A stretch of DNA of 58,865 nucleotides from Nanobdellota archaeon (GTDB lineage Archaea; Nanobdellota; Nanobdellia; Woesearchaeales; GW2011-AR9). Every line of letters begins with the position of its first letter. Positions within the stretch are counted from its first letter, which is position 1. A model generated the notes under the pieces. That model made no database searches, was not told where the DNA came from, and worked only from the letters and a program-made list of their open reading frames with translations. The translations under genes were made by a program, and so were the position numbers. Positions 1-58,865 of the stretch are shown here, piece after piece. The stretch covers positions 1 to 58,865 of the forward strand of contig JBBSWB010000041.1 of assembly GCA_038046465.1 (NCBI GenBank), read 5' to 3'.

Positions 1-98
1 GATTTCTGTACTCGAGAATATAGATTAAATCACTTCAGAATACTGAAGTATTACTTAAATGCAAAAACTTTATAAAGACTTAATTGACAAAAGCAAGA

Positions 99-785
99 AT
101 GGCTGAAAAAATTAAATTACATGATTTTGTAGAAGTAGACTATACTGGAAAGCTTCCAGAAGGGCTGGTATTTGACACCACTATAGAAAAAGTGGCTAAA
201 GAAAATGATATGTATTCTGCACAGATGAAATTTTCTCCCGCTACAGTTTGTGTGGGGGAAAGACAAATTCTGCCTGGATTAGACCAAGAATTAGAAGGAA
301 AAGAAATTGGAATAGAATATACGATTACTTTACCTCCTGAAAAGGCCTTTGGTAAAAGAGATATTAAGAGAATGAAAATTATTCCGGCAGGAACTTTTAA
401 AGAACATAAAATAAACCCTCAGCCTGGACTGCAAGTAGATATTGACGGAGAGATGGGCATCATAACCCATATTTCCGGAGGAAGAATCATTGTTAATTTT
501 AATCATCCTTTAGCTGGAAAAGAAGTTATTTACACTTTCAAAATAAATCGAAAAATTGAAGACGATCAGGAAAAAGTAATCGCTTTCTTGTCTACTTTGC
601 TAGGTCTTCCAAAAGAAAAAACAGAAGTGAAAGTAGTTGAAAACAAAGCAACGGTAATTTTGCCAATAGAACTTCCTGCGCCAGTAACGGATCTGCTTAA
701 GAAAAGACTGGTAGAAGTAACTTCCTTAACCGAAGTAGTATTCGAGAAAAAAGAAGCTACTAAAGAAACAAAAGCTAAGAAATAA
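99..785 (+). CDS. FKBP-type peptidyl-prolyl cis-trans isomerase (archaeal long FKBP/SlyD-like)
   Basis: ORF 84..785 with FKBP-like motifs (VDYTGKL..G.VFDTT, ILPGLDQEL.GK, NFNHPLAGK). A TATA-like TTTATAAA at 69-76 favours the ATG at 99 over the TTG at 84. Confidence 0.85.
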   Translation: MAEKIKLHDFVEVDYTGKLPEGLVFDTTIEKVAKENDMYSAQMKFSPATVCVGERQILPGLDQELEGKEIGIEYTITLPPEKAFGKRDIKRMKIIPAGTFKEHKINPQPGLQVDIDGEMGIITHISGGRIIVNFNHPLAGKEVIYTFKINRKIEDDQEKVIAFLSTLLGLPKEKTEVKVVENKATVILPIELPAPVTDLLKKRLVEVTSLTEVVFEKKEATKETKAKK

Positions 786-880
786 AAAATAACCTTATGA
801 ATTAAAGTTATTTCTGTTTTTATTATTCCGTTGGTATTGTTTAGTTAATTTAATAAACTTCTTAAATTTACTTATTCTTA

Positions 881-2449
881 ATGTCAGAAAAAAGAGAACT
901 AAAGAGATTAAGCGAAGATTTAGTTCTAGCTTTAAATTGGGCTGCTGCGGAATATTATTATTTTAAGGAATTACAAAAGGAATTTGAAATTATAGGAAAA
1001 AAACGCGATGAAGCGCCTTATGCTAAAGAAGCTCGTCGAGTAGCAAAAATTGTTAAGTATATTTGCTCAGCAGAAAGGAGAACAGACCAATTTGAAGAAA
1101 AAGCAAGAAAAAAAAATGAAGATTTTGCTGAAGAATTAAGTAAACGTCTTGGAGAAAATATTGCTTTAATGGATTTAATTAAGGGATTTAGAGCAATCGC
1201 TAAAGAACTGAATGTAGAACATGCACATTTAGCAGCGTTCGCAAGCAGATATGACGGGTTTGTGAATGAATATATCGGTAAACTCGGCGGATATTCAGCA
1301 GCTCATTCTAAACTATATACATATATCAAGAGGTCTCCGGATTTAAAATCAGAAGAGCAGGAGAAAGTTAGTATCGCTGTTTCCAAATTTATAGAGCAAA
1401 CAAAAGAACAAGTTCAAGATGCTCAAAGATGGATCGCCGCTTTAGAAGCGAGCCTGAGGAAAGCTTACAATTATACGTCGGGATTCAAATTGACTGAAAA
1501 GAAAGAAGCCAGGTTAACCGAAAAAGAAGAAAACTTGAAAATCTTGCATGAACAACGCTGGCCCTTTCCAGATAGAGACGAAAGAACAAATTTTCTTGTC
1601 CAACAACCTACGGAAGATTTGCGCCAATTGATTAAAAAAATGGCTCGATATAGGTATGCGCACGGAATCCTTCAAACATCTTATTTTTTTACTGAAGGCA
1701 TGCTTCTTGCAATAGATCCATTAATGAAAAAGCAAATAACTTGGAAAGAAATTGTGGAAGATTTACCAATGGCGGATTTGACAGAAGAAGGCCGTTCTAA
1801 TTTACAGCATTACGCTAAATTGTTTATTTATGGATACCTTAGGGTTTATTTAAAATTAAACAAGGCCGGATATTTCAAGTATTTTCCAAATCACGAAGAA
1901 ACCTGCAAGCTTTATGAATTTATGCGCCAGCTCGTGCATGAAGTGGAAAGAAGCAACGTCGACTTTGTTTATGCAATTGACCGCAGCGGCAGGATTCTAG
2001 GTTTCTTACTTTACCAAGTCTTAAAAAAGCTCGGGAAACTGGGAAAAACAAAATTTTATTTTATGTACGCTACTAAGGAAATGGACGTTGCTCTTTATTC
2101 CGAAAAGCAGAAAAAAGAAATTCGTGGCAAGAAAGTTTTATTGATTGATGATTTTTCTTCAGTAGGTAACACTATGACTTCAACTCTTTCTTATCTTCGA
2201 GCATTCGGACCTGAAAAAGTTATTCCTTATGTATTTGCAAGCTTCGGCTACCGTCCTTTGCGTGGAAGAGAAGATTACCATATTGTTTACGACCAAGAGC
2301 CCAGTTGGTTCTGGAAAAAAGAATATTCCGGTCTAAATGAAAAACCGCACGGAGGAGTAGAAGTCAATAAAGGTGCTAAAGAAATTTCTCGAAAGGTTAG
2401 AAAAGTCTTAATTACCTTTGCCGAAGTCATTGCTGAATATTATTACTGA
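881..2449 (+). CDS. Hypothetical protein: N-terminal helical/coiled-coil region plus C-terminal phosphoribosyltransferase-like domain (paralog of 6891..8402)
   Basis: 522-aa ORF. The C-terminal KKVLLIDDFSSVGNTMTS resembles the PRPP-binding loop of type I PRTases. The N-terminus aligns with 6891..8402 (W.AAE..Y..ELQ, AERR, W..AL.A.L.KA). Confidence 0.6.
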   Translation: MSEKRELKRLSEDLVLALNWAAAEYYYFKELQKEFEIIGKKRDEAPYAKEARRVAKIVKYICSAERRTDQFEEKARKKNEDFAEELSKRLGENIALMDLIKGFRAIAKELNVEHAHLAAFASRYDGFVNEYIGKLGGYSAAHSKLYTYIKRSPDLKSEEQEKVSIAVSKFIEQTKEQVQDAQRWIAALEASLRKAYNYTSGFKLTEKKEARLTEKEENLKILHEQRWPFPDRDERTNFLVQQPTEDLRQLIKKMARYRYAHGILQTSYFFTEGMLLAIDPLMKKQITWKEIVEDLPMADLTEEGRSNLQHYAKLFIYGYLRVYLKLNKAGYFKYFPNHEETCKLYEFMRQLVHEVERSNVDFVYAIDRSGRILGFLLYQVLKKLGKLGKTKFYFMYATKEMDVALYSEKQKKEIRGKKVLLIDDFSSVGNTMTSTLSYLRAFGPEKVIPYVFASFGYRPLRGREDYHIVYDQEPSWFWKKEYSGLNEKPHGGVEVNKGAKEISRKVRKVLITFAEVIAEYYY

Positions 2450-2478
2450 TTTGATTAAGAAATTAAAAAAATTAAAAT

Positions 2479-2622
2479 TTATTTCATTCTTCTTTTTAAT
2501 TTGGCTAAAGCTTCATAATCTGCTTTGGTGCCGCTGCCGCCTTGACATTTGGTTTCTAAATTTTTAAGTTCGTCTTTCAAAACCGAATACCTTCTTTCCA
2601 AATCGCGTTTGCTTATAGTCAT
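2479..2622 (-). CDS. Small coiled-coil protein (47 aa), not in the ORF track
   Basis: My translation: MTISKRDLERRYSVLKDELKNLETKCQGGSGTKADYEALAKLKRRMK. A GGTGA Shine-Dalgarno-like motif lies 6-7 nt upstream of the ATG at 2622, and the stop TAA is at 2479-2481. Confidence 0.4.
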   Translation of the reverse strand: MTISKRDLERRYSVLKDELKNLETKCQGGSGTKADYEALAKLKRRMK

Positions 2623-2783
2623 GTTTTCACCTTTGCTTAGATTAATATTGGATTAAATTTGTTTAATATTAATAAACGAGATTAATAAACTAATACGGAT
2701 TAAGTTAATCTCTTAATCCCCTAAATGATTAAACCTATAAAAAGTTAACTGTTTTTGGAGAATATGTAAAAAGAGATTTATTT

Positions 2784-3059
2784 CTAATCTCCCAAAATTT
2801 TATAGGCAACTAGTGCCCCATAAGGAAGAATCACTTGATCTGGCGATGCAAAACTAAAACTAAAACCCGCAATCAAATCTACAGCAACGGCATAATCTGC
2901 TTTTGCTTTCAGTATTTTAAAATCATTTTTATGGTGGGTTAAATCAACTACAAAAATCTTCTTTTCTTCAAACTTTTTAAAAGCATCTTTAAGCGTGGGC
3001 GCATCTTTAAGTAGATCGACTAGCGAAGGATTCAATGTTTGTTTTTCTGTTGCGGTCAT
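2784..3059 (-). CDS. Hypothetical protein (91 aa)
   Basis: Intact ORF in an otherwise gene-free gap, with no recognisable motif. Confidence 0.4.
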   Translation of the reverse strand: MTATEKQTLNPSLVDLLKDAPTLKDAFKKFEEKKIFVVDLTHHKNDFKILKAKADYAVAVDLIAGFSFSFASPDQVILPYGALVAYKILGD

Positions 3060-3109
3060 AAATTAGTGGAGACTTTATTGGAATTATAAGCTTTTTGGGT
3101 TTGGAGAAT

Positions 3110-3541
3110 TCATTTAAAATTGGTTCTCAAAAAATTATAAATTTCTTCTAAACAATTACAAACTTCTGGGAATTTTAATAATTTCTTCGCTTCCCCAAAT
3201 CTAAACCAAGCAAATCCCTGGTGTTCAGAAGAAATAATCGGGTTTTTACTACATAGGCCCGCAAACAGCACAATTTTACGCAAAGAACCGGAAGGAGCTG
3301 TATACTCATAAGTAAATTCTTTTGATTGTTTATTTTCTTTTATAATAATCATATCTTTATCGGTATTTAAGTTCACTTCTTCCATTAGTTCTCGTGTTGC
3401 TGTTTCATAACAGGTTTCAGAGTTTTCTTGATGTCCCTTTGGAAAATCCCATTCCCCTTGATTGGGGTGTTTTAGTAATAAAAATAAGATTTCTGGTGAT
3501 TTGCGGTATAATACAAACCCGCAAGAAATTTCCTTTTTCAT
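3110..3541 (-). CDS. NUDIX hydrolase
   Basis: Nudix box G.....E.......REL.EE..L is present as GHQENSETCYETATRELMEEVNL. Confidence 0.85.
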   Translation of the reverse strand: MKKEISCGFVLYRKSPEILFLLLKHPNQGEWDFPKGHQENSETCYETATRELMEEVNLNTDKDMIIIKENKQSKEFTYEYTAPSGSLRKIVLFAGLCSKNPIISSEHQGFAWFRFGEAKKLLKFPEVCNCLEEIYNFLRTNFK

Positions 3542-3739
3542 ACTTAGTTTATTTTTAAATTTTATTTATATACTTTTCTAAATAATATTTCTAAATAGTA
3601 TGCTCCTTTTAACTTCTTTTAACTCATTTTAACCCGCGTTGAGAAGATAGGTTTCAGTGCAATAATCTTTATATATCCTTTCTTTTTTTAATTAAGCAAG
3701 GGATTAGTTGAGGGTAGTTAAAAAAAGGTGGTTTTTAAG

Positions 3740-4945
3740 ATGGATAATTATAACGATAATACTTATAAAGAAAATTTTGCTGAAAAAAAAATAGTTAGCC
3801 CGCTGGAAAAAACTTCACGGGAAGTCCGAACTTCTAAAGAAGCAGAGTATTATAAAGAACCGGTTCGCGCTGAACAAATTTCTCATAAGAAAGCTAATGC
3901 TGATATTGACGCGGAATTAGAACAATTAATTGCTGCCCAAAAAACAAAGATAAAAGTTATTGGTTGTGGGGGAGCAGGTAATAATACGATTAACCGCATT
4001 TCTGAAGTAGGAATAAAAGGTATTGAAACCGTTGCTATAAATACGGATGCTCAAGACTTGTTATATACTTCTGCGGATAAAAAGATTCTGATTGGAAAAG
4101 AATTAACCCAAGGATTGGGAGCAGGTTCAAATCCGCGTATAGGAGAAGAAGCGGCTAAAGAAAACGAACACGAACTTAAAAAGATGCTGGAAGGAGCAGA
4201 TATGATTTTTATTACCTGCGGTTTAGGCGGAGGAACGGGAACGGGTAGTGCTCCTTTTGTAGCCCAATTAGCTAAAAAAGTAGGAATCCTTAGTGTAGGT
4301 ATTGTAACTATTCCTTTTTCCATGGAAGGTTCACACCGCTTTGAAAATGCCATGATGGGATTAGAAAAGTTAGAACAGAATATTAATACTTTAATTGTTA
4401 TTCCTAATGAAAAATTATTGGAGATAGCTCCTAATTTACCGTTGCAAACTGCATTTAAGATTGCTGATGAAATTTTAACCAACGCCGTTAAAGGGATTGC
4501 TGAATTAGTTACTAAAGCCGGATTAGTCAACCTTGATTTTGCTGACGTAAAAGCAATTATGGGTGAAGGCGGAGTAGCGTTGATTGGCGTAGGAGAATCT
4601 GATTCGGAAAATCGCGCCGAAGAATCCGTGCACAAAGCTTTAGAAAATCCTTTGATTGATGTAGATATATCCAATGCTACTGGCGCTTTAATCAATATTT
4701 GCGGCGGAGAAAGCCTTTCTCTGGACGAATCCCGAAAAATTGTGGAAACAGTAGCCCGAAGTCTTGACCCTAAAGCAAAAATAATTTGGGGAGCACAGAT
4801 CTCTAAAGATTTAGAAAGAACTATCCGGACTATGCTAATCATTACGGGAGTAAGTTCGGAACAGATTTTCGGAGAAGACAATACTTATTTCCAACGAAAA
4901 AAAGAGCAAACTGAAGACGATTTGGGAATAGAATTTGTGAGTTGA
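3740..4945 (+). CDS. ftsZ: Cell division GTPase FtsZ
   Basis: GCGGAGNNTINR and GGGTGTGSAP tubulin/FtsZ signatures. AAGGTGG lies 9 nt upstream of the ATG at 3740; the ORF track opens at the GTG at 3728. There is an N-terminal extension of about 70 aa. Confidence 0.95.
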   Translation: MDNYNDNTYKENFAEKKIVSPLEKTSREVRTSKEAEYYKEPVRAEQISHKKANADIDAELEQLIAAQKTKIKVIGCGGAGNNTINRISEVGIKGIETVAINTDAQDLLYTSADKKILIGKELTQGLGAGSNPRIGEEAAKENEHELKKMLEGADMIFITCGLGGGTGTGSAPFVAQLAKKVGILSVGIVTIPFSMEGSHRFENAMMGLEKLEQNINTLIVIPNEKLLEIAPNLPLQTAFKIADEILTNAVKGIAELVTKAGLVNLDFADVKAIMGEGGVALIGVGESDSENRAEESVHKALENPLIDVDISNATGALINICGGESLSLDESRKIVETVARSLDPKAKIIWGAQISKDLERTIRTMLIITGVSSEQIFGEDNTYFQRKKEQTEDDLGIEFVS

Positions 4946-4995
4946 GATTTTTTATAATTTTAAAAGTCTAAAAAAATAATCTAAAAAATAAAAAA

Positions 4996-5475
4996 TTATA
5001 TTTCCTGTTTCATGTCTAATTCTATGACCGAGTCAATTTTCCGGATCTCGTACTTGTCTTCTGCTAATGCAGTCATTAAGCCTTCTACATTTAAAAGCTT
5101 ACGAGAGAGCATGGCTAGTTGCGTATGGTAATGCCTGACTTCATCTCTATTCATTAATTCACCAGTGCTCCACCATTTCCATTGTTCCCGGACAGGATTC
5201 TGTCTAACTTGCTCTACTTCTCGACGTACGTGGTCCCTTAAATCAACTAAATTCATTAAGGTTTCGTCTATGCACCTTAAATGGGATTCCATTCTTTGGT
5301 CTTCGAAGTGGGTTCTGCAATCGTTCCCTGTTGGCTCGGATTGCACTAAGTGCACCGCTGAGCTGAACCTATTTTCAATCACGGCGTATAAACCGTCTCT
5401 CTGTAAGAGATTAGTGTTTTCGTCTACTAAAGCCAGGTATTCTGGCCGATTTGCGTCTTTACATGTTTTTTTCAT
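4996..5475 (-). CDS. Hypothetical protein (159 aa), compositionally atypical
   Basis: Intact ORF with a strong GGAGGAG Shine-Dalgarno about 8 nt upstream. It is visibly more GC-rich and more R/H/W-rich than its neighbours. Confidence 0.55.
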   Translation of the reverse strand: MKKTCKDANRPEYLALVDENTNLLQRDGLYAVIENRFSSAVHLVQSEPTGNDCRTHFEDQRMESHLRCIDETLMNLVDLRDHVRREVEQVRQNPVREQWKWWSTGELMNRDEVRHYHTQLAMLSRKLLNVEGLMTALAEDKYEIRKIDSVIELDMKQEI

Positions 5476-5601
5476 TTTTGTTCTCCTCCCCGTTTATCTC
5501 CCGTAGGATGTTGTCAAAGGACTGGTCCTTTGAGCAAAGCCCGGTCGGCTTTTTTATAGCTTGGTCTGTTTAGTTATGGTAACTAAAGCAGAATTCCAAT
5601 G

Positions 5602-5663
5602 GTTTGAATTTAGAGTAAGATTATAAGACAAGATTTACAGTCTTAGAAAATCTAAATTCAAAC
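5602..5663. repeat. Long inverted repeat/hairpin (13-bp arms GTTTGAATTTAGA / TCTAAATTCAAAC with a nested TAAGAC/GTCTTA)
   Basis: Read directly from the sequence. It lies inside the 435-bp gap between the divergent genes 4996..5475 and 5911..6840. Confidence 0.6.
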
Positions 5664-5855
5664 GTAACTAAAATAAATAAAAGTAGAACTAACTAAAAGA
5701 ACTTTACCCGATCCTTTGCTAGTTTTTTGTTTCATGTTAGTTGAAAATAACACCAAATATATAAACCTTTTGGTTATTTTGTCACAATTGAGTAGTTACG
5801 AGTACAAGAAGAGGCACTTTAAATTGTTCTTAAATAAAGTAACTACTATTTAGTA

Positions 5856-5870
5856 GCGAAAGATTTATAA
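5856..5870 (+). promoter_or_regulatory. BRE/TATA-like promoter motif GCGAAAGATTTATAA
   Basis: The identical 15-mer recurs at 47762-47776. It lies about 40 nt upstream of the ATG at 5911, with AAGGGGG Shine-Dalgarno-like sequence in between. Confidence 0.5.
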
Positions 5871-5910
5871 AGATAGGCTATTTTTAGTCATTGAATAAGG
5901 GGGTATTAAA

Positions 5911-6840
5911 ATGGATATTAAAAAAATAAGAGCAGAACTGGAAACACTTGTTATAGATAACCCGGAAAATAGATTCTATCAACGAACAGGTTTACCAATG
6001 CCAAGCAATAGGGATAAGAGCTGGGATTATAACCGGGGCGTTATTAATTTAAACGCTTATGGTATGGGTATTCTTTTTGGTCGAGAAGCATATTTAGAAC
6101 AACTTTTACAAACCTTGCCAGCACAAGATGAAACTTCAGAAGAAGCACAACAAGAAGTTAAAAAAATGCTAGCTCTGGAAGTATATGACAATATTGCAAA
6201 AAGACTAGAAAAATTAGCTATATCTTTACAATCTTCTTGGGAATATAAAGAAAGGGCCAGGCAACTTTGGGATGACGTCCGCGAATACGGTAGAAAATCT
6301 CAGTCCTGCAAAAAAGAAATAACTCATCCAACAGTTTTGCAGTCTCTGCGCTATCAAGAGGCCCTAACTTATGAACAAGACAATCGAACAAAATTGGATA
6401 TGGGTGACGAACATAACCGTGATCGATTTTGTGTTGAAACAGCGGGGCGCTTATGGGCTATTGCTGGGGAAACAGAAAAAGCAGTAAATTATTTTAACCA
6501 AGGCGGGCCATATAGTTATCCCGTTGCTGCTGCTACTTTTGAACGGGTAGGAGATCGGAAAAACGCCCGGGCTTTTTGGATAAAAGCTGCAGAAGACCCT
6601 CAAGGTTACAGCGATCAGCAAGATGTTGATGCTGCGGAATATTGGTTAAAAGTTGGAAATCTTGAGAACGCATTAGCACGTTATGAACGAGCAATGAACT
6701 ATTGGATTTCACAAGATGGGAGTATTGACCTGCATGGTGAAGAAAAACCAGGAAGAGCTGAAGCTGAATCATTAAGAAAACAGGTTGTAGAACCACTAAA
6801 ACAACGGCTTAAACGGAAACAAAAGAAAGCTCGAAAATAA
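5911..6840 (+). CDS. Hypothetical protein (309 aa) with TPR-like C-terminal helices and a basic tail
   Basis: Intact ORF with promoter motif and Shine-Dalgarno upstream. No catalytic motif recognised. Confidence 0.55.
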   Translation: MDIKKIRAELETLVIDNPENRFYQRTGLPMPSNRDKSWDYNRGVINLNAYGMGILFGREAYLEQLLQTLPAQDETSEEAQQEVKKMLALEVYDNIAKRLEKLAISLQSSWEYKERARQLWDDVREYGRKSQSCKKEITHPTVLQSLRYQEALTYEQDNRTKLDMGDEHNRDRFCVETAGRLWAIAGETEKAVNYFNQGGPYSYPVAAATFERVGDRKNARAFWIKAAEDPQGYSDQQDVDAAEYWLKVGNLENALARYERAMNYWISQDGSIDLHGEEKPGRAEAESLRKQVVEPLKQRLKRKQKKARK

Positions 6841-6890
6841 ATTTATTTATTTTTTAATTATAATTTCTTAGTTTATTATCATCAACTTTT

Positions 6891-8402
6891 TTATTCCGTC
6901 GCTTCGCCTAAATAGTAATATACTCTGCCAAAAGCGATTAGAAGTTCTTTAATGAAGCTGATTCTGGCAGTTTGTTCTGGAGCTTCTCCGCTGGGAAATA
7001 CAGTACTATATAATTTTGGTTTTTCCTGCATTTCCTGAAGATGTGAAAGCGGAATAATTTTGCCGCGCCTAGTTCTTACAAATAAAGATGTTGGACGGAT
7101 TCGGTATTTTTTGCATCTATCTATTTCGGTCTGAATTTCAATTTCTAATTTATAATCCTTAGCAATAAAAGCTTCATGGCGAAGATCATCAAGCTGCTCC
7201 AGCCTTTTTTTTAAGTTGTTTCTTTCAGCGGCAGGAGTTAAATTTATTTCTTGATGTTCTTTAGGATCATCGTATCCCCGGTAATGAATCCCTTCTCTTT
7301 GAAAAGCTCGACTAATTCGGTCAATGGTTCCGCCGCGGCTGCTAAAATCTAAAATAGTAAAAGTATCAGCTTTATTCTTTTTTAAAATAAGTTTTACCTG
7401 CTCATTTAAATAGATTATAGCCTCTTTCGATGATTTTTCTTCATCATCATAAGCTGCAGGAGGGGGTTGGATAGTTAACAGTTTTAAACCTTTTCCTAAT
7501 CCTCCCCTTAACATCTCTTGATGGATTCCTTTAGCAACATAATAATTAAACAGGCTACCTAGTAAAGGAAATAAAACTAAGTGATCTGGTGGAGATGCAT
7601 ATTTCAGTAAATGTTTTTTTATAACTCCTGCCGACCAACCCAATTGCAGCAGTAAATCATTATATACCAAATGAAAATTTTTAAAAAAATAAATATCGGC
7701 AGTTTCCCTTCTTATTTTTTTACTGCCTTTCAATCCTAAGGTTCGGAGCTGTCTTCTTCGGAAAAGTTCTGCTAACGTTTTTTTCTGTTTCTTTTCGGGT
7801 TGACTTAAAACCGCAACCACATCGTCCACAGATTTTACTTTATGCAAGATATTCTGTTCAGTTTCAATTTCTTCAAAAATATCTTTGGCTTTAATTAGAG
7901 CTGCATCTAAAGCAGAAACCCACAAAACTAACTGTTTTATTTCGGTTTTCAAATGGGTAAGTTCTTGCTCAACTTTAGTTAACTGGGGTGTCCGATCATG
8001 AAAAGTATTACCCCATCTAACTGGAGCATATTTTTGTTTTCTTTGGACAGCAGTACGCAGCCCATTTAACTCTTCTCTTAATTTACCAACATAAAAAGAA
8101 CCGTATTTTATTAACATCCCGGCAGGGATTTCTATTTGCTTAAGGGTTTCTTCGATTTCTTTCCTAGGTATTTCTTCTTTTCGGGCTGCTTTTAGTTCAG
8201 TAAGAATTTTAGTTACGTCTTTCTCCGCTCTCCGTTCAGCTTTTCCGATGTAATTAATACAAGCAAGGGTTTGCCTCTCATCAAAATATTGCTCCATATC
8301 TAGAAGCTGCTGCAACTCTTGTAGATATTTAAATTCAGCCGCTAGCCATTTAATGGCATGAACCACATCTTTAGTCGGTTTGGTAGACACGTTAATAAGC
8401 AA
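6891..8402 (-). CDS. Hypothetical protein: paralog of 881..2449 with a degenerate PRTase-like C-terminal domain
   Basis: 503-aa ORF with N-terminal motifs shared with 881..2449. The PRPP-loop equivalent FTILDFSSRGGTIDRI has lost the acidic pair. Confidence 0.6.
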   Translation of the reverse strand: MLINVSTKPTKDVVHAIKWLAAEFKYLQELQQLLDMEQYFDERQTLACINYIGKAERRAEKDVTKILTELKAARKEEIPRKEIEETLKQIEIPAGMLIKYGSFYVGKLREELNGLRTAVQRKQKYAPVRWGNTFHDRTPQLTKVEQELTHLKTEIKQLVLWVSALDAALIKAKDIFEEIETEQNILHKVKSVDDVVAVLSQPEKKQKKTLAELFRRRQLRTLGLKGSKKIRRETADIYFFKNFHLVYNDLLLQLGWSAGVIKKHLLKYASPPDHLVLFPLLGSLFNYYVAKGIHQEMLRGGLGKGLKLLTIQPPPAAYDDEEKSSKEAIIYLNEQVKLILKKNKADTFTILDFSSRGGTIDRISRAFQREGIHYRGYDDPKEHQEINLTPAAERNNLKKRLEQLDDLRHEAFIAKDYKLEIEIQTEIDRCKKYRIRPTSLFVRTRRGKIIPLSHLQEMQEKPKLYSTVFPSGEAPEQTARISFIKELLIAFGRVYYYLGEATE

Positions 8403-8571
8403 GAAATTTAACTTTATATATGTTTTGTCAACTCATACAGATTACAAAAGTCGCCTTAGAAATCAAAATTTACCCGTAACCATACAAAAGCATTTTAGCT
8501 TTTGGGGTTTTAAAAAATTGAAAATGATTTTTTAGAAACCTTTATAAATCAAGCCACGTCTTTTAGCATTT

Positions 8572-8760
8572 ATGGACTTTGAAGAAACTAAAACGACTAA
8601 AGTCAAAAGATTTATAAAGGAAACCATTCGGGTTTTGCGTATAACTAAGAAACCCAATAAAGAAGAATACAAAAGTATTGTTAAAGTTACTGGTTTAGGA
8701 ATATGCATCATTGGAGCAATTGGGTTCATCATATTCCTGTTAAAACAACTATTATTTTAA
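8572..8760 (+). CDS. secE: Preprotein translocase subunit SecE/Sec61-gamma
   Basis: 62 aa with a single C-terminal TM helix and basic N-terminus. It sits immediately upstream of spt5, the conserved archaeal order. Confidence 0.85.
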   Translation: MDFEETKTTKVKRFIKETIRVLRITKKPNKEEYKSIVKVTGLGICIIGAIGFIIFLLKQLLF

Positions 8761-8776
8761 AAAAGCAGAAATACAA

Positions 8777-9259
8777 ATGGCAGAAACACAGATATTTGGA
8801 TTAAGAACTGCAGCTAATCGAGAAGATCAGGTAGTAGACTATTTAATTTCTAAATTACAAAAACATCCTAAAGGCATTTTAACCGTAATCCGACCACATG
8901 GAATGAGAGGATATATTTTTATTGAAGCTGAGTCAAAAACTGAAGCAGAAGCAGTTCTGCAAGGTGTTCCTTATGCCCGTGGATTATTACCTCACGAAAT
9001 TCCTTACCCGGAAATAGAACATATGCTGGAACAGGTTAAAGTAGAAATGAATATCCGTAAGAATGATATCGTAGAAATTATTTCTGGTCCGTTCAAGCGG
9101 GAAAATGCAAAAGTCATCCGAATCAATAAGCAGAAAGAAGAAATTGTCGTAGAATTATTGGAAGCTGCTGTACCTATTCCTATTACTATTAAAATGGACG
9201 CAGTAAAAGTAGTCAGAAGAGATGAAGATTCTAAAGACGACGACGAAGAAACTGCTTAA
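8777..9259 (+). CDS. spt5: Transcription elongation factor Spt5 (NusG homolog)
   Basis: NGN domain followed by a KOW motif (DIVEIISGPFKRENAKVIRI), downstream of secE. Confidence 0.9.
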   Translation: MAETQIFGLRTAANREDQVVDYLISKLQKHPKGILTVIRPHGMRGYIFIEAESKTEAEAVLQGVPYARGLLPHEIPYPEIEHMLEQVKVEMNIRKNDIVEIISGPFKRENAKVIRINKQKEEIVVELLEAAVPIPITIKMDAVKVVRRDEDSKDDDEETA

Positions 9260-9329
9260 GTAATTATTTTTTAATATTATTCTTTTCCAGTTCAATAATT
9301 CTTATAAACTGATAAAACTAAAATAGATT

Positions 9330-9614
9330 ATGGTAAAATATTGTGGCCCCTTAGAACACCCAGATTATTATTGCCCCATAGACGGAAGAAAATTACGTTC
9401 TGAAGCAATTATGGATGGGGAATTTACTAGGGGGGAAAGATTCAAGTGTTATAATTGCGGTGCTGATTATTCTACTAATCCAGAAAAACACCCTCAAGAA
9501 GCACGCCTATATTTACGTGAAATAGCCGCAAAAATAAAGAAAATAAAAACAAAAGAGCTTCAACCATTAGAGAAAATTATTGAAGCAGCAGGAGAAAACG
9601 GACTTCTTAAATAA
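9330..9614 (+). CDS. Zinc-ribbon-like small protein (94 aa)
   Basis: Cys pairs YCGP..YYCPIDG and CYNCG. Function unknown. Confidence 0.45.
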   Translation: MVKYCGPLEHPDYYCPIDGRKLRSEAIMDGEFTRGERFKCYNCGADYSTNPEKHPQEARLYLREIAAKIKKIKTKELQPLEKIIEAAGENGLLK

Positions 9615-9631
9615 ATAAAGATTAATACTTT

Positions 9632-9907
9632 CTAATGTTTTGGAGAACCATAATATCTTTTTTTAACTTTATTGTATGGAAGATTGATGTATATTTTTGA
9701 ATCTTTCTCATAAATGGCTTTGCAAGCTTCGGCAAGTCTAAGCCAATCATAAATCTGGTCCCGGCTTAAATCTCCAAACTGACGCGATAGGCGATTAACA
9801 AAAAAAGTTTTCTCTAATCCCCCACTCTTATCATAATTCTCGTGCATCCAACCATGTGCTGTAACAATGGTGCCAATATTTAGGTGTGCCATTATAGATT
9901 TACACAA
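9632..9907 (-). CDS. Hypothetical protein (91 aa)
   Basis: Intact ORF with no motif. The start could instead be the internal Met of MAHLNIG. Confidence 0.4.
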   Translation of the reverse strand: MCKSIMAHLNIGTIVTAHGWMHENYDKSGGLEKTFFVNRLSRQFGDLSRDQIYDWLRLAEACKAIYEKDSKIYINLPYNKVKKRYYGSPKH

Positions 9908-9941
9908 CTAATTTCTTTTTAAAGATTTCTGTCCTAAAAGA

Positions 9942-10082
9942 TGGACTTGGCGGGACTTTCGTGCAGCAAAATCTTTTTTGCTTGGTGGGCTTCAGCCCGC
10001 CGTACTTGCCTAGATTGCTGGCATTCGAACCCGCAGCCTTTCACATGCGAAGCGAACGCGATAGCCGTTTCGCCACAAGCCC
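9942..10082 (-). tRNA. tRNA-Ala (anticodon CGC) with a 68-nt intron in the T-loop (intron 9956..10023, position 59/60)
   Basis: Manual fold of the minus strand: GGGCTTG TG GCGA AACGGCTA TCGC G TTCGC TTCGCAT GTGAA AGGCT GCGGG TTCGAA [68 nt] T CCCGC CAAGTCC A. G3:U70 is present, and a helix-bulge-helix-bulge-helix motif sits at the junction. Confidence 0.85.
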
Positions 10083-10144
10083 AACAGAAGCTAAGAAGTA
10101 ATAAACAATATTTAAAGATAGTTGTGTTATAAGAATAATAAAAC

Positions 10145-10459
10145 CTAAATCTCAACCATCTCAATCTCAATATTCAATCCTTCGGGGATAGGAACTCTCA
10201 TCACTAATCTTAAAGTTCGTTCATCAGCAGAAAGATCAATTAAGCGCTTATGTACCCGCATTTCATATCTCTCCCAGGTAGCTTTACCTTCTCCACAAGG
10301 GGATTTACGAGTAGTAACTTTTAATTTTTTAGTAGGCAAAGGAATAGGTCCATGAAGTTTTACACCAGTCTTATCGGCAATATCTTTAATATCAGAACAA
10401 ATTTTATTGATCTTATCAATTTCCGTACTGGCTAATTTTATTCTTGCTCTTTGCGTCAT
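10145..10459 (-). CDS. rps10: 30S ribosomal protein S10
   Basis: Typical S10 sequence (RIKL.S.....L......I.....G....GPIPLPTK), downstream of EF-1alpha as in other archaea. Confidence 0.95.
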
Positions 10460-10540
10460 GATAACCTATGTATACACAGTAATTCTTTTTGGTTACTGTG
10501 CGTTTATTTTTTTAAATATTAAATAAAAAAAATGTAAAAA

Positions 10541-11833
10541 TTACATTTCTTTTTTAACTATTTCCATACACATGCCTGCAGCAACGGTAACTCCTGAGTC
10601 CCTAATTGCAAACCTAGACATCTGAGGAATTTTACTGTTCGGTTCGATAACAACTGGCTGCATTGGTTTTAATCTAATAACTGCAGCTTCGCCGTTTCTT
10701 AAGATGTCTTTGTTTTCTTTGATTTCCTCACCAGTTGCTGGATTGATCTTTTTAAGGATCTCAACAAACTGACAGGCAACCTGAGCAGTGTGGATGTGGA
10801 ATACTGGCGTATAACCCACCGTAACAACACTAGGGTGCTGCATAATTACAACTTGAGCGGTAAATTCAGTAGCAACTGTTGGAACGTTATCAGAGTGTCC
10901 AAGAACGTCTCCTCTGGCAATGTCTTTCTTACCGATTCCTCGTACGTTGAATCCAACGTTATCACCAGGTTCAGCAGAATTCATAGCTTCGTGGTGCATC
11001 TCAATAGTCTTAACTTCACCACTAATACCTTTTCCTTCTCTTCCTGGAACAACGGTAACTTTGTCGCCAACTTTCATTATCCCGGTTTCGATTCTTCCAA
11101 CTGGAACTACTCCGATACCGGTGATGTTATAAACATCCTGAATAGGCAATCTTAAAGGTAAGTTAGTTGGTTTCTGTGGAGCATCAAATTTATTGATTGC
11201 TTCTAATAAACAATCTCCAGTCCACCAAGGCATATGTGCTGGTTTCTTAAGAATATTTTCACCAGGTAAGGAAGCCAAAGGAATAAATCTAACTTTGTCA
11301 ACTTTCCATCCTGCTTGAGTGGCGTGTTTCTTAACTTCTTCAACAACTTCTTTGTATCGTGCTTCAGAATAAGCAACACCAGAAATGTCCATTTTGTTAA
11401 CAGCAACAACTAATTGTCCTACTCCAAAGATTTTACTTAAGCGTAAGTGTTCAATAGTTTGAGCGTTAACGCCGTCGTTAGCAGCTACTACTAGAACTGC
11501 GCAATCAGCCTGAGATGCACCAGTAATCATGTTCTTAATGAAATCTCGGTGCCCAGGAGCGTCGATGATAGTGAAGTAATATTTGTCGGTGTGGAATTCT
11601 TTGTGAGCTAGGTCGATGGTAACCCCTCTTTCCTGCTCTTCTTTTAAATTATCCATGACGAAAGCGAATTCGAAACCAGCTTTACCAAGTTGCTGTGCTC
11701 GTTCTTTCAATTTTCGCATAGCTTGTTCGTCGATATTACCTGAATCGTACAATAATCTACCTACAGTCGTAGATTTACCATGATCTACGTGACCGATGAA
11801 TACTAAGTTGATATGTTCTTTTGCTTTTGCCAT
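10541..11833 (-). CDS. tuf: Translation elongation factor 1-alpha
   Basis: [17 protein letters not shown] and NKMD GTPase motifs; 430 aa. Confidence 0.98.
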
Positions 11834-11968
11834 TATTTATTTCCTCCGTTTTTCTCCAATAATTAGGATTATAAATTTACTTTTCTTTTGTTTTATATTT
11901 ATTTATAAAGCTTTCGGTGATAAATTAGTTAAAATAAAAAATAAAAATAAGAAATTAAAACAAATTGC

Positions 11969-14164
11969 CTAAGCACCTAATTCTCCAGACGACAATCCTT
12001 TCCTTTGGACAATCTGAGTTCGCACTCTTTCTTGTAATTCCGCCGGCAGTTTCTCAAACATCTGGTCGACCAGAGTGGAATTACCTCGTCCTTCAGTCGC
12101 TGAACGCAAGTCGCTGCTCCATCCAATCAATTCGGCAACGGGAAGTTTGGCTTTGACAATTACCTGATCTTCTTCCTGATTCATGTCTAGTAATTGACCT
12201 CGCTTAGAAGAAACAATTTTAGAAATTTCTCCAGTGTATTCAGTAGGCGCTTCTATTCGCATGATCTGCAAGGGCTCAAACATTACTGGTCCAGCCTGCA
12301 TCATTGCTCCTCGAATACCTTCACGAACTGCTGGATACATTTGTGCCGGTCCTCGGTGAATAGCATCTTCGTGTAAGTTACAGTCCATTAAGCTAACTTT
12401 TACACCCATACAAGGTTCTTTAGCTAATGGTCCTGCTTTCATTACATCTTCAAACATGTCTAACACTAGCTCGATGATTTCATTAATGTAAACTATACCT
12501 CGAGTTTGGTCCATAAACATATTGCCGTTGCAAGTAGCTTTAACCATCCCAGCAGTTTTAGTATCCCAGCCGCATTCTTCCCGAAGGAAAGTGATGGTCT
12601 GTTCGTCTCTTTTCCGTAATCTTCCATTGGTAACTTTTCCTTCTTTAATTCCTTGGGCAATTACTGGATCTAAAGGCTCGACGACAAAGTAAAGTTTGTT
12701 GTGCTTGTTAGGAGATTTACCTTCTACTTCTGGGCTTTTCTTAGTAACCGTTTCACGGTATACTACAATTGGCGGAGAAGTTTTAACTTCTACATTTTTT
12801 TCAGTAGTGATCCTGTTTTCAATAATCTCTAAATGCAATTCTCCCATTCCGCTGATTAAGTTTTGTCCGGTTTCTTCATTGATTTCAATTTTGATGGAAG
12901 GATCTTCCCGACCAACTTTTCGCAGAACTTCAATTAACTTAGGCAAATCGGCAGATTTCTTAGCTTCGATAGCTTTAGTAATTACTGGTTCAAAGATATG
13001 TTTTATCTCTTCAAAGGGATGCTCGGGTACAACCGTTACGGTTTCTCCTGCAAATCCCAATACGCCAGAGATAGCTAAAACGTTTCCTGCCGGCAAAGAT
13101 TCGATGATTTCCGGTTTAACTCCGTTATAAATGTAAACGTTTTGAATCCGCTGCTTTTGCTTAGCGTTATTAAGATAGACTTCCATTCCGCTTTTAATTG
13201 TTCCACTAAACAACCGTCCGGCAGAAATGTCTTTTCCTGACCGAGGATCAACTACAATCCTAGTAATAATAAAAGCGATTTGCCCATCAGGGTTACAATT
13301 AACTAAATCTTTTCCCATCTCTGATTCTGGATCGCCACGCCAAATCTTAGGAATTCGATATTTTTGTGCGCTAATCGGATCAGGATGGTGTTTAATAACC
13401 ATGTCTAAGATAACTTCGTGTAAAGGTGCATTATCCCAAACCCAGTTTTTTCGTTCTTCTCCTTCCAGTTCATAAATTTTTAAGATATCAGAGAATTTAA
13501 CATTTTTTTTCTGCATGTACGGAAAGGACAAGGCCCAGTTTTCTCGTGCACTACCAAAAGCAACGCTTCCTTCCTGAACTTTAACTTTCCATAAGTCTTT
13601 ATATTCAGGTTCAGCAATACGTTCAATTAAATTATTAAATTGGCTAACTAAAGTCATAACTCGTTCTGCAATTTTATCCGGAGAAAGTTTTAATTCTTTT
13701 ACCAATCGGTCTACTTTATTAATAAACAGCACCGGTTTAACTCTTTCTCTAAGAGCCTGTCTAACTACAGTTTCCGTCTGCGGCATGATTCCTTCAACTG
13801 CACAGATTAAAACTACTGTACCATCAACTGCTCGCATAGCCCGAGTTACGTTTCCGCCAAAGTCAACGTGACCAGGAGTATCAATAAGATTAATTAAAAA
13901 TTCTTTTTCATCATAATTGTGAACCATGGAAACATTTGCTGCATCAACGGTCATTAAACGTTCCTGCTCGTCTTTGTGCAGCCAAGTAGCCATACCTCCT
14001 TCTAACTGCCCGGCAAATTTTTCTGCCATCATTCCTGCTGCAGCCAGTAAGTTATCAGTAAACGCGGTTTTACCGTGGTGAATGTGTGCACTGGTACAAA
14101 TATTTCTGATTTGCCTAGGGTTCTGCGTAATCCGCATAACCTTATCGACCATTTTTTCTGCCAT
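11969..14164 (-). CDS. fusA: Translation elongation factor 2
   Basis: AHIHHGKT, DTPGHVDF and NKVD motifs; 731 aa. The diphthamide-region sequence HEDAIHRG is present. Confidence 0.98.
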   Translation of the reverse strand: MAEKMVDKVMRITQNPRQIRNICTSAHIHHGKTAFTDNLLAAAGMMAEKFAGQLEGGMATWLHKDEQERLMTVDAANVSMVHNYDEKEFLINLIDTPGHVDFGGNVTRAMRAVDGTVVLICAVEGIMPQTETVVRQALRERVKPVLFINKVDRLVKELKLSPDKIAERVMTLVSQFNNLIERIAEPEYKDLWKVKVQEGSVAFGSARENWALSFPYMQKKNVKFSDILKIYELEGEERKNWVWDNAPLHEVILDMVIKHHPDPISAQKYRIPKIWRGDPESEMGKDLVNCNPDGQIAFIITRIVVDPRSGKDISAGRLFSGTIKSGMEVYLNNAKQKQRIQNVYIYNGVKPEIIESLPAGNVLAISGVLGFAGETVTVVPEHPFEEIKHIFEPVITKAIEAKKSADLPKLIEVLRKVGREDPSIKIEINEETGQNLISGMGELHLEIIENRITTEKNVEVKTSPPIVVYRETVTKKSPEVEGKSPNKHNKLYFVVEPLDPVIAQGIKEGKVTNGRLRKRDEQTITFLREECGWDTKTAGMVKATCNGNMFMDQTRGIVYINEIIELVLDMFEDVMKAGPLAKEPCMGVKVSLMDCNLHEDAIHRGPAQMYPAVREGIRGAMMQAGPVMFEPLQIMRIEAPTEYTGEISKIVSSKRGQLLDMNQEEDQVIVKAKLPVAELIGWSSDLRSATEGRGNSTLVDQMFEKLPAELQERVRTQIVQRKGLSSGELGA

Positions 14165-14278
14165 TGTAAGTTACCTCATTGAAAGATTTGTTAACTTTTT
14201 ATTTTTAAATATTTTATTTTAAATGTTTTATAATCATGTAACTTTATATTTTTCCTATTTATAATTTCATATTAAGTC

Positions 14279-14767
14279 TTAAAACGCATGCGCTTCATGC
14301 ACGGTCTTATAGCTATGTAATTCTTTGGAATTAAACCATAATTTAATCTCTACTTCTGCTTCGGCAACATTACCAGAAGCATGAACTAAATTTTCAATTG
14401 CTTTATTTTGCTCGTCAGTGTATTTAAAAGAATGATGTGCAAAATCCCCGCGGATAGTTCCGGGTAAAGCAGATTTTGGTTCAGTGCCGCCAACAATCTT
14501 TCTTACATTTTCAACGGCATTAATTCCTTCAATACATAAAGCCAGTATTGGTCCAGTAGTCATGAATTTCAGCAAAACTTTCAGCACTTTTTCTCCTCGG
14601 CGCTGGGCAACATCGGCGTAATGTTTTTTTCCAAAATCTTCGTCTATCCAGACCATTTTAGCGCCAATAATTTTTAATCCCGCATCTTCAAAACGGGAAA
14701 TTATCCGCCCCATCAGTCCGCGCTTTACTGCATCAGGTTTTAACAACACCAAAGTTTGTTCTTTCAT
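14279..14767 (-). CDS. ndk: Nucleoside diphosphate kinase
   Basis: TLVLLKPDAV, GTIRGDF and NLVHASG (active-site His) motifs. Confidence 0.93.
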   Translation of the reverse strand: MKEQTLVLLKPDAVKRGLMGRIISRFEDAGLKIIGAKMVWIDEDFGKKHYADVAQRRGEKVLKVLLKFMTTGPILALCIEGINAVENVRKIVGGTEPKSALPGTIRGDFAHHSFKYTDEQNKAIENLVHASGNVAEAEVEIKLWFNSKELHSYKTVHEAHAF

Positions 14768-14772
14768 GATTC

Positions 14773-14958
14773 TCAGCTCTTCCCTCTTTCTTTCCGGGAT
14801 GCTTCAGTCCAGCGTACCCGCAAAGGCTTTCGGTTTAGTTTCAAACAATTTTTTTCGCATTTAGTTGAACAAAAGTAGGAAATTTTTCCGCTGACATAAA
14901 CATACATTTTTCCAGTTCCTTTTTCAATCTGTACTCCACAAAATGTGCATTTAGACAT
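14773..14958 (-). CDS. rpl24e: 50S ribosomal protein L24e
   Basis: C.FCG......G......G....FCS.KC zinc motif; 61 aa. Confidence 0.92.
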
Positions 14959-14963
14959 TTTTC

Positions 14964-15257
14964 CTACCTCCTGCCGCCGCGTCGGGCACCGCCTAGACGC
15001 TGAGCTTCAATTTCTGTTTCCAAGAGCATTAAAATATCACCAGTACGAACTGGGCCTTTAACATTTCTTCGAATGGCTTTGTTCTTATCCCGTCCGTCTA
15101 AAATCTGGCACATCACTTGGGTCAATTCACCACGCGTGCCGGTTCTGCCGACGATTTCTTTAACTTCTGCGGGAATGCCGGGAGAAAATCTAATTTCGCC
15201 TTCAACTTTTACTTCCTCGACTTTCTCGGTTTCTTTTGAAATTATCTTTTTTGCCAT
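14964..15257 (-). CDS. rps28e: 30S ribosomal protein S28e (with N-terminal extension)
   Basis: [49 protein letters not shown] is the S28e core. Confidence 0.9.
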
Positions 15258-15267
15258 GAAAATTCAC

Positions 15268-15591
15268 CTATTTAGATAATTTTGCTAATTGTTCAATTGC
15301 AGATTTGGCTTCGCCTTCTTTAACGACAGCAACTGCAGCCGTAGAAACAGCTAACCCAGCAGCTGCGCCAAGATCATCTTTTTTAGAAACGCCAAAACAA
15401 GGAATATTTTTTTCTTTGCACAATAAAGGCAAATGCATAATAATTTCCTTAGGACTGACATCTTCGGCATACACAACCAATTTTGCTGTTCCTTTCTCAA
15501 TAGCTTTAGTTGTTTCATTCGCGCCTTTGCTTATTTTTCCAGTAGTTCTAGCTACTTCCACTGCTTCCAATACTTTTGCTTCATCAGACAT
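15268..15591 (-). CDS. rpl7ae: 50S ribosomal protein L7Ae (K-turn binding protein)
   Basis: GANETTKAIEKG.AKLV..AEDV.P.EI..HLP.LC.EK.IP is typical of L7Ae. Confidence 0.95.
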   Translation of the reverse strand: MSDEAKVLEAVEVARTTGKISKGANETTKAIEKGTAKLVVYAEDVSPKEIIMHLPLLCKEKNIPCFGVSKKDDLGAAAGLAVSTAAVAVVKEGEAKSAIEQLAKLSK

Positions 15592-15641
15592 TTTATTTAC
15601 CCTCCGTAAATCATAAACATTTTGGTAACAAATAAAGAATT

Positions 15642-15674
15642 GCTACCTCGTTGGATACCAACTCATTGGTAATG
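15642..15674 (-). promoter_or_regulatory. K-turn hairpin in the rpl7ae 5' leader (candidate L7Ae autoregulatory site)
   Basis: Minus strand reads CATTACC AAT GA G TTGG TAT CCAA C GA GGTAGC. This gives a C-stem TTACC/GGTAG, a 3-nt bulge AAT, tandem GA/GA, then the stem TTGG/CCAA. TTTATAAA at 15695-15702 puts the predicted transcription start at the hairpin. Confidence 0.6.
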
Positions 15675-15836
15675 TTCATTAAAAAAGGGGCTTGTTTATA
15701 AAGATTTCTGGAAGAAACTTCAAAAACAAAATATTTTTGTATGATTTCTACTCGTTTCGCTTTATTTTATTCTTAGATTAACCTTTGAGCCATAATTCAC
15801 AACTTACTTAAATTGGTTTTTAATTCTAAAGGGGGC

Positions 15837-17588
15837 ATGTGTGGAATTATTGGGTATATCGGTGAAAAAGAGGCAAATAATATTCTACTTGCCGGCTTAG
15901 AAAGATTAGAATATCGAGGATATGACTCGGCCGGAATGGCTATAATCAGTGAAAATAAAATCAGTATTAATAAAGTTCAGGGAAGAGTTGAAAATTTAAA
16001 AAAAACTTTTTTGCTGGGAAACACCGGTATAGCCCATACTCGCTGGGCCACACATGGAAAACCATCTGAAAGTAATGCTCACCCTTTTACCGATCAGAAT
16101 AATTCTTTTTCAGTTGTCCATAACGGCATTATTGAAAATTACTTAGAATTAAAAGAAGAATTGCGAGGCGCAGGTATAACTTTTTCTTCCGAAACAGATT
16201 CAGAAGTTATCGTCCATTTAATTGCTCAGAATTATGCTGGAAGTCTTAAAGACGCAGTATTAAAAACGGTAAAAAAGCTGCAAGGAGCCTATGCTTTTTG
16301 CGCCATCAAGAATGATGCTCAGGAAATTATTGGAGCTAGAAACGGCAGCCCCTTGGTTATCGGTCTGGGAAATCGGGAAAATTTTCTCGCTTCCGACGTA
16401 TCTGCGTTGATAGAACATACTAAAAAAGTTATCTACTTGAATGATTTTCAGATTGCTGAAATCAAGAAAGACGATTTTAAAATATATGATTTTAATGACG
16501 ATCTACAGAACTACCACGTCAAAGAAATCAATTGGAATTTAGAAAAAGCACAAAAACAAGGGCATAAGCATTTCATGCTCAAGGAAATATTTGAACAGCC
16601 GGAAATCGTCGAAGAATCGTTAAAAGTTCCGATTAATATCCAACCAATAATTCAAAAAGATTTTTCTAAGATTTCCCGAATCATATTTGTCGCCTGCGGT
16701 ACTGCTAGCTATGCCGGATTAGTTGGAAAATATTTGATTGAAACTGTAGCCAAAATCCCAGTGATTAATGAAATTGCTTCTGAGTTTAGATATAAAGAAC
16801 CATTGATTTCTGAGAACGATTTGGTCATCGCCATTTCTCAAAGCGGGGAAACTGCGGACACCTTGGCAGCGATACGTTTAGCTAAGGAAAAAAAAGCTAA
16901 AACCTTAGGAATAATTAATGTCGTCGACAGCACCCTCGCCCGGGAAGTTGATGAAGTTATTTACAGCCGTGCCGGCCCCGAGATTGGTGTGGCTTCCACT
17001 AAAGCATTTATTTCTCAATTAATTATTATCTATAAATTGGCGTTTAAGCTGATAGGTAAAGAATTTCCCTCTGACAATATTGCTCAAAAAATTAAAGAAG
17101 TTCTGGCTTTAAATGAACCCATCAGACAATTAGCAGAAAAATATTATTTATATCAAAATATTCTATATATCGGCAGAAATATCAATTTTCCTCTAGCTTT
17201 AGAAGGAGCGTTAAAATTAAAAGAGATTTCTTACATTCATGCCGAAGCTTATCCGGCAGGAGAACTTAAACACGGCCCGATTGCTTTAGTTTCGGAAGAC
17301 ATGCCGACGGTAGCCATTTGTCCTAACGATCACGTTTATGCTAAAACTATCAGCAATATTGAAGAGATTAAAGCCCGCAGCGGCAAAGTGATTGCAATTG
17401 CCACCGAAGGCGATGAAAAAATAAAAATGATCAGCGACGATGTGATTTACATTCCCAAAGTAGATGAATTATTGTATCCTTTAATAATCGCTATTCCTTT
17501 GCAGTTATTTGCTTATCATGTTGCCGATCTGAAAGAATGTGATATTGATAAGCCTAGGAATCTGGCGAAGAGTGTGACGGTAGAATGA
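15837..17588 (+). CDS. glmS: Glutamine--fructose-6-phosphate aminotransferase
   Basis: MCGIIGY N-terminal nucleophile plus two SIS domains. The start is placed at the ATG at 15837 (Cys2), preceded by AAAGGGGG; the ORF track opens at 15813. Confidence 0.95.
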   Translation: MCGIIGYIGEKEANNILLAGLERLEYRGYDSAGMAIISENKISINKVQGRVENLKKTFLLGNTGIAHTRWATHGKPSESNAHPFTDQNNSFSVVHNGIIENYLELKEELRGAGITFSSETDSEVIVHLIAQNYAGSLKDAVLKTVKKLQGAYAFCAIKNDAQEIIGARNGSPLVIGLGNRENFLASDVSALIEHTKKVIYLNDFQIAEIKKDDFKIYDFNDDLQNYHVKEINWNLEKAQKQGHKHFMLKEIFEQPEIVEESLKVPINIQPIIQKDFSKISRIIFVACGTASYAGLVGKYLIETVAKIPVINEIASEFRYKEPLISENDLVIAISQSGETADTLAAIRLAKEKKAKTLGIINVVDSTLAREVDEVIYSRAGPEIGVASTKAFISQLIIIYKLAFKLIGKEFPSDNIAQKIKEVLALNEPIRQLAEKYYLYQNILYIGRNINFPLALEGALKLKEISYIHAEAYPAGELKHGPIALVSEDMPTVAICPNDHVYAKTISNIEEIKARSGKVIAIATEGDEKIKMISDDVIYIPKVDELLYPLIIAIPLQLFAYHVADLKECDIDKPRNLAKSVTVE

Positions 17589-18811
17589 AATACGCTCATT
17601 TAGCAGACCTGCATCTTGGCTCCTGGCGTGATCAAAAAATGCGCGACTTGTCCGTCAATGCTTTTCTCAGTGCGATCGACCAGTGCATAGAAAAAAAAGT
17701 AGATTTTATCCTCTTTGCTGGAGATCTGTTTAACACTTCTCTGCCGTCTTTAGACACGCTTAAAATAGTTACCAAAAAATTGAAAGAATTAAAAGACCAA
17801 AATATTCCTTTGTATGCGATTGCGGGTTCCCATGATTTCTCACCGAGTGGAAAAACTATGCTAGATGTGTTAGAAAATGCCGGCCTGCTAAAAAATGTCT
17901 GTAAAGGCAGAATCGATCCGGAGACTAAAGAGCTGCTGCTCAATTTTACTATCGACCACAACACAGGAGCAAAAATTACCGGTATGTTGGGAAGAAAAGG
18001 GCTGCTCGATAAAAAGTATTATCAAAATCTTTCTCAGGGATCCCTGGAAGCAGAATCGGGCTATAAGATTTTTATGTTCCATACTACTTTAAGCGAATTA
18101 AAACCCAAACATTTGGAAATGCTTGATTCCCAACCCGCGTCTTTTCTGCCCAAACACTTTAATTATTATGCCGGAGGACATATTCACCACCCCACTAAAA
18201 TCGAACTTCCTGAATATGGAACTTTAACTTATCCAGGAGCTTTATTTCCAAATAATTTTGCGGAGGTAGAAAAATACAGTATTGGAGGTTATTACTTGAT
18301 CACCGCAGAAAATAATCAGCAAGTTATCGAATGGGTTCCGTTAGAAATAATCAAACACCATCATCTCTCCCTCGACAGCAAACATCAATCTCCAGAAGCT
18401 CTTTTTTCTCAAATTCAAGACCAGTTCAGCAATAAAAATTTAACTGGTGTATTGGTTACTATCCGCCTTTCCGGCACCTTGGAACAGGGCAGAGTTTCGG
18501 ATATCGACTTTAAACAAATATTTACTGACTTGTATGCCCAAGGAGCTTATTTTGTAATGAAAAATACAGCAAAATTAGATTCAAAAGAATTTGAGAACAT
18601 CAAAATTACCACAACAAATCCAGAAACTGCCGAAGAAGAGATCATTAAAGAACATCTGCAGCAAATAAAACTGTTCAACCCAGAAACGGAACTGCAATTA
18701 ACCCAATCCTTGCTGAAAGCTTTGAATACGGTAAAGAAAGAAGGCGAAACGGTTACTGATTTTCAAAACAGAGTAGAAAGCGAAGTAGATAAATTGTTGA
18801 ATTTAAATTAA
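17585..18811 (+). CDS. mre11: Mre11/SbcD-family DNA repair exonuclease
   Basis: Calcineurin-like phosphoesterase motifs ADLHLG, GDLFN, GSHD and GGHIHH. It overlaps the glmS stop by 4 nt (ATGA). Confidence 0.8.
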   Translation: MKYAHLADLHLGSWRDQKMRDLSVNAFLSAIDQCIEKKVDFILFAGDLFNTSLPSLDTLKIVTKKLKELKDQNIPLYAIAGSHDFSPSGKTMLDVLENAGLLKNVCKGRIDPETKELLLNFTIDHNTGAKITGMLGRKGLLDKKYYQNLSQGSLEAESGYKIFMFHTTLSELKPKHLEMLDSQPASFLPKHFNYYAGGHIHHPTKIELPEYGTLTYPGALFPNNFAEVEKYSIGGYYLITAENNQQVIEWVPLEIIKHHHLSLDSKHQSPEALFSQIQDQFSNKNLTGVLVTIRLSGTLEQGRVSDIDFKQIFTDLYAQGAYFVMKNTAKLDSKEFENIKITTTNPETAEEEIIKEHLQQIKLFNPETELQLTQSLLKALNTVKKEGETVTDFQNRVESEVDKLLNLN

Positions 18812-18893
18812 AAATTAAAAAACAATTCTAAAAAATTAATTTAAACAAAATAAGAATAATAGAATAAAAAAGAAAAAAATAAAATAAAAATAT

Positions 18894-21701
18894 TTACCTT
18901 CTTCTTTTAAGGTAAATGATTACAAAGGCAGCAATAATCACAACTAAAGCGATTGCTACTACCCAAGGCCAAGTTATTTTCTGTGCAGCTTCTCCGGCAA
19001 CTTCGCCAGCAGGTACTTCACCGGCAACTTCTCCGGCAGGTACTTCACCAGCAGGTACTTCACCAGCAGGTACTTCTGCAGCTGCGCCAACGCCTTTCTC
19101 ACCAATGATAAAGTAGCTAAATCCTGGCGTGGTTGCGGTATAATGGACATAAGTTCCATCATCCTTGACAAAAGTAGTTCCCAATTCAGTCCATTTACTA
19201 TCAACATAGCGGTAGATAGCAACTTGGTTTTGAGTTAATCCTTTTGCAGTTAACCAGGTTTTTTCAACCTTAAAGTCGATTACTGCATCTTTAATGTTAT
19301 CCTCTTTTAAAGCAACCCCTTTAGTAATCTCTATATTTTTGTAGACTGCGCCGCTGAAGCTTGCCATAGAGCTTGGTAAACCATCTACTTTAGCAACTTT
19401 CACCCAGGCACCATAAACCGTGCTAGGGGCTACGAAAGATACCTCAGTAACACCAACTACACCATTATCAACTTCGACTGTTGCGGTTTCACCAGCATTG
19501 ATGGATGCCCATACTTCTTTACCGAATTGGCCCGTAATTCCAGCAGATGAACCTCCGCCAGATCCGCTTGTACCTGAACCGCTGGTAGTATCGGAATCTG
19601 TTGCAAAAGTAACCGACTCAGTAACATTATTGGACAATTCATCAACACACCGCATATTAAAAGTATAACTAGTCCCAGCAGTTAAACCGGTATAAGTTAA
19701 AGTGTAAGATGAACCGGAGCCCGTAATACTGCCTTGCCCTTTAGTGTCTTCACAATAGATTACATCAGTAGCCGTAGCAACATCCAGCACTAATTTGCTG
19801 GTAGTTGAACTGCTTGATCTGGTCACAGTCGTAGCAGGAGCAGTATAATCTGTATAAAACGTAATGGTTTCTGTTGCATTTTGGTTATTGCCATGTGATC
19901 CGCCGACCCCCCCAGCACTATCATTGACAAAGATAGTAACGGTGTTGTTACCTTCTGCAAGTCTGGACACATTGTAAGAAAATACCCAACTTGTGTATTT
20001 ACCGTAAGCATTTGCAAGGGTATTTGGTCGTTGAGCAAAGACGGTTACATTAAAGTCTGCACCACTAGCATTATTAAACATTAAAATTACTGCCGATATG
20101 TTAGTCAGGTTTAAGTTAGCGGTAACGTTAAAGGTGGCGTTATCTGAATGCAGGTTAAACGGTCTTCCATTACTAGTTGAAGGGTGAGTAACATTTATCC
20201 AGGAATTAAGGTTAAAAGTAAGCGTCTCTGTAGCATTTCGGTTATCCAAACTATCATTAACCCAAATGGTTACGCTGTTAGTCCCTGGATGTAAGGTTGA
20301 AATATTATAGCTAGGAGACCACCAAGTAAAACCATTGTTAGTTACGCCTTTTCCTCCCTGTTCATCAACAACATCAAGCGTATAGTTGAAATCCTTTCCG
20401 CTGGCATTATCAAACTGTAAAATGACATATTTAATTTCAGCGCTTCTTGTACCAGTAAAGTTTCCAGCAACGGAAAGATTAAATGTCTTGTTGCCAGTAC
20501 TGTAGTTGTAAATCACTCCCGATGTATTTATAGAAAGTTTAGTCGTACTTAAATTCAACCAAGTAACATTTAACTGCCTATTTACTTCAAAAGAGGCTGT
20601 TTGTGATTGGTTTATGTTGCCTTTGGAATCATTTACCCACAATCTAACCGTTCGCGTTCCTGGACGCAGCATGGAAAGATTATAACTAAGATTTGCAAGT
20701 ATAGTTGCAGTATCCCCATGAGCAACAGGTATACTAATATTAAAACTACCGACAGTTGCATCAGTATTGTTATTAAACATCAAATAAATAGTATCAATCC
20801 AAGTAATGTTACCATTTATGGAAACATTGATAGAGAAATTACTCATACCATTATTATATGGTCTTCCAGTACCCCACCCAAATAATTTGCCATCGGGGCT
20901 ACCTACAATAGTGGTATTAAATGGTGTATTAAGGGTGAATGTAAAAGTTTCAGTACTATTCAGAAGGCCAAAGTTATCGTAAGCAAATATCCTTACGGTG
21001 TGTGTTCCAGCATGAAGTGCAGAAACGTTATAACTTACATTCCAATCAGTAAGGGAATTATTTCTAGCTATTGTTGAGTTAAACCCAAACTCCAATGCAT
21101 AAGTTCCATTGGAAAAGCTAAATGTCATGTTACGGGCTACTCTTGCCGGATAATCTTTAATTGTTGCGTGAAAAGTTATATTACCCGTAGTAATAGTATA
21201 AGCGGGAGTCCCCGTTGGTGATACAATTGTAACGTTAGGTGGAGAATTATCTACTGACACGTGTTCATTATGTCGACTAGTAACGTTATTGCATGCCCAT
21301 TCAAAAGACATATTTTGAGCGCAAAAAGTTAAGTTATAAACGCCATTACGCAGAGCTGATGAAATAAACCCTTTTGTTGCATTTAAAGTCCAGGTAGTAT
21401 TCCAATTAGTTTGGTTGCCAGTGGTGTTGGTAACGGTGACGTTTAACTCTAAGCTATTAGTTGCCATCAAATACCATAAAAATGAGACATTAGTTACATT
21501 ATCAGCATTTGTATATACGCTTAAGTTTGAATAGTTACCGGTAACATTCACGTTCGGACCGGGAGACCTGCCCTCAAACATCTCCGGGGAAAATAAAGTT
21601 ATATCTGCCCTGCTATTTAAAATAATTAAACCACTTGAATAAACCATAACAGCAAAAGCTAATATTAAAACCAACCAAATAATAAATGATTTCGTTTTCA
21701 T
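18894..21701 (-). CDS. Large N-glycosylation-rich cell-surface protein (signal peptide, repeated Ig-like modules, PGF-type C-terminal region, TM anchor)
   Basis: 935 aa with an N-terminal hydrophobic signal. Dozens of N-x-S/T sequons are present. Modules recur, ending in ..GT.TV.I.VNDS.GN.N.TET.TF.LN. The C-terminus carries TTPGFSYFIIGEK, a VPAGE repeat and a TM helix followed by KRRR. Confidence 0.8.
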   Translation of the reverse strand: MKTKSFIIWLVLILAFAVMVYSSGLIILNSRADITLFSPEMFEGRSPGPNVNVTGNYSNLSVYTNADNVTNVSFLWYLMATNSLELNVTVTNTTGNQTNWNTTWTLNATKGFISSALRNGVYNLTFCAQNMSFEWACNNVTSRHNEHVSVDNSPPNVTIVSPTGTPAYTITTGNITFHATIKDYPARVARNMTFSFSNGTYALEFGFNSTIARNNSLTDWNVSYNVSALHAGTHTVRIFAYDNFGLLNSTETFTFTLNTPFNTTIVGSPDGKLFGWGTGRPYNNGMSNFSINVSINGNITWIDTIYLMFNNNTDATVGSFNISIPVAHGDTATILANLSYNLSMLRPGTRTVRLWVNDSKGNINQSQTASFEVNRQLNVTWLNLSTTKLSINTSGVIYNYSTGNKTFNLSVAGNFTGTRSAEIKYVILQFDNASGKDFNYTLDVVDEQGGKGVTNNGFTWWSPSYNISTLHPGTNSVTIWVNDSLDNRNATETLTFNLNSWINVTHPSTSNGRPFNLHSDNATFNVTANLNLTNISAVILMFNNASGADFNVTVFAQRPNTLANAYGKYTSWVFSYNVSRLAEGNNTVTIFVNDSAGGVGGSHGNNQNATETITFYTDYTAPATTVTRSSSSTTSKLVLDVATATDVIYCEDTKGQGSITGSGSSYTLTYTGLTAGTSYTFNMRCVDELSNNVTESVTFATDSDTTSGSGTSGSGGGSSAGITGQFGKEVWASINAGETATVEVDNGVVGVTEVSFVAPSTVYGAWVKVAKVDGLPSSMASFSGAVYKNIEITKGVALKEDNIKDAVIDFKVEKTWLTAKGLTQNQVAIYRYVDSKWTELGTTFVKDDGTYVHYTATTPGFSYFIIGEKGVGAAAEVPAGEVPAGEVPAGEVAGEVPAGEVAGEAAQKITWPWVVAIALVVIIAAFVIIYLKRRR
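18989..19077. repeat. In-frame tandem repeat (about 15-nt units) encoding (E)VPAGE x about 6 near the C-terminal anchor
   Basis: ccagcaggtacttca-type units, read directly from the sequence. Confidence 0.8.
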
Positions 21702-21916
21702 CTAACAACACCTTCTTTTTTTTAATTTTATTATACTCTTAATTTATTTAACACTCATTAACACATCTATCGATTAAATATACGTAATTGGAACTATCTT
21801 CTAGAATATAACTTAATGGATTTATAAACATTTATTTTCATTTTAAAATAGTAACTGTGTTAGTTGGGGCGGAGGTGCAAACACTTTTATATACTAAAAA
21901 AGTCTTTCTAACCAGA

Positions 21917-23134
21917 ATGAAACGATTTACTTTAGAAAATTTCCCTCTGGAAAATAAAACAGTTTTCTTAAGAGTCGATTATAATGTCCCTCTAGAAAAA
22001 GAGAAAGTTGTCGACGATAACAAGATAAGATCATCTTTGCCGACGATTAGGTATCTTCTTCAAAAAAATTGTAAAATTGTCCTGGCAACACATCTGGGAA
22101 ATCCGGCCGGAAAAGTAGATGCGAAATTGAAAGTAAACCCTTTATTTAGTAGACTACAAGAATTGCTGTCTAAAGAGAAAAAATGGAACATTATCCAATT
22201 TATTAAACTGAATGACTGTATTGGGAAAGAAATCAAAGCAAAAATAGCGGAAAGCAAACCAAAAACGATTTTTATGCTGGAAAATCTGCGCTTTTACCGA
22301 GAAGAAGAAACAAATGATGTTTTCTTCGCTCATTCCTTGGCTCAGCTTGCCGAAGTATATGTGAATGATGCTTTTGCTGTTTCCCATCGGAAACATGCTT
22401 CTGTAGACGCTATTACTAAATATTTACCTTCCTTGCCGGGCCTTTTATTAGAAACTGAAATACAGCAATTAAGTTTAGCTTTAAATCCAAAAAAACCAGC
22501 TATCTGGATTATGGGCGGCGCAAAATTAAACAAAATTGATCTGATTAAACAAGCCCTGAAAAAAGCAGATTATTTGTTAATTGGAGGAGCATTAGCCTTT
22601 TCTTTTTTGCGGGCTAAAGGAATTAACATGGGCTTGTCTAAACTGGATCCGGAATCAGTCAAAATAGCCGCAAAAATACTTAAATCCGAAGCGGCAAAAA
22701 AAATAATCTTGCCAGTTGATTTTGTTGCTGCAGCTGATTTTTCTCCGCATGCACAAACTGAAATAGTAAAGTATAATCATCTTCAGGACCAACAAACTGC
22801 TTTAGATCTTGGACCAGAAACCGTCAGTTTATTTAAGCAATATCTGCGCAAAGCGCACACTATTGTATGGAATGGACCATTAGGTTATTTTGAATGGGCT
22901 AAATTTGCCCATTCGACTAAAGAAATCGGCCGTTTCTTAGGTAAATTGACGGCAACAGCTATCTGCGGAGGAGGCGAAACCGTAGAAGCAGTTAGGAAAT
23001 TTCGTTTGGAACACTATTTTACCCATGTATCTACCGGCGGAGGAGCAGCGTTAATGTTTTTATCCGGCCAAGAATTGCCGGGAATAACCGCTTTGGAAAA
23101 TAATTATCAGAAATTTAAAAGAAAGTTTAGATAG
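21917..23134 (+). CDS. pgk: Phosphoglycerate kinase
   Basis: RVDYNVPL, THLGNP, VNDAF..SHR and GGGE / STGGGA motifs. The ATG at 21917 (MKRFTL) fits the family N-terminus better than the track start at 21857. Confidence 0.93.
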   Translation: MKRFTLENFPLENKTVFLRVDYNVPLEKEKVVDDNKIRSSLPTIRYLLQKNCKIVLATHLGNPAGKVDAKLKVNPLFSRLQELLSKEKKWNIIQFIKLNDCIGKEIKAKIAESKPKTIFMLENLRFYREEETNDVFFAHSLAQLAEVYVNDAFAVSHRKHASVDAITKYLPSLPGLLLETEIQQLSLALNPKKPAIWIMGGAKLNKIDLIKQALKKADYLLIGGALAFSFLRAKGINMGLSKLDPESVKIAAKILKSEAAKKIILPVDFVAAADFSPHAQTEIVKYNHLQDQQTALDLGPETVSLFKQYLRKAHTIVWNGPLGYFEWAKFAHSTKEIGRFLGKLTATAICGGGETVEAVRKFRLEHYFTHVSTGGGAALMFLSGQELPGITALENNYQKFKRKFR

Positions 23135-23193
23135 ATAAATTAAACTAGAACGTTAAAATAAACTAGAAAAAAGTTAAATAAATAAAGTTGAGA

Positions 23194-24627
23194 TCAAAAC
23201 CCGATAATTACTTTTTTATGCAATTCTGCATCAACCATATTTTGGAATAAATTTTGCTCTCCGGCTAATTGTTCGATCAGCTTAATTTTCTTATCTTCTA
23301 ACAATAAAATTTCGCCGGATAAAGCTTCAATTTGCCTAGAGAAATGTTCCAACCGGTATTCTAAATCTTCCACTTTAGAAATGAAATCGTTATTGGCAGG
23401 AATCCAGCCAAGCGAATGTAATTCTTCAGTCAATCTGCTTTGGTTCTGCTGCAGTTGATTCAAATAAGTTCCTTCTACTTTATCCAAAAATTCTAACAGG
23501 AAATTAGTTTCTTTTGAACTTAATGAAAATCGTTCCTCATTCAAAACTGCTTTAAGTTGTTTTAAAATCGGTTTGATAGATAAATTCTGGTCGTTGATAA
23601 AGGCAGCAACGGAATCTTTTAGATAGGTATCAATCAATTGGCCATTGTTAAAAGAATTATTTAAATTACTTCCAGGTAAATTGCTTCCCGGATTAATGCC
23701 TGCCGAAATTAATTCTTTTTCAAAATCTTTATAGCGGATTAATAGCGGCCTTATTTTAGAAAAGAAAATAAAAATAGAATCTTTGTTTCCTTCGATCTTT
23801 TTTAGAATCTCGGCCCTTTTTTGTTTGAGGCTGCTTAAGGAAACATATCCGGGTTCTTGTTTTAATTCAGCAATTTGAATTTCTTTTTCTTTTTTCTTGC
23901 TGTCGGCAATATTCTGTCTTTCCCGTTTGCTCAGTAATTCTTTTTCCAGCATTTCTAACTGGGAAACATGACTGTTCAATAAAACTGTTTTTTGGGTTAA
24001 AAATTTAATTGCACTATAACCGCAGGAAGTTAATTTCTGCTCAAAATCTCTTTTAATGTTTTCAAGCTCAAGTAGTTCGGTTAGTAAATGATTAGTTATT
24101 TGGTTGTTAGAATTGTTGGCTGAATCATTTGCGGCTTCGCTTTGGTTAGTATCCGCTTTAATAGGGTCTTTAACAGAATCGTCATTAAAAATTAGGTTAA
24201 AACTGGTAACAAAATCTGTTCCGTCTGCTTTTTGTAGTAGGTATTTTATTTTAGGTTCCAGGGATAAATTAAGACCAAGAACCGTTTCTACAGTAATATT
24301 TTCCGGGAAAGTTAATACTCCTAACGCAGTTCTGGTTTCTTGAAATAAATTTTTAATTTCTTCCAAATCATAATCGATCCAATCGGCACCAAAAGGTTTT
24401 AATTTACTTTCCCATTCATCCAACTGGCGTTCTAACATCCAGCGTTTATCTTTAAGAACATTAACGTAATTAACTAGTTCCCCATTTAATCCGGAAGTAG
24501 TCAGCAGCTGTTGGGTCTGTAATTTTAACCAAGCATCTAGATCAGTTAACTGAACGTTTTCAATCTGGTCATTAGCTTCTGTTGATCCTTTTTTGAAAAA
24601 ATTTAATGCTTTAAACAACCACGACAC
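23194..24627 (-). CDS. Hypothetical coiled-coil protein (477 aa)
   Basis: Long ORF with heptad-like, low-complexity Q/E/L/K composition. No catalytic motif. Confidence 0.55.
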   Translation of the reverse strand: MSWLFKALNFFKKGSTEANDQIENVQLTDLDAWLKLQTQQLLTTSGLNGELVNYVNVLKDKRWMLERQLDEWESKLKPFGADWIDYDLEEIKNLFQETRTALGVLTFPENITVETVLGLNLSLEPKIKYLLQKADGTDFVTSFNLIFNDDSVKDPIKADTNQSEAANDSANNSNNQITNHLLTELLELENIKRDFEQKLTSCGYSAIKFLTQKTVLLNSHVSQLEMLEKELLSKRERQNIADSKKKEKEIQIAELKQEPGYVSLSSLKQKRAEILKKIEGNKDSIFIFFSKIRPLLIRYKDFEKELISAGINPGSNLPGSNLNNSFNNGQLIDTYLKDSVAAFINDQNLSIKPILKQLKAVLNEERFSLSSKETNFLLEFLDKVEGTYLNQLQQNQSRLTEELHSLGWIPANNDFISKVEDLEYRLEHFSRQIEALSGEILLLEDKKIKLIEQLAGEQNLFQNMVDAELHKKVIIGF

Positions 24628-24739
24628 GTTTTACACCCCTTAAACTACCTTTTTGCTAAAGAAGGGGGTGGCGAGGGCTTTTTAAGAATTTCTGTATGGG
24701 AAAATACAGGAAAAACCAGTAATCAAAACGAAATTGGGT

Positions 24740-25939
24740 TTATTTCCCAGAAACAATCTCAACTACATCTAAATTCTTCAACAGATAATCTTTGCCAACT
24801 GTTCTTTTAGTGCGGACATCTTTGGCACAGATAAAGTTTTTTCCAAAATCAGTATGTAACTTATAGGCAAAATCTAACGCCGTGCTTTTAGGAGGCATTA
24901 AAAAACAATCGGGCAGAACCCGGCCTTCTTTATCTTCTAATTTAGCTACTCCTCCCGGGAAGATAGCAATATATTGCAGTAAATTAAATACCGCTTGGTC
25001 TAAAACTTCCTGCACGCCGGTAGAAGAAAATTTATCTAAAACATTGGTTTGAATAAACTCCAATGCTTTCTTTTGCCGTTCAGTTAATTTTTCTTCATTA
25101 GTGAGCGTAAACTTATTTTCTCCAGGTACATATTTAATTAACCCAGCTTTACCTGCTTCCCTTAAAGCCAATTCTGATTCAGCAGAACAGCCAATAAATA
25201 GATAACTAGTAAACTGTTTTTTTAATCTATTAAAATTAGCTTCTGCACCGGGAACATCAATTTTGTTGCAAGCAATAATCATGGGTTTCGTTTTCTTCCT
25301 TAACGTGGTTGCTAAATTATGTAAATCCTCTTCCGCCCATCCATTGGGCTTATCTTTATCTAAACCCAACTGAGCTATAACTTCTTCAACCATTTTATCA
25401 GTAACTTTTAACCCTGACAGCTGCTTACCTAGAGCAAGATGGACCTCTAATTTTTCTTGCATGACCGTCCGAGCAAATTTTTCCCAGCCCTTCTTAATAA
25501 TACCTAAATACCACATATCCAATTCTACTTCTAAAAATTTAACGTCTTCAGCAGGATCATAACTGCCTGCTTCTACTACTTCGCCTTTTTCATTAGTTGA
25601 ACCAGAAACATCGATAACGTGAACCAAAACATCGGCCTGTCTTAAATCGTCTAAGAATTGGTTGCCCATACCTAAGCCTTCGTGCGCACCGGGAACTAAG
25701 CCGGCTACATCGAGCATCTGCACCGGAACAAACCGAGACTTATCTATTACATATCCATTGCGGGGATTAGAAATTTTTCCAAAATCTCTGGCTGGGTCAT
25801 TAACTTTTACATACCCGACCCCAGAATTGGGTTTAATAGTAACGAAGGGATAATTAGCAATTTCTACTTCTGCCAAGGTTGCTGCCTTAAAAAAGGTGCT
25901 TTTTCCAACATTAGGTTTTCCTACGATTCCGATGAGCAT
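24740..25939 (-). CDS. ychF: Obg-like ATPase/GTPase of the YchF/OLA1 family with C-terminal TGS-like domain
   Basis: GIVGKPNVGKSTFF P-loop, DVAGLV.GA and NK.D motifs. Confidence 0.88.
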   Translation of the reverse strand: MLIGIVGKPNVGKSTFFKAATLAEVEIANYPFVTIKPNSGVGYVKVNDPARDFGKISNPRNGYVIDKSRFVPVQMLDVAGLVPGAHEGLGMGNQFLDDLRQADVLVHVIDVSGSTNEKGEVVEAGSYDPAEDVKFLEVELDMWYLGIIKKGWEKFARTVMQEKLEVHLALGKQLSGLKVTDKMVEEVIAQLGLDKDKPNGWAEEDLHNLATTLRKKTKPMIIACNKIDVPGAEANFNRLKKQFTSYLFIGCSAESELALREAGKAGLIKYVPGENKFTLTNEEKLTERQKKALEFIQTNVLDKFSSTGVQEVLDQAVFNLLQYIAIFPGGVAKLEDKEGRVLPDCFLMPPKSTALDFAYKLHTDFGKNFICAKDVRTKRTVGKDYLLKNLDVVEIVSGK

Positions 25940-25996
25940 TTTTAGGTTTCAAAATTCATTAGATATATAAACATTTACTTAAAAAAATAAAATGAT

Positions 25997-26118
25997 AAAA
26001 ATCACCTTGGCCGCTCGTTCGGCCTATCCTAGCCAATAACTTTCGAAGGGATAGGACTTAATTTATTACTAAAGTATACATTCCCTCACTCGCCTCTTGG
26101 CCTAGGCGGTGATTTTTT
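25997..26118 (-). repeat. Structured hairpin repeat, copy A (family A/B/C; strand given relative to copy C)
   Basis: The reverse complement aligns along its whole length with 44606..44726. Stems are AAAAAATCACC/GGTGATTTTT, CCTAGGCC/GGCCAAGG and CCTATCC/GGATAGG. Confidence 0.7.
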
Positions 26119-26137
26119 ATGAAAATGAGATCAACTT

Positions 26138-26659
26138 ATGACTTTTGCTTTTGGACACCTGACTGGTGCTTGGCTGTTTGGAAAGATGACAGAATGGTTC
26201 AGCCGCAAAAAGATTCCTCTTTCGGCGTGGTTATATCTGCTCCTGGGGGGAATAATCTCTGATATTGATTTCTTATTAGACTGGACTTTCAAAACAGAAG
26301 CGCATCGGACCTTTACCCATAGTTTAATTTTTTTAATGGTCTCCTGCTTCCTTGTTTATGTGGTTTTGTTTTTATTGAACAAATCTAAAGAAGCTAAATT
26401 ATTTTCGTTGATGTTTGGTTCCGGAATAGTTGTTCATATTGTATTAGACATGCTGTTTTCCCAGGGAGTGCCTTTATTTTGGCCTAATTTATTACATTTC
26501 TCGTTTCAAGGACTTAGTTATTTTGACCCGGCCACCCCTTCTTGTTTAAACGGCTCTTACGAAACAATAAAACATTCTTTAAGATTAGCAGTGGTAGATA
26601 TGGCCCTAGGAACCGCTTGGGTGTTTTATTTTGCCCTTAGAAAACGAATTAAGTTTTGA
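26138..26659 (+). CDS. Membrane-bound metal-dependent hydrolase-like protein (YdjM/DUF457-like)
   Basis: Multi-TM protein, 173 aa, with conserved His positions (FGHLTG, HRTFTHS). Confidence 0.5.
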   Translation: MTFAFGHLTGAWLFGKMTEWFSRKKIPLSAWLYLLLGGIISDIDFLLDWTFKTEAHRTFTHSLIFLMVSCFLVYVVLFLLNKSKEAKLFSLMFGSGIVVHIVLDMLFSQGVPLFWPNLLHFSFQGLSYFDPATPSCLNGSYETIKHSLRLAVVDMALGTAWVFYFALRKRIKF

Positions 26660-26680
26660 GTTTATTAAATCGGCGGCTCT

Positions 26681-26828
26681 GTAGAAAAAGTCTAGGCCTT
26701 TCACTCGTTCAGTTCTAAAAAGCGTAACCGTTAAGAAAAAGAATAATTTAAAGATGGAACTGAACCTGTGTTAAATCTTACGAATTAAAATTACTCGTTC
26801 AAATCTTGGCCTAGACGACTTTTTCTAC
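26681..26828 (-). repeat. Structured hairpin repeat, copy B (divergent, longer member of family A/B/C)
   Basis: Stems are GTAGAAAAAG/CTTTTTCTAC, TCTAGGCC/GGCCTAGA and GGTTCAGTTC/GAACTGAAC. It shares TCTTGGCCTAG.CG and CTCGTTC motifs with copy A. Confidence 0.6.
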
Positions 26829-26879
26829 TAAACTAATTTAGACTAAACATTTATATACATAAATTTCTTCACTAACCTT

Positions 26880-27497
26880 GTGCCAGCAAAAAAAATTCCT
26901 TCGGACCGATTGATCCAAATTGTTAGCCCTATGCGGGTTAAGTATAAAGACGTCTTCAGCATAAAAGCATTCTATGAAGCTTTACACGAATGGTTATTAG
27001 AATACGAATGGAAAGATTTGGAAGAGGGATCAGATAAATATGAACGCTTTTATGGAGAGAGAGTCCGGCAAGACCGCTCCAAAGAAATTTGGATTAGGTG
27101 GCGTACTTGTAAAAAAGCTCCGGACGCAGATTATCTAACTTATTATTTGGATTTTGATTTTCACAGCCCAGCCATCGTAACGATGGAAGTGATTAAAGAA
27201 GGTAAAAAATTAAAGACTAATAAAGGAGAACTTGAACTCACTATAAGAGCCTTCATCGAAGAGAATTATAAAGAAACTATGGAAGGGCATCCATTTCTAA
27301 AACATTTTAAAGATTTATTTTCAAAAAGAATCTACAACAAAACTATTGTAGAACGAAAGAAAGAATTATACCGGGAAGTTTATGCCCTGCAGACCTTTAT
27401 CAAACAATGGTTCAAGTTGAAGAGATACCAGCCTTACGAAGATACAAAAACGCTGTTTGCCAGTGAAGCTTATCCTTCGCATTTGAAAGAGAAATAG
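26880..27497 (+). CDS. Hypothetical protein (205 aa)
   Basis: Intact ORF starting at a GTG about 25 nt downstream of a TATA-like ATTTATATA. An alternative ATG lies at 26931. Confidence 0.5.
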   Translation: MPAKKIPSDRLIQIVSPMRVKYKDVFSIKAFYEALHEWLLEYEWKDLEEGSDKYERFYGERVRQDRSKEIWIRWRTCKKAPDADYLTYYLDFDFHSPAIVTMEVIKEGKKLKTNKGELELTIRAFIEENYKETMEGHPFLKHFKDLFSKRIYNKTIVERKKELYREVYALQTFIKQWFKLKRYQPYEDTKTLFASEAYPSHLKEK

Positions 27498-27552
27498 ATA
27501 TTAAAAAACACAACAACAACAAAGTTTTTAAAGTTATAAAGTCAAGATAAAA

Positions 27553-28116
27553 TTGCCCATGGAAAGAGAAGTAAAAAATTTAAATATTCTCAGTCAGTTT
27601 TGCGAAGATTTCTGCACGATTATTAACAAACATTGCAAATATATTGTGGTGTCAGGATTTGTTGCTATTGCTTCAGGAAGAACCAGAGGCACAGAAGATA
27701 TCGATTTAATCATGGAAAGAGTTGATTTTAACAGATTTAAAACAATCTTTGCAGACCTGAAACGGAGCGGATTTGTTTGCATGCAATCAGCTGACGTGAA
27801 AGAGATTTATGATTATTTAACAGAAAACCTCTCGGTAAGATTTACTCGAAAAAATAAACCTTTACCGGAGATGGAAGTAAAATTTGCCAAGGACGAATTA
27901 GACAATTACCAATTAAATACTAAAGTAAAATTAGAACTTACCGGCTTAGGAGTATGGTTCAGTAATATCAACGTGAACCTCGCTTTCAAAGAAGAACTTT
28001 TAAAAAGCCCAAAAGATTTAGAAGATGCTAAACATTTAAGAATTGTTTACTCTGAATTGGTTAACGAAAAAGAAATTAATGAAATAAAAAAAATGATTAA
28101 ACGGTTAAGATTATGA
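27553..28116 (+). CDS. Minimal nucleotidyltransferase-fold protein (AbiEii/DUF-type NTase-like)
   Basis: GFVAIASGRTRGTEDIDLIM fits the G[SG]-x(9-13)-D.D polymerase-beta-like NTase signature. Confidence 0.5.
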   Translation: MPMEREVKNLNILSQFCEDFCTIINKHCKYIVVSGFVAIASGRTRGTEDIDLIMERVDFNRFKTIFADLKRSGFVCMQSADVKEIYDYLTENLSVRFTRKNKPLPEMEVKFAKDELDNYQLNTKVKLELTGLGVWFSNINVNLAFKEELLKSPKDLEDAKHLRIVYSELVNEKEINEIKKMIKRLRL

Positions 28117-28349
28117 GAGAATCCCATTTAGGTCAAATAACAAGATGGGCTAATTTTGTTAGAAGCAATCCGGAATGGAGAGAGGCCCACAATGAGTTTA
28201 TTAATGCTCTTTTTGATAGCCACGAAAAGATTATTAAAACATTGCTTAAAACTAAGCATGGAAAAAAGAAAATAATCAAACTATACGGGATTAAAAACAC
28301 CAAGGGATATGATTGGTTAAATCACAAAAAAACTAAAAAAATGCATTAA
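28113..28349 (+). CDS. Hypothetical small basic protein (78 aa), translationally coupled to 27553..28116
   Basis: 4-nt ATGA overlap with the upstream gene. Confidence 0.45.
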   Translation: MRESHLGQITRWANFVRSNPEWREAHNEFINALFDSHEKIIKTLLKTKHGKKKIIKLYGIKNTKGYDWLNHKKTKKMH

Positions 28350-28411
28350 TAATTTAAAAAATCAAAAGAAGTTTAAAAAAAGAAATTAAAAAATAAAAAA
28401 AAGTTTTTTCT

Positions 28412-29152
28412 TTATTCTACGTCAAGGAAGAAATAGTAGGTTTCCGTACCACCTACTCCCGTCGTATTTACTGGCACTATTAACTCATAATCAACCAGAG
28501 TTAAGTTCCTAAAATCCCTTTCGTCGGCATCAACAGCTACCCCAAAGGCAAAATCAATTTCCTGTGCTGGCGAAGCTGTATCAGTAAAAACGCCACTTTT
28601 GTAAATGCTGGTATTCAGAACGCACCCCGCACATTGCGCCGTGCCGGTATCCTCGTATGCTCTTAAACCTACTGCGGGCACACTAGTTACTGTCGCAATG
28701 GTGGCAGTACCAGTAAATACCGACGTTGCTGAATCAACATCCGCTGTTGAAAATCCCCAAGCGCTGTCAGCGTTTCCTGCAGATGCTGCAAGAAGATTGC
28801 TAAAATCAAAAGCTGAATCGGGCGCGGCAAAAACACTCTTGATCTGGCTATTCGTTACAGAGCCAAAGTCATAGAGGACATCAGAACCGAATCCTAATTT
28901 TAAAGCACTGGTTACCTGACCAAAATAACCCGCCCACTTACCTGTGCTCTTTGTTGCAGTCACGTTTAGCTGGGTTACGTTGCCTGCCCGGGCATTATGC
29001 GAACCGGCGCCCGTATTGGTTAAACGACCGTTAGCATACGCCGTTACAGAACCCCCAGAAACTGCATCGCTTTTATCAACTGCAACAGCCATAAAAGCTA
29101 ACATTAAAAAAACTATCGTAGTCAAAACTAATCCCGCCATCTTTTTTTCCAT
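28412..29152 (-). CDS. Secreted protein carrying the module shared with 33110..34123 and 35007..36599
   Basis: Signal peptide (..LMLAFMAVAV/DKS), G/S/T/A-rich composition, and a C-terminal ..DYELIVPVN....TYYFFLDVE motif. Visibly more GC-rich than neighbours. Confidence 0.65.
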   Translation of the reverse strand: MEKKMAGLVLTTIVFLMLAFMAVAVDKSDAVSGGSVTAYANGRLTNTGAGSHNARAGNVTQLNVTATKSTGKWAGYFGQVTSALKLGFGSDVLYDFGSVTNSQIKSVFAAPDSAFDFSNLLAASAGNADSAWGFSTADVDSATSVFTGTATIATVTSVPAVGLRAYEDTGTAQCAGCVLNTSIYKSGVFTDTASPAQEIDFAFGVAVDADERDFRNLTLVDYELIVPVNTTGVGGTETYYFFLDVE

Positions 29153-29627
29153 ACTCTCACCCTCTCCTTATTTTTTATATTTTTATTTACTCGCCTTACT
29201 TTTTACTTTTAGTTTGTTTTTTATTTTGTGTTCAGTTTAGTAAGGTAAGTTAGCGTAAAACAGAAGAGCAATATAAACATTTATTTGATGAGTTATATTC
29301 TTTAAAAAACCGCTAATCGGTCCTATTTTTTACAAATCAATTTACCCATTATATATATTAAAATTTAATGAATGCGTTGTCTATTTTAATGATGATTTGA
29401 ATTGATTATTTAATTATTAATTATTTTAAGAATATACTTTTAACATAAAAAAACATTTTTATCATTTAACTATTTTTGTCATTTTTATTAGTTAAAATAC
29501 TTTTATAATAAATAACACAAAACAACTTTTGTTATAGAAATACTAAAGAGTAGAAAAGGTTATAATCACCTTACTTTCAAACAGTAGTTGCCCCATAGTT
29601 GCTCTATAAAAATATTAATGGTTAAAA

Positions 29628-29852
29628 ATGAAAAGAGTTAATATCAGTTTAAGAAAAGATGTGCATTCCCAGGCAAAAATAATTTGTATTCTAAAAAATG
29701 TTCATCTAAATAAATATCTTGAACTATGCATTGAAAAAGCAATAAAAGAAGATCAAAAAATTTTACAGGTGCTTAAGATAGAAAACAACTTCTTTAAAAT
29801 AGAAAAAAACCCGATCGAGATTGAAAAGAGCTCAAATAAAGAAGAAGGATAA
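29628..29852 (+). CDS. Ribbon-helix-helix (CopG-like) small protein
   Basis: N-terminal MKRVNISLRKDVHSQAK has a beta-strand-plus-helices pattern typical of RHH regulators. Confidence 0.4.
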   Translation: MKRVNISLRKDVHSQAKIICILKNVHLNKYLELCIEKAIKEDQKILQVLKIENNFFKIEKNPIEIEKSSNKEEG

Positions 29853-29918
29853 GCGAGTACTTTAATTTTAGTTTAATAAAATCAAATGGTGATGGGATGT
29901 TAAAACTGTGGCAAGTAC

Positions 29919-32858
<2,940 letters not shown>

Positions 32859-32867
32859 AAAATACTA

Positions 32868-33039
32868 AGAGCCTATCCCGTTAGGGCGTTCAGCAGCATA
32901 AGGTCGAACGTCTTAAATTTACACAGCAAGGGCGTCACGGGGGGTTGTCCCATACGGGGACGCAGCCCTAGCAAATTCACAATGCGATGCGTTCGAATCT
33001 GCTGAACGCCTCTACTTTTTACCTATTGGGATAGGCTCT
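32868..33039 (+). ncRNA. Rod-like GC-rich structured element D (candidate ncRNA, strand uncertain)
   Basis: Nested perfect stems AGAGCCTATCCC/GGGATAGGCTCT (12 bp), GGCGTTCAGCAG/CTGCTGAACGCC (12 bp), TCGAACG/CGTTCGA and GGGCGTC/GACGC. The core is far more GC-rich than the flanks. Confidence 0.4.
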
Positions 33040-33109
33040 AAACAAATAACTACAAATAACTAAAGCGATAAATAATAAAAGCAATAATATTAAAATGATT
33101 TATGTTTAA

Positions 33110-34123
33110 ATGATTTTTTCCAATAATCCTAAAATTCCGAGAAAAAAAATATTTACAGCAACTGCATTACTTATATTTTTATTATTATTGTTACTATCTG
33201 CGTTCTCAGTTATTAGTTTTATTGACTTAGCCGTAAGTTCAACCAGTATTACTTTTAGCAACAACAACCCCATAGAAGGAGAACTGGTAAATATCAGCGC
33301 AATGATTAGCAACCTTGGCAATGAAACTGCAACAAACGCAACCCTTCAATATTTAGATGATAAAAAAGAAATAAGTAATGTTACCATTAATGTACCTAAT
33401 TTCTCTTCAGTTGCTGCCTCCCTGTTTTGGCCCGCAGAAATCGGCCCTAACAATATTAGCATTATAATCGACCCCGATAATAGTATAGCCGAATCTGACG
33501 AAACAAACAACTATGCTTCCAAGAAAATAGCTATAAATGGATATCATACTTATTTTGGAAAAGCTGCAGGTTATCTTGCTTTAGGAATAAACTCAAAATT
33601 TTTGTTTCAGGCAAAACTACCAGCATGTAATATTCTCATGGCAGATACGGACAGCAACGTTGATTTTAGTTCTCTTCAGGCCATAGGAAAGAAAAAAAAT
33701 GCAGGAAACTCCAACAGGGATTTTGAAGAAATAGATACACTATTAGGAATGGCTACTTTTTCTGATTCTGTTACTAATCTTTTTAGCGTGAAGCATGGGG
33801 GAAAAATGGTTCCAAAACAAGTAGAAACATTTACTATTTTTGGCACAACCATTCCTGATGTTCCGGTTATAAACAGTACAAATAGTTCTGCTTTTCTAAC
33901 AGGAATATTGTGGGACATTTCCGATGATACTGTGGGAAAGAACGGAGAGTTTGATATAATTAATCGTGAAGATTTAATCTTTGTTACAAAAATAAACCCT
34001 TCACAACAGGGGCAGTATGGCGTTTATGATTACGAAATTAAAATTCCTGCTCTCTTGCGGGAATATAAGCCCGGCAACCCAACGGTTGATTTTTTTATTG
34101 ATATTGATTCTTGTCTTTCATAA
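33110..34123 (+). CDS. Membrane-anchored surface protein with CARDB-like domain and the shared C-terminal module
   Basis: N-terminal TM helix, then a CARDB-like segment (P.EGE.V.ISA.ISN.GN..A....L..... ..E.DE.NN). The C-terminal YDYEIKIPA......VDFFIDIDSC resembles 28412..29152 and 35007..36599. Confidence 0.65.
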   Translation: MIFSNNPKIPRKKIFTATALLIFLLLLLLSAFSVISFIDLAVSSTSITFSNNNPIEGELVNISAMISNLGNETATNATLQYLDDKKEISNVTINVPNFSSVAASLFWPAEIGPNNISIIIDPDNSIAESDETNNYASKKIAINGYHTYFGKAAGYLALGINSKFLFQAKLPACNILMADTDSNVDFSSLQAIGKKKNAGNSNRDFEEIDTLLGMATFSDSVTNLFSVKHGGKMVPKQVETFTIFGTTIPDVPVINSTNSSAFLTGILWDISDDTVGKNGEFDIINREDLIFVTKINPSQQGQYGVYDYEIKIPALLREYKPGNPTVDFFIDIDSCLS

Positions 34124-34286
34124 AAATTAGTTCAAGCACCACTAATTTTTTTCTTGTAAAAAGTTTTTAATTTCTTTCTTTTTATTAAGACATGCTCGGG
34201 GCATGAGTTTCAGCGGTGATTTAATTAATTTAAAGTAGAACTAATTCAAAACAAGAGCATAAATTTAAAGAATAAATTTCTTAACT

Positions 34287-34508
34287 TCACTTTCTTCTTT
34301 TAACTTTCTTAGATTTAACTCTAGACTTAGCTAATTTAATTAATTTTTTAACTTTAGAATGCTTTCCTTTACCAGAAGCTTTTCTGCTCTTCTTCCTTAA
34401 ACTATTGCTGCGAGTTGATTTCTTTTTAATAGATTTCTTTTTAACTGCTTTCTTTTTAGTAGCTTTTCTCTTAACTACTTTTCTTCGAATACTCTTTTTT
34501 TTAGCCAT
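34287..34508 (-). CDS. Lysine/arginine-rich small basic protein (73 aa)
   Basis: Uninterrupted ORF, more than half K/R. No Shine-Dalgarno is visible, so it could be a low-complexity artefact. Confidence 0.35.
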   Translation of the reverse strand: MAKKKSIRRKVVKRKATKKKAVKKKSIKKKSTRSNSLRKKSRKASGKGKHSKVKKLIKLAKSRVKSKKVKRRK

Positions 34509-34540
34509 CTAGTTTTAACTCTTTTATTTTTTAACGTTTT

Positions 34541-34790
34541 AAAGACTGGACTCGGTGACATAGTGCCTTAAACAACTCCCTTCATCAACTTAACCTTTAG
34601 GGTTATTTTAAAGGTGATCTACGTCGCTTCACAGACAAGCTTAACAAGCACAGGTTTCGTGCAGTGAGTTATAGTCCAGACACCGCATTAATGGCGAGCA
34701 CTTGTAAGAGGCTGCTATGATGGCATCCTTTTCAGGACAACCGAAATGTCCGCTTTTCTACTAACACCAGGAAAGTAGATTAAGTTAAAA
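34541..34790. ncRNA. GC-enriched intergenic block, candidate structured RNA of unknown class
   Basis: About 250 nt with clearly higher GC than the flanks and no ORF. Local helices include CTGGACT/AGTCCAG, GGACA/TGTCC, GCAC/GTGC and GCTT/AAGC. Confidence 0.3.
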
Positions 34791-35006
34791 GAAGTCTTTC
34801 TTTAAATATTTGTCGTATCATCAAAATAATGATTACAATAATCGCAATAAAGTAGTTCTTCCTTTCTTGCGCAAAGTTGTTTTGTCTTGGTTGATTTTTT
34901 AAATTTAACACTTTGTATGTAATAGGTTAACATGCCCGGCTTTTAAATGAAATGTTATTTTTGCCCAATCGGAGCAAAAAACGAGCCCCGTTCCAGAGCT
35001 GACCTA

Positions 35007-36599
35007 TTACATACGCTTTTTTAATTTTACACTTTTTCTAAATTTTCCTACCCTGAGCCCGATTAAAAATAAAATTAGGAATATGGTAATTACCAATAAT
35101 AATAGCAATACTGGGATTCCAAAAAGGTAGAATGTTCTTTTATCCATCAGCGCAGCCATGCCGACAAGAGCTTCTGAAAGCGGCGGACCGGGTTCAACGA
35201 CAGTAAAAGATTCAGTTGCAGTCGTAAAGGAGCTGCCATAAATTACCTTTAATGCGTATAGGTATTGCCCAACAGTAATATTTTGACTAAGTGGAATGAT
35301 TTTGGAGAAAGAGACTTGATTCCACATGGTGATTCTTTCTTCTTCGTCGTAGATTATGTTGTTGTTCATGTCCATAATTAAGTGAATTAAGGTTACATCT
35401 GCAGGATAAGTTTTTTTAAGATTAAGCAAGGTAATAATTGCCTTAAGCTCTTCTCCGGGAAAATAGGTTTTCTTCGGCAAGTCCAGGCTGGCATCAAAAA
35501 TAACTTCTTTAGGTTCGACTTCCAATATGATATATGCGGCTTTACTTATGCTTCTTAAATCATTTTCAGCAAAGAATACCATTGCTCCAGTATAAATTCC
35601 GGGCTTAATATTTAAGTAAGGATTAAAAATAAAAGTAATTTCTTTTTCTCGTCCCTGTGGCAAATAAAAGGCATTGGGAGAAACTGTGAGTAAAGCCGAT
35701 AAAGCAGTAGTTGTTTTAATTAACAGGTCTGCTTTCCCAGTATTTAGCACCCGGATTTTTTTTTCTAAACGTTCTCCTTCAGTTAAGGCAACTTTAATTA
35801 ACTCTTCGCTTAATTCAAACGACATTTCTAGACGCGCTTCTTTTTTAATCTCGCCCGCTCCGCCAACAGAAATATAAACTGGCACTGGAACGGATACGGC
35901 AGCCTCGCAATCGCTAAAAAAATAATAAGTAACAAAACTTCCATTGACGGGCACCAGCATTTGATAATCATGGGTTTTATTATCAAAACCTTTTGTGTCC
36001 AAGGAAATATGGCTTACAAAAACTAAAGAATTGGAAATATTCAACAAGCCAAGATCAAAGGTAGTATTGCCCGGAGAACCGAATACTTTAGTATATGACG
36101 TAGGAATATTAGCAATGGCAGAAGAACCAACCGTAAATGTTTTTGTATTTGCAAAAATCTGCGACCCTGATTCTAAATGGCTGGCATTAAGCTGGAGATA
36201 ATGATCAATAGCTTCCTTGCGGCCAGCAGAAATATCCTTAAAAGCAATATTGCCATTAGTGCTTGCGTAAATCTCTTCGCCCACGCAGGGAAAAGTGACA
36301 TTAAGTTCAGTTATATTCCCTTTCCGGGCGAGGCTGGAAGGAGTTTGATTAAACGAGGAATCCTCAAAAATTTCTCCGTAGAAGCCCTGCCAGTAGCCGG
36401 ATTCTTCCGTTAGGGAAAGATTAACTTCTTCCACCGCCCCAGCGTTTGAAACCCTAGATGTTGCTCCTCCAGTGACATTGCTAACGGGCGTGAAGGAAAT
36501 AAGAAAAAAAATTAGCAGGAAGAAAACAAGCAGAAGAAACAAGATAATATAATTTATGTTTCTTGATATTACCTTTTTTAATATTGTTTTTTTTAACAA
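35007..36599 (-). CDS. Surface protein: N-terminal TM/signal, shared module, beta-rich domain, C-terminal TM anchor
   Basis: 530 aa. Contains ..SGYWQGFYGEIF.. and ..YQMLVPVNGSFVTYYFFSDCE motifs paralogous to 28412..29152. The C-terminal TM helix is followed by basic residues. Confidence 0.7.
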   Translation of the reverse strand: MLKKTILKKVISRNINYIILFLLLVFFLLIFFLISFTPVSNVTGGATSRVSNAGAVEEVNLSLTEESGYWQGFYGEIFEDSSFNQTPSSLARKGNITELNVTFPCVGEEIYASTNGNIAFKDISAGRKEAIDHYLQLNASHLESGSQIFANTKTFTVGSSAIANIPTSYTKVFGSPGNTTFDLGLLNISNSLVFVSHISLDTKGFDNKTHDYQMLVPVNGSFVTYYFFSDCEAAVSVPVPVYISVGGAGEIKKEARLEMSFELSEELIKVALTEGERLEKKIRVLNTGKADLLIKTTTALSALLTVSPNAFYLPQGREKEITFIFNPYLNIKPGIYTGAMVFFAENDLRSISKAAYIILEVEPKEVIFDASLDLPKKTYFPGEELKAIITLLNLKKTYPADVTLIHLIMDMNNNIIYDEEERITMWNQVSFSKIIPLSQNITVGQYLYALKVIYGSSFTTATESFTVVEPGPPLSEALVGMAALMDKRTFYLFGIPVLLLLLVITIFLILFLIGLRVGKFRKSVKLKKRM

Positions 36600-36606
36600 T
36601 TCCTCT

Positions 36607-38256
36607 TTACCTCTTCTTTCTTATTGATAGTATTAGTTTTATTACAATTAAAATAATGATAACTAACACTAACAGCTTATAATTAAATGTTTTAAACGCA
36701 AAATCAAATTCCCGAGTCATCGACTTTAACAGGATGTTTTCTCTTTCTCCATATCTAACCCGCGCCGTTACAGTTGGATTGTCTTCAATATCCATTTCCT
36801 CCAGAAGCGCTTTAATCTTAAACAAATTCTTCTGCCCGGGCTTAATTTTTTGCTGTTCAGCGCCCAAAGTCACTTTCTCGCTGGCAATAATTAAATCAAC
36901 AATCTCAGCATCAGCATAGACATCTTTCTCGCCTTCATTTTTTACGATTAATTCAAATCGTTTCGTCCCTTTATTGTAAACCAGGCTTTGAATGGATATT
37001 TTTGACGAATCCTCAACGGCAACAACATCCAAATTCAAGGTCTTCGCCAATAGTTTAGTTAAGGAATTAGCGCTTTCTCCGAAGATAATTTTGCTCTCAA
37101 CTATTAGATTTTTATCAAGATAAGGCGTTAAGTCAAGGCTATAAACTTTAGTCAAAGTATCGCCTTCGTTAAGAAAGAAGGCTTTTTCATCACCAACTTC
37201 CGCAATGGCAGTCCCGTCTGCTTTAATTTGATGAGACAATGCCTGAGCATAAGTATAAACCGCGCCTTTATTTTTATAACTGACTTCCAGCTGCCTTGAA
37301 AGAGTATTGTAATGAACTGCTTCAATATCAATTTCCGAGTCATATTCCGGCAGAGGAAAGACATCAAGAGCGTAGATCTGCGAATTTCTTCCTTGCCCAT
37401 ACTTAAGAAGAATTTTTATTCCCGTATCTTCTCGTATTCTTTTGGCGTTGGCAAATAGGTCGTACCCAATAACAATCCCAGCTCTTACATCGGTATCCCG
37501 GATAAAATCTATAACTGGTTGGGGAACGTTGCTTGTTCCAATAAACAGGGCCGGGAATTCATTATTAAAAAAACCCAGTTCCAGAGTTTCTCCATCTGTA
37601 AGCAAGACCTGTTTTGTTGGCTTTTTATTAATAAATTTCTTTACAATCTCAATATTGTCTTGGTATCGGTCGCCTTTATTTATAATTAAAGGATTTAGAA
37701 CGCCGAGTTCTTCCTTAACTGCCCTGTTAAGATGACCATAAAAGAGAATATTATCTGCCGAAGCAGACAAAAAAGAAAAGAGGACATCAACATTTTCAGC
37801 ATCTGCAAAAAGAACAAAAGAATTTGTAAGCAAGGCATAAGGAGCTACTGAAATAGCATCATAGCCCAAACTGCCGTCAATCACTATAAAATTAGCAATG
37901 CCCTTCTCATCAGCTGCCTTCTTAGCAAACTCTAAATTGGTCTTTTGCGCATCTAAAGAGAGAAATTTTTCTACTTTAAAGCCCTGTTTTTCTAGCTGAA
38001 GCTGATAACCAAAAATAAGAGGTTCTTTAGATTCAATGAGCAAAATATCAACAGCCCCTCTGTTAAGAACCTCTTCGATCAACTGCAGACCTTGCGTTTC
38101 TTTAGCAACATAATGCGCATCTAAACCGTTCAACTTGGCATAAAGAATTCCTGTATATATATCCCGCCAGTCTTTTGAATTAATTACGACTTGATCCGCA
38201 GCACTGACAATAGGAAGAAGCAATAAGAATAATAACAATAAAAAATACCTTTTCAT
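36607..38256 (-). CDS. Surface protein with three alpha/beta repeats (cell-wall-binding-repeat-2-like), beta-rich domains and C-terminal TM anchor
   Basis: 549 aa with signal peptide LLLLPIVSA. Three similar segments of about 100 aa (VVINSKDW.., FIVIDGSLGYDAI.., VLLTDGETL..). Terminal TM helix plus KKR. Confidence 0.65.
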   Translation of the reverse strand: MKRYFLLLLFLLLLPIVSAADQVVINSKDWRDIYTGILYAKLNGLDAHYVAKETQGLQLIEEVLNRGAVDILLIESKEPLIFGYQLQLEKQGFKVEKFLSLDAQKTNLEFAKKAADEKGIANFIVIDGSLGYDAISVAPYALLTNSFVLFADAENVDVLFSFLSASADNILFYGHLNRAVKEELGVLNPLIINKGDRYQDNIEIVKKFINKKPTKQVLLTDGETLELGFFNNEFPALFIGTSNVPQPVIDFIRDTDVRAGIVIGYDLFANAKRIREDTGIKILLKYGQGRNSQIYALDVFPLPEYDSEIDIEAVHYNTLSRQLEVSYKNKGAVYTYAQALSHQIKADGTAIAEVGDEKAFFLNEGDTLTKVYSLDLTPYLDKNLIVESKIIFGESANSLTKLLAKTLNLDVVAVEDSSKISIQSLVYNKGTKRFELIVKNEGEKDVYADAEIVDLIIASEKVTLGAEQQKIKPGQKNLFKIKALLEEMDIEDNPTVTARVRYGERENILLKSMTREFDFAFKTFNYKLLVLVIIILIVIKLILSIRKKR

Positions 38257-38367
38257 AATCTTTCTTTTAAGTGTTTGTTTTATAATAATTTGTTGCTTTC
38301 ATTATATAAAATATAAGCCATAAATCCAAAACTTTAATAAACAAACCCTCCACTTTCTAATTAATTT

Positions 38368-38486
38368 GCCCCAGTAGCTTAGTGGCTATAGCACCTGACT
38401 TGTAGCCAACTATCTGCTATGTTTCCAACGAAATATAAGCATAGTAAGATATCAGGAGATCGGGAGTTCAACTCTCCCCTGGGGCT
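38368..38486 (+). tRNA. tRNA-Thr (anticodon TGT) with a canonical 46-nt intron at 37/38 (38405..38450)
   Basis: GCCCCAG TA GCTT AGTGGCTA TAGC A CCTGA CTTGTA [46 nt] A TCAGG AGATC GGGAG TTCAACT CTCCC CTGGGGC T. Central BHB helix CTTG/TAAG with 3-nt bulges. Confidence 0.9.
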
Positions 38487-38513
38487 TCCTTTTTTAATTT
38501 GTTTTTCTTTCAT

Positions 38514-38633
38514 GGCTTGTCCAGAATGAAAAACATTTGTATACTGGGGCACGGCGCGATTATAAATTTACTTCGTAAATTTATGCGCCTCCATTGGCAC
38601 CAGTATACAAATTAAGGGTATTCTAGACAAGCC
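38514..38633. other. 120-nt rod-like imperfect palindrome E immediately downstream of tRNA-Thr
   Basis: Nested arms are GGCTTGTC/GACAAGCC, AGAAT/ATTCT, TTTGTATACTGG/CCAGTATACAAA, GGCGC/GCGCC and ATAAATTTAC/GTAAATTTAT. Confidence 0.5.
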
Positions 38634-38732
38634 TTTCTTTCAGAAATTATTATAAACACCAAAACTACCATAATCAATAAAAAGATTAAAAGTAAACAAA
38701 ATTTAAAAAAGGAATAAAAAGAGGTTAAAAAG

Positions 38733-39485
38733 ATGAGACTTAAAAACAAGATTGCAATTATTACCGGTTCCCAACGGGGCATTGGCTTGGGCATTGCTGA
38801 AGAGATGGCCAAGGAAGGCGCTAATGTAGTTATCTCTGATCTCGATCAAAAAGATTGCGAAAAAGTCTGCCAGAGTTTAGAGAAAAAATATAAAATAAAA
38901 ACTTTAGCAGTAAAATGCGATGTTTCCAAGAAAAGTGAAATTGATGATTTAATAGAACAAACCATAACTAAATTCAAGCGCATTGATATTTTAGTCAATA
39001 ATGCCGGTATCGTCCGCTTTGGATCATTGCTGCAAAAGACGGAAAAAGAATGGGATGCCACTTTAGACATTAATTTGAAAAGTGTGTTCCTGTGCACCCA
39101 AGCTGCGGCCAAATATATGGTTAAACAAAAAAGCGGAAAAATAATTTCCTTGGCCAGTATTGCTGGCATGGTTGGTTTTGAAAATGTTGCTGATTATTGC
39201 GCATCGAAAGGAGGGATCATTAACCTCACTAAAGAATTAGCCTTAGAGTTAGCAAAATATAATATCAATGTTAATGCTATTGCTCCGGGAATTATTGAAA
39301 CCAAGATGACTGAAGGCATGCTTAAAGACGCAAAAAGCCGGGAAAATTTACTGGCGCAAACTCCGTTAAGAAGATTTGGCCAGCCGCAAGATATTGGTAA
39401 AGCCGCCGTATTTTTAGCGTCGGAAGAAGCTAATTTTATTACCGGACACACTTTAGTAATCGACGGGGGCTGGTTAGCCCGCTGA
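38733..39485 (+). CDS. Short-chain dehydrogenase/reductase (3-oxoacyl-ACP reductase FabG-like)
   Basis: TGS.RGIG cofactor motif, NNAG, and the S...Y...K catalytic triad (YCASK). Confidence 0.9.
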   Translation: MRLKNKIAIITGSQRGIGLGIAEEMAKEGANVVISDLDQKDCEKVCQSLEKKYKIKTLAVKCDVSKKSEIDDLIEQTITKFKRIDILVNNAGIVRFGSLLQKTEKEWDATLDINLKSVFLCTQAAAKYMVKQKSGKIISLASIAGMVGFENVADYCASKGGIINLTKELALELAKYNINVNAIAPGIIETKMTEGMLKDAKSRENLLAQTPLRRFGQPQDIGKAAVFLASEEANFITGHTLVIDGGWLAR

Positions 39486-39517
39486 ACGAAGAACAGAACA
39501 GACATTCATGAACACAA

Positions 39518-41116
39518 ATGAGATTAAATTTACTTATCGGAGGGAAAGCTGGACAGGGGATTAATAAGTTAGCAGAAATAATCTCTTCGTCATTAGTGCG
39601 TGCCGGCTGGTATGTATTTAATTACAAAGATTACCAAAGCGCAATCAAAGGCGGGCATAATTTTAATTTAATCAGTATCTCCGACCAAAATCTAGCTGCT
39701 TATGAAGAAGATTTAGATCTGCTGTTTGCGTTTGATGCACAGACTTATGACGAACATAAAAAAAATATCAGTAAAAAAACTATTCTAGCAACTGCAGATT
39801 CAGAATTAAATAAAAAAGTAGGCGGATTTTTTTTAGATTTATCCCAACTGGGTAAATTTGGCAACATGGCTTTTGCTGGATTTTTATTTAAGTGTTTAGG
39901 ATTAGATAAAAAATTTCTGCTGGAAGAAATAGAAAAAGAATTCAAACAAAAAGAGATTGTTATCGAGAATAAAAAAATTATTGAACAGTTTTATGCTCCT
40001 GAATACTCAGTGGATTTAAAACTGCCGGAACCACAGCAAAATGAACCACAACACCAACAAAAAAAAGAACTGCCGGGATACTCTCACTTATCCGGATCAG
40101 AAGCAATTTCTCAAGCAGCAGTGGAAGCAGGTTTAGAAATTTATTTTGGTTATCCCATGACTCCCTCTACCGGCGTATTGTCTTCCTTAGCTTTGAAACA
40201 AAAAGAAAACAAAGATTTATTTGTGTTTACCCCTGAAAATGAAATTGCTGTAATCAATTCCGCTTTAGGAGCTAGTTTTGCAGGAAGAAAAGTAATGGTC
40301 GGTACTTCTGGCGGAGGATTTGATTTGATGAGTGAAGCCATGAGTTTACAGGGGATGGTTGAGTTGCCTTTAGTGATTCATTTATCTCAACGGGCCGGAC
40401 CAGGAACGGGAGTTCCAACTTATTCTGGACAAGGTGATTTAAATGCGGCTATCTATGCCGGGCATGGTGAATTTCCTCGGTTAGTGGTTGCTCCAGGAGA
40501 TGCACAAGAAGCTTATGAAAAAACAATTGAAGCATTTTATCTTGCAGAAAAATTTAAGCTCCTGTCGATAATTTTAACGGATAAACATCTTGCTGAATCT
40601 GGTTATACCGACCAAATAAAAAAATCTTCCGTGGTTGTTCCTAAACGAGAAGATCTACTTAGCCAAGGCGTGGTTAAGAAAAATAGTTATGAACACGATT
40701 TATTTGGAAACACTACCGAAATCGCCGCAGAAATTAAAGAGAATACCGACCGAAGAATTGCTAAAACCAAACTAGTGGAAAAAGAAACTCAAAAATTTAC
40801 GCGCTACAAATTTTACGGAACAGGAAAAAATTTATTGATTGGCTTTGGCTCTACCAAAGGAGGCATTCTTGATGCTCTCCCTAATCTTCCTGAGTTTAGT
40901 TATTTACATTTAATTTATCTTGAACCTTTCCCTTCCGAAATTATTGCTTACCTACAGAAAGCAAAAAAAATATTGGTTATTGAACAAAATTCCACTGGAC
41001 AATTAGCCGATCTGCTCAGTAAACAATTAGCAGTTACTATTCCTGAACATAATAGAATCCTAAAGTATGATGGGCGCCCGTTCACGGCAAAAGATTTGTT
41101 AGGGAGAATAAAATAA
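39518..41116 (+). CDS. 2-oxoacid:ferredoxin oxidoreductase alpha subunit (gamma-alpha fusion, two-subunit type)
   Basis: N-terminal gamma-like GGKAGQGI domain followed by an alpha domain (GYPMTPST...), with the beta subunit directly downstream. Confidence 0.85.
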   Translation: MRLNLLIGGKAGQGINKLAEIISSSLVRAGWYVFNYKDYQSAIKGGHNFNLISISDQNLAAYEEDLDLLFAFDAQTYDEHKKNISKKTILATADSELNKKVGGFFLDLSQLGKFGNMAFAGFLFKCLGLDKKFLLEEIEKEFKQKEIVIENKKIIEQFYAPEYSVDLKLPEPQQNEPQHQQKKELPGYSHLSGSEAISQAAVEAGLEIYFGYPMTPSTGVLSSLALKQKENKDLFVFTPENEIAVINSALGASFAGRKVMVGTSGGGFDLMSEAMSLQGMVELPLVIHLSQRAGPGTGVPTYSGQGDLNAAIYAGHGEFPRLVVAPGDAQEAYEKTIEAFYLAEKFKLLSIILTDKHLAESGYTDQIKKSSVVVPKREDLLSQGVVKKNSYEHDLFGNTTEIAAEIKENTDRRIAKTKLVEKETQKFTRYKFYGTGKNLLIGFGSTKGGILDALPNLPEFSYLHLIYLEPFPSEIIAYLQKAKKILVIEQNSTGQLADLLSKQLAVTIPEHNRILKYDGRPFTAKDLLGRIK

Positions 41117-41139
41117 AGACCAACCTGAGTGAAATAAAA

Positions 41140-41937
41140 ATGTTAGAAACTAAAAATAAAATTACCTGGTGCCCAGGATGTCCCAATTATCTGATTAAGC
41201 AGGCCATCCAAACGGCCATAACTAATCTAATTCAACAAGGTTACCCTAAGGAAAGTTTTGTAGTAGTTACTGATATTGGCTGCAGCAGTAAAATCTATGA
41301 TTATTTAGACCTCTCTGCTTTTTATGGTCTGCATGGGCGGGCGATTCCCACTGGATTTGGAATTAAAGTCGGTAATCCTAAATTAAATGTGCTGGTTATT
41401 GCCGGAGATGGAGGCACCTATAATGAAGGGCTTGATCATTTTATTCACGCCTGTAGATATAATATTAATCTGACTCTGTTAGTCCACAACAATGGTGCGT
41501 TTTCTTTAACTACCGGACAAGCTTCAGCAACCACTAAAAAAGGTTTTATAGAAAAAACCCATCCGTTTGGCGTGCAAGAAGATGCTCTTAACCCGTTAAG
41601 TTTAGCCTTAGAATCGGGGGCTAGTTTTGTAGCCAGAACTTCGGCTTTAGATTTAAATCAAATGGCTGCTATCATTGAGCAAGGCATAAAACATCCGGGC
41701 TTTTCATTTATAGACATTTTACAGCCGTGTTTAATTTACAATAATTTTTCAGAAGTTTTGAAAAAAAATAGTTATATACTAAAAAACCCTTTACCGTTAG
41801 AAAAAGCACTGGTTGAAGCTAGAAAAAGCGCGTTTGCTTTGGAAAATCCGGCTAAAGAAAAAATAGCTCTGGGCGTTTTCTTTCAAGAAAAAAAGCCAAC
41901 TTTTGAAGAGAAATATTTTCAAAACCGAAATATTTAA
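41140..41937 (+). CDS. 2-oxoacid:ferredoxin oxidoreductase beta subunit (TPP-binding)
   Basis: WCPGCPNY and GDGG..NEG thiamine-diphosphate motifs. Confidence 0.88.
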   Translation: MLETKNKITWCPGCPNYLIKQAIQTAITNLIQQGYPKESFVVVTDIGCSSKIYDYLDLSAFYGLHGRAIPTGFGIKVGNPKLNVLVIAGDGGTYNEGLDHFIHACRYNINLTLLVHNNGAFSLTTGQASATTKKGFIEKTHPFGVQEDALNPLSLALESGASFVARTSALDLNQMAAIIEQGIKHPGFSFIDILQPCLIYNNFSEVLKKNSYILKNPLPLEKALVEARKSAFALENPAKEKIALGVFFQEKKPTFEEKYFQNRNI

Positions 41938-42000
41938 AAACAAAAAGCCTTTTTAACCAATAAGATAAATGATAGGTGTTAATCATTCTGGGTGTTAATT

Positions 42001-42630
42001 ATGGAAGAAAGCTTAAAAACTGGTACAACCACTGTTGGTTTAGTTTGTAAAGATGGAATCGTCTTAGCTGCTGATAAAAGAGCAACAGCTGGAGATATGA
42101 TCGTTGATAAAAGAGCAGAAAAAGTGCATATCATTTCTGATGATTTTGCTTTGACTATTGCCGGAGGAGTTTCTGACGCACAATTGCTGATCAAATTAAT
42201 CCGCGCAGAACTTAAGTTAAAAGAAGTATACACGGGTAAAAGACCAACTGCAAAAGAAGCAGCAAATTTATTGGGCGGATTAGTGTATAATGCTATCCGC
42301 AGACCTTCCATGCTGCCGGGAATCGTTCATTTTCTGTTAGCAGGTAAAGATATTCAAGGACTACACTTATACGATTTATTCCCTGACGGAAGTATTACTC
42401 ATATAAGAGATTACATTTCTTCCGGTTCAGGATCCGTTTTCGCTTACGGAGTATTAGAAACCCATTATAAAAAAGATATGACTGTAACTGAAGCAGTTGA
42501 GGTAGCTGTAAAAGCTATTAATACTGCCTTGCAAAGAGATTGCAATACGGGCAATGGAATAGATGTAATGGTTATTAATGAGAAGGAAATCAAGCGGGTG
42601 ATGCACAAAGAATTAGTGTATAATCTGTAA
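42001..42630 (+). CDS. psmB: Proteasome beta subunit
   Basis: Short propeptide, then TGTTTVGLVCKDGIVLAADKRAT with the Thr1 nucleophile. ATG at 42001 is preceded by GGTG; the track start is a GTG at 41992. Confidence 0.93.
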   Translation: MEESLKTGTTTVGLVCKDGIVLAADKRATAGDMIVDKRAEKVHIISDDFALTIAGGVSDAQLLIKLIRAELKLKEVYTGKRPTAKEAANLLGGLVYNAIRRPSMLPGIVHFLLAGKDIQGLHLYDLFPDGSITHIRDYISSGSGSVFAYGVLETHYKKDMTVTEAVEVAVKAINTALQRDCNTGNGIDVMVINEKEIKRVMHKELVYNL

Positions 42631-42711
42631 GAATGAATAAATTCTAAACAATTAATCTTCTTTATTATTACCAATAATGTACAGTAAATTATCACGAGGA
42701 AATACTTAACT

Positions 42712-44601
42712 ATGCCAGACATATTAAAAGAAATAATAAAAATCCTTCCTAAAGGCAAAATCTCTGATGCTGCTTTTGAAGGAGCAAACATTGTACTTTA
42801 TACTAAAGACCCAGAATATTTCATGGATAATAATGGCACCATTAGGGATGCCGTAAAAGAATTTAGAAAAAGAATTGAACTGCGTTCTGATCCGGCTTTG
42901 TGTTTAGAAGTCGAGAAAGCAGAAAAACTGTTAAAAGAACTTATTCCCGAAGAAGCGGGAGCTCAAGAATTTATCTTTGACCCGCCGCGCTCACAGGTTA
43001 TTATTCATGCCGATAAACCCGGATTAGTTATTGGAAAACAGGGAGAAATCTTAAGAGAAATACGTGCTAAAACTTTTTGGGTGCCGTTAATAAAACGCTT
43101 GCCTCCGATCAGATCAAAATTAATTGAAAGTATCCGTTCCGTTCTGTATGAACATGCTGATGAAAGAAAAAAGTTCCTGGATAAAACCGGACACCGGATT
43201 TATGACGGCTGGATTAGATCAAAAAAACACGAATGGGTTAGATTATCCTGTTTAGGTGCATCCCGGCAAGTTGGAAGAACCTGTTTCTTAATTCAAACTC
43301 CTGAATCACGAGTGTTAATTGATTGCGGTATTGACGCTAGCCAGGAAGGCACGGAAGCTTATCCTTTTTTAGATGCCCCTGAATTTAACATCAGCGAATT
43401 AGATGCAGTTATCGTTACTCACTCCCACTTAGATCATTCTGGTTTGATTCCTTACTTGTTTAAATTTGGATATACTGGACCAGTATATTGTACTCTTCCT
43501 ACTCGGGATGTTATGGCCCTGTTGCAATTAGATATGGTTAAAATTCAGCGCAGTGAAGGTAAAGAACCAATTTATACTAGTGAAGAAGTTCGACAAATGG
43601 TTTTACATACCATCTGCTTAGAGTATGAAGAAGTGACTGATATCACTCCTGATGTCCGCTTAACTTTTTATGGTGCGGGACACGTCATTGGAAGTTCCAT
43701 TGTGCATTTAAACATTGGAAATGGATTACATAATTTTGCTTATACTGGTGATTTAAAATATGCTCGAACTAATGTCTTAGAACCAGGTAATACTCAATTT
43801 CCCCGTCTGGAAACTTTAATGATTGAATCTACTTATGGTGGAAAAGAAAATGTTATGGCTGAAAAAGAAGCCGATGATTACATGATTAAAGTTATCCAAG
43901 AAACTTTTGCGCGGGGCGGGAAAGTATTGATGCCTGTATTAGGCTCAGGAAGAGCCCAGGAAGTAATGATTATTGTAGAAAGACTGATGCGGGAAAAATT
44001 AATCCCTGATGCGCCCGTATACCTTGATGGGATGTTATGGGACGTTACGGCTATTCATACCGCTTATCCAGAATATTTAAATCGAAACATTCGCGAACAG
44101 ATTTTCCATAAAGAAAATAATCCTTTCTTATCCGGAATATTCAAACAAGTTGGCTCTCCTAAAGAAAGAAAACAGATCATGTTAGAAGAAGGGTCTTGTT
44201 TAATCTTGGCAACTTCAGGAATGCTTACCGGCGGACCTTCCGTCGAATACCTTAAAGGATTGGGAGAAGGAAAAAAACATTCTTTGATCTTTAGCTGTTA
44301 TCAACCTCCCGGAAGTATGGGTTACCGCATTAGAAACGGAGAAAAAGAGATTATGGTCCGAGAAGAAGGTAAAAACCAGGTGCTTAAAATAAATATGGAA
44401 GTGCACAAAGTAGAAATTACCAACCACTCTGACCGAAAACAATTGATGAATTATGTAAAAAGATGTAATCCTCAGCCTAAAAAAGTCATTGTAGTGCACG
44501 GAGAAAGTTCAAGATGCTTAGATTTAGCTTCTTCGATACATAAGGTATACCGCATTGAAACGGTTGCTCCTAAAAACCTGGAAGTTATCAGGATTAAATA
44601 G
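42712..44601 (+). CDS. aCPSF1: KH-domain beta-CASP metallo-beta-lactamase ribonuclease
   Basis: N-terminal KH-like region, HSHLDHSG metallo-beta-lactamase motif and beta-CASP motifs; 629 aa, typical of archaeal CPSF1. Confidence 0.93.
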   Translation: MPDILKEIIKILPKGKISDAAFEGANIVLYTKDPEYFMDNNGTIRDAVKEFRKRIELRSDPALCLEVEKAEKLLKELIPEEAGAQEFIFDPPRSQVIIHADKPGLVIGKQGEILREIRAKTFWVPLIKRLPPIRSKLIESIRSVLYEHADERKKFLDKTGHRIYDGWIRSKKHEWVRLSCLGASRQVGRTCFLIQTPESRVLIDCGIDASQEGTEAYPFLDAPEFNISELDAVIVTHSHLDHSGLIPYLFKFGYTGPVYCTLPTRDVMALLQLDMVKIQRSEGKEPIYTSEEVRQMVLHTICLEYEEVTDITPDVRLTFYGAGHVIGSSIVHLNIGNGLHNFAYTGDLKYARTNVLEPGNTQFPRLETLMIESTYGGKENVMAEKEADDYMIKVIQETFARGGKVLMPVLGSGRAQEVMIIVERLMREKLIPDAPVYLDGMLWDVTAIHTAYPEYLNRNIREQIFHKENNPFLSGIFKQVGSPKERKQIMLEEGSCLILATSGMLTGGPSVEYLKGLGEGKKHSLIFSCYQPPGSMGYRIRNGEKEIMVREEGKNQVLKINMEVHKVEITNHSDRKQLMNYVKRCNPQPKKVIVVHGESSRCLDLASSIHKVYRIETVAPKNLEVIRIK

Positions 44602-44605
44602 TTCT

Positions 44606-44726
44606 AAAAGCCACCCGCCTGGCCAAGATGAGCGCGAGAGAATGTTTATTTTAATCAAAAATTAATTCCTATCCCTTTAAATTTTAATTGCAAGGATAGG
44701 TCGAGCGCTCGGCCAGGGTGGCTTTT
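44606..44726 (+). repeat. Structured hairpin repeat, copy C (family A/B/C)
   Basis: Stems are AAAAGCCACCC/GGGTGGCTTTT, CCTGGCC/GGCCAGG, GAGCGC/GCGCTC and CCTATCC/GGATAGG. Homologous to the reverse complement of 25997..26118. Confidence 0.7.
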
Positions 44727-44819
44727 GCGACCAGCTTAGACAGACTAATTCTACCTAAATATTTATAAAACCGATTAGGATTTTAATGACGTTAGTGCCA
44801 GTTGTTCACTCACGTTCAC

Positions 44820-44964
44820 GCCAGCGTCGCATAATTCGGTACTTTGCATAAGCAAAGGTTTACGCGAAGCGAAAAATTGCGCAGGTCTTGAAAACCTGTT
44901 CCTTCGGGAATTCTCGGTTCAAAGCCAGCAATCTAAATTGCTGATGAAATTCCGAGCGCTGGCG
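44820..44964 (+). tRNA. tRNA-Ser (anticodon TGA) with two introns: about 35 nt in the D-loop (about 44842..44876) and 27 nt in the T-loop at 59/60 (44924..44950)
   Basis: GCCAGCG TC GCA TAATTCGGTA [35] T TGC G CAGGT CTTGAAA ACCTG, long variable arm TTCC-TTCG-GGAA, then CTCGG TTCAAA [27] T CCGAG CGCTGGC G. Perfect hBHBh' at the T-loop junction. Confidence 0.8.
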
Positions 44965-44984
44965 CTTTTTATTTTCTAAAAGAA

Positions 44985-45689
44985 TTATTTCTTGGCTATT
45001 CCCCATAATAAATTAAAATAATTTTTAAAAGCATTCATTATGTTTTTGTTATTTATGAGTATGGCGGCAGGTTCAATCCCCCAAACAATAATTGCTACTT
45101 TGTCGTCATAGATATTTAGAGATACTGGAGAATCGTACTGCTTAGGAAGAGTTCTCACCAAGGCGAAAGGTGCAGTTTTGCCTTTCTGTCCACCAGTATA
45201 AATTATTTTAAGTTTTATCTGTTTTGCAACTCTTTTGGCCGTATAGCGCCCAACATAATAAGACAATGCTTTTTTAGCATAATCGGCTGGACCAAGAACT
45301 AGAATCTCCCCTTTAGATTGTAATTGGTCCTCAAATATGAACCTAACCCCTTCCAGCCCTTTATAAAATTGAGTTTCCTGCTTATTTTTGACTTCATTAA
45401 ATTTTGCTTCTAGAAAAGGCAGTACCTCGAGAAAGGCATCTTTTTTTGCATCTATGGAATTGAGAACATTCTGAGGATCCAAAGCCATATACAATCTTTT
45501 ATTATTCTCACGTATGAAGCTAACCTGCCCTTTTTTAATCATCCTTTCCAGAGCATCATAAACATTTCGGCGGTGAATACCCGTCTTTCGCGATAAAGCT
45601 CCTGCCTGCGCTTTGCCTAATTCAACCAGAGCAACATAAATCTTAGCCTCACAAAGCGTTAAGCCTGCTCCCATTAGTTCTTCATACAT
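44985..45689 (-). CDS. TrmB-family transcriptional regulator
   Basis: N-terminal wHTH L...EAK.Y.AL...G...A..L......I.R..VY..L..L..KG, plus a TrmB-like C-terminal domain. Confidence 0.75.
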   Translation of the reverse strand: MYEELMGAGLTLCEAKIYVALVELGKAQAGALSRKTGIHRRNVYDALERMIKKGQVSFIRENNKRLYMALDPQNVLNSIDAKKDAFLEVLPFLEAKFNEVKNKQETQFYKGLEGVRFIFEDQLQSKGEILVLGPADYAKKALSYYVGRYTAKRVAKQIKLKIIYTGGQKGKTAPFALVRTLPKQYDSPVSLNIYDDKVAIIVWGIEPAAILINNKNIMNAFKNYFNLLWGIAKK

Positions 45690-45800
45690 AAGTTTACAGA
45701 AATAGCCTATATTTTTATATCTTGCGGTGAATTTTACATTTTGTGGTAATGTCCATCACCCCAATCTTATTTATACTTCCTGCCTTTTTAAGCTTCTTAG

Positions 45801-46898
45801 GTGAAAAAAATGAAAGAAAAAATGAAATTATTAGAACCAATTGAACCAATGCTGGCAGTTTATGCCGGCGGAGAAAATGTATATGAAGATATATTAAACC
45901 GACACGGCCAGCTTACTTTTGCTGAACTTAAATACGACGGCTACCGCTTGCAGCTGCATAAGAAAGGAAGCACGGTTAAAGGATATACTAGAAATCTTAA
46001 TGATGTGCCTTTGGATATTTATCCTGAACTGTCCTCTTCGTTAAGCAACTTGCCAAACTGTATCTTAGATTGTGAACTTAATGGAGGTATTGGACATACT
46101 GGATTTAAGACGGTAAAAAACCGATTTAGGAGTAAGAAAACTGACTTAACTGCTTACGAGAAGAAAGCAGACTTGAGTAAACCTGTAGAATTAAGAGTTT
46201 TTGACGTTCTTTACTACGGAAAAAAATGGTTGATGGAACTTCCTTTACTTGAACGAAGGAATTATACTGAAAGGATCGAAGAGTCCAAGATTAGGCCTGG
46301 ACAGCAGTGGAGAGTAAATAGTGCAGAAACCTTAGAAGCTTTATTTGAAACGCTGATAGAAAGCAAGCATGAAGGGCTGGTTTGCAAAGACCCTTCTTCA
46401 TTATATTTGCCAGGAGATAAAAGCGGTAAATGGACTAAGATCAAAAAATTTGAAACTTTAGATTTAGTGGTGTTGGGAGTTTACCTCAACAATGAAGAGA
46501 TAAGCCAAATCCTTTGCGGCGCTTACAATGAAGAATCAAAATGTTTTGAAACGCTGGCAAAAATAAATGCCAAACGGGAAGGAACTAATCAAGTATTAGC
46601 TGATTTGCTTACAGGCAAGTTTCAAGCAGAAATACCTGCATCGGTAATCATTCACCCTAAGGCTAAAAGCGAAGATCTGCCCCAGCTTTATGTTGAACCG
46701 AGAGTATCAGTAGTTGTAGAAATAAAAGCTATGAACCTTAATTATGGCAAGAATGAATATAGCTGCGGCTTTGACGGAAACAAATCTTATTCGCTGCGGA
46801 TAGCCTGGGCAAAGCAGATTCGAGAAGACAAAAAACCAAGTCAAGCCACGACTACAACAACGGTGGCAGAATTGTATAAAATTCAGGAGGGATTATAA
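45801..46898 (+). CDS. ATP-dependent DNA ligase, minimal form (adenylation plus OB domains, no N-terminal DNA-binding domain)
   Basis: Motif I ELKYDGYR (KxDG), with motifs EGLV.K and KIK further on. At 365 aa it is well below the roughly 550-600 aa typical of archaeal replicative ligases (recalled from general knowledge). Confidence 0.85.
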   Translation: MKKMKEKMKLLEPIEPMLAVYAGGENVYEDILNRHGQLTFAELKYDGYRLQLHKKGSTVKGYTRNLNDVPLDIYPELSSSLSNLPNCILDCELNGGIGHTGFKTVKNRFRSKKTDLTAYEKKADLSKPVELRVFDVLYYGKKWLMELPLLERRNYTERIEESKIRPGQQWRVNSAETLEALFETLIESKHEGLVCKDPSSLYLPGDKSGKWTKIKKFETLDLVVLGVYLNNEEISQILCGAYNEESKCFETLAKINAKREGTNQVLADLLTGKFQAEIPASVIIHPKAKSEDLPQLYVEPRVSVVVEIKAMNLNYGKNEYSCGFDGNKSYSLRIAWAKQIREDKKPSQATTTTTVAELYKIQEGL

Positions 46899-46899
46899 A

Positions 46900-47058
46900 A
46901 TGATAAATACCAAAACGATGCTTAATGAAGTAAAAAAAAGAGAATTTTCAGAGGCAATGATAGAAGAAGTCGGCACTATCCGTTTTATGAGTGATACATT
47001 TCTCAAATCACTCACTTTTTTCTTAGTTCTATTTTTGGACTTACAAGAAATGCAGTAG
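46900..47058 (+). CDS. Small hypothetical protein (52 aa), not in the ORF track
   Basis: My translation: MINTKTMLNEVKKREFSEAMIEEVGTIRFMSDTFLKSLTFFLVLFLDLQEMQ. AGGAGGG lies 9-15 nt upstream, inside the ligase 3' end. Confidence 0.35.
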   Translation: MINTKTMLNEVKKREFSEAMIEEVGTIRFMSDTFLKSLTFFLVLFLDLQEMQ

Positions 47059-47139
47059 AGAGGAGCTTAAAACAAGAATATTTCTTAACTACTCGCCAAA
47101 GCTAATTACAAAAACGAGCAAAATCACTCACTTTTCGAA

Positions 47140-47682
47140 TTGTGCCAAGAAGTCAGAAAAGAGATAATCAAAGAACTATCGGCAGTTCAGAGGGAAGGTA
47201 TTGACCAGTTGATAAATCACTTGGAAGGAAATAATTTTTTCACTTCCCCCGCTTCAACTAAATTTCATGGTAATTATGTTGGCGGCCTGGCTGCTCACAG
47301 TTTGATGGTCTATAAAGAGTTTGACTTTTTGCTGAAAAGATATTCTGGAACCTTGGAACAGGATAGTCGGCGAATTGCTGGCATTTGTCATGACTTCTGT
47401 AAAATAGGAGTTTACCAGAAAAATGAATTAAAAAATGGGCGAATTCCGGCGAACCCGTATCATTTTGATGACCCTCTTCCAATCGGGCATGGAGAAAAAT
47501 CAATGTATCTGGTTTCGCAATATGTAAAATTAACGCCAAAAGAAGCTTTGCTGATCAGGTGGCATATGGGCAGCTATGACCCCAATTATGAAATCAATCA
47601 AGATAAACTAAAAAAAATATGTCCAGAATTATGCCTGCTTCATTGTGCGGATCAGCTGGTTTCCGGCGGATTGGGCTTATAG
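47140..47682 (+). CDS. HD-domain phosphohydrolase
   Basis: KFHG..VGGLAAHSL and GICHDFCK (H...HD) motifs. Only a TTG start is available in this frame. Confidence 0.7.
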   Translation: MCQEVRKEIIKELSAVQREGIDQLINHLEGNNFFTSPASTKFHGNYVGGLAAHSLMVYKEFDFLLKRYSGTLEQDSRRIAGICHDFCKIGVYQKNELKNGRIPANPYHFDDPLPIGHGEKSMYLVSQYVKLTPKEALLIRWHMGSYDPNYEINQDKLKKICPELCLLHCADQLVSGGLGL

Positions 47683-47761
47683 AACAGAACGACCTTTTTG
47701 GATGCAGTACTTTTTTTATTATATTTTATTTTTATTATATTCTAAGATAGGTAATTTAAAA

Positions 47762-47776
47762 GCGAAAGATTTATAA
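47762..47776 (+). promoter_or_regulatory. Second copy of the BRE/TATA-like 15-mer GCGAAAGATTTATAA
   Basis: Identical to 5856-5870. About 100 nt upstream of the ATG at 47874. Confidence 0.45.
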
Positions 47777-47873
47777 TAAATTAAAATTAACTGTTAGTTA
47801 GAAAAAATTAAATGTGAAAAAAGAGGTGTTAAATAATGGTGGAAAAAAAACCTGTTTGAGGTGAAGATGTTAT

Positions 47874-48143
47874 ATGAATAAAGCATTAAAATCTATTTTA
47901 TTTACAATGTTAAGTAAGAAATGTATCGGTGGGAAGCACACTCCCGAAGAAAAGTTGATTAAATCTAAAATAAAATGGCTCGAATCTGATGAAAAAAAAG
48001 AATTCGAGAAAGAATATAAACGAATAGTAAATAATGGTGTTATCCTTCGCTCAAAGAAAATGACTGGGAAAGGATCGGATTGGCATGTAAGCTTGAATCC
48101 AAGAATGTTAAAAGAATTATATGAAAAGTTGAGAACGCAATGA
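47874..48143 (+). CDS. Hypothetical small protein (89 aa)
   Basis: GAGGTG Shine-Dalgarno 11 nt upstream, and a 4-nt overlap with the next gene. Confidence 0.5.
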   Translation: MNKALKSILFTMLSKKCIGGKHTPEEKLIKSKIKWLESDEKKEFEKEYKRIVNNGVILRSKKMTGKGSDWHVSLNPRMLKELYEKLRTQ

Positions 48144-48523
48144 ATGAAAAGGTGTTAAAAATGAAAAACAAAGGCGCATTTTGTGAAACTTATGGTATCA
48201 CTATAGAAAATTGTATCCTCGAATATTTGTTAGAAAATCAGGATTTAGATATTGCTATCGGCGATATGGCGAAAGAACTAGATGTAAGCAAACCAAAAGC
48301 ATACGAAGTAATCAAAGAGTTTGAAGAAAAGGAATATATTATTAAATCTAGAGTTGTTGGAAAAACCCAACTGTACAAATTGAATAAAACAAATATTAGA
48401 GTAAAAATCTTTTTGAGAAACTTTGATGAATGTTTGCAGCTAGTGATTGAAGAACATAGTAATAAAAGTTCTACCATCAGTGCTCCAATGAGTATCGGAG
48501 TGGCATCGGCAAGATCATTTTGA
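48140..48523 (+). CDS. Winged-helix DNA-binding protein (127 aa)
   Basis: IGDMAKELDVSKPKAYEVIKEFEEKEYIIKSRVVGKTQLYKLN is a wHTH pattern. Confidence 0.55.
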   Translation: MNEKVLKMKNKGAFCETYGITIENCILEYLLENQDLDIAIGDMAKELDVSKPKAYEVIKEFEEKEYIIKSRVVGKTQLYKLNKTNIRVKIFLRNFDECLQLVIEEHSNKSSTISAPMSIGVASARSF

Positions 48524-48530
48524 TTTCACA

Positions 48531-48548
48531 TTCACGCCAGCGTCGCAT
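48531..48548 (+). pseudogene. Orphan fragment of the tRNA-Ser 5' end (5-nt leader plus first 13 nt)
   Basis: TTCAC GCCAGCGTCGCAT is identical to 44815-44832 and 48595-48612, but no tRNA body follows. Confidence 0.6.
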
Positions 48549-48599
48549 CCACAGAGAAATAATTTCCCTGGGCGCGACTCAGCATTCACTCACGTTCAC

Positions 48600-48749
48600 G
48601 CCAGCGTCGCATAATCCGGTATTGCGGCAGTCTCGAACAGATCTTTACAATCGAAAGAAAACTGCTCCCTCTGGGATTCTCGGTTCAAACGAGAAACTGC
48701 GTTTCTTACCCAGAAAAACGCAGTTTTTCTGAATGTCCGAGCGCTGGCG
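48600..48749 (+). tRNA. tRNA-Ser (anticodon CGA) with two introns: 22 nt in the anticodon loop (about 48638..48659) and 46 nt in the T-loop at 59/60 (48690..48735)
   Basis: GCCAGCG TC GCA TAATCCGGTAT TGC G GCAGT CTCGAA [22] A ACTGC, variable arm TCCC-TCT-GGGA, then CTCGG TTCAAA [46] T CCGAG CGCTGGC G. A T-run follows. Confidence 0.8.
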
Positions 48750-48789
48750 CTTTTTATTTTTAAAAAAAAGCTAACCTTTCAAAATAAAG

Positions 48790-49860
48790 TTAAGAACACT
48801 TAAACCCTTCTCCTTCTAATAATCGTTTCTGCCAATTCCGTAAGCAGCTGCAGTCGTTGTTGAAAACGATTTGATTCATCTGCTCTTTATTGATGATCAA
48901 ATGGCCTTTTATTTTTAGTTTACCAGCAAGTTTGGCCTGCAATTCATACAATTTTTCAAATTGCTCTTTCTCTTCTACGGTGCTGTATTTTCTTTTGATT
49001 TTAACTAACTGAACTGGTTCTTGTTTTCCTTTTTCCACGGCTTCCTGAAATAATTTTGCTTTAATTCTAACAATAGGATGGACGCTGCGCACGAAACTCC
49101 AATTTATTGCCGGATTAACGGCAAATTCTTTTAATTTTTGCGTACTGATAACAAAATGAACGGGGCGGTCTACTTCTTGGGCTAACTGTTTGCGCAGAAA
49201 AAATAATTGCTTAAAGATACCTAATTGCTGTTCGGATAAGTCCCTTACTCCGCGGACATCCATAAATTCCTGTTCAGTATAAGTAAATTCAATATTCTCA
49301 ATCATCGCAAATTCTTCTATTGCCCAGGACAGGCGATCTTTTTCTTGCAATTCTTTCTTTAAAATTTCCCGCAGGGGCAATAAGTATAAAATATCCGTTA
49401 CCGCATAAGCTAACATGGCCGGAGAAATGGGGCGCTTGGTCCAATCAGCCATCTGAAATTTCTTTTCTTTGTGGATACTTAGATATTCTTCCAATAATGC
49501 GCCCAAGCCGATATTTTCTTTTCCTAATAATAAAGCAGCAATCTGGGTGTCAAAAATGTTTTTAGGGCGGCAGGAAAATTGTTCATACAAAATTCTGAAA
49601 TCAAAACCGACATCATGGAAGACTTTTTGAATACTTTTATTTTCCAAAACTTCAATAAGAGGCTTAATTTCTTTTAGAGTCAGCACATCCACAACCCAAT
49701 TTTCTATGCCGTTAGAAATCTGGATTAAAGTAATATAGGCTCCGTAATGATGTAAGTTGTTTTCACACTCTAAATCGACTGCTAAATCAGCAGAAAGCCC
49801 CCACTGTTTAGCTGCTTCCTCTAACTCAGTTGGAGTATTAATGTACGTAAAATGAGACAT
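48790..49860 (-). CDS. rnd: RNase D-like 3'-5' exoribonuclease (DEDDy domain plus HRDC-like domain)
   Basis: DLECEN, HDVGFDFRIL and ADWTKRP......YAVTDILYL exonuclease motifs. Confidence 0.8.
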   Translation of the reverse strand: MSHFTYINTPTELEEAAKQWGLSADLAVDLECENNLHHYGAYITLIQISNGIENWVVDVLTLKEIKPLIEVLENKSIQKVFHDVGFDFRILYEQFSCRPKNIFDTQIAALLLGKENIGLGALLEEYLSIHKEKKFQMADWTKRPISPAMLAYAVTDILYLLPLREILKKELQEKDRLSWAIEEFAMIENIEFTYTEQEFMDVRGVRDLSEQQLGIFKQLFFLRKQLAQEVDRPVHFVISTQKLKEFAVNPAINWSFVRSVHPIVRIKAKLFQEAVEKGKQEPVQLVKIKRKYSTVEEKEQFEKLYELQAKLAGKLKIKGHLIINKEQMNQIVFNNDCSCLRNWQKRLLEGEGFKCS

Positions 49861-49889
49861 AAATTGAATATTTAAAAGTAATATATAAA

Positions 49890-50276
49890 TTGTTTTGTTT
49901 TTTTGGTTTGAATATTTTAAGAATTAAGAAAAATAAACCTGATTTTTTGTTAGTAGTTAATTTTTATTCATTACAATCGTTACTATATAGCCACGGTTCA
50001 TTTTCCTCCGAGTTAAAAAACCTGCAAATTTTAGAAAAAAATAATGAATATATACTAACGGTTGCTAATGTTCCTGATATTTCTGGGCTTAAAGTTAGTT
50101 ATCCAAAATGTGTTGGTAAATATTATGTTCAAAAAAGGATTGATTGCTTAAAAACACCCCAATCAGAAGAAATAAGTAAAGAATATTATCAAGAAAAAGT
50201 TGGAGAACTAAAAGAAAAACAAGAAAGTCCGATTTTTTTAAGAATTTTTTCTTTCTTTAAAAGATTTTTTCCTTAA
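49890..50276 (+). CDS. Doubtful hypothetical ORF (128 aa, TTG start only)
   Basis: No ATG in frame and no Shine-Dalgarno. Kept only because nothing else occupies the gap. Confidence 0.2.
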   Translation: MFCFFGLNILRIKKNKPDFLLVVNFYSLQSLLYSHGSFSSELKNLQILEKNNEYILTVANVPDISGLKVSYPKCVGKYYVQKRIDCLKTPQSEEISKEYYQEKVGELKEKQESPIFLRIFSFFKRFFP

Positions 50277-50385
50277 GAAATTTAAAATTATATTTAATGC
50301 GTATATGTCCGCCCTTTTTTGATATCGATTAAATACACAATTTTTTAAAGCAAGGTTTTAATATCTGTGAACAATATCAGTTTAA

Positions 50386-51891
50386 ATGAAGCTAACTGCG
50401 CCATTATTGTCCGTTCTGGCTTTAGGCTGTGCTGGACTACCGGGCAATATTTCTTTACCAGAAGTTTATACTAATTTAGTTTGTTCTGAAGAAACCCGAA
50501 TGCTGGAAGAAGCAGTAAATCAAGAAGCAAAAAAGAATGAAAACATTTACGAATGTAAAGTCGATACTACTAATTTTTTTATCCCAGAAGTATTGGGCTG
50601 CTCGGTTAATGCGGGATTATATTTTTCTGGTGAAGAACCTTTTGTGGATCAAGAGCAACGGGAACGATATGGGATGTTTTATACTTTTGAACCTTATCCG
50701 GAACGGATAGATCATTACCAACAAGCAGTAGAAAGAAAAAATGGTGCAGAAACGCCTAAATTAGATTTTAAGTTGAGCATGGGTAGTTATTATACGACTT
50801 CAGCAAATTTAAAACAAATTGAAACCTTACAGAAAAAAGAAAAACGCAGTAAATACGAAGAGCAGCTGTTAAAAAGCTTAGCAGAAAAAGTGGCCCGGGT
50901 TAAGGAGATCCAAACTATTCTTAGCTGGGAAGGATTTTATCAAAAAGAAATTAACGGAGTTTATCCGCAGAAATCTGTCCGAGATTACCAACGCTTTCAC
51001 CATTTGCCTGCCCACGGATGGATGGATTTAGAAACTAAACAACAGATGATTATGCCTTTAGAACAACAGGTTTTTCCGGAGCGGCAGAATATCTTACATA
51101 TTTTAGAAGAACGGGTCTTTCATGCCCAATGCCGCATTAATGAACGTGAAGTTTATCCCTATGTAATTGAAGATGCTGCCTTGGATAAGCTAGTAAGTTC
51201 GGCTGCAGAACAATTAGGATTGGATTCGATTAAAGGAACGGCTGATTTTTTTAAAAATGATCCGGGAGAAGTTACCGTGCAGCTGAAGATTCCTGGACGT
51301 TATGTTCAAGAAACCATGAGTTTAGAAATGCAGGTGATTAAATCTAAAAAAGATCGCTCCAAAACTTCTTTCACTTTATATGCTTGGGAAGATGGGGAAG
51401 AGATTGAACTGTTTAAAAGAAGAGCAGTAGTGGGCGGTCCGCACAAAGTCTTTGGGGTAAAAAAAGAATTTGATACTCCCGCCGGAGAAGCTTATTTAAA
51501 ACGGGTAGTGGTGATGCCTCACTGGAATCCGCCTGCTTGGTCCAAAGAAAAGTATGGTGAAGTAAGCACTGTACCGGGCCCTTTAAACGCCTATGGTATG
51601 TTTATGACTGAATTATATTACAGCGATAAAATTCCTAAAGACCCTTATGTTTGGTATATGGACGGAGATTTAGGATTTCGATTACATTTAACCGCTAGTC
51701 CGGGAAGTGTGGAAGGCGGTTATGGTAAATCCCACGGATGTGTAAGATTACATCCTACGGACGGGAGCAGGGTGTTTTATTTTATGTTACGATATACGCC
51801 GCATTTACCGATGAAAGAACTGTTTAAGAAAGGCGAGATTATTCCGTTCGTACCCGGAGAAATGATTAAGGTCAGGATTAAGGAGAAGTGA
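50386..51891 (+). CDS. L,D-transpeptidase (YkuD) domain lipoprotein with peptidoglycan-binding-like domain
   Basis: Lipobox LSVLALGC. PG_binding_1-like segment GFYQKEINGVYPQKSVRDYQRFHHLPAHGWMDLETKQQM. Catalytic motif GKSHGCVRL. Confidence 0.8.
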   Translation: MKLTAPLLSVLALGCAGLPGNISLPEVYTNLVCSEETRMLEEAVNQEAKKNENIYECKVDTTNFFIPEVLGCSVNAGLYFSGEEPFVDQEQRERYGMFYTFEPYPERIDHYQQAVERKNGAETPKLDFKLSMGSYYTTSANLKQIETLQKKEKRSKYEEQLLKSLAEKVARVKEIQTILSWEGFYQKEINGVYPQKSVRDYQRFHHLPAHGWMDLETKQQMIMPLEQQVFPERQNILHILEERVFHAQCRINEREVYPYVIEDAALDKLVSSAAEQLGLDSIKGTADFFKNDPGEVTVQLKIPGRYVQETMSLEMQVIKSKKDRSKTSFTLYAWEDGEEIELFKRRAVVGGPHKVFGVKKEFDTPAGEAYLKRVVVMPHWNPPAWSKEKYGEVSTVPGPLNAYGMFMTELYYSDKIPKDPYVWYMDGDLGFRLHLTASPGSVEGGYGKSHGCVRLHPTDGSRVFYFMLRYTPHLPMKELFKKGEIIPFVPGEMIKVRIKEK

Positions 51892-51969
51892 TTTTAATTG
51901 TCGACAGAAAGTCGATGCCTGGCCAAAAAATAAATTTTCTGCCGAAATATTTATATACTATTATAAAAA

Positions 51970-51987
51970 TGTAATAGTTATATTACA
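51970..51987. promoter_or_regulatory. Palindromic operator-like site TGTAATA-GTTA-TATTACA upstream of the HTH-NTase gene
   Basis: Read directly from the sequence, adjacent to a TATA-like ATTTATATA. Confidence 0.4.
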
Positions 51988-52004
51988 AAAAGGTAATAAT
52001 ACTA

Positions 52005-52586
52005 ATGAATAATAATCTAAAGATACTAAAACTGTTTGTGGACAACAAAGACAAAACCTTCACCATAAAGAAGGCAGCCGAAGCACTAAAAATAAATTAT
52101 AAAATTGTTTACGAAGAGATAACAGAATTGGAAAAAGAAAAATTAATTTCAATAACCAGGCAGGGAAATGCTAAAGTCTGTGTTTTTAATTACCAATACC
52201 ACAGTAAGATTGTTGAAATTGAAGAAATCCGAAAGCAGGAATTATTTAAAAATAAAGATTTGAAATTGATTTATAACCGAATCAAAGAAGTTAAAAACCC
52301 TTTTTATTGCTTAGTTCTTTTCGGCTCTTATGCCAACAAAACTAATCAAAAAGGGTCTGATATTGATCTATGCTTAATTACTGACAACTCTAAAATTAAC
52401 CGCCAAGTTCAGTCGATTTTAAGTATAACTCCTTTGCCAATTCACCTGCAAGAATTTAGTTCGAAGCAGTTTTTGCTCATGCTCAAAAGCAAAGAAGTTA
52501 ATGTTGGCAACGAAATAGTTAAAAATAATGTCCTTTTATACGACATGGAAGCATTTTACGAATTGATAAACAATGTTAAGCAATGA
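52005..52586 (+). CDS. wHTH-fused minimal nucleotidyltransferase (MNT-type antitoxin-like)
   Basis: LFGSYANKTNQKGSDIDLCLI NTase signature, with an N-terminal wHTH. Confidence 0.75.
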   Translation: MNNNLKILKLFVDNKDKTFTIKKAAEALKINYKIVYEEITELEKEKLISITRQGNAKVCVFNYQYHSKIVEIEEIRKQELFKNKDLKLIYNRIKEVKNPFYCLVLFGSYANKTNQKGSDIDLCLITDNSKINRQVQSILSITPLPIHLQEFSSKQFLLMLKSKEVNVGNEIVKNNVLLYDMEAFYELINNVKQ

Positions 52587-53094
52587 ACGGATAAAAGAAG
52601 CACAACAGCAGGTTTCAACCTATCTTGCAGAAGGTTTGCTCAAAAAAGAAAAGGTTAAGAGAATAGTCTTGGAAACTTATCTTAAAAACCATCGGGAATC
52701 TTTGTTAGTGGCCAGGAAACTATTTGATGAAAAAATATCTAATCTTTGGGTGGTGGTCATCAGTTATTATTCTATGTTCTACCTAGCCAATGCTTTGTTG
52801 TATAAAATAGGATATAAAGTCGGCTCAAAAGTTGCACACAAAGTTACTTCAGATGCGCTGATTGTTTTAGTAAGGAATAAGCTGAAAGACCAGCTCATTG
52901 AAGATTATGAATTGGCCAGCAATGAAGCCTTAACCCTTTCTGATAATCTGTTGCAAAATTTTGATTTGGAAAGAGCAAAGCGTTCTGTCTTCCAGTACGA
53001 ATCGACGGAGGAAATAAAAGCTGCTAAAGCAAAAACTTCTTTAGATCGGGCGGAAGAATTCAGTGTTAAAATAGAAAAACTGCTCCTAGACTGA
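52573..53094 (+). CDS. HEPN-domain protein (partner of 52005..52586)
   Basis: All-helical, 173 aa. It overlaps the upstream NTase gene by 14 nt. It resembles 53798..54271 (YYSMFY/YYSMYH, conserved His). Confidence 0.6.
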   Translation: MLSNERIKEAQQQVSTYLAEGLLKKEKVKRIVLETYLKNHRESLLVARKLFDEKISNLWVVVISYYSMFYLANALLYKIGYKVGSKVAHKVTSDALIVLVRNKLKDQLIEDYELASNEALTLSDNLLQNFDLERAKRSVFQYESTEEIKAAKAKTSLDRAEEFSVKIEKLLLD

Positions 53095-53131
53095 AAGAAT
53101 GATTTAAATATTCTAAAATAATTCTAATCTT

Positions 53132-53794
53132 ATGATAAAAGCAGTGCTATTTGATTTGGATAATACTTTAATAGATTTTATGGTGATGAAAAGACGGTGC
53201 ACTGAAGCAGCCGTTTCGGCGATGATTGATGCTGGTTTAGGAATGAGTAAGAAAAAAGCGTATACTTTAATGTTTGAGCTGTATGAACGGCACGGCATTG
53301 AAGACAGCACCATTTATCAGAAATTTCTGCAGAAATATGTTCACAAAGTTGATTATAAAATATTATCTGCCGGAGTAGTGGCCTATAGAAAGGTTCGGGC
53401 GGCGCAGTTGGTTCCCTATCCGCAGGTGCGGGCGACGTTAATTGCTTTGAAAAGTAAAGGGTTAAAATTAGGAGTAGTTTCCGATGCGCCTAAGATGCAG
53501 GCCTGGTTAAGATTAACCGAAATGAGTTTAGTAGAATTCTTTGATGTGGTGTTGGGCTTTGAAGATACCGGCGAATTAAAACCATCTTCAGCTCCGTTTA
53601 AGAAAGCGTTGTTACGAATGAAAGTTAAAGCTTCTGAAGTAGTGTTTATTGGTGACAATCCGCATCGGGATATTGTTGGCGCAAAGAAAGTAGGCATGAA
53701 GACGGTGTTGGCTAAGTATGGCGGATGTAAGAGTAAGAGCGGAGCGGATTGGGAGATTAAGGGAATTGGAGAGTTATTGAAGATAGTGAAATAA
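53132..53794 (+). CDS. HAD-superfamily hydrolase (subfamily IA-like)
   Basis: DLDNTL motif I, S/T motif II (VVSDAP), and K...GDN..D motifs III/IV. Confidence 0.85.
   Translation: MIKAVLFDLDNTLIDFMVMKRRCTEAAVSAMIDAGLGMSKKKAYTLMFELYERHGIEDSTIYQKFLQKYVHKVDYKILSAGVVAYRKVRAAQLVPYPQVRATLIALKSKGLKLGVVSDAPKMQAWLRLTEMSLVEFFDVVLGFEDTGELKPSSAPFKKALLRMKVKASEVVFIGDNPHRDIVGAKKVGMKTVLAKYGGCKSKSGADWEIKGIGELLKIVK
53746..53790 (+). repeat. Direct repeat, copy 1 (functional 3' end of the HAD gene)
   Basis: GGATTGGGAGATTAAGGGAATTGGAGAGTTATTGAAGATAGTGAA recurs, decayed, at 54836-54886. Confidence 0.8.
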
Positions 53795-53797
53795 AAT

Positions 53798-54271
53798 CTA
53801 TTGTAATCTCTTTACAGTTTTAGAACGATATTCCTTAATTTTGTCTTCAGTTAGGTTTTCTGTAAAATTATTAATCTCAATAATAAACTCCTCTGCAATA
53901 TGTATTGATTTCATTACTTCTTCTTTGGTAATAGCAAAGTCAATGTAATACTGTTTATCAACCCTTTCGCTTTTTGCTTTAGAAATCACCGCATTATCCA
54001 AATTAAAAATTTCTTTAAGCAGTATTATGGCGGCAGTGTGGTTTTCGCATTTGATTCCGCTGCGGAAGAGCAGAGATAAAAGCGCGTGATACATAGAGTA
54101 ATAAGCTAAAGCAACAGAATCCTTTAGATTGCCAATCTTTAGAAGAGCCTTGGCTGAAGAAAGTGATTCCTGTGCGCGCTGTAGATAAGCTATCCTCATT
54201 TCTTCGCTTGGTTCAACTACCTGCAGCTTCTTTTCCTTGGCTAATTTATGCAAAAAATCTGTTTTTCTCAT
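53798..54271 (-). CDS. HEPN-domain protein
   Basis: Helical, 157 aa, with a YYSMYHA...ENHTAAI pattern. It overlaps the upstream NTase by 26 nt. Confidence 0.65.
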   Translation of the reverse strand: MRKTDFLHKLAKEKKLQVVEPSEEMRIAYLQRAQESLSSAKALLKIGNLKDSVALAYYSMYHALLSLLFRSGIKCENHTAAIILLKEIFNLDNAVISKAKSERVDKQYYIDFAITKEEVMKSIHIAEEFIIEINNFTENLTEDKIKEYRSKTVKRLQ

Positions 54272-54803
54272 AATATACTTCTATCCCTTTGATGAGGAGA
54301 TGGTTCTTTTCAATTTCTTTAATCAAAAGATTGCTTGGATCGTAAAGGCCGATTTTTACGCTGAGTTTGGAATCAAGCAGCTCTACTTCTTCTTTGAGTT
54401 TTTTATCTTTGGTTTCTAAGTAAAGATCTATATCGCTGTCTTTATGCGCAGTTCCTTTGGCATAAGAGCCAAAGATTAGGGCCAAAGTAATTTTAGGATT
54501 TTTTCTGATGTTTTCAGTAATTAAACGCAACCGAGGATATTTTTGCAGCGCTTCTTTAAGTTTGTGCAACTCTGCAATATAAGCATATTGTTTTGCCTCT
54601 AGGGTTTTTTTAAGATGAAAAACTTTGTTTTTACCTTCCATTTGGAAATCTGCAGCATTTTCTTGATATAATTCCTTGGTTTTTCTGGCAATAGTGGTCT
54701 GGTTGGTGTTGAGTTCTTTGGCCAGCCCTCTCACGTGGTTCTCTTTTTTTAACAGCGCTTCCACAATTTGTATTTTGTAATCTTTTTGTGACATATGTAA
54801 CAT
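54246..54803 (-). CDS. wHTH-fused minimal nucleotidyltransferase (MNT-type)
   Basis: IFGSYAKGTAHKDSDIDLYLE NTase signature, with an N-terminal wHTH. Confidence 0.75.
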   Translation of the reverse strand: MLHMSQKDYKIQIVEALLKKENHVRGLAKELNTNQTTIARKTKELYQENAADFQMEGKNKVFHLKKTLEAKQYAYIAELHKLKEALQKYPRLRLITENIRKNPKITLALIFGSYAKGTAHKDSDIDLYLETKDKKLKEEVELLDSKLSVKIGLYDPSNLLIKEIEKNHLLIKGIEVYYEKNRFFA

Positions 54804-54835
54804 AATTATGACAAAGTATATAAAGGTTTGGATAT

Positions 54836-54886
54836 GGATTGGCTGGGAGATTAAGGGAGTTGTGAAGAGTTATTGAAGATAGTGAA
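54836..54886 (+). repeat. Direct repeat, copy 2 (decayed relic of the HAD gene 3' end)
   Basis: GGATTGGCTGGGAGATTAAGGGAGTTGTGAAGAGTTATTGAAGATAGTGAAGAG. Indels break the HAD reading frame. Confidence 0.8.
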
Positions 54887-54945
54887 GAGTTAAGTAGGCA
54901 TACCTTTATAAATATCTATACCTTTTAGACATCAGTTGATATAAA

Positions 54946-55257
54946 ATGGGAACTCAAACAGCACAATACCAAGATACTGAACTTCAAATTGTAAAAAGCC
55001 ATAAAACTAAGCGTTATCCTAATTTGAATACTGTTCTGATGGTCGAAAATTTTCTTAAAGCAAAGAGAGATTTGCCGCTAAAACTTGCAGAAATTAAAAA
55101 ACAATTGCCTAAAAAAATAATGCATGAGACTTTAAAAATAATTTTAGAATACCTTTGGAAAAGCGGCAAAATAATTTATGGCCCGAAAGGAGTGCAATGG
55201 ATTTATGTTGAACCGGAACATTTAAGAAAGATGCTCGAAAACACCTTAGAAATATAA
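54946..55257 (+). CDS. Putative antitoxin/wHTH protein upstream of the RelE-like toxin
   Basis: 103 aa. Its stop lies 1 nt before the toxin start. Confidence 0.45.
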   Translation: MGTQTAQYQDTELQIVKSHKTKRYPNLNTVLMVENFLKAKRDLPLKLAEIKKQLPKKIMHETLKIILEYLWKSGKIIYGPKGVQWIYVEPEHLRKMLENTLEI

Positions 55258-55258
55258 A

Positions 55259-55600
55259 ATGTATTTGGGCAAAGATGTTCGGATTCTGTTAAAAGGTTCT
55301 GCTAAAGATAGTTTTTTAGAATTAAAGAAGCGCCAGGATAAAGAAGCACAGATCTTGATAAAATCTGTGGAAAGAATAATTCTTATTTTAAAAGATAACC
55401 CTCTTTATGGCGATCCTATTAATAAAACTTTAATTCCTGAAGTATTCCGGAAAGAAGGAATTAAAAACCTTTATCGAGTGGAATTATCTAATTATTGGAG
55501 AATGATTTATACCATTGAAGGGAGTAATGTAGAAATATTTTTATTTGTCTTAAGTCTGGTTGATCATAAAAAATATAATAAAATGTTTGGGTATAAATAA
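55259..55600 (+). CDS. RelE/ParE-superfamily toxin-like protein
   Basis: C-terminal LYRVELSNYWRMIYTIEGSNVEIFLFVLSLVDHKKY matches the RelE-fold pattern (..R...YR.IY.I......I.....H..Y). Confidence 0.6.
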   Translation: MYLGKDVRILLKGSAKDSFLELKKRQDKEAQILIKSVERIILILKDNPLYGDPINKTLIPEVFRKEGIKNLYRVELSNYWRMIYTIEGSNVEIFLFVLSLVDHKKYNKMFGYK

Positions 55601-55641
55601 ATTGTAATTAATTATATAAACTTCAACTTCTTTTCTAATAT

Positions 55642-56187
55642 ATGCTTCAATCTTTGGAAGAAAAACAGGAATTATTGCAAAAGTCAGAAGTTAGCCTGTG
55701 GATTGACCACTATGATGATATTTTTTCTGACTTTGATCCCCGCCCTTATTCCCAGCGCGGCCTTTCCGATGACTTTTTGATTGAAGCTAAAAAATTTATT
55801 AAAGAAAAGGCTTCGGGAAGCTTTGAATTAATTTTTTTAGTACCTGAACTGATGAGAAAACCTGAATCTGAAGGTATTATCAAGAAACGCCTGCGTGAGC
55901 ATTTTAAAAAACACCACCTGTTATTAAAACATGACATGGTTAAAATAAAAAAGAAAGGGATTGCTTTAGCTGCGGTGGGTATGCTGCTGATGTTTGCTGC
56001 TTATTTGGTAACTACGGTTGAACAGAATATGCTGATGAATTTAATTTTTATAATTCTTGAACCGAGCGGATGGTTTCTGGCTTTTATAGGGATGGAGCAT
56101 ATCTTCTATGAAACTAAAGGGAAAACACCTGATTTAGAATTCTACACCAAGATGAGTAGATGCGAGATTAAGTTCAGGAGTTATTGA
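55642..56187 (+). CDS. Membrane protein (two C-terminal TM helices)
   Basis: 181 aa with hydrophobic segments GIALAAVGMLLMFAAYLV and LIFIILEPSGWFLAFIGM. Confidence 0.55.
   Translation: MLQSLEEKQELLQKSEVSLWIDHYDDIFSDFDPRPYSQRGLSDDFLIEAKKFIKEKASGSFELIFLVPELMRKPESEGIIKKRLREHFKKHHLLLKHDMVKIKKKGIALAAVGMLLMFAAYLVTTVEQNMLMNLIFIILEPSGWFLAFIGMEHIFYETKGKTPDLEFYTKMSRCEIKFRSY
56121..56187 (+). repeat. Direct repeat, copy 1 (3' end of membrane protein gene)
   Basis: GAAAACACC.GATTTAGA...GATGAGTAGATGCGAGATTAAGTTCAGGAGTTATTGA recurs at 58061-58120 with a 7-nt indel. Confidence 0.85.
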
Positions 56188-56218
56188 TTTGAAAAGAAGG
56201 TTTGTATTTATAAGAGGT

Positions 56219-57058
56219 TTATTTCTTTTCTATTTTCTTCTTTTTAGTTAAATCCAAGTAATTTTCAGGAGACACTATTTTTATTCCAAAAGTGGTTTCC
56301 GCGTCTTTCCTGGCTCGTCCGGCTACTTCACCGCCTTCTTTTGCTGCATCTAAGTTTTCTGTAAATCCTTGTGCATCCTTCTTGCGTGTAGCCTCAGTAC
56401 TGAGCCTTTCTCCTAACATAGAAAAAATGAGCTCCAAATCATTCATATGGTCGCGTAGATTTTGATTCTTAAACTTTGGATCTAAACCTTTAATTTCTTT
56501 ATGCTCTTTTATAGGTATTCCGAAAGTTGCTTTACTAATTTCATTGGTAAGAATAGCAAATTCTCGCTGTTCTTCAACGCCTCTTTTTTTCCATTCATCA
56601 GTAAGCTCTTGCCGAATGGCAATTCCTCTAAGCCGTTTGTCAATCCAATCTTTAGGATAGCCTTTGAGTTCATAATATCCTTTGGCTCGGTCTTGGGCTA
56701 ATTCTGGATTTTCTATTTCTTGAATTCGTTCGTAGCCTACTTGGGCTAACCATTGCTTAAATGGTTCAGCTTTCTTAGAAGGGATGGATTGAATTATTCT
56801 AAACATATTTTTGGTGTTAGCACAATCTGTAAGATAGGATTTACCATCAGAAGCAAGTAATTTCAGTTGGTTACAATTTGTAACCACCTCGCTTCCTTCC
56901 TCAGTGAGGCGGTATTTAAGTACCTTCCAATAATTTCTAGGGTTATCACTATCACTTAATACTCTAATTACATCAACTACTGAAAACCACCACTCTTCGT
57001 TGCGCCAAACCCTGCGGATGCTTTTTCCTTCAAAAACAGCTAATGAATTATTTTCCAT
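56219..57058 (-). CDS. Bro-N domain / DinD-like (DNA-damage-inducible protein D-like) protein
   Basis: N-terminal FEGKSIRRVWRNEEWWFSVVDVIRVL is a Bro-N pattern common in viruses and prophages. Confidence 0.65.
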   Translation of the reverse strand: MENNSLAVFEGKSIRRVWRNEEWWFSVVDVIRVLSDSDNPRNYWKVLKYRLTEEGSEVVTNCNQLKLLASDGKSYLTDCANTKNMFRIIQSIPSKKAEPFKQWLAQVGYERIQEIENPELAQDRAKGYYELKGYPKDWIDKRLRGIAIRQELTDEWKKRGVEEQREFAILTNEISKATFGIPIKEHKEIKGLDPKFKNQNLRDHMNDLELIFSMLGERLSTEATRKKDAQGFTENLDAAKEGGEVAGRARKDAETTFGIKIVSPENYLDLTKKKKIEKK

Positions 57059-57168
57059 GTTATTTCTGCAACTTAGAAGCTATATAAACCTTACGTGCAC
57101 CTGTCCAGTGGGTGTGTGGTTTAGATTAGAACATAATGTTTCTGTTGGCATAATGGTTATTAAGATAA

Positions 57169-57399
57169 TTGATGTGCTCAGTAATTATGAAGAAAACACG
57201 AGAAAAATATCTTTCTTTGCCAAAAAAAGTAGAAATAAAACCAGAAACATTAGGTTTGCCGGCTAATTTGCGTGAAATTTTTGGAAGTAAAAACTGGGAT
57301 GAACTAAGTAAAAAGAACCAAACTTATTTTATTTTTGGGCAATTGCTTAAGGAAGGTAATTTCATTTTGACTGGAGAAGGGAAAGTGGTGAGAATTTGA
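57169..57399 (+). CDS. Hypothetical small protein (76 aa)
   Basis: Intact ORF overlapping the next ORF by 4 nt. Confidence 0.4.
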   Translation: MMCSVIMKKTREKYLSLPKKVEIKPETLGLPANLREIFGSKNWDELSKKNQTYFIFGQLLKEGNFILTGEGKVVRI

Positions 57400-58019
57400 G
57401 CATATGCTGGATTAATCATTTTCCGGATGAAGCGCCATTGATTCTGATTAACGATACTGGGCTTTATTTTGAAAAAATATTGGCATATGAAAAAAAGTTT
57501 ATAGAAAAAATATTTAAACTAGATTTAGAAAAAGATATCATAAAATATCCTGCTTACGAAGAAGCTTTGAAAATAATTCCAGAGATAATCAAAACTAAAA
57601 AGATGGTTATTTTAGGCCCAACCCAACATAAAGAAATTGGGTTTTTCTCTACTTATTTCCCAATAGTTAAATTCCCGGTTGTAATGGACTTTATTATTAA
57701 AGAGTTTGTTCATGACCAAATGGCAACTTATGATGAAGAAAAAATATTAGCTGCTGCAGAAAAATCAGATCGATACAAATGGCTGACTTTATTTGTTTTT
57801 GGAAGAATACATCAAGAGCTTAAGTTAAATCCTTCTTATTTATACACTAATGGTTCAATTGAAACGGTTTGGCAATATTATGATTTAAACGGATTGTCAT
57901 TGAAAGAAACAAAAAAATATCTTTTGTTAGCCAAAGAATTCGATAACAAAATATTTTTGGAGTTGGCAGCCAGCGAACTGCTGGGAAAGGAAACTCCTGC
58001 AGTTAAACTAATAAGATAA
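57396..58019 (+). CDS. Hypothetical protein (207 aa, TTG start)
   Basis: Intact ORF coupled to the upstream gene. No motif recognised. Confidence 0.45.
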   Translation: MSICWINHFPDEAPLILINDTGLYFEKILAYEKKFIEKIFKLDLEKDIIKYPAYEEALKIIPEIIKTKKMVILGPTQHKEIGFFSTYFPIVKFPVVMDFIIKEFVHDQMATYDEEKILAAAEKSDRYKWLTLFVFGRIHQELKLNPSYLYTNGSIETVWQYYDLNGLSLKETKKYLLLAKEFDNKIFLELAASELLGKETPAVKLIR

Positions 58020-58020
58020 T

Positions 58021-58058
58021 TTTATACAATAATTGTACCTATTTATACAATAATTGTA
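58021..58058. repeat. Tandem 17-mer TTTATACAATAATTGTA x2 (21-nt period), each containing the near-palindrome TACAATAATTGTA
   Basis: Read directly from the sequence, immediately left of direct-repeat copy 2. Confidence 0.8.
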
Positions 58059-58060
58059 TA

Positions 58061-58120
58061 GAAAACACCCGATTTAGAGTCGAGATGAGTAGATGCGAGA
58101 TTAAGTTCAGGAGTTATTGA
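58061..58120 (+). repeat. Direct repeat, copy 2 (relic of the membrane protein gene 3' end)
   Basis: See 56121..56187. Confidence 0.85.
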
Positions 58121-58228
58121 GTGAACCTGGAAGTAAACCAGATTGACCAGTCTAAAAAGAGTACGATAATAGGTGTGCGGGAGCTCTAATCTTCCAAAAC
58201 TTAATTTCCTCATCGCAACATTTATAAA

Positions 58229-58247
58229 CGTTACCAAATTGGTAACG
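58229..58247. promoter_or_regulatory. Perfect palindrome CGTTACCAA-A-TTGGTAACG abutting a TATA box (TTTATAAA 58221-58228)
   Basis: Read directly from the sequence, just upstream of the third HTH-NTase gene. Confidence 0.5.
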
Positions 58248-58259
58248 ATTGTTATTAAA

Positions 58260-58859
58260 ATGATGCCATTAATCAAAACGGGATATTGGAAAATTATGCA
58301 GCTCTTTTATACTAATAAGGTTACAAAGATGCATCTTAGGGAGATTTCCAGGAAAGCCAAGCTTCATGCGCCTAGCACGACCACTTTTTTAAAATCCCTG
58401 GAAAAAGATGGGGTATTGAAGTCAGAAAAAGATGGGAATCAGAAAAAATACTTCTTAAAACTAAATTATAAAACTTATGCTGTCTTTCAGCTCTTTGACT
58501 TAGAAAAACTTAATGCTCTCCCTAACATACGTAAGAATGCAATAAAATATTTCCTTGATTACCTCAAAGAAAAGCCTTTAATTGCTTTTGTTTTTGGTTC
58601 AACTGCAAAAGGAACCTTTAAAGAAGATTCCGATATAGATATCTTTATAATAACTAACTCTAAAATTAATACTGAAGAAGCTGAGAAGCATGCCGAAGCA
58701 TTGACTGGGATAAGGATCAGCACCTTCCAGATGAGGTTAGAACCTTTTTTGAAAGAAATAAAACTTAAAGAAGATCCAGTTATCCAGTCTGCCATAGCTT
58801 CCGGCTATCCGGTGCTGAATAATTTATATTATTACGAGATACTTTACAATGGACCTTAA
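58260..58859 (+). CDS. wHTH-fused minimal nucleotidyltransferase (third MNT-type gene)
   Basis: VFGSTAKGTFKEDSDIDIFIIT signature. The ATG at 58260 or 58296 is preferred over the track start at 58173, which would run through the promoter and palindrome. An overlapping ATG at 58850 opens a further ORF cut by the window edge, possibly the HEPN partner. Confidence 0.7.
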   Translation: MMPLIKTGYWKIMQLFYTNKVTKMHLREISRKAKLHAPSTTTFLKSLEKDGVLKSEKDGNQKKYFLKLNYKTYAVFQLFDLEKLNALPNIRKNAIKYFLDYLKEKPLIAFVFGSTAKGTFKEDSDIDIFIITNSKINTEEAEKHAEALTGIRISTFQMRLEPFLKEIKLKEDPVIQSAIASGYPVLNNLYYYEILYNGP

Positions 58860-58865
58860 ATACCT

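What the first reader, a model, noticed from the sequence alone, without database searches (positions are those of the whole stretch)
881..8402. Inverted pair of paralogous helical-plus-PRTase-like proteins bracketing ftsZ and a Nudix hydrolase
881..2449 (+) and 6891..8402 (-) share several N-terminal motifs.
- LALNWAAAEYYYFKELQ aligns with AIKWLAAEFKYLQELQ.
- YICSAERR aligns with YIGKAERR.
- RWIAALEASLRKA aligns with LWVSALDAALIKA.

Both have a C-terminal domain with a type I PRTase-like PRPP loop. It is intact in the first (VLLIDDFSSVGNT) and has lost the acidic pair in the second (FTILDFSSRGGT), suggesting an active/inactive pair. Both end in a YYY-containing tail.

I do not recognise the N-terminal module. 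They enclose ftsZ, a Nudix hydrolase, three small ORFs and a compositionally odd gene pair. A PRTase fold next to Nudix hints at nucleotide or ADP-ribose chemistry, and the position next to ftsZ hints at a division link. Both ideas are inference only.
Basis: inference. Interest (0 to 1): 0.7.

Follow-up and report, generated by a model that had tools for sequence, protein, structure and literature searches.

The report
Shared helical head, many different tails
The two genes are distant members of a large, unannotated family of DPANN-archaeal proteins that share a 180-residue helical N-terminal module joined to dozens of unrelated C-terminal domains, and their position around ftsZ and a Nudix gene is not conserved and looks coincidental.

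Summary
Both ORFs are real, and their N-terminal ~180 residues are homologous (BLASTP E 1e-8; hhalign 98.9%). Only A (881..2449) has a bona fide type I PRTase domain with an intact PRPP loop (Pfam 44.9 bits, cut-off 26.3). B's C-terminus is a confidently modelled α/β domain with no PRTase profile hit. Its "PRPP loop" (7/11 identities to A) is reached by 34 of 500 shuffles.

The N-terminal module is the real finding. An exhaustive profile search found 380 clusters at 50% identity. The module starts within the first 35 residues in all but one of the 155 members examined. It has no match in Pfam, NCBIfam, PADLOC, PDB sequences or Foldseek.

Of 155 members, 32 are stand-alone. Another 110 carry C-termini that fall into 71 unrelated clusters, including methyltransferases, peptidoglycan hydrolases, proteases, LRR, HEAT and radical SAM domains.

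A and B are not each other's closest paralogues. None of about 20 independent related loci has ftsZ or this Nudix nearby. B's conserved neighbour is secE-spt5; A-type genes elsewhere follow asnA-asnC.

My best reading is that the module is a shared docking or targeting handle. That is inferred, and its partner is unknown. The division and ADP-ribose ideas are not supported.

The parts
881..2449 (+). Gene A, 522 aa: N-terminal module, then a helical linker, then a type I PRTase-fold domain, then a terminal helix
   Evidence: ORF. Full-length homologues at 39-51% identity, P0002, P0003 and P0006 (P0005 at 41% over 57%). An identical copy lies on a Hainich groundwater contig, L014.
881..1495 (+). 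A, N-terminal four-helix module (aa 1-205). Motifs: LALNWAAAEYYY, YICSAERR, SRYDG, WIAALEASL
   Evidence: HMM of the module scores 199.5 bits. Alignment. hhalign to the B family.
1496..1915 (+). A, helical linker (aa 206-345) with the 'L-K-I-L-H-x-x-R-W-P' motif and one 'ITWKEIVEDLP' repeat. This region is shared with the largest C-terminal cluster of the family (27 members)
   Evidence: One related member scores HEAT_2 at E 1.8e-34.
1916..2314 (+). A, type I phosphoribosyltransferase-fold domain (aa 346-478)
   Evidence: Pfam PF00156 at 44.9 bits, cut-off 26.3. Best PDB sequence hits are PRPP synthetase 3lpn (E 4e-4) and purine PRTase GpT-2 (E 2.4e-3). Translation.
2135..2173 (+). A, PRPP-binding loop VLLIDDFSSVGNT with an intact acidic pair
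   Evidence: Translation. D423, G429 and T431 are invariant and position 424 is D or E in 7 relatives.
6891..8402 (-). Gene B, 503 aa (or 499 aa from codon 5): N-terminal module, then a linker, then an α/β domain of unknown family, then a terminal helix ending in YYY
   Evidence: ORF. Homologues P0009 (79%), P0010 (66%) and P0011 (39%); P0080.
7857..8402 (-). B, N-terminal four-helix module (aa 1-182). Motifs: AIKWLAAEFKYL, YIGKAERR, GSFYVG, WVSALDAAL
   Evidence: Translation. HMM score 230.5 bits. AF2 helices 8-35, 42-76, 81-124 and 138-188, with 10-residue block mean pLDDT about 60-80.
7113..7595 (-). B, α/β three-layer domain (aa 270-430, strand-helix repeats). Rossmann- or flavodoxin-like; PRTase ancestry is possible but unproven
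   Evidence: AF2 pLDDT is mostly 80-96 here. Foldseek gives no hit at E <= 1e-3; the top hits are generic α/β folds and HGPRT appears only at ranks 37 and 50. No PRTase in the PDB profile search.
7326..7361 (-). B, motif FTILDFSSRGGT, which resembles A's PRPP loop but has one acidic residue
   Evidence: Translation. Only D352 and T359 are invariant in 5 relatives. The 7/11 match is reached by 34 of 500 shuffles.
3728..4945 (+). ftsZ. A neighbour only, not part of the family or of a conserved unit
   Evidence: Pfam Tubulin and FtsZ_C. Absent from all related loci.
3110..3541 (-). Nudix hydrolase gene. A neighbour only
   Evidence: Pfam NUDIX at 51.5 bits. No orthologue next to family members elsewhere.
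8572..9259 (+). secE and spt5/nusG, divergent from B. This is the one neighbourhood of B that is conserved
   Evidence: Pfam SecE, Spt5-NGN and KOW. The same arrangement sits next to the B orthologue P0010 in L012.

Best explanation
A and B are two anciently diverged members of a large, so far unannotated protein family. The source names available for family members are Nanoarchaeota or Woesearchaeota (DPANN) archaea.

The family is defined by a ~180-residue N-terminal bundle of four long helices. Its motifs are W-x-A-A-E-[YF], Y-[IV]-G-[KR]-A-E-R-R, S-x-Y-x-G and W-[IV]-x-A-L-[ED]. The module sits at the very N-terminus in all but one member examined. It either stands alone or is fused to one of many unrelated C-terminal regions.

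A is the module, a helical linker and a genuine but orphan type I PRTase-fold domain with an intact PRPP loop. B is the module, a linker and an α/β domain of unknown family. B's domain may or may not descend from a PRTase.

The two genes are independent transcription units among housekeeping genes. Their flanking of ftsZ and a Nudix gene is an accident of local gene order.

Inferred, not shown: the module acts as a common docking or targeting handle. It would bring diverse catalytic or binding domains to one shared partner or cellular site. Under this reading, A delivers a PRPP- or nucleotide-binding activity there.
For: **Shown**
- The modules of A and B are homologous.
- The exhaustive profile search found 380 clusters at E <= 1e-3 and 259 at E <= 1e-10. 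Protein lengths run from 83 to 1428 aa.
- The module starts within the first 35 residues in 154 of the 155 members examined.
- Of 155 representatives, 32 are stand-alone. The 110 C-termini of at least 80 aa fall into 71 BLAST clusters.
- Pfam hits on the tails include methyltransferases, Amidase_2, Peptidase_M15_4, M74, Polysacc_deac_1, Reprolysin, LRR, HEAT, α/β hydrolases, PHP, radical SAM/SPASM, Metallophos, PPDK_N and Pribosyltran.
- The module has no match above noise in Pfam, NCBIfam, PADLOC or PDB sequences. Foldseek finds only generic helical bundles.
- A's PRTase domain is supported.
- Family genes are scattered among housekeeping genes with no recurrent neighbour.
- No copy was found in viral or phage collections.

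**Inferred**
- A constant N-terminal head on many unrelated tails is the architecture expected of a shared interaction or targeting domain.
Against: - No partner, localisation or oligomeric state is known.
- The conserved residues (W, AAE, ERR, S-Y-G, W-AL) could be purely structural packing and salt-bridge positions of the bundle.
- The module could instead regulate the attached domain in cis.
- Stand-alone forms make up most of separate sequence groups: 23 of 31 members there, against 5 of 107 in the fused group. They may therefore have a different role from the fused forms.
- The AF2 confidence for the module is only moderate (pLDDT 60-80).
- Copy number per genome could not be measured.
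Confidence: 0.6

Rival explanations
1. Delivery-handle reading. The module is the recognition domain of a non-classical export or hand-over route in these episymbiotic archaea, analogous to PE/PPE or LXG domains of type VII secretion substrates. A, B and the other fusions are effectors acting outside the cell or in a host cell.
For: - The architecture is a constant ~180-aa helical N-terminus with highly variable tails.
- Tails include peptidoglycan-active enzymes. One checked example is P0045: module 1-173, Peptidase_M15_4 at 278-374, no signal peptide and no hydrophobic segment.
- These archaea are not expected to make murein, so such enzymes need to leave the cell.
- Cofactor-dependent tails (PRTase, methyltransferase, PPDK-like) would only work inside another cytoplasm.
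- A's PRTase scores at a similar low level to the PADLOC models named PsyrT (E 7e-7) and ShosT (E 4e-6), which are PRTase-type proteins of anti-phage systems.
- Nanoarchaeota are reported to be rich in peptidoglycan hydrolases (PMC12352652).
Against: - The module has no sequence match to LXG, PE, PPE or WXG100.
- No immunity-like or secretion-apparatus gene recurs next to family members.
- Five members carry a Tat-type RRxFLK signal directly after the module. That would be redundant if the module itself drove export.
- The B orthologue is syntenic and A-type genes are conserved in relatives, which suggests stable rather than rapidly exchanged genes.
Confidence: 0.2
2. Cis-regulatory or oligomerisation reading. 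The module is a four-helix sensor or coiled-coil assembly domain that controls or multimerises whatever enzyme is attached, with no common partner.
For: - The predicted fold is an all-helical bundle, and the best fold matches are generic helical bundles.
- Tat-anchored members would place the module on the cytoplasmic side of a membrane-anchored extracytoplasmic enzyme, as in one-component transmembrane regulators.
Against: - 32 of 155 members are stand-alone modules with nothing to regulate.
- Many tails are non-enzymatic repeats such as LRR and HEAT.
- The strongly conserved motifs are shared irrespective of the tail.
Confidence: 0.15
3. A and B form an active/inactive PRTase pair that works with FtsZ and the Nudix enzyme, giving a cell-division or ADP-ribose/nucleotide link.
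For: - In this window the two genes flank ftsZ and a Nudix gene.
- A has an intact PRPP loop and B has a similar motif lacking one acidic residue.
- There is weak co-linear similarity between the two C-terminal halves: hhalign P 0.0045.
Against: - No ftsZ or orthologous Nudix lies near any family member in about 20 independent loci.
- B's conserved neighbour is secE-spt5. A-type genes elsewhere follow asnA-asnC or sit next to an IS66 transposase.
- A and B are among the more distant module pairs in the family.
- B has no PRTase profile hit, and the motif match is within chance.
- The genes point in opposite directions and are separated by four or more other transcription units.
Confidence: 0.04

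Closest known systems
Type I phosphoribosyltransferases (Pfam PF00156). The nearest solved relatives are archaeal class III PRPP synthetase (PDB 3lpn, 3mbi) and Sulfolobus purine PRTase GpT-2 (4z1o)
   Same: A's residues 346-478 match the family profile above its gathering score. They keep the hydrophobic strand, acidic pair and G-x-T PRPP loop.
   Different: - Scores against every curated PRTase subfamily are at most about 20 bits, against cut-offs of 113-322, so the substrate cannot be assigned.
- The domain is embedded behind a 345-residue helical N-terminal region and followed by a family-specific PSW...YSG...GG-EV segment and a terminal helix.
- B does not qualify as a member.
PE/PPE proteins of mycobacteria and LXG proteins of Firmicutes (type VII secretion substrates with a constant helical N-terminal domain and variable C-terminal domains)
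   Same: - The logic is the same: an N-terminal helical domain (about 110 to 200 residues in those families, from memory) is always at the N-terminus.
- It occurs in many paralogues, stand-alone or fused to diverse enzymes and repeats.
   Different: - There is no sequence similarity to the Pfam models of these families.
- The host is archaeal, and no associated secretion or partner genes lie nearby.
- Secretion is untested.
- The comparison is by architecture only. The description of PE/PPE and LXG is from general knowledge and was not tested here.
PRTase-type proteins of anti-phage systems (PADLOC models named PsyrT, ShosT and PRTase_III-A)
   Same: A's PRPP-loop region aligns with these models at E 7e-7 to 4e-6.
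   Different: - The matches cover mainly the generic PRPP loop and are no better than matches to housekeeping PRTases.
- No partner genes of those systems are present.
Tat signal-anchored proteins
   Same: Five family members carry a canonical RRxFLK motif plus an Ala/Thr-rich stretch, followed by typically extracytoplasmic domains (thioredoxin-like, reprolysin-like).
   Different: The twin-arginine motif lies about 170-200 residues from the N-terminus, directly after the module. From general knowledge, such an internal position is unusual. Neither A nor B has this motif.

Membership tests
Type I PRTase (PF00156), protein A | Profile match above the curated gathering score | tested here: met
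   44.9 bits against a 26.3 cut-off, residues 346-478. The precomputed PF00156 hit is also present in the relatives P0002-P0007.
Type I PRTase (PF00156), protein A | PRPP-binding loop: hydrophobic strand, two acidic residues, then x4-G-x-T | tested here: met
   VLLIDDFSSVGNT at 2135..2173. D423, G429 and T431 are invariant, and position 424 is D or E in 7 sequences.
Type I PRTase (PF00156), protein A | Assignment to a characterised subfamily (APRT, HGPRT, OPRT, PRPP synthetase, PyrR, ComF) | tested here: not met
   The best NCBIfam scores are about 20 bits, against cut-offs of 113-322.
Type I PRTase (PF00156), protein A | PRPP-dependent transferase activity | not testable with these tools
   This needs enzyme assays.
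Type I PRTase (PF00156), protein B | Profile match to the family | tested here: not met
   No Pfam or NCBIfam hit. No PRTase appears in PDB searches with the sequence or with a 5-sequence profile at E <= 10.
Type I PRTase (PF00156), protein B | Acidic pair in the PRPP loop | tested here: not met
   ILDF has a single acidic residue. Only D352 and T359 are invariant in 5 relatives.
Type I PRTase (PF00156), protein B | PRTase fold | tested here: inconclusive
   The AF2 α/β domain has pLDDT 80-96. Foldseek finds nothing at E <= 1e-3, and HGPRTs sit at ranks 37 and 50 (E 0.24-0.30) behind other Rossmann- or flavodoxin-like folds.
Type I PRTase (PF00156), protein B | Homology of the C-terminal domain to A's PRTase domain | tested here: inconclusive
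   hhalign gives P 0.0045 and 7.7% probability, aligned in register over strand 2 to the loop. The 7/11 motif match is reached by 34 of 500 shuffles.
Constant-head/variable-tail secretion-substrate families (LXG, PE/PPE, polymorphic toxins) | A constant N-terminal helical domain with many unrelated C-terminal domains | tested here: met
   The module starts within the first 35 residues in 154 of 155 members, and there are 71 C-terminal clusters.
Constant-head/variable-tail secretion-substrate families (LXG, PE/PPE, polymorphic toxins) | Sequence membership in the LXG, PE, PPE or WXG100 profiles | tested here: not met
   No such Pfam hit for A or B (E <= 1), and none among the 25 most frequent weak hits shown for the 66 modules; the other 312 families in that list were not inspected.
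Constant-head/variable-tail secretion-substrate families (LXG, PE/PPE, polymorphic toxins) | An adjacent immunity gene or cognate secretion genes | tested here: not met
   No neighbour family recurs across independent loci. A and B have no co-directional downstream small gene.
Constant-head/variable-tail secretion-substrate families (LXG, PE/PPE, polymorphic toxins) | Export of the protein | not testable with these tools
   This needs proteomics or reporter fusions.
FtsZ-associated division proteins | Conserved gene linkage with ftsZ | tested here: not met
   A phmmer search with the window's FtsZ finds it only in the window among 24 fetched loci.
FtsZ-associated division proteins | Physical interaction with FtsZ | not testable with these tools
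   No multimer prediction or experiment is available.

The most novel reading that the evidence does not exclude
The module is the address tag of an undescribed protein hand-over or secretion route in DPANN archaea. It would mark a repertoire of effectors delivered to the environment or into the host cell. These include peptidoglycan hydrolases, proteases, methyltransferases, the PRTase of A, and LRR/HEAT binders. Stand-alone modules would act as adaptor or partner subunits.
Probability: 0.15. Interest if true: 0.85.

Novelty: new variant of a known kind. Interest (0 to 1): 0.5.

Why it matters
DPANN archaea are obligate symbionts with tiny genomes full of hypothetical proteins, and how they act on their hosts is largely unknown.

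A family of at least 380 sequence clusters that places one conserved head on more than 70 kinds of tail is a concrete handle on that biology. The tails include murein hydrolases without signal peptides and enzymes that need cytoplasmic cofactors.

Finding the head's partner would assign a cellular context to hundreds of unannotated proteins at once. It could also reveal an archaeal targeting or delivery system.

For the original claim, the useful result is negative. There is no evidence for a PRTase-FtsZ-Nudix module.

Tried and rejected
- **AF2 of A without an alignment.** It was useless (mean pLDDT 36).
- **Foldseek of the B model.** Neither the PDB nor the viral library gave a hit at E <= 1e-3.
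- **Pfam at E <= 1 on 66 modules.** Only coiled-coil noise appeared, such as BLOC1_2, Fib_alpha, ApoLp-III and IcmW. I rejected these as homologues because the hits are scattered over 337 families.
- **PDB profile search with the module.** Only coiled-coil noise at E >= 0.1.
- **Mobile-cassette idea.** No significant inverted or direct DNA repeats bracket 881..8402.
- **Viral origin.** There were no matches in phage GenBank records or IMG/VR.
- **Toxin-immunity idea.** No recurrent downstream small gene.
- **Genome-collection scans for a copy-number census.** These returned only 3 loci because the back-translated patterns were narrow. I designed degenerate DNA patterns for the AERR motif but did not run them, because thousands of chance hits were expected.
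- **Two context look-ups failed.** P0005 and P0158 were not on record.

Full report
**The ORFs and their surroundings.** The window encodes A at 881..2449 (+), 522 aa, and B at 6891..8402 (-), 503 aa from a TTG start. The database version of B starts four codons later and is 499 aa. Several genes lie between them:
- a 91-aa ORF at 2784..3059 (-);
- a NUDIX gene at 3110..3541 (-), 51.5 bits;
- ftsZ at 3728..4945 (+), with Tubulin at 165 bits and FtsZ_C at 113 bits;
- two ORFs of somewhat higher G+C (0.42-0.44, against 0.30-0.38 nearby) at 4996..5475 (-) and 5911..6840 (+), with no family match.

The flanks are archaeal housekeeping genes. These are a long-type FKBP (84..785), secE, spt5, tRNA-Ala, ribosomal protein S10 and EF-1α.

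**Homology of A and B.** BLASTP aligns only the N-terminal ~190 residues, at 26% identity and E 1e-8. Profile-profile comparison of the A family (7 sequences) and the B family (4 sequences) gives 98.9% probability and E 1e-17, again only over columns 8-194. An HMM of the module finds only these two genes in the 58.9-kb window. No DNA-level repeat connects them.

**A's C-terminus is a PRTase.** Pfam Pribosyltran scores 44.9 bits against a 26.3 cut-off, at residues 346-478. The PRPP loop VLLIDDFSSVGNT (2135..2173) keeps its acidic pair, G and T in all seven relatives. The nearest solved sequences are an archaeal PRPP synthetase (3lpn, E 4e-4) and purine PRTase GpT-2. No curated PRTase subfamily is approached: about 20 bits against cut-offs of at least 113. 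A is therefore an orphan PRTase-fold domain whose substrate is unknown. Hits to the PADLOC PRTase models PsyrT and ShosT (E 7e-7 and 4e-6) cover mainly the generic loop.

**B's C-terminus is not demonstrably a PRTase.**
- B has no Pfam, NCBIfam or PADLOC hit.
- No PRTase appears in PDB searches with the sequence or with a five-sequence profile.
- An AF2 model built on a 44-row alignment gives a confident α/β domain at residues 270-430 (pLDDT mostly 80-96).
- Foldseek finds nothing at E <= 1e-3. The best matches are generic Rossmann-, flavodoxin- and lumazine-synthase-like folds, and HGPRTs appear only at ranks 37 and 50.
- hhalign of the C-terminal halves aligns strand 2 through the loop in register, but at P 0.0045 and 7.7% probability.
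- The 7/11 identity of FTILDFSSRGGT to A's loop is reached by 34 of 500 shuffles.
- Only D352 and T359 of that motif are invariant in B's relatives.

A degenerate PRTase ancestry is possible but not shown.

**The N-terminal module defines a large family.** An exhaustive HMMER search of 1.84 billion cluster representatives with the module profile found 380 clusters at E <= 1e-3 and 259 at E <= 1e-10. Protein lengths range from 83 to 1428 aa. The match starts within the first 35 residues in 154 of the 155 members examined; the exception, P0029, starts at residue 66.
- Of 155 members examined, 32 are stand-alone proteins of about 180-200 aa.
- Another 110 carry at least 80 further residues, which fall into 71 BLAST clusters, 62 of them singletons.
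- Pfam hits on the tails include several methyltransferases, Amidase_2, Peptidase_M15_4, Peptidase_M74, Polysacc_deac_1, Reprolysin-like protease, LRR, HEAT, α/β hydrolases, PHP, radical SAM/SPASM, Metallophos, PPDK_N/PEP-utilisers and Pribosyltran.
- Five members have a twin-arginine RRxFLK motif with an Ala/Thr-rich stretch immediately after the module.
- Only 5 of 155 have a strongly hydrophobic 19-mer.
- A belongs to the largest tail cluster (27 members), which shares a 'GLxIL..WP' linker and 'ITWxxxVxDLP' helical repeats. B's tail cluster has five members.

**The module has no known relatives.** Pfam, NCBIfam, PADLOC and PDB sequence searches give only scattered coiled-coil noise. The AF2 model shows four long helices at 8-35, 42-76, 81-124 and 138-188, with 10-residue block mean pLDDT about 60-80. 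Its best fold matches are generic or designed helical bundles. Every source name available for family members is 'hypothetical protein'. The organisms are Nanoarchaeota or Woesearchaeota MAGs. One contig from Hainich groundwater carries a copy identical to A. No copy was found in phage or IMG/VR collections.

**A and B are not a special pair.** Their modules are 22% identical. Of 136 other representatives, 93 are closer to A's module than B's is, and 129 are closer to B's than A's is. The nearest relatives of each module carry quite different tails. Stand-alone forms make up most of separate sequence groups: 23 of 31 members there, against 5 of 107 in the group that holds A and B.

**The gene neighbourhood is not conserved.** I fetched 24 loci, about 20 of them independent, with roughly 140 kb of sequence.
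- None has ftsZ or an orthologue of this Nudix.
- No neighbour family recurs across lineages.
- The B orthologue P0010 (66% identity) lies divergently next to secE-spt5, as B does in the window.
- A-type genes in relatives follow asnA-x-asnC (L001, L002, L010, L015). One such locus has two A-type paralogues in tandem. Another A-type gene abuts an IS66 transposase.
- Other members sit between pgk and gap, or next to ribosomal protein genes.
- Two further loci have two family genes within 8 kb (L001, L003). Without copy numbers per genome I cannot tell this from chance.

**Interpretation.**
- *Shown:* there is a new, large, modular family; A is an orphan PRTase fusion; B is a fusion to an unassigned α/β domain; there is no conserved link to ftsZ or Nudix.
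- *Inferred:* a constant head on many tails is most simply a shared docking or targeting domain.
- *Export or hand-over route?* It is attractive because murein hydrolases lack any signal peptide, and cofactor-dependent enzymes would need another cytoplasm. It is weakened by the internal Tat motifs, by the absence of linked apparatus or immunity genes, and by the stable synteny.
- *Cis-regulatory or oligomerisation role?* This remains possible.

The comparison with PE/PPE and LXG proteins is by architecture only and rests on general knowledge. Sequence membership was tested and not met.

**Verdict.** The functional reading (an active/inactive PRTase pair tied to division or ADP-ribose chemistry) is not supported. 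What is really there is a previously undescribed DPANN domain family, worth following up for its own sake.

Noticed in passing
Family members P0013, P0033, P0035, P0092 and P0121 (not in the window): A canonical twin-arginine motif (RRxFLK plus an Ala/Thr-rich stretch) lies directly after the N-terminal module, about 170-200 residues from the N-terminus. It is followed by extracytoplasmic-type domains (thioredoxin-like, reprolysin-like). An internal Tat signal at this position is unusual.
   Followed up: partly
L001:7232-10924 (the same arrangement occurs in L002 and L015): Two A-type paralogues sit in tandem after asnA-x-asnC. The second is split into 285-aa and 307-aa ORFs, so it is a frameshifted pseudogene or an assembly error. 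A dCTP deaminase gene follows.
   Followed up: partly
window:4996-6840: Two convergent ORFs (159 aa on the minus strand, 309 aa on the plus strand) have higher G+C (0.42-0.44, against 0.30-0.38 nearby). They have no Pfam, NCBIfam or PADLOC family; the 309-aa protein has only weak TPR/RPN7-like hits. The 309-aa ORF has no phage match; the 159-aa ORF was not searched against phages.
   Followed up: partly
window:38368-38486 and window:10011-10081: Rfam finds a 119-nt tRNA at 38368..38486 (+), long enough to contain an intron, which ARAGORN did not report. ARAGORN finds tRNA-Ala(CGC) at 10011..10081 (-), which the Rfam gathering search did not list.
   Followed up: no
window:8390-8402: B's start codon is ambiguous. 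The longest ORF starts at TTG 8402, whereas the database protein (499 aa) starts four codons downstream.
   Followed up: no
window:3728-3946: FtsZ has a ~73-residue N-terminal extension before the Tubulin/FtsZ GTPase domain (the Pfam domain starts at residue 74).
   Followed up: no
Family-wide: Stand-alone modules (~180-195 aa) make up most of separate sequence groups (23 of 31 members), whereas the group containing A and B is almost entirely fused (99 of 107). This suggests a distinct stand-alone subfamily that may be the partner or ancestor of the fused forms.
   Followed up: partly
L011:660-3821: The A-type homologue P0003 lies immediately downstream of an IS66-family transposase gene.
   Followed up: no
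P0100 (1428 aa) and P0045 (380 aa): These show the extremes of the tail repertoire. In P0100 the module is fused to a PEP-utilising/PPDK_N kinase-type region. In P0045 it is fused to a Peptidase_M15_4 murein peptidase with no signal peptide or membrane segment.
   Followed up: partly

Follow-up and report, generated by a model that had tools for sequence, protein, structure and literature searches.

Anatomy and context of the tRNA-Ala(CGC) gene

On the minus strand of the window (the whole stretch of DNA analysed here, 58,865 nt), positions 9942-10082 can be read as a tRNA-Ala(CGC) gene whose T-loop is split by 68 nt. This raises the question of whether the locus is a functional gene carrying an intron at a non-canonical site, a gene broken by an insertion or a contiguous tRNA followed by a coincidental second 3′ half. 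Exon 1 (10024..10082, minus strand, 59 nt, tRNA positions 1-59) is recovered from the sequence, by ARAGORN and by a partial Rfam match. It reads GGGCUUG-UG-GCGA-AACGGCUA-UCGC-G-UUCGC-UUCGCAU-GUGAA-AGGCU-GCGGG-UUCGAA and comprises the acceptor 5′ strand, the D arm, the CGC anticodon arm, the variable loop, the T-stem 5′ strand and the T-loop from U54 to A59. The intron (9956..10023, minus strand, 68 nt) lies between tRNA positions 59 and 60. Exon 2 (9942..9955, minus strand, 14 nt, tRNA positions 60-73), which is delimited by sequence, ARAGORN and covariation, reads U-CCCGC-CAAGUCC-A and carries U60, the T-stem 3′ strand CCCGC, the acceptor 3′ strand CAAGUCC with U70, and the discriminator A73.

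The original prediction held that the cloverleaf is complete only once 9956-10023 is removed. Joining 10082-10024 to 9955-9942 indeed gives a perfect 73-nt tRNA-Ala(CGC) cloverleaf in ARAGORN, with all conserved bases in place: a 7-bp acceptor (GGGCUUG/CAAGUCC) with G3:U70 and discriminator A73, a 4-bp D stem accompanied by A14 and G18 G19, anticodon and T stems of 5 bp each, and the T-loop UUCGAAU. The alanine identity pair G3:U70, already read from the acceptor GGGCTTG/CAAGTCC, was thus confirmed by ARAGORN, and together with A73 it is invariant in 13 homologs; with the NGC anticodon, these are the marks of a tRNA-Ala. The 3′-terminal CCA is not encoded, and the predicted exon junction of the mature tRNA is GGGUUCGAA|UCCCGCCAAGUCCA(CCA), i.e. 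...GGGUUCGAA|UCCCGCC.... The exons are richer in G+C (60%) than the intron (51.5%) and the window as a whole (36%).

The window derives from a Woesearchaeota-type DPANN archaeon; its ribosomal protein S10 is 85-91% identical to that of MAGs labelled Woesearchaeota, Nanoarchaeota or Nanoarchaeia, and identical DNA is found in several independent assemblies of Hainich groundwater (0.1-µm filter fractions). The minus-strand order is EF-2, EF-1alpha, S10 and tRNA-Ala(CGC), with Spt5/NusG and SecE converging from the opposite strand. About 30 nt upstream of tRNA position 1, past the S10 stop codon, lies an archaeal TATA-box-like element, TTTAAATA (10109..10116, minus strand), which we infer to act as the promoter; A/T boxes are present at an equal upstream distance in loci L099, L102, L109, L131 and L136. 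A T-rich tract, UCUUUU (9936..9941, minus strand), follows the discriminator A73 immediately, as T-runs do behind many homologs, and is likely an archaeal terminator. With these two putative signals on either side, the gene would form its own transcription unit. Logan contigs of this region break within the intron, flanking the GGC-rich hairpin from both sides, while ENA assemblies read through; a technical cause is more likely than population heterogeneity or a repeat. One low-coverage contig (L094) shows an uncompensated C50-to-A change in the T stem.

A near-canonical bulge-helix-bulge motif at the exon-intron boundaries

The motif had been described as a textbook helix-bulge-helix-bulge-helix. 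To examine it, the T arm and insert alone were folded without constraint. In the minimum-energy structure a 4-bp helix, formed by U54 U55 C56 G57 (10026..10029, minus strand) and the intron sequence CGAA (9958..9961, minus strand), stacks directly on the T stem. Its 5′ strand is found in this fold and in a two-sequence consensus fold with the ortholog L099 described below; its 3′ strand is supported by the folds, and the complement to T54-57 recurs in 27 related 59/60 introns. On one side of the helix, the 3′ splice site lies in a 3-nt bulge, A G / U60 (9955..9957, minus strand), which is unpaired in every fold; on the opposite strand, A58 and A59 are unpaired and are followed by the first intron base (A58 A59 / U, 10023..10025, minus strand).

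The motif is closed on the intron side by (U)GC(C)AGCAA (10015..10023, minus strand) and UUGCUGC(A) (9962..9969, minus strand), both strands being found in a suboptimal fold and in the consensus fold with L099. The pairs run U1-A9962, G-C and C-G; one C is bulged before AGCAA/UUGCU continues the helix. In the local fold, this helix and an alternative multiloop with three hairpins are 0.4 kcal/mol apart. Geometry at the 5′ site would depend on U1 (10023): when it is paired with A9962, a 2-nt AA bulge results, and when it is flipped out, a 3x1 loop. The T stem, the UUCG/CGAA helix and the AGU bulge of the earlier description therefore stand in the minimum-energy fold, whereas A9962 had been omitted from it and the 5′ bulge, given as 3 nt, is 2 nt or part of a 3x1 loop. 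The locus thus possesses an exon-side helix (the T stem), a 4-bp central helix and bulges on opposite strands (AGU and AA(U)), and departs from the strict hBHBh′ 3-4-3 form in having a 3-nt 3′ bulge opposite a 5′ site of 2 nt or 3x1. The motif of tRNA-Ala(CGC) is near-canonical and mildly relaxed rather than textbook 3-4-3.

By the symmetry of such motifs, cuts would fall after A59 and after G9956, the second nucleotide of the respective bulge (A59|U1, G68|U60). As had been proposed, these cuts regenerate the loop UUCGAAU. Since intron and exon 2 both begin with U, position 60/61 is also compatible with the sequence, and 59/60 was chosen on the basis of this symmetry.

Within the intron, the predicted hairpin GGCGGGC-UGAA-GCCCACC (9984..10001, minus strand) exists with 6 bp and one C.A mismatch, which the earlier description had passed over; it is absent from the L099 intron. 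Shuffled sequences fold about as well as the 141-nt precursor in its full length (z = -1.2), and the unconstrained full-length minimum (-50.8 kcal/mol) is not a cloverleaf, although the cloverleaf carrying the splice motif comes close (-48.8 kcal/mol). Of the full-length and the local T-arm folds, the local one alone is informative.

Conservation in an ortholog and in metagenomic homologs

The closest relative of the locus was found on L099, another Hainich contig, where S10 (87.5% identical) and NusG (91%) again enclose the tRNA. Its exons are nearly identical: the D-loop has a 1-nt indel, and one anticodon-stem pair is G-C where the window has G-U. At the unchanged site L099 carries an intron of 51 nt; the ends are shared (UGC...GCACGAAAG; DNA TGC...GCACGAAAG), while the interior is unrelated. 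The consensus fold of both sequences contains the T stem, the central helix, the 3-nt 3′ bulge, the 2-nt AA bulge and the U-A/G-C/C-G closing pairs.

We also searched the region downstream of S10 in 80 GTDB relatives by BLAST, ARAGORN and Rfam. No tRNA-Ala was found there by any of the three; the Rfam part of this negative is weak, as the window's own gene likewise fails E = 1 in a large search. The S10-to-NusG gap varies from 160 nt to 2.4 kb across these 80 relatives. The location of a tRNA-Ala between S10 and NusG is lineage-specific, common to L099 only.

Metagenomic sequences were then scanned with the pattern GGGTTCGAA-N{40,70}-CGAANN-TCCC-N6-TCCA, which fixes the T-loop, the 3′ half of the splice motif and the alanine-type UCCA end, and places no constraint on positions 64-69, on the intron or on any part of exon 1 that precedes G51. 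The scan returned 44 loci, 27 of which (22 distinct) are complete tRNA-Ala genes after removal of the 59/60 insert. The 22 distinct genes have CGC, UGC or GGC anticodons and introns of 46-75 nt, and several also carry a 37/38 or D-loop intron. Equal helices form in the unconstrained folds of 20 of these 22 sequences, among which is the window's own. Of the remaining loci, one is an ordinary tRNA, and the others are either fortuitous matches within GC-rich bacterial DNA or genes that probably contain several introns.

Covariation was assessed on 13 sequences, the window plus 12 single-intron homologs. Their cloverleaf is 99.6% paired, and pairing reaches 100% in the acceptor and T-stem helices, which span the intron; five of their pairs (5:68, 6:67, 7:66, 49:65 and 50:64) have changed on both sides. 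In every slid-register control pairing fell to 28-52%. Positions 64-69 were free in the pattern and exon 2 nevertheless covaries with exon 1, so that the tRNA-Ala(CGC) match is more than chance. A control in which 3′ exons were swapped among the pattern matches proved uninformative, 81 of 201 swaps still passing ARAGORN, because tRNA-Ala acceptors resemble each other and the program is tolerant; explicit pair counting and a reversed-sequence control were therefore used instead.

The splice motif and the exon pairing are thus conserved, with covariation, in L099 and in the 22 tRNA-Ala genes. On the strength of the spliced cloverleaf, the local fold, the syntenic ortholog and the 22 distinct metagenomic genes, we consider it very probable that this Woesearchaeota-type DPANN archaeon has here a functional tRNA-Ala(CGC) gene, whose precursor carries a 68-nt BHB-type intron at 59/60.

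Alternative readings of the locus

Gene finders offer a contiguous reading. On unspliced DNA, ARAGORN reports a defective 71-nt tRNA-Ala(cgc) at 10011-10081, and the Rfam tRNA model can be aligned end to end over 10082-10011 with 23.6 bits. If this were a real unspliced tRNA, the downstream 3′ exon would be a coincidence. We regard this as practically negligible: the Rfam score falls short of the gathering score (29), position 3:70 is a C.U mismatch so that the alanine identity pair is lost, the T stem is reduced to 3-4 bp, and at a distance of exactly 68 nt there is a perfect alternative 3′ half, which in homologs covaries with the 5′ half. The contiguous cloverleaf is forced by both programs because the first 13 nt of the insert (TGCCAGCAATCTA) resemble the 3′ exon. 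The expectation that default finders would miss the gene must be qualified: the locus is unreported by Rfam at the gathering threshold and in a whole-window E-value search, but ARAGORN mis-calls it instead of missing it, with the right anticodon and a wrong 3′ half. The two overlapping ORFs pointed out at the locus, 9934-10170 (minus strand) and 9941-10132 (plus strand), are present and are not called as genes in public assemblies of identical sequence. A self-splicing intron finds no echo in the data either: no Rfam group I or II intron family is matched in 9800-10250 at E up to 10, and the insert is 68 nt, where a ribozyme core occupies hundreds of nt. It is also most unlikely that the 68 nt are kept as an expanded T-loop arm or that the excised intron is itself the functional product, a circular or guide RNA. 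Archaeal BHB introns may be converted to circles once excised, and guide functions are known for some of them; the GC-rich hairpin, and the intron's 51.5% G+C against a window average of 36%, might point that way. Yet the interior is unconserved even in the closest ortholog, the splice-motif ends alone being conserved, and a retained insert would break up the D-loop/T-loop interaction, which is otherwise preserved in the exons. A C/D-box or other known RNA was sought within the intron, and neither a C box nor an Rfam match was found.

The insert might alternatively mark a dead or decaying gene, its T-loop split by an insertion such as the remnant of a mobile element that duplicated the tRNA 3′ end, with fortuitous BHB pairing. 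The loose likeness of TGCCAGCAATCTA to the 3′ exon would fit such a history, as would the variable slot that the S10-NusG gap represents among relatives, the uncompensated T-stem change in L094, and the intact tRNAs followed by an exact 3′-end repeat at L055/56, L078 and L080. Against it, the likeness scores 3, no better than mismatched intron/exon pairs, compared with 14 in the true duplications at L055, L078 and L080; with this score inside the null range, we discarded a decayed 3′-exon copy as the origin of the intron start, and the locus does not have the 3′-end duplication of an attL/attR pair. The two exons show no defect in any stem pair or conserved base, and they covary across the insert. 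The architecture is kept in the diverged L099, whose intron interior is different, and in dozens of other tRNA genes, and the sequence is identical in several independent assemblies. A dead gene is therefore very unlikely, and we retain the reading of a functional, intron-containing tRNA-Ala(CGC).

59/60 introns across the lineage

To see how widespread such introns are, we wrote a finder that accepted a candidate if the T stem had G53-C61, the loop contained TTCRA, the insert measured 8-140 nt, a complement of 4 bp to bases 54-57 stopped 2 nt short of N60, and ARAGORN confirmed the spliced construct. In 604 kb, comprising 80 S10-selected loci and the window, 27 distinct tRNA genes with a 59/60 intron were found, against 0 in the reversed-sequence control. 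At least eight isotypes are represented (Ser, Gly, Pro, Val, Glu, Ile, Phe and Leu among them), and the genes often lie directly downstream of S10. ARAGORN alone detected 39 tRNAs in the 80 loci; about 25 of some 64 detectable tRNA genes near S10 in these 80 genomes, roughly 40%, carry the intron. There is good support that the 59/60 intron of tRNA-Ala(CGC) is real, but in this lineage it is nothing unusual.

Throughout, these introns repeat the 3′ half of the motif (YGAA + 2 nt | N60), in part because the search criteria demanded it. The 5′ site is variable. Counted as unpaired bases on the 5′ side and unpaired bases opposite, its geometry is 2/0 in 10 introns, 3/0 (the strict form) in another 10 and 3/1 in 7, with larger loops in several; the closing helix is absent from a few, the shortest introns. 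By a lenient 3-bp criterion this helix is found in 87.5% of introns and in 49% of shuffled ones, a modest enrichment.

One of the 27 genes lies in the window: an unannotated tRNA-Ser(CGA) with two introns (48600-48749, plus strand), one canonical of 22 nt and one of 46 nt at 59/60. The latter has the strict 3-4-3 motif, with a closing helix for which compensatory changes are seen in three other species. This gene was detected neither by ARAGORN nor by Rfam. The window also contains a tRNA-Thr(UGU) (38368-38486) with a canonical 37/38 intron of 46 nt, so that two of its three tRNA genes carry a 59/60 intron. In three other loci (L055/56, L078 and L080) the tRNA is intact and its 3′ end occurs a second time, letter for letter, 87-99 nt downstream.

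The share of about 25 in 64 genes near S10, and the occurrence of 59/60 introns in all three tRNA-Ala isoacceptors in many uncultured archaea, have led us to consider whether 59/60 is a major intron site for a whole DPANN order, and not a sporadic oddity. We put this forward as a tentative and rather unlikely extension. If true, an order-wide site with a freely varying 5′ bulge would imply a splicing endonuclease (EndA) anchored on the T stem, the helix and the 3′ bulge, and such an enzyme would tolerate almost any 5′ site. It could also hint at a lineage-specific origin, introns perhaps being born from tRNA 3′-end duplications (as at the three loci with a downstream repeat), or at a possible benefit, in that the T arm and 3′ end would be shielded as an integrase target.

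Proposed splicing pathway

Ordinary archaeal protein-catalysed tRNA splicing at a non-canonical site, with no new mechanism, is the best explanation for the locus. Located just past the S10 gene, the tRNA gene would be transcribed under a TATA-type promoter of its own. In the precursor, T-loop bases U54-G57 would pair with the intron CGAA, and the resulting 4-bp helix would stack on the T stem, placing the 3′ splice site (A-G|U60) in the 3-nt bulge and the 5′ site (A59|U) in a bulge of 2-3 nt closed by the intron helix. An archaeal EndA may then recognise the T stem, the helix and the bulges and cut at A59|U1 and G68|U60. Joining of the exons by an RtcB-type ligase would restore the 7-nt T-loop UUCGAAU and the alanine identity set (G3:U70 and A73), after which CCA would be added.

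No Pfam domain of EndA or RtcB was found among the ORFs of at least 110 aa in the 58.9-kb window. A tblastn search of the collected loci with a Methanocaldococcus jannaschii EndA sequence gave no match, a weak negative since the accuracy of the query is uncertain. The original prediction also called for a broad-specificity endonuclease. This is reasonable, though it was overstated where it drew on the position of the intron alone; relaxed EndA specificity is suggested instead by the variable 5′-bulge geometry across the 59/60 introns of the lineage. For other DPANN archaea, the literature suggests an alpha4 EndA with an L3 loop (PMC5829648).

Comparison with known systems

The locus is a well-supported example, with many relatives, of the routine placement of introns in the T-loop by Woesearchaeota-type archaea. 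It also matters for annotation, since a decoder is regained that standard pipelines call wrongly or overlook. Incomplete DPANN tRNA sets have been taken to point to undetected disrupted genes (PMC5829648), and missed tRNAs with 59/60 introns fit this published remark. In the same survey, which included a Woesearchaeota MAG, alpha4-type EndAs with an L3 insert were linked to raised tRNA gene disruption (PMC5829648). The relaxed 5′ bulges seen here constrain what the splicing endonuclease of the lineage must accept.

Introns at this position are already documented, and this gene adds one more. In ARMAN-2 (Candidatus Micrarchaeum), pre-tRNA-Cys(GCA) and pre-tRNA-Pro(GGG) are interrupted at 59/60, and the pre-tRNA-Cys intron is cleaved in vitro by the cognate epsilon2 EndA (Fujishima et al. 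2011, PMC3239211); this substrate was used again in PMC5829648. As in ARMAN-2, the host is a DPANN archaeon, the intron lies between T-loop positions 59 and 60, and a BHB-type motif is built from the T stem and T-loop; both a strict form (tRNA-Pro) and a relaxed form (tRNA-Cys) occur in that organism. The present case differs in its Woesearchaeota-type lineage, a phylum-level difference, in concerning a tRNA-Ala, and in an intron of 68 nt, compared with 13 nt in ARMAN-2 tRNA-Cys.

Non-canonical tRNA introns are also known from Thermoproteales, Crenarchaeota and Thaumarchaeota (PMC4033280, PMC4090602, PMC8450103). They too are short BHB introns that proteins splice and that lie away from 37/38; their bulges are often relaxed, one gene often holds several of them, and simple tRNA finders overlook them. 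Those lineages use an (alpha-beta)2 EndA with a Crenarchaea-specific loop, and their intron positions are scattered over the tRNA (PMC8450103), whereas our scan covered the T-loop alone. With the canonical 37/38 intron, as in the tRNA-Thr(UGU) of the window, the 59/60 intron shares a 4-bp helix between loop and intron 3′ end and bulged splice sites on opposite strands; it differs in lying in the T-loop, with the helix formed on the conserved U54-R57 rather than on bases 32-35.

Introns in the tRNA genes of the window

Introns are present in all three tRNA genes of the window. Besides the tRNA-Ala(CGC), an unannotated tRNA-Ser(CGA) lies on the plus strand at 48600-48749, where neither ARAGORN nor Rfam gave a call. 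It is interrupted twice, by a canonical intron of 22 nt (about 48638-48659) and by a 46-nt intron at position 59/60 of the T-loop (48690-48735), the latter with a strict 3-4-3 bulge-helix-bulge motif (UUCA/UGAA). The closing helix of this 59/60 intron shows compensatory changes in the orthologous introns of three compared loci (L033, L043 and L018). The tRNA-Thr(UGU) (38368-38486, plus strand; Rfam, 57.3 bits) carries a canonical 46-nt intron at 37/38. It is adjoined on the minus strand by a match to the GA-cis RNA (38534-38596), which remains sub-threshold (27.6 vs 34.7 bits).

The S10-NusG gap and other tRNA-Ala genes

Between the convergent genes for S10 and NusG lies a gap whose content varies among relatives, as does its length, from 160 nt to 2.4 kb (window 9260-10144 compared with L002-L016 and the syntenic Hainich contig L099). 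In the window it is occupied by the tRNA-Ala and two small ORFs of 86 and 94 aa, neither of which has a Pfam hit; in L099 by the tRNA and a lipoprotein-like ORF; and in L003 and L005 by this lipoprotein-like ORF without the tRNA. Other tRNAs with 59/60 introns directly follow S10 in seven loci (L039, L041, L044, L045, L048, L067 and L073).

Among the metagenomic loci, the tRNA-Ala(GGC) of L133 and the tRNA-Ala(UGC) of L114 have in common a near-identical 75-nt 59/60 intron. This points to either duplication of a paralog with an anticodon switch or transfer of the intron. The tRNA-Ala(CGC) of L128 recurs in L120/L137 with an additional D-loop intron, and is there wrongly labelled tRNA-Pro by ARAGORN.

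Contig breaks and population variants at the tRNA-Ala locus

In at least six sequencing runs, the Logan contigs (L082-L086, L090-L093) end at position 102 of the 141-nt precursor or begin at position 81, and share only the 22-nt intron hairpin CGGCGGGCTGAAGCCCACCAAG (window 9981-10002, minus strand). The same hairpin is spanned without a break in ENA assemblies. The probable cause of the breaks is technical, an artefact of sequencing or assembly at this GGC-rich inverted repeat; less likely, they reflect real heterogeneity. Two population variants of the locus were observed: in L083 (2826-2928) CTAGGCAAG, within the intron interior, is changed to CTATAAG, and in L094 (20-160), a contig of 3x coverage, C50 of the T-stem is changed to A, uncompensated.

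Repeats of tRNA ends, and a possible toxin-antitoxin or mobile-element region

At window 52005-58859, nucleotidyltransferase/HEPN pairs are clustered with an ORF for a ParE-like toxin and a protein with a Bro-N domain, in what looks like a region rich in toxin-antitoxin or mobile elements. An 18-nt direct repeat, TTCACGCCAGCGTCGCAT, is found on the plus strand at 48531-48548 and 48595-48612. Because the downstream copy consists of the leader and the first 13 nt of the tRNA-Ser, the upstream one amounts to an isolated extra copy of the 5′ end of this tRNA, 64 nt away, which may have been left behind by recombination or integration. In relatives, the last 14 nt of intact tRNA genes (Ser, Ser, Lys and Ala) are exactly repeated 87-109 nt 3′ of the gene (L055/L056 from about 7828, L078 from about 7617, L080 from about 6212, and also L068). 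Such downstream repeats might be att-like traces of the integration of small elements, or else 59/60 introns at a nascent stage.

What the first reader, a model, noticed from the sequence alone, without database searches (positions are those of the whole stretch)
9956..44950. Homologous intron sequence at the same T-loop position in unrelated tRNAs (Ala and Ser): a sign of intron mobility
The tRNA-Ala intron starts T-GCCAGCAATCTAGGC... and closes with ...TTTTGCTGCACGAAAG. The tRNA-Ser(UGA) intron reads GCCAGCAATCTAAATTGCTGATGAAAT.
- The first 12 nt, GCCAGCAATCTA, are identical.
- The same CAGCAA/TTGCTG helix closes both introns.
- The Ala version looks like the Ser version with an insertion of about 40 nt in its loop.

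The host tRNAs are unrelated apart from the generic T-arm. Shared ancestry of the intron, by transposition or gain at BHB sites, is therefore more likely than vertical descent. Intron transposition between tRNA genes has been proposed for Thermoproteales. I am not aware that it has been described for DPANN-type genomes.
Basis: partly seen in the sequence, partly recalled or inferred. Interest (0 to 1): 0.74.

Follow-up and report, generated by a model that had tools for sequence, protein, structure and literature searches.

The report
Mobile intron family in tRNA T-loops
Two unrelated tRNA genes of this groundwater DPANN archaeon carry versions of one intron at the same spot in the T-loop, and the same intron sits at that spot in many other tRNAs across related genomes, so archaeal tRNA introns spread between genes in this lineage too.

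Summary
tRNA-Ala(CGC) (9942-10082, minus strand) and tRNA-Ser(UGA) (44820-44964, plus strand) each carry an intron between T-loop positions 59 and 60. Both introns open with GCCAGCAATCTA and close with a CAGCAA/UUGCUG helix. In-silico splicing gives clean cloverleaf tRNAs.

The shared sequence is not forced by splicing. A second tRNA-Ser(CGA) in the window has an unrelated intron at the same site.

Database scans show the pair belongs to a family:
- About 70 nt long, with a long closing helix and a conserved inner hairpin domain.
- Always at 59/60, in more than 20 distinct tRNA genes of at least nine amino-acid types.
- Found across about 20 Woesearchaeota/Nanoarchaeota genome assemblies (MAGs).

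The Ser copy is an internally deleted mini version, not the ancestral form.

Copies mostly track their host tRNA, which indicates an old spread followed by vertical descent. Turnover continues, however. The syntenic tRNA-Ser(UGA) of the sister genome has no introns, and an outgroup has a different T-loop intron. In an unbiased set, 27 of 52 tRNA-Ser genes carry some 59/60 intron, from several families.

Rare non-tRNA copies flanked by 21-41-nt direct repeats hint at insertion at the DNA level.

This is a new variant of the intron transposition known from Thermoproteales. I found no prior description.

The parts
9942..10082 (-). tRNA-Ala(CGC) gene. Exon 1 is 10082-10024, the intron is 10023-9956, and exon 2 is 9955-9942.
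   Evidence: The spliced 73-nt sequence is called tRNA-Ala(cgc) with G3:U70. On the unspliced DNA, ARAGORN gives a wrong 3' end that borrows intron bases. Rfam misses the gene.
9956..10023 (-). Full-length family-1 T-loop intron (68 nt) between positions 59 and 60.
   Evidence: 85.2 bits with model R1. T-stem, 4-bp central helix and 3-nt 3' bulge appear in the MFE fold. The sister genome has the same intron with 7 of 68 positions changed.
10011..10022 (-). GCCAGCAATCTA, the 5' strand of closing helix P1 in the Ala intron.
9981..10010 (-). Conserved inner domain: GGCAAGU, then the hairpin GGCGGGC-UGAA-GCCCACC with a C.A mismatch, then AAGC.
   Evidence: GGC-AGU, GGCGGG and CCCA-CC are at least 95% conserved in 21 distinct copies ascertained only on the T-loop plus 12-mer. 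The hairpin-closing pair covaries, UA 17 / CG 12.
9963..9969 (-). UUGCUGC, the 3' strand of P1 in the Ala intron.
9956..9961 (-). CGAA pairs with U54-G57 to form the central BHB helix. The AG that follows, together with U60 (9955), forms the 3' bulge.
   Evidence: The R57:Y pair covaries across the family, AU 19 / GC 14.
44820..44964 (+). tRNA-Ser(UGA) gene with two introns. Exons are 44820-44840, 44876-44923 and 44951-44964.
   Evidence: The doubly spliced 83-nt sequence is called tRNA-Ser(tga). ARAGORN and Rfam do not find it on the raw DNA. The syntenic intron-less ortholog in L210 differs from the spliced sequence by one base.
44924..44950 (+). 27-nt mini version of the family-1 T-loop intron: 12-mer at 44924-44935, P1 3' strand AUUGCUG at 37-43, UGAA at 44945-48, AU at 49-50.
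   Evidence: 30.3 bits, E about 3e-6, with the whole inner domain absent. The 7-bp P1 helix appears in the MFE fold, z = -3.7. Similar minis occur in relatives: L040, L010:5913-5959, L158.
44841..44875 (+). 35-nt D-loop intron of tRNA-Ser(UGA), belonging to a second shared intron family.
   Evidence: BHB with UUCG/CGAA central helix. Homologous introns occur in tRNA-Ser(UGA) of L205 and in tRNA-Ala(GGC) of L010, L024 and L036.
48690..48735 (+). Comparator: a 46-nt intron at the same 59/60 site in tRNA-Ser(CGA) (gene 48600-48749), with unrelated sequence ('family 2').
   Evidence: Strict hBHBh' in the MFE fold, z = -5.3. Model R1 matches on structure only, 23 bits. It is 45/46 identical to the T-loop intron of tRNA-Ser(GGA) in the sister genome, L243.

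Best explanation
Both introns belong to one family of archaeal bulge-helix-bulge (BHB) introns that is specialised for the T-loop.

How splicing would work:
- The intron's 3' end (YGAA plus two nucleotides) pairs with the near-universal U54-U55-C56-R57. This gives the 4-bp central helix.
- The T-stem on one side and the intron's own closing helix P1 (GCCAGCAAUCUA / UAGAUUGCUGC) on the other are the outer helices.
- The two splice sites lie in the bulges A58-A59-N and N-N-U60.
- Because the intron brings its own half of the recognition structure, and the other half is common to all tRNAs, it can be spliced from any tRNA at 59/60.
- The splicing endonuclease and RtcB ligase then restore the T-loop. 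This step is inferred.

History of the family:
- It colonised many tRNA genes in an ancestor of this Woesearchaeota-like clade.
- It has since been inherited mainly with its host genes.
- Losses, replacements by other 59/60 intron families and internal deletions continue.

The window's Ala copy is full length. The Ser copy is a deletion derivative that keeps only what splicing needs. The conserved inner domain is therefore not needed for splicing. It probably serves mobility or binds a protein; that is inference.
For: Shown by the analyses:
- Spliced products are canonical tRNAs.
- BHB geometry and folds.
- Covariation in the T-stem, in the R57:Y pair and in the P2 hairpin. 93.9% of cells are paired against 82.5% in shuffles, and 18 pairs have changes on both sides.
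- 31 DPANN hits to T-loop plus 12-mer, all in tRNA T-loops, several per genome.
- Of 19 DPANN hits to the inner motif, 18 are at a T-loop.
- About 30 further T-loop copies in metagenomes.
- Hosts with clean calls: Ala, Ser, Leu, Met, Val, Gly, Ile, Thr and Arg.
- Orthologous copies are more alike than copies in different hosts, 0.74 against 0.68, p = 3e-4.
- Precise presence/absence at a syntenic locus in the sister genome.
- 27 of 52 tRNA-Ser genes have a 59/60 intron, from several unrelated families.
- Mini introns that lack the inner domain sit in otherwise intact tRNA genes.
Against: - There are no RNA data, so splicing and the use of these genes are inferred.
- The 5' bulge lies in a 3x1 or 4x1 internal loop, so the BHB is relaxed. 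For the Ser mini intron the weak UUCA/UGAA helix is not in the MFE fold.
- Copies in one genome are no more alike than copies in different genomes, 0.69 against 0.68, p = 0.36. There is thus no sign of ongoing transposition.
- The intron-less sister allele is at least partly a loss, because the outgroup L205 keeps the D-loop intron.
- The conservation estimates come from copies found by exact-match scans, so diverged copies are under-sampled. L080, L034:3137 and L014:3598 are examples of diverged copies.
- No enzyme for mobility was identified, and no EndA gene appears in the Pfam listings covering about 7.5-14.8 kb and 16-58 kb of the window.
Confidence: 0.8

Rival explanations
1. The 12-nt identity and the shared helix are chance, or are imposed by the splicing endonuclease, and do not reflect common descent.
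For: The 3' ends (YGAA plus 2 nt) really are constrained. All 27 T-loop introns of tRNA-Ser genes end this way whatever their family. About 30 bacterial chance hits to the 18-19-nt pattern exist in 596 Gb.
Against: Two exact 12-mers at the same offset from the splice site have a probability of about 6e-8 per pair. The 12-mer occurs nowhere else in the window. tRNA-Ser(CGA) in the window and many relatives are predicted to be spliced at 59/60 with unrelated helices. L014:3598 has a fully compensated, different P1 with the same inner domain. The DPANN hits share a further conserved domain, and the bacterial hits do not.
Confidence: 0.02
2. A recent direct transfer within this genome: the Ser mini intron was copied from the Ala intron, or from another resident family-1 copy, after the split from the sister genome.
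For: The sister genome's syntenic tRNA-Ser(UGA) has no T-loop intron. The outgroup L205 has a different intron there. The Ser 12-mer equals the window's own Ala 12-mer, while the sister's Ala copy has drifted to ACCAGCAATCTG.
Against: The 12-mer is simply the family consensus, so it does not point to Ala as the donor. Family-1 introns occur in tRNA-Ser genes of other genomes: L034, L229, L230, L247. The sister allele has also lost the ancestral D-loop intron, so a single precise double loss or an allele replacement explains its state. There is no same-genome similarity signal.
Confidence: 0.25
3. The family is a small DNA-level mobile element, MITE-like or inserted at staggered breaks. P1 would be its terminal inverted repeat, and it survives inside tRNA genes only because it is spliced as a BHB intron.
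For: P1 is formally a 10-12-bp terminal inverted repeat. Non-tRNA copies start exactly at GCCAGC and are flanked by direct repeats of local sequence:
- L166/L193, 41 nt
- L173/L200, 33 nt, with the diverged ortholog L203 at 25 nt
- L171, 26 nt
- L066, 21-29 nt in a T-E-T-E-T arrangement
. Reviews suppose that transposition in Thermoproteales occurs at the DNA level (PMC4090602).
Against: T-loop copies have no target duplication; the 3' YGAA is complementary to the T-loop, not a copy of it. The repeat lengths vary (21-41 nt), unlike the fixed duplications made by transposases. Most non-tRNA copies lack the right arm of P1. No transposase or reverse transcriptase was found. There were no hits in viral contigs.
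Confidence: 0.25
4. The introns persist and look alike because the inner domain is a functional RNA, for example a stable circular intron RNA or a protein-binding module. The cause would be selection, not mobility.
For: About 20 non-ascertained positions are at least 95% conserved across genomes whose EF-1alpha proteins differ by 12-18%. Between the window and its sister genome the Ala intron changed at 10% of sites, against 23% of third codon positions. The 3' strand of P1 is far more variable than its 5' strand.
Against: A function does not explain how one sequence came to sit in more than 20 different tRNA genes, so spread is still required. Mini introns and intron-less alleles are tolerated. 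There is no Rfam match, no C/D boxes and no canonical K-turn (by inspection). Ascertainment inflates the apparent conservation.
Confidence: 0.3

Closest known systems
[quoted passage not shown] 2010, as summarised in PMC4033280 and PMC4090602)
   Same: Very similar BHB introns sit in tRNA genes of different isoacceptors whose bodies are unrelated. This is read as intron gain by transposition, mechanism unknown.
   Different: - The lineage here is DPANN (Woesearchaeota/Nanoarchaeota), not Crenarchaeota.
- One fixed site (59/60) is used, rather than many canonical and non-canonical sites.
- The intron uses the universal T-loop as its pairing partner.
- It has a conserved structured inner domain.
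- The copies are old and mostly inherited vertically.
- Non-tRNA copies exist with flanking direct repeats.
Non-canonical introns and broad-specificity EndA in DPANN (ARMAN-2 epsilon2 EndA, PMC3239211; L3-loop EndAs and increased tRNA disruption in DPANN, PMC5829648)
   Same: DPANN genomes are known to carry multiple and non-canonical tRNA introns with relaxed BHB motifs, and standard predictors miss some of their tRNAs.
   Different: Those papers describe the enzymes and count introns. They analysed one Woesearchaeota and one Pacearchaeota genome. They do not describe a conserved T-loop intron family, its hosts or its turnover.
tRNA-Thr intron gain and 5'-fragment duplication through a mobile element in Caldiarchaeum (PMC3293823)
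   Same: Population-level presence/absence of tRNA introns, and a duplicated tRNA 5' fragment next to the gene. Compare window 48526-48612 and L066.
   Different: In Caldiarchaeum a 1.8-kb recombinase-encoding element lies between the copies. Here the intervening pieces are 36-80 nt and encode nothing.
Functional intron of archaeal tRNA-Trp (box C/D guide RNA)
   Same: An intron whose sequence is conserved beyond what splicing requires.
   Different: No C and D box arrangement, no Rfam match, a different position, and many hosts instead of one.

Membership tests
Archaeal BHB (bulge-helix-bulge) tRNA intron | Removing the intron restores a canonical cloverleaf tRNA | tested here: met
   ARAGORN calls tRNA-Ala(cgc) and tRNA-Ser(tga) after in-silico splicing.
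Archaeal BHB (bulge-helix-bulge) tRNA intron | Two 3-nt bulges on opposite strands, separated by a 4-bp helix and flanked by helices (hBHBh' or a relaxed form) | tested here: met
   Present: the central helix UUCR/YGAA, the 3-nt 3' bulge, and the T-stem and P1 as outer helices. The central pair R57:Y covaries. The 5' bulge faces one unpaired base, so the form is relaxed. The neighbouring Ser(CGA) intron is strict.
Archaeal BHB (bulge-helix-bulge) tRNA intron | Cleavage by the splicing endonuclease EndA and ligation by RtcB | not testable with these tools
   No RNA or enzyme data. No EndA or RtcB Pfam hit among the genes listed for about 7.5-14.8 kb and 16-58 kb of the window. The rest of the genome was not examined.
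Transposed tRNA intron cluster (Thermoproteales type) | Near-identical intron sequence in tRNA genes of different isoacceptors or isotypes | tested here: met
   More than 20 distinct T-stem/acceptor combinations. Clean calls for Ala, Ser, Leu, Met, Val, Gly, Ile, Thr and Arg.
Transposed tRNA intron cluster (Thermoproteales type) | Members of one cluster occur at various canonical and non-canonical positions | tested here: not met
   All tRNA copies are at 59/60. The exceptions are non-tRNA or unclear contexts (L066, L166, L171, L173).
MITE / DNA transposon | Terminal inverted repeats plus a target-site duplication of fixed length | tested here: inconclusive
   P1 is a 10-12-bp inverted repeat. 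T-loop copies show no duplication. Non-tRNA copies have direct repeats of 21-41 nt and variable length, and usually lack the right arm.
Box C/D sRNA-bearing intron | C box RUGAUGA near the 5' end and D box CUGA near the 3' end, forming a K-turn | tested here: not met
   No Rfam hit at E <= 1. By inspection, only a fortuitous CUGAUGA occurs, at the P1/central-helix junction of the Ser mini intron.

The most novel reading that the evidence does not exclude
The family may be a true mobile element whose unit is the 5' module (GCCAGCAAUCUA plus the conserved hairpin domain). On this reading it inserts at the DNA level, or through an RNA intermediate whose 5' end is the EndA cut. It leaves 21-41-bp duplications of the target, as seen at promoters, at the ends of tRNA genes and in a tRNA-like gene. 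It becomes fixed preferentially in T-loops because only there can it be spliced out. The T-E-T loci would then be the first insertion footprints known for archaeal BHB introns. The inner domain would be the handle for the unknown machinery.
Probability: 0.25. Interest if true: 0.85.

Novelty: new variant of a known kind. Interest (0 to 1): 0.64.

Why it matters
How archaeal BHB introns are gained has been open since the Thermoproteales work, and the mechanism is still called unknown (PMC4090602). This lineage offers a cleaner system for four reasons:
- One site and a few recognisable families.
- Dozens of sequenced relatives.
- Precise presence/absence alleles between sister genomes.
- Candidate insertion footprints outside tRNAs.

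It also explains a practical problem. In this window only one of four tRNA genes is found correctly by Rfam, and ARAGORN's only call has a wrong end. The 'missing' tRNAs of DPANN MAGs are therefore partly an annotation artefact caused by T-loop and D-loop introns.

Tried and rejected
- **Rfam.** Searches at gathering and E <= 1 thresholds found nothing for the introns.
- **RNA motifs by inspection.** K-turn, C/D box and sarcin-ricin readings of the inner loop do not fit consistently. Tandem GA pairs are possible, but the unbulged strand carries 4 variable nucleotides.
- **Target-site duplication for T-loop copies.** Rejected. In TTCAAA hosts the intron ends UGAA, which is the complement of the T-loop and not a copy of it.
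- **Same-genome homogenisation.** No signal, p = 0.36.
- **Synteny of tRNA-Ala.** Checked downstream of EF-1alpha/S10 in 80 relatives. It is conserved only in the sister genome, so there is no wider presence/absence series for Ala.
- **Viral contigs.** No copies.
- **L066.** I could not parse the tRNA-like gene with its tandem T-E units.
- **Host calls.** Automated anticodon calls for hosts with extra introns are unreliable, since the same gene was called differently in different genomes. I count only clean calls plus the T-stem/acceptor classes.
- **Literature.** Searches for a DPANN T-loop intron family found nothing. Subscription journals are not covered.


Full report
**1. What is in the window**

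The window is a Hainich groundwater contig, ENA ERZ1292630, Hain_H41_02um_R3_241. It carries archaeal genes: EF-2, EF-1alpha, S10, proteasome and aCPSF1. Its EF-1alpha is 70-99% identical to those of 80 MAGs labelled Woesearchaeota or Nanoarchaeota, or labelled (apparently wrongly) 'uncultured Methanosarcinales'.

GCCAGCAATCTA occurs exactly twice, at 10011-10022 (minus) and 44924-44935 (plus). Each copy follows a T-loop TTCRAA.

- Removing 10023-9956 gives a 73-nt tRNA-Ala(CGC) with G3:U70.
- Removing 44924-44950 and a further D-loop intron at 44841-44875 gives an 83-nt tRNA-Ser(UGA).

Standard tools fail on the raw DNA. ARAGORN reports only the Ala gene, and with a false 3' end. Rfam reports only a tRNA-Thr with a canonical intron.

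**2. Anatomy**

In both introns the last six nucleotides are YGAA plus two more.

- YGAA pairs with U54-U55-C56-R57 to form the 4-bp central helix.
- The T-stem is one outer helix. The intron helix P1 (CAGCAAUCUA / UAGAUUGCUG in full-length copies, CAGCAAU / AUUGCUG in Ser) is the other.
- The 3' splice site lies in a canonical 3-nt bulge.
- The 5' site lies in a 3-nt bulge that faces one unpaired base, so the BHB is relaxed.

Across 39 distinct family members the R57:Y pair covaries, AU 19 / GC 14. The T-stem covaries as expected, and 93.9% of cells are paired against 82.5% in shuffles.

The 12-mer and the P1 helix are not forced:

- A second tRNA-Ser(CGA) gene at 48600-48749 was missed by both tools. 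It has a 46-nt intron at the same site with a strict BHB and an unrelated helix.
- One relative (L014:3598-3704) keeps the inner domain with a completely different, compensated P1.

**3. It is a family**

Three collection scans found it:

- Species-representative genomes, scanned for T-loop plus 12-mer, gave 61 loci. 31 are in DPANN MAGs and all of these are in tRNA T-loops, often several per genome. The other 30 are bacterial or haloarchaeal coding-sequence matches at about the chance rate, and they lack everything downstream.
- A scan for the inner motif alone gave 19 DPANN hits. 18 are at a T-loop, and 15 of those carry the exact T-loop-plus-12-mer pattern of the first scan.
- A metagenome scan added about 30 more T-loop copies.

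The consensus is (U)GCCAGCAAUCUA GGCRAGUU GGGCGGG-loop-CCCACC GCGA nnnn UAGAUUGCnGC YGAA AG. A second inner-domain variant also exists (GGCAAGUUCCUCAAGUGGGG...CCCCACGA).

A covariance model scores the window's Ala intron at 85 bits and the Ser intron at 30 bits, with the whole inner domain deleted.

Other mini versions exist: L040 at 37 nt, plus L010:5913 and L158. The full-length form is the widespread one. The Ser copy is therefore best read as an internal deletion, not the Ala copy as an insertion.

The hosts comprise more than 20 different T-stem/acceptor combinations. Clean isotype calls are Ala, Ser, Leu, Met, Val, Gly, Ile, Thr and Arg.

**4. Old spread, continuing turnover**

Evidence that the spread is old:

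- Core identity is higher between orthologous hosts in different genomes (0.74) than between different hosts (0.68, p = 3e-4).
- Copies in one genome are not more alike (0.69, p = 0.36).
- Copies are therefore mainly inherited with their tRNA.

Evidence on rate, from the sister genome CAZKNU01:

- Its EF-1alpha is 99% identical in protein and 91% in DNA, and 23% of third codon positions differ.
- It has the same Ala intron with 7 of 68 changes, against 1 of 73 in the exons.
- The intron thus evolves more slowly than silent sites but faster than the exons.

Evidence on conservation:

- In 21 distinct copies ascertained only on the T-loop plus 12-mer, about 20 further positions (GGC-AGU, GGCGGG, CCCA-CC) are at least 95% conserved.
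- The 3' strand of P1 is variable.
- The genomes involved differ by 12-18% in EF-1alpha.
- This suggests a constraint beyond splicing. The exact-match scans do, however, under-sample decayed copies.

Evidence that turnover continues, from tRNA-Ser(UGA):

- The sister genome's copy lies in the same gene neighbourhood and has no introns at all. Both the 35-nt and the 27-nt intron are precisely absent.
- An outgroup (L205, EF-1alpha 88%) has a homologous D-loop intron but a different T-loop intron.
- So the D-loop intron is ancestral and was lost in the sister genome, and the T-loop intron has been replaced or re-acquired.

In a sample chosen only by the tRNA-Ser 5' exon, 27 of 52 genes have a 59/60 intron, from several unrelated sequence families. 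The window's Ser(CGA) intron is 45/46 identical to the one in tRNA-Ser(GGA) of the sister genome, and it is related to introns in five other genomes.

**5. Copies outside T-loops**

In several AT-rich, DPANN-like contigs the element starts exactly at GCCAGC and carries the inner hairpin. It usually lacks the right arm of P1. It is flanked by direct repeats of local sequence:

| Locus | Repeat length |
|---|---|
| L166/L193 | 41 nt |
| L173/L200 (diverged ortholog L203) | 33 nt (25 nt) |
| L171 | 26 nt |
| L066, arranged T-E-T-E-T | 21-29 nt |

The same loci recur in independent samples, which argues against assembly artefacts. The window has an analogous structure at 48526-48612: a 23-nt duplicate of the tRNA-Ser(CGA) 5' end around an unrelated 36-nt insert.

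I cannot explain these structures. They look like insertion with a long target duplication of variable length.

**6. Comparison with what is known**

The closest precedent is the intron transposition inferred in Thermoproteales. There, similar introns sit in unrelated tRNAs at many positions, and the mechanism is unknown (PMC4033280, PMC4090602).

DPANN genomes are known to have disrupted tRNAs and EndA variants with extra loops (PMC5829648, PMC3239211).

I found no description of a conserved T-loop intron family in DPANN.

The present case differs in five ways:
- a single insertion site;
- the universal T-loop as pairing partner;
- a conserved inner domain;
- clear presence/absence alleles;
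- the non-tRNA copies.

**7. Verdict**

Three corrections apply:
- Ser is a deletion form.
- The 3' similarity is forced by splicing.
- The spread is old, and there is no evidence of a direct Ala-to-Ser transfer.

The case is a new variant of a known kind and a promising system for working out how BHB introns move.

Noticed in passing
window 48600-48749 (+): A third intron-bearing tRNA gene, tRNA-Ser(CGA), is missed by ARAGORN and Rfam. It has an anticodon-loop intron (about 48638-48659) and a 46-nt T-loop intron (48690-48735). Its exons and immediate flanks (TTCACTCACGTTCAC upstream, CTTTTTATTTT downstream) match those of tRNA-Ser(UGA), yet the two genes share no intron.
   Followed up: yes
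window 48526-48612 (+): A 23-nt direct repeat (TCACrTTCACGCCAGCGTCGCAT), covering the upstream flank plus the first 13 nt of tRNA-Ser(CGA), brackets a 36-nt unrelated insert. The layout is the same T-E-T arrangement seen around non-tRNA copies of the intron element in other contigs.
   Followed up: partly
window 44841-44875 (+); L010, L024, L036, L110, L205: The D-loop intron of tRNA-Ser(UGA) (ACUUUGCAUAAGCAAAG...GCGAAAA) belongs to a second shared family. That family occurs after GGU of the D-loop in tRNA-Ala(GGC) and tRNA-Ser of relatives. Its 3' end likewise pairs with the conserved loop bases.
   Followed up: partly
window 38368-38486 (+): tRNA-Thr(UGU) has a canonical 37/38 intron of about 48 nt that starts GCCAACTATCTG. 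This matches the T-loop 12-mer at 9 of 12 positions. Possibly related, possibly chance.
   Followed up: no
window 32870-33040 (+): A GC-rich intergenic stretch has nested inverted repeats: an outer AGAGCCTATCCC / GGGATAGGCTCT and an inner 13-bp GGGCGTTCAGCAG / CTGCTGAACGCC. It also contains a TTCGAAT motif. It looks like a structured RNA with a processing stem. It has no Rfam match, I could not parse it as a tRNA or a 5S rRNA, and it has no match in the fetched loci.
   Followed up: partly
window 34530-34790: An unannotated stretch inside an 880-nt intergenic gap, richer in G+C than its AT-rich surroundings by eye. It has no Rfam match at E <= 1. It may be a divergent structured RNA.
   Followed up: no
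L066 2329-2670: The sequence TGGACCTGCCCGGAATTrCAC occurs three times, about 99 nt apart. This is the 5' part of a tRNA-like gene. Each of the first two copies is followed by a family-1 element that lacks the right arm of P1. The third continues into a structured region ending in CAGGTCC. I could not parse the gene.
   Followed up: partly
L243 1058-1420 (-), sister genome: tRNA-Met(CAU), with a canonical intron and a family-1 T-loop intron (T-loop CUCAAAU), lies 6 nt upstream of tRNA-Ser(GGA), which has a family-2 T-loop intron. Two intron families thus sit side by side in one probable transcription unit.
   Followed up: partly
Genome contigs record titles (L005, L010, L080 and others): Many MAGs titled 'uncultured Methanosarcinales archaeon' (binchicken and ERP co-assemblies) have EF-1alpha 80-99% identical to Woesearchaeota/Nanoarchaeota MAGs and carry the same intron family. 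The taxonomic label is probably wrong.
   Followed up: partly
window 38534-38596 (-): A sub-threshold Rfam match to GA-cis RNA (27.6 bits against a gathering score of 34.7) lies just downstream of tRNA-Thr. Probably chance.
   Followed up: no

Follow-up and report, generated by a model that had tools for sequence, protein, structure and literature searches.

Three hairpin elements and their gene neighbourhoods

The DNA analysed here, a contig of 58,865 nt from a Nanobdellota archaeon (hereafter the window), carries three short hairpin elements, A, B and C. Element A (25992–26125, minus strand, hairpin at 25997–26118) is located between the divergent genes for an Obg-like GTPase and YdjM, element B (26675–26834, minus strand) lies between the YdjM gene and the next gene, and element C (44606–44745, plus strand, hairpin at 44606–44726) sits directly behind the stop codon of aCPSF1. 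The minus strand was assigned to A because it is on this strand that A can be aligned with C and with the intact copies. None of the three elements has coding capacity; the longest stop-free stretch comprises at most 35 aa. Their folds are more stable than those of dinucleotide shuffles on both strands (z between −3.4 and −5.2).

The initial annotation had placed the elements in the same context, namely A and B on either side of one small gene, with A in a divergent promoter gap, and C after aCPSF1, and had described them as a dispersed family in which A resembles the reverse complement of C at about three quarters of the positions. The context, the kinship and the degree of similarity all hold. 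A profile search recovered exactly three copies in the window, with E = 9e-30 for A and E = 5e-26 for C, the latter match extending over 44599–44745. The reverse-complement alignment of A and C spans 121 nt at 74% identity and represents the longest inverted repeat of the window, and B and A, which have the same orientation, share their ends and the CTAGGCCAAGA / GGCC core. Many further copies are present in other genomes. When comparing intact copies (L130, L175 and L191) with the window, A is 78–79% identical over 123–124 nt and C 85% over 114 nt; B is 87% identical over 157 nt to a copy that occupies a different locus of the closest related genome (L097, 6723–6879).

The hairpins and stems were described correctly at first sight. 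The elements, however, run slightly past the hairpins (in C, what is left of the decayed right end occupies 44727–44745), and one helix had been missed. This extra helix, P3, occupies the stretch that separates P2 from the AT-rich tract; it is easily overlooked by eye because, in A and B, it includes tandem G·A mismatches. All bulges of the elements are on the 5′ arm. The outermost stem, P1, is the terminal inverted repeat (TIR) itself.

Related genomes offer empty counterparts of all three sites. The site of A is unoccupied in L039, L022, L007 and L030, that of B in L039, L022, L007 and L008, and in most aCPSF1 relatives the tRNA-Ser promoter follows aCPSF1 with nothing in between. Relatives that lack the elements keep the order GTPase, YdjM, next gene, the gaps measuring some 50 nt. 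This gene order is ancestral, and A-YdjM-B is not a cassette. Insertion A parts YdjM from the TATA box that is used in the relatives.

Terminal repeats, target-site duplications and an IS5-family partner

Intact relatives of the elements are about 125–165 bp long and are bounded by 18-bp TIRs, which read GGCTCTGTAGAAAAAGTC on one side and (GAGAT)TTTCTACAGAGCC on the opposite side. Element B, which belongs to a subfamily other than that of A and C, is nearly intact and has one TIR in full and the second in slightly altered form. Its TIR at 26675–26692 (plus strand) is GGCTCTGTAGAAAAAGTC and matches the family consensus at 18 of 18 positions, and the second terminal repeat at 26817–26834 (plus strand), GACTTTTTCTACTAAACT, is a near-match, with 12 perfect inner bases and 6 outer ones that resemble the common variant CTAAGCC. 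In A and C, both of them decayed, only the inner part of the TIR has been kept, and its outer bases cannot be recognised. Since their outer ends have decayed, A and C are probably relics without remaining mobility, and B may still be mobilisable.

The end pattern of element B matched 85 genomic stretches, and the 18-mer TIR alone at least 116, nearly all of them archaeal. With strict end patterns, two Woesearchaeota genomes contain at least 15 copies each, and the closest relative, CAZKNU01, has at least seven. Copies of the A/C type occur on 39 metagenome contigs, and there are further MITE subfamilies in which these TIRs enclose an unrelated interior. This abundance can be set beside a published census in which a Woesearchaea genome is among the most MITE-dense archaea, with 105 per Mb (PMC11602168). 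A scan of viral contigs gave one chance match only. In the papers searched, the TIR string gave nothing but chance primer matches. In L019 the elements generate spurious ORFs.

The family duplicates 9 bp of target DNA. At least 7 of 9 flanking bases match in 30 of 64 copies, many of them at 9 of 9, compared with 0.25% in mismatched-flank controls. In the window the trace of such duplications is faint. Element A is flanked by TAAAATGAT (25988–25996) and GAAAATGAG (26121–26129), which agree at 7 of 9 positions with a 3-nt offset, and element C by TAGTTCT (44599–44605) and TAATTCT (44746–44752), which agree at 6 of 7; both are weak possible duplications that could have arisen by chance in AT-rich DNA. 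The flanks of element B show no recognisable duplication (4/9). It has been noted that target duplications fade with age (PMC10969869). Clearer cases come from the relatives: a copy at the very site of element C (L001) has a 9/9 duplication, TAATTCTAC, and L130 and L175, which are 85% identical to C, combine full TIRs with the duplication TTTGTTACT.

The same two ends delimit elements of about 900 bp (L245, L272, L264 and L210), and the GGCTCTGTAGAAAAAGTC end of element B is identical to that of L245, L264 and L272. These elements encode IS5-family DDE transposases of 272–283 aa (Pfam DDE_Tnp_1, NCBIfam IS5 family) and have similar relatives in Thorarchaeota (L275 and L237); for the archaeal insertion sequences as a whole, the transposases span 272–304 aa. 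The IS5-family model NF033579 is the top NCBIfam match of the L245 transposase, although at 118 bits it stays under the cut-off of 140, which L275 exceeds with 169 bits; DDE_Tnp_1 matches the transposases of both. L272 is flanked by a 9/9 duplication, and its genome, CAYIEF01, contains this insertion sequence together with MITEs (L056, L218). In L210, insertion sequence and MITE are found side by side. The window itself contains no transposase.

The family TIR matches the end of IS903, GGCTTTGTTGAATAAATC, at 14 of 18 positions; the IS903 sequence was verified in plasmids, and the likeness concerns the ends. IS903 duplications are 9 bp long. Identity between the archaeal partner transposases and the listed IS5 transposases from bacterial and archaeal plasmids is only about 26–30%. 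A similar end occurs on bacterial MITEs that match IS1182-family elements and have an apparent duplication of 3 bp. IS1182 was considered as the archaeal partner as well, but tblastn detected no such transposase in the archaeal loci, and the IS5-type elements of about 900 bp fit instead.

Taken together, we consider it highly probable (roughly nine in ten) that A, B and C are non-coding MITE copies tied to an insertion sequence of the IS5 family that is common among Woesearchaeota-like archaea. The initial annotation had recognised no MITE that would fit. This view has to be given up in light of relatives with 18-bp TIRs and 9-bp duplications, of ends that equal those of the 900-bp IS5-family insertion sequences, and of empty sites in related genomes. 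The elements are ordinary selfish DNA with an unusually well conserved hairpin core.

In the scenario that we propose, an IS5-family DDE transposase, encoded elsewhere on the insertion sequences, would recognise the 18-bp TIRs (GGCTCTGTAGAAAAAGTC ... TTTCTACAGAGCC) and insert the non-coding element into intergenic DNA, whereby 9 bp of the target would be duplicated. As judged from the sequences, this enzyme is the likely mover of the MITEs. A and C would be old insertions, in the YdjM promoter gap and the aCPSF1/tRNA-Ser gap, respectively, and P2, P3 and P4 would constitute a conserved core that does not derive from the known partner insertion sequences. No full-length insertion sequence was seen to contain the core; of the 39 metagenome matches to the left end plus core, every one was a MITE or was truncated at a contig end.

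For annotation, such elements should be masked as repeats and not be called RNA genes or short ORFs. They show that an IS5-type MITE family has been very successful in genomes of roughly 1 Mb with scarce intergenic space, where insertions occur right at promoters and gene ends. The presence or absence of individual copies could serve as a strain marker.

A covarying and strand-specific core

A plain MITE model leaves the strong covariation of P3 and P4 and the strand-specific tandem G·A mismatches unexplained. Each of the 10 pairs in P3 varies at both of its positions. The covariation score of 0.279 compares with 0.079 ± 0.009 for shuffles (0 of 500 reach 0.279), which overstates its significance, since copies derived from few master elements are not independent sequences; with slid partners the score is at most 0.103. 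A perfect P3 stem of at least 6 bp forms in 76% of the copies; with arms taken from different copies, the figure is 3.3%. P3 is represented by 16 distinct sequences and P4 by 22. In alignment A3, columns 1–15 of row 'L158mod' are consensus in place of a degenerate end; thereby no P1 variation was added, and the P3 columns are real. For P1, the compensatory changes noted earlier proved right: A and C have each departed from the family consensus, AAAAAGTCGCC / GGCGACTTTTT, by a double change that leaves the stem paired.

The mismatches are distributed unevenly between the strands. On one strand, 33 tandem 5′-GA-3′/3′-AG-5′ mismatches were counted and not a single case of the mirrored TC/CT form, and purine-purine oppositions outnumber pyrimidine-pyrimidine ones by 108 to 13. 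G·U pairs are scarce, with 4 cells in P3. An excess of G·U among isolated mismatches, which would point to selection at the RNA level, was looked for and not seen (11 G·U versus 19 A·C). Finally, the same core is found behind a different TIR, GTATTTGTTTAGCT, in L019 (6748–6905), with a 9/9 duplication of its own.

On the basis of the P3/P4 covariation, the one-strand tandem G·A and the second TIR type, the core may have been selected as ssDNA or RNA. It is conceivable, if rather doubtful, that the elements are MITEs whose core (P2-P3-P4) also functions as a folded single strand. Such a function could lie in efficient mobilisation; alternatively, the host could tolerate the core or select for it, for instance as a transcript end or insulator between tightly packed genes. 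The retention of P1 pairing through double changes even in the decayed A and C would agree with this, as would the T-run that follows the hairpin on both strands. On the other hand, the scarcity of G·U pairs is unlike most structured RNAs, and the orientation relative to tandem neighbour genes (10 sense, 18 antisense) shows no significant bias. In addition, there is neither an evident promoter within the element nor a match in Rfam, same-TIR subfamilies make do with unrelated interiors, and the non-independence of the copies weakens the shuffle statistics.

We tentatively entertain a core that is a selected, strand-specific folded nucleic acid with covarying P3 and P4, conserved tandem G·A and conserved unpaired motifs, carried behind at least two transposase-recognition ends. 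Mobilisation might require it, by way of an intermediate that is single-stranded or snaps back, or it might have a role tolerated by the host, for example that of an insulator or two-way transcript end in the very compact DPANN genomes. The functional RNA or structure-specific DNA site envisaged in the initial annotation survives only as a possible extra attribute of this kind. Should the core prove functional, the family would offer a tractable transposon with a structured module, in which the tandem G·A and the covarying helices are clear targets for mutation.

Several candidate motifs were discarded. A promoter in the AT-rich tract is not conserved in GC-richer subfamilies. A K-turn/L7Ae motif does not fit either: by inspection, the tandem G·A lies 2 to 7 Watson-Crick pairs from a 5-nt bulge, and there is no adjoining 3-nt bulge. 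On inspection of the sequences, the positions of bulges and G·A pairs fit none of K-turn, C/D box, H/ACA, hammerhead, twister or BHB. Bacterial-type terminator and promoter scans were uninformative.

Independent structured non-coding RNA genes, unrelated to transposition, are a very improbable explanation for the elements. Stable folds, covariation and conserved unpaired motifs, for example GGCCAAGA, would suit RNA genes. Yet the TIRs are shared with transposase-bearing elements, the loci are otherwise conserved but differ in the presence of the element, some genomes have a dozen or more copies, and these lie in either orientation to neighbouring genes. The 9-bp duplications and the shared ends already contradict RNA genes. 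As first reported, no known RNA family applies: Rfam scans gave no match at gathering thresholds, and in permissive mode only chance-level matches overlapping or near the elements (E about 0.6). The elements are not simple terminators, again in line with the first description.

Comparison with known systems

REP/REPIN-like or IS200/IS605-derived palindromes, moved by a Y1/RAYT-type single-strand transposase, likewise form long imperfect hairpins with compensated stems and strand-specific structure. An origin of A, B and C from such palindromes is nevertheless most unlikely, as these systems use Y1 transposases and, to our knowledge, have neither TIRs nor target duplications; the elements described here have 9-bp duplications, their 18-bp TIRs are identical to those of DDE (IS5-family) elements, and no Y1 transposase was found in any locus examined. 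We see next to no chance that the elements are attC-like recombination sites: although integron attC sites also conserve structure above sequence and carry extrahelical bases on one arm, and A and B, equally oriented, enclose a single small gene, the initial annotation rightly set attC aside, as RYYYAAC / GTTRRRY core sites are absent from the ends, there is no integrase, the orientation is mixed at other loci such as L019, each element has its own 9-bp duplication, and the flanked gene is ancestral, its order being kept in element-free relatives.

Further parallels to the MITEs of the window are hairpin-forming MITEs of bacteria such as Correia elements, RPEs, ERIC and QMITE2 of Coxiella, which are similarly about 100–170 bp long, form one long imperfect hairpin and lie beside promoters or gene ends. 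The present family differs in its domain of life and transposase family, in the tandem G·A conserved on one strand, and in the restriction of all bulges to the 5′ arm. For hairpin MITEs, possible roles as terminators or small-RNA sources have been discussed (PMC10969869).

With IS903 and the IS5 family, the elements and their partners have in common an 18-bp TIR, a 9-bp duplication and a transposase that matches an IS5 model; the archaeal partners differ in being about 900 bp long, with transposases of 272–304 aa. Like the prokaryotic MITEs described in a review (PMC10969869), the elements are small, non-coding, intergenic and multi-copy, have TIRs and target duplications, form stable stem-loops and share their ends with an autonomous insertion sequence. 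They stand apart in their core, which did not arise by deletion from the partner insertion sequences identified here.

Three hairpin elements of a MITE family

The window contains three hairpin elements, A, B and C (hairpins at 25997-26118, 26681-26828 and 44606-44726). As the initial annotation had judged by eye, the reverse complement of A aligns with C (74% over 121 nt), and the pair constitutes the longest inverted repeat of the window. B has the same orientation as A for the shared core; read that way, its ends and its CTAGGCCAAGA / GGCC core correspond to those of A. On either strand, the folds of A, B and C are more stable than those of dinucleotide shuffles (z -3.4 to -5.2). The gene settings, too, proved to be as first described: A lies between the divergent genes for an Obg-like GTPase and YdjM, B between YdjM and the next gene, and C directly 3' of aCPSF1. 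A profile of family members searched against the window recovered exactly three copies, i.e. A, B and C, and a search for coding capacity in them found none. An Rfam scan of the three elements gave no match, in line with the earlier view that no known RNA family fits.

That view had extended to MITEs (miniature non-coding transposons), a point on which the intact relatives led to a different result. A pattern for the A/C core retrieved such relatives from about 20 archaeal contigs and 39 metagenome contigs, and 85 genomic stretches matched a pattern for both termini of B (GTAGAAAAAGTC ... GACTTTTTCT), two genomes of Woesearchaeota containing 15 or more copies apiece. Intact copies are bounded by 18-bp terminal inverted repeats (TIRs), GGCTCTGTAGAAAAAGTC on one side and GAGATTTTCTACAGAGCC on the opposite side, and it is these that A and C have lost. 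With respect to the 9-bp target-site duplications, the flanks of 30 out of 64 copies agree at seven or more of nine bases, many of them at all nine, compared with 0.25% when flanks were paired across copies. The closest relatives of both C (85% over 114 nt) and A (78-79% over 123-124 nt) are the intact copies of loci L130, L175 and L191; C and A themselves are decayed. B is 87% identical over 157 nt to L097, a different locus of the closest related genome, and has kept one perfect 18-bp TIR. A, B and C are members of an IS5-type MITE family, which corrects the initial interpretation as a functional RNA or structure-specific DNA site; B is a nearly intact MITE, A and C are relics. Every sequence-level feature of MITEs listed in a review is present in the elements (PMC10969869), and a census places a Woesearchaea genome among the most MITE-dense archaea, with 105 per Mb (PMC11602168). 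In this otherwise known kind of element, it is mainly the conserved, strand-asymmetric core that is of interest.

Some related loci hold more than one copy. In L144 (1019-1779) two MITE copies lie about 450 bp apart, and a single outer 9-bp duplication, CATAATTCC, is common to both; the pair and the intervening DNA seem to have moved as one unit. Four copies with two TIR types are located within about 4.3 kb of L019 (4811-9101), just upstream of the genes for a proteasome subunit and aCPSF1; they are among the further copies that a basic search for hairpins brought to light in the retrieved loci, and each is intergenic, while their orientation is mixed. A mechanical ORF listing of this locus runs through the MITE copies and yields similar spurious peptides. 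Numerous MAG records under the title 'uncultured Methanosarcinales archaeon' (CAZKNU01, CAYJTE01, CAYIEF01 and others) contain aCPSF1 and MITEs of the Woesearchaeota/Nanoarchaeota type, and therefore this taxon label looks unreliable. Several contigs of CAYJTE01 stop about 40-110 nt past a TIR, which is the pattern expected of assemblies interrupted by a multi-copy element.

Insertion sites and their surroundings

A search with the aCPSF1 protein gave 44 related loci, nearly all from Woesearchaeota/Nanoarchaeota MAGs. Only the closest one, L001, has an element after aCPSF1, and most other loci have the promoter of tRNA-Ser immediately 3' of the stop codon; C is therefore an insertion. The L001 element has the architecture of C, a perfect 9-bp flanking direct repeat, TAATTCTAC, and different P3 and P4 stems (helices are numbered P1 to P4 from the outermost to the innermost). 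With 97% identical aCPSF1 proteins, L001 (6012-6132) and the window (44606-44745) harbour members of two subfamilies at one and the same position, P3 being GGCACC in L001 versus GAGCGC in C, and P4 CTTTTTC versus CCTATCC. The explanation is either two insertions at this site or an exchange of the interior through recombination with a further copy. A looks chimeric, with P3 from one subfamily and P4 from another. In L030 a GC-rich, apparently structured stretch (5170-5370) is found 3' of aCPSF1.

The order of the GTPase gene (minus strand), YdjM and a 205-aa gene is kept in four relatives (L039, L022, L007 and L030), where the intergenic gaps measure about 50 nt and are free of elements; the same two gaps of the window have about 145 and 165 extra bases. 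This rules out A-YdjM-B as a gene cassette, and YdjM was not brought in by the elements. Within the stretch 25940-26137, insertion A has come to lie between the TATA region, which in the relatives serves both YdjM and the GTPase gene, and the start codon of YdjM; insertion B falls 3' of the YdjM stop codon, ahead of the promoter that serves the following gene. Judging from the sequence, the T-run at A's decayed end may help form a replacement promoter, and the junction TTTTTTATGAAAA, which precedes the YdjM ATG by about 20-25 nt, could act as a replacement TATA box. L030 has a tRNA-like sequence (about 790-870) between YdjM and the next gene.

Two tRNA-Ser-like genes of the window (44790-44985 and 48520-48770) are interrupted by several non-canonical introns, and one of them has a repeated 5' segment, GCCAGCGTCGCAT. 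Both were missed by Rfam and by ARAGORN, even with the intron option. In L001, the orthologue of the first of these genes is devoid of the D-arm and T-loop introns, and as its 5' segment GCCAGCGTCGCATA is duplicated, it seems to keep one 5' intron. A tRNA-Thr(UGU) gene (38368-38486) with a 46-nt intron was detected by Rfam and by ARAGORN with the intron option, but missed by default ARAGORN. Elsewhere in the window, an exact 38-bp direct repeat (56150-56187, the 3' end of an ORF, and 58083-58120) bounds a 1.9-kb segment that holds a gene for a Bro-N domain protein (56219-57058, minus strand) and a 207-aa gene of unknown kind; the repeats resemble the att sites of a small element that has integrated. 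A tandem array of ACTTCACCAGCAGGT-like units (18988-19096), whose spacing alternates between 12 and 15 nt, is probably inside a coding region.

Anatomy and covariation of the core hairpin

P1 is the TIR itself. Inside it follow, in this order, P2 (a GGCC/GGCC helix), the 5-nt bulge AAGAN, P3, about 28 unpaired nt, and the hairpin P4, with all bulges on the 5' arm. The same core is found behind a second TIR type, GTATTTGTTTAGCT, which has its own 9/9 duplication, CCCCAAAAA (L019, 6748-6905). In a gap-free alignment of 28 copies, all ten P3 pairs change on both sides. The covariation score of P3 is 0.279, as opposed to 0.079 ± 0.009 for shuffled partners (0 of 500 reach the observed value) and at most 0.103 for slid partners, although the copies stem from a few master elements and are not independent samples for such statistics. 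The fraction of paired P3 cells (87%) likewise exceeds that of shuffled (75.7%) and slid partners (at most 44%), and a perfect P3 stem of at least 6 bp occurs in 76% of the copies versus 3.3% with arms paired across copies. Distinct stem sequences number 16 for P3 and 22 for P4. Between covarying Watson-Crick pairs, P3 often has tandem 5'-GA-3'/3'-AG-5' mismatches, of which 33 were counted on C's strand, and none in the mirrored TC/CT form. P3 of A and B is of this tandem G·A mismatch form, which is why it was initially overlooked there.

That the core is a selected single-stranded fold, DNA or RNA, is a tentative reading that we consider rather unlikely. An RNA role is disfavoured by the rarity of G·U pairs in P3 and by isolated mismatches without G·U excess (11 G·U versus 19 A·C). 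Furthermore, the copies show no significant bias in orientation with respect to tandem neighbour genes (10 sense versus 18 antisense), an internal promoter is not conserved, and the common descent from few masters also weakens the case. When tested, neither attC sites nor REP/IS200-type elements, K-turn motifs or any Rfam family fitted the elements.

IS5-family insertion sequences as putative autonomous partner

The 18-mer TIR alone, used as query, matched at least 116 stretches, nearly all archaeal among the matches listed. Also among these listed matches, L245, L272, L264 and L210 hold elements of about 900 bp with the same two ends as the MITEs, in the case of L272 with a 9/9 duplication. 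They encode a protein of 272-283 aa (about 304 aa in the related Thorarchaeota elements L275 and L237) that is matched both by Pfam DDE_Tnp_1 and by the IS5-family model of NCBIfam. With the latter, L275 reaches 169 bits (cut-off 140); L245, at 118 bits, is under the cut-off, yet the model is its best match. In L210 the insertion sequence adjoins an A/C-type MITE that has a 9/9 duplication. These IS5-family elements are the putative autonomous partner of the MITEs.

IS903 has 18-bp repeats and 9-bp duplications, and its end, taken from a sequence confirmed against plasmid records annotated as IS903, agrees with the archaeal TIR at 14 of 18 positions. Bacterial loci for MITEs or elements with similar ends include L047, L048, L068, L101, L113 (a complete Rhodanobacter genome), L116 (5024-6775) and L126 (2167-3935). 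Many Bacteria have MITEs of about 135-145 bp with the ends GAGGCTGTAGAAAAAGTC, which have 14 bases in common with the archaeal TIR; the matching full-length elements encode IS1182-family transposases, and their duplication seems to be 3 bp (GTT/AAC). The end motif is thus common to related transposase families across domains.
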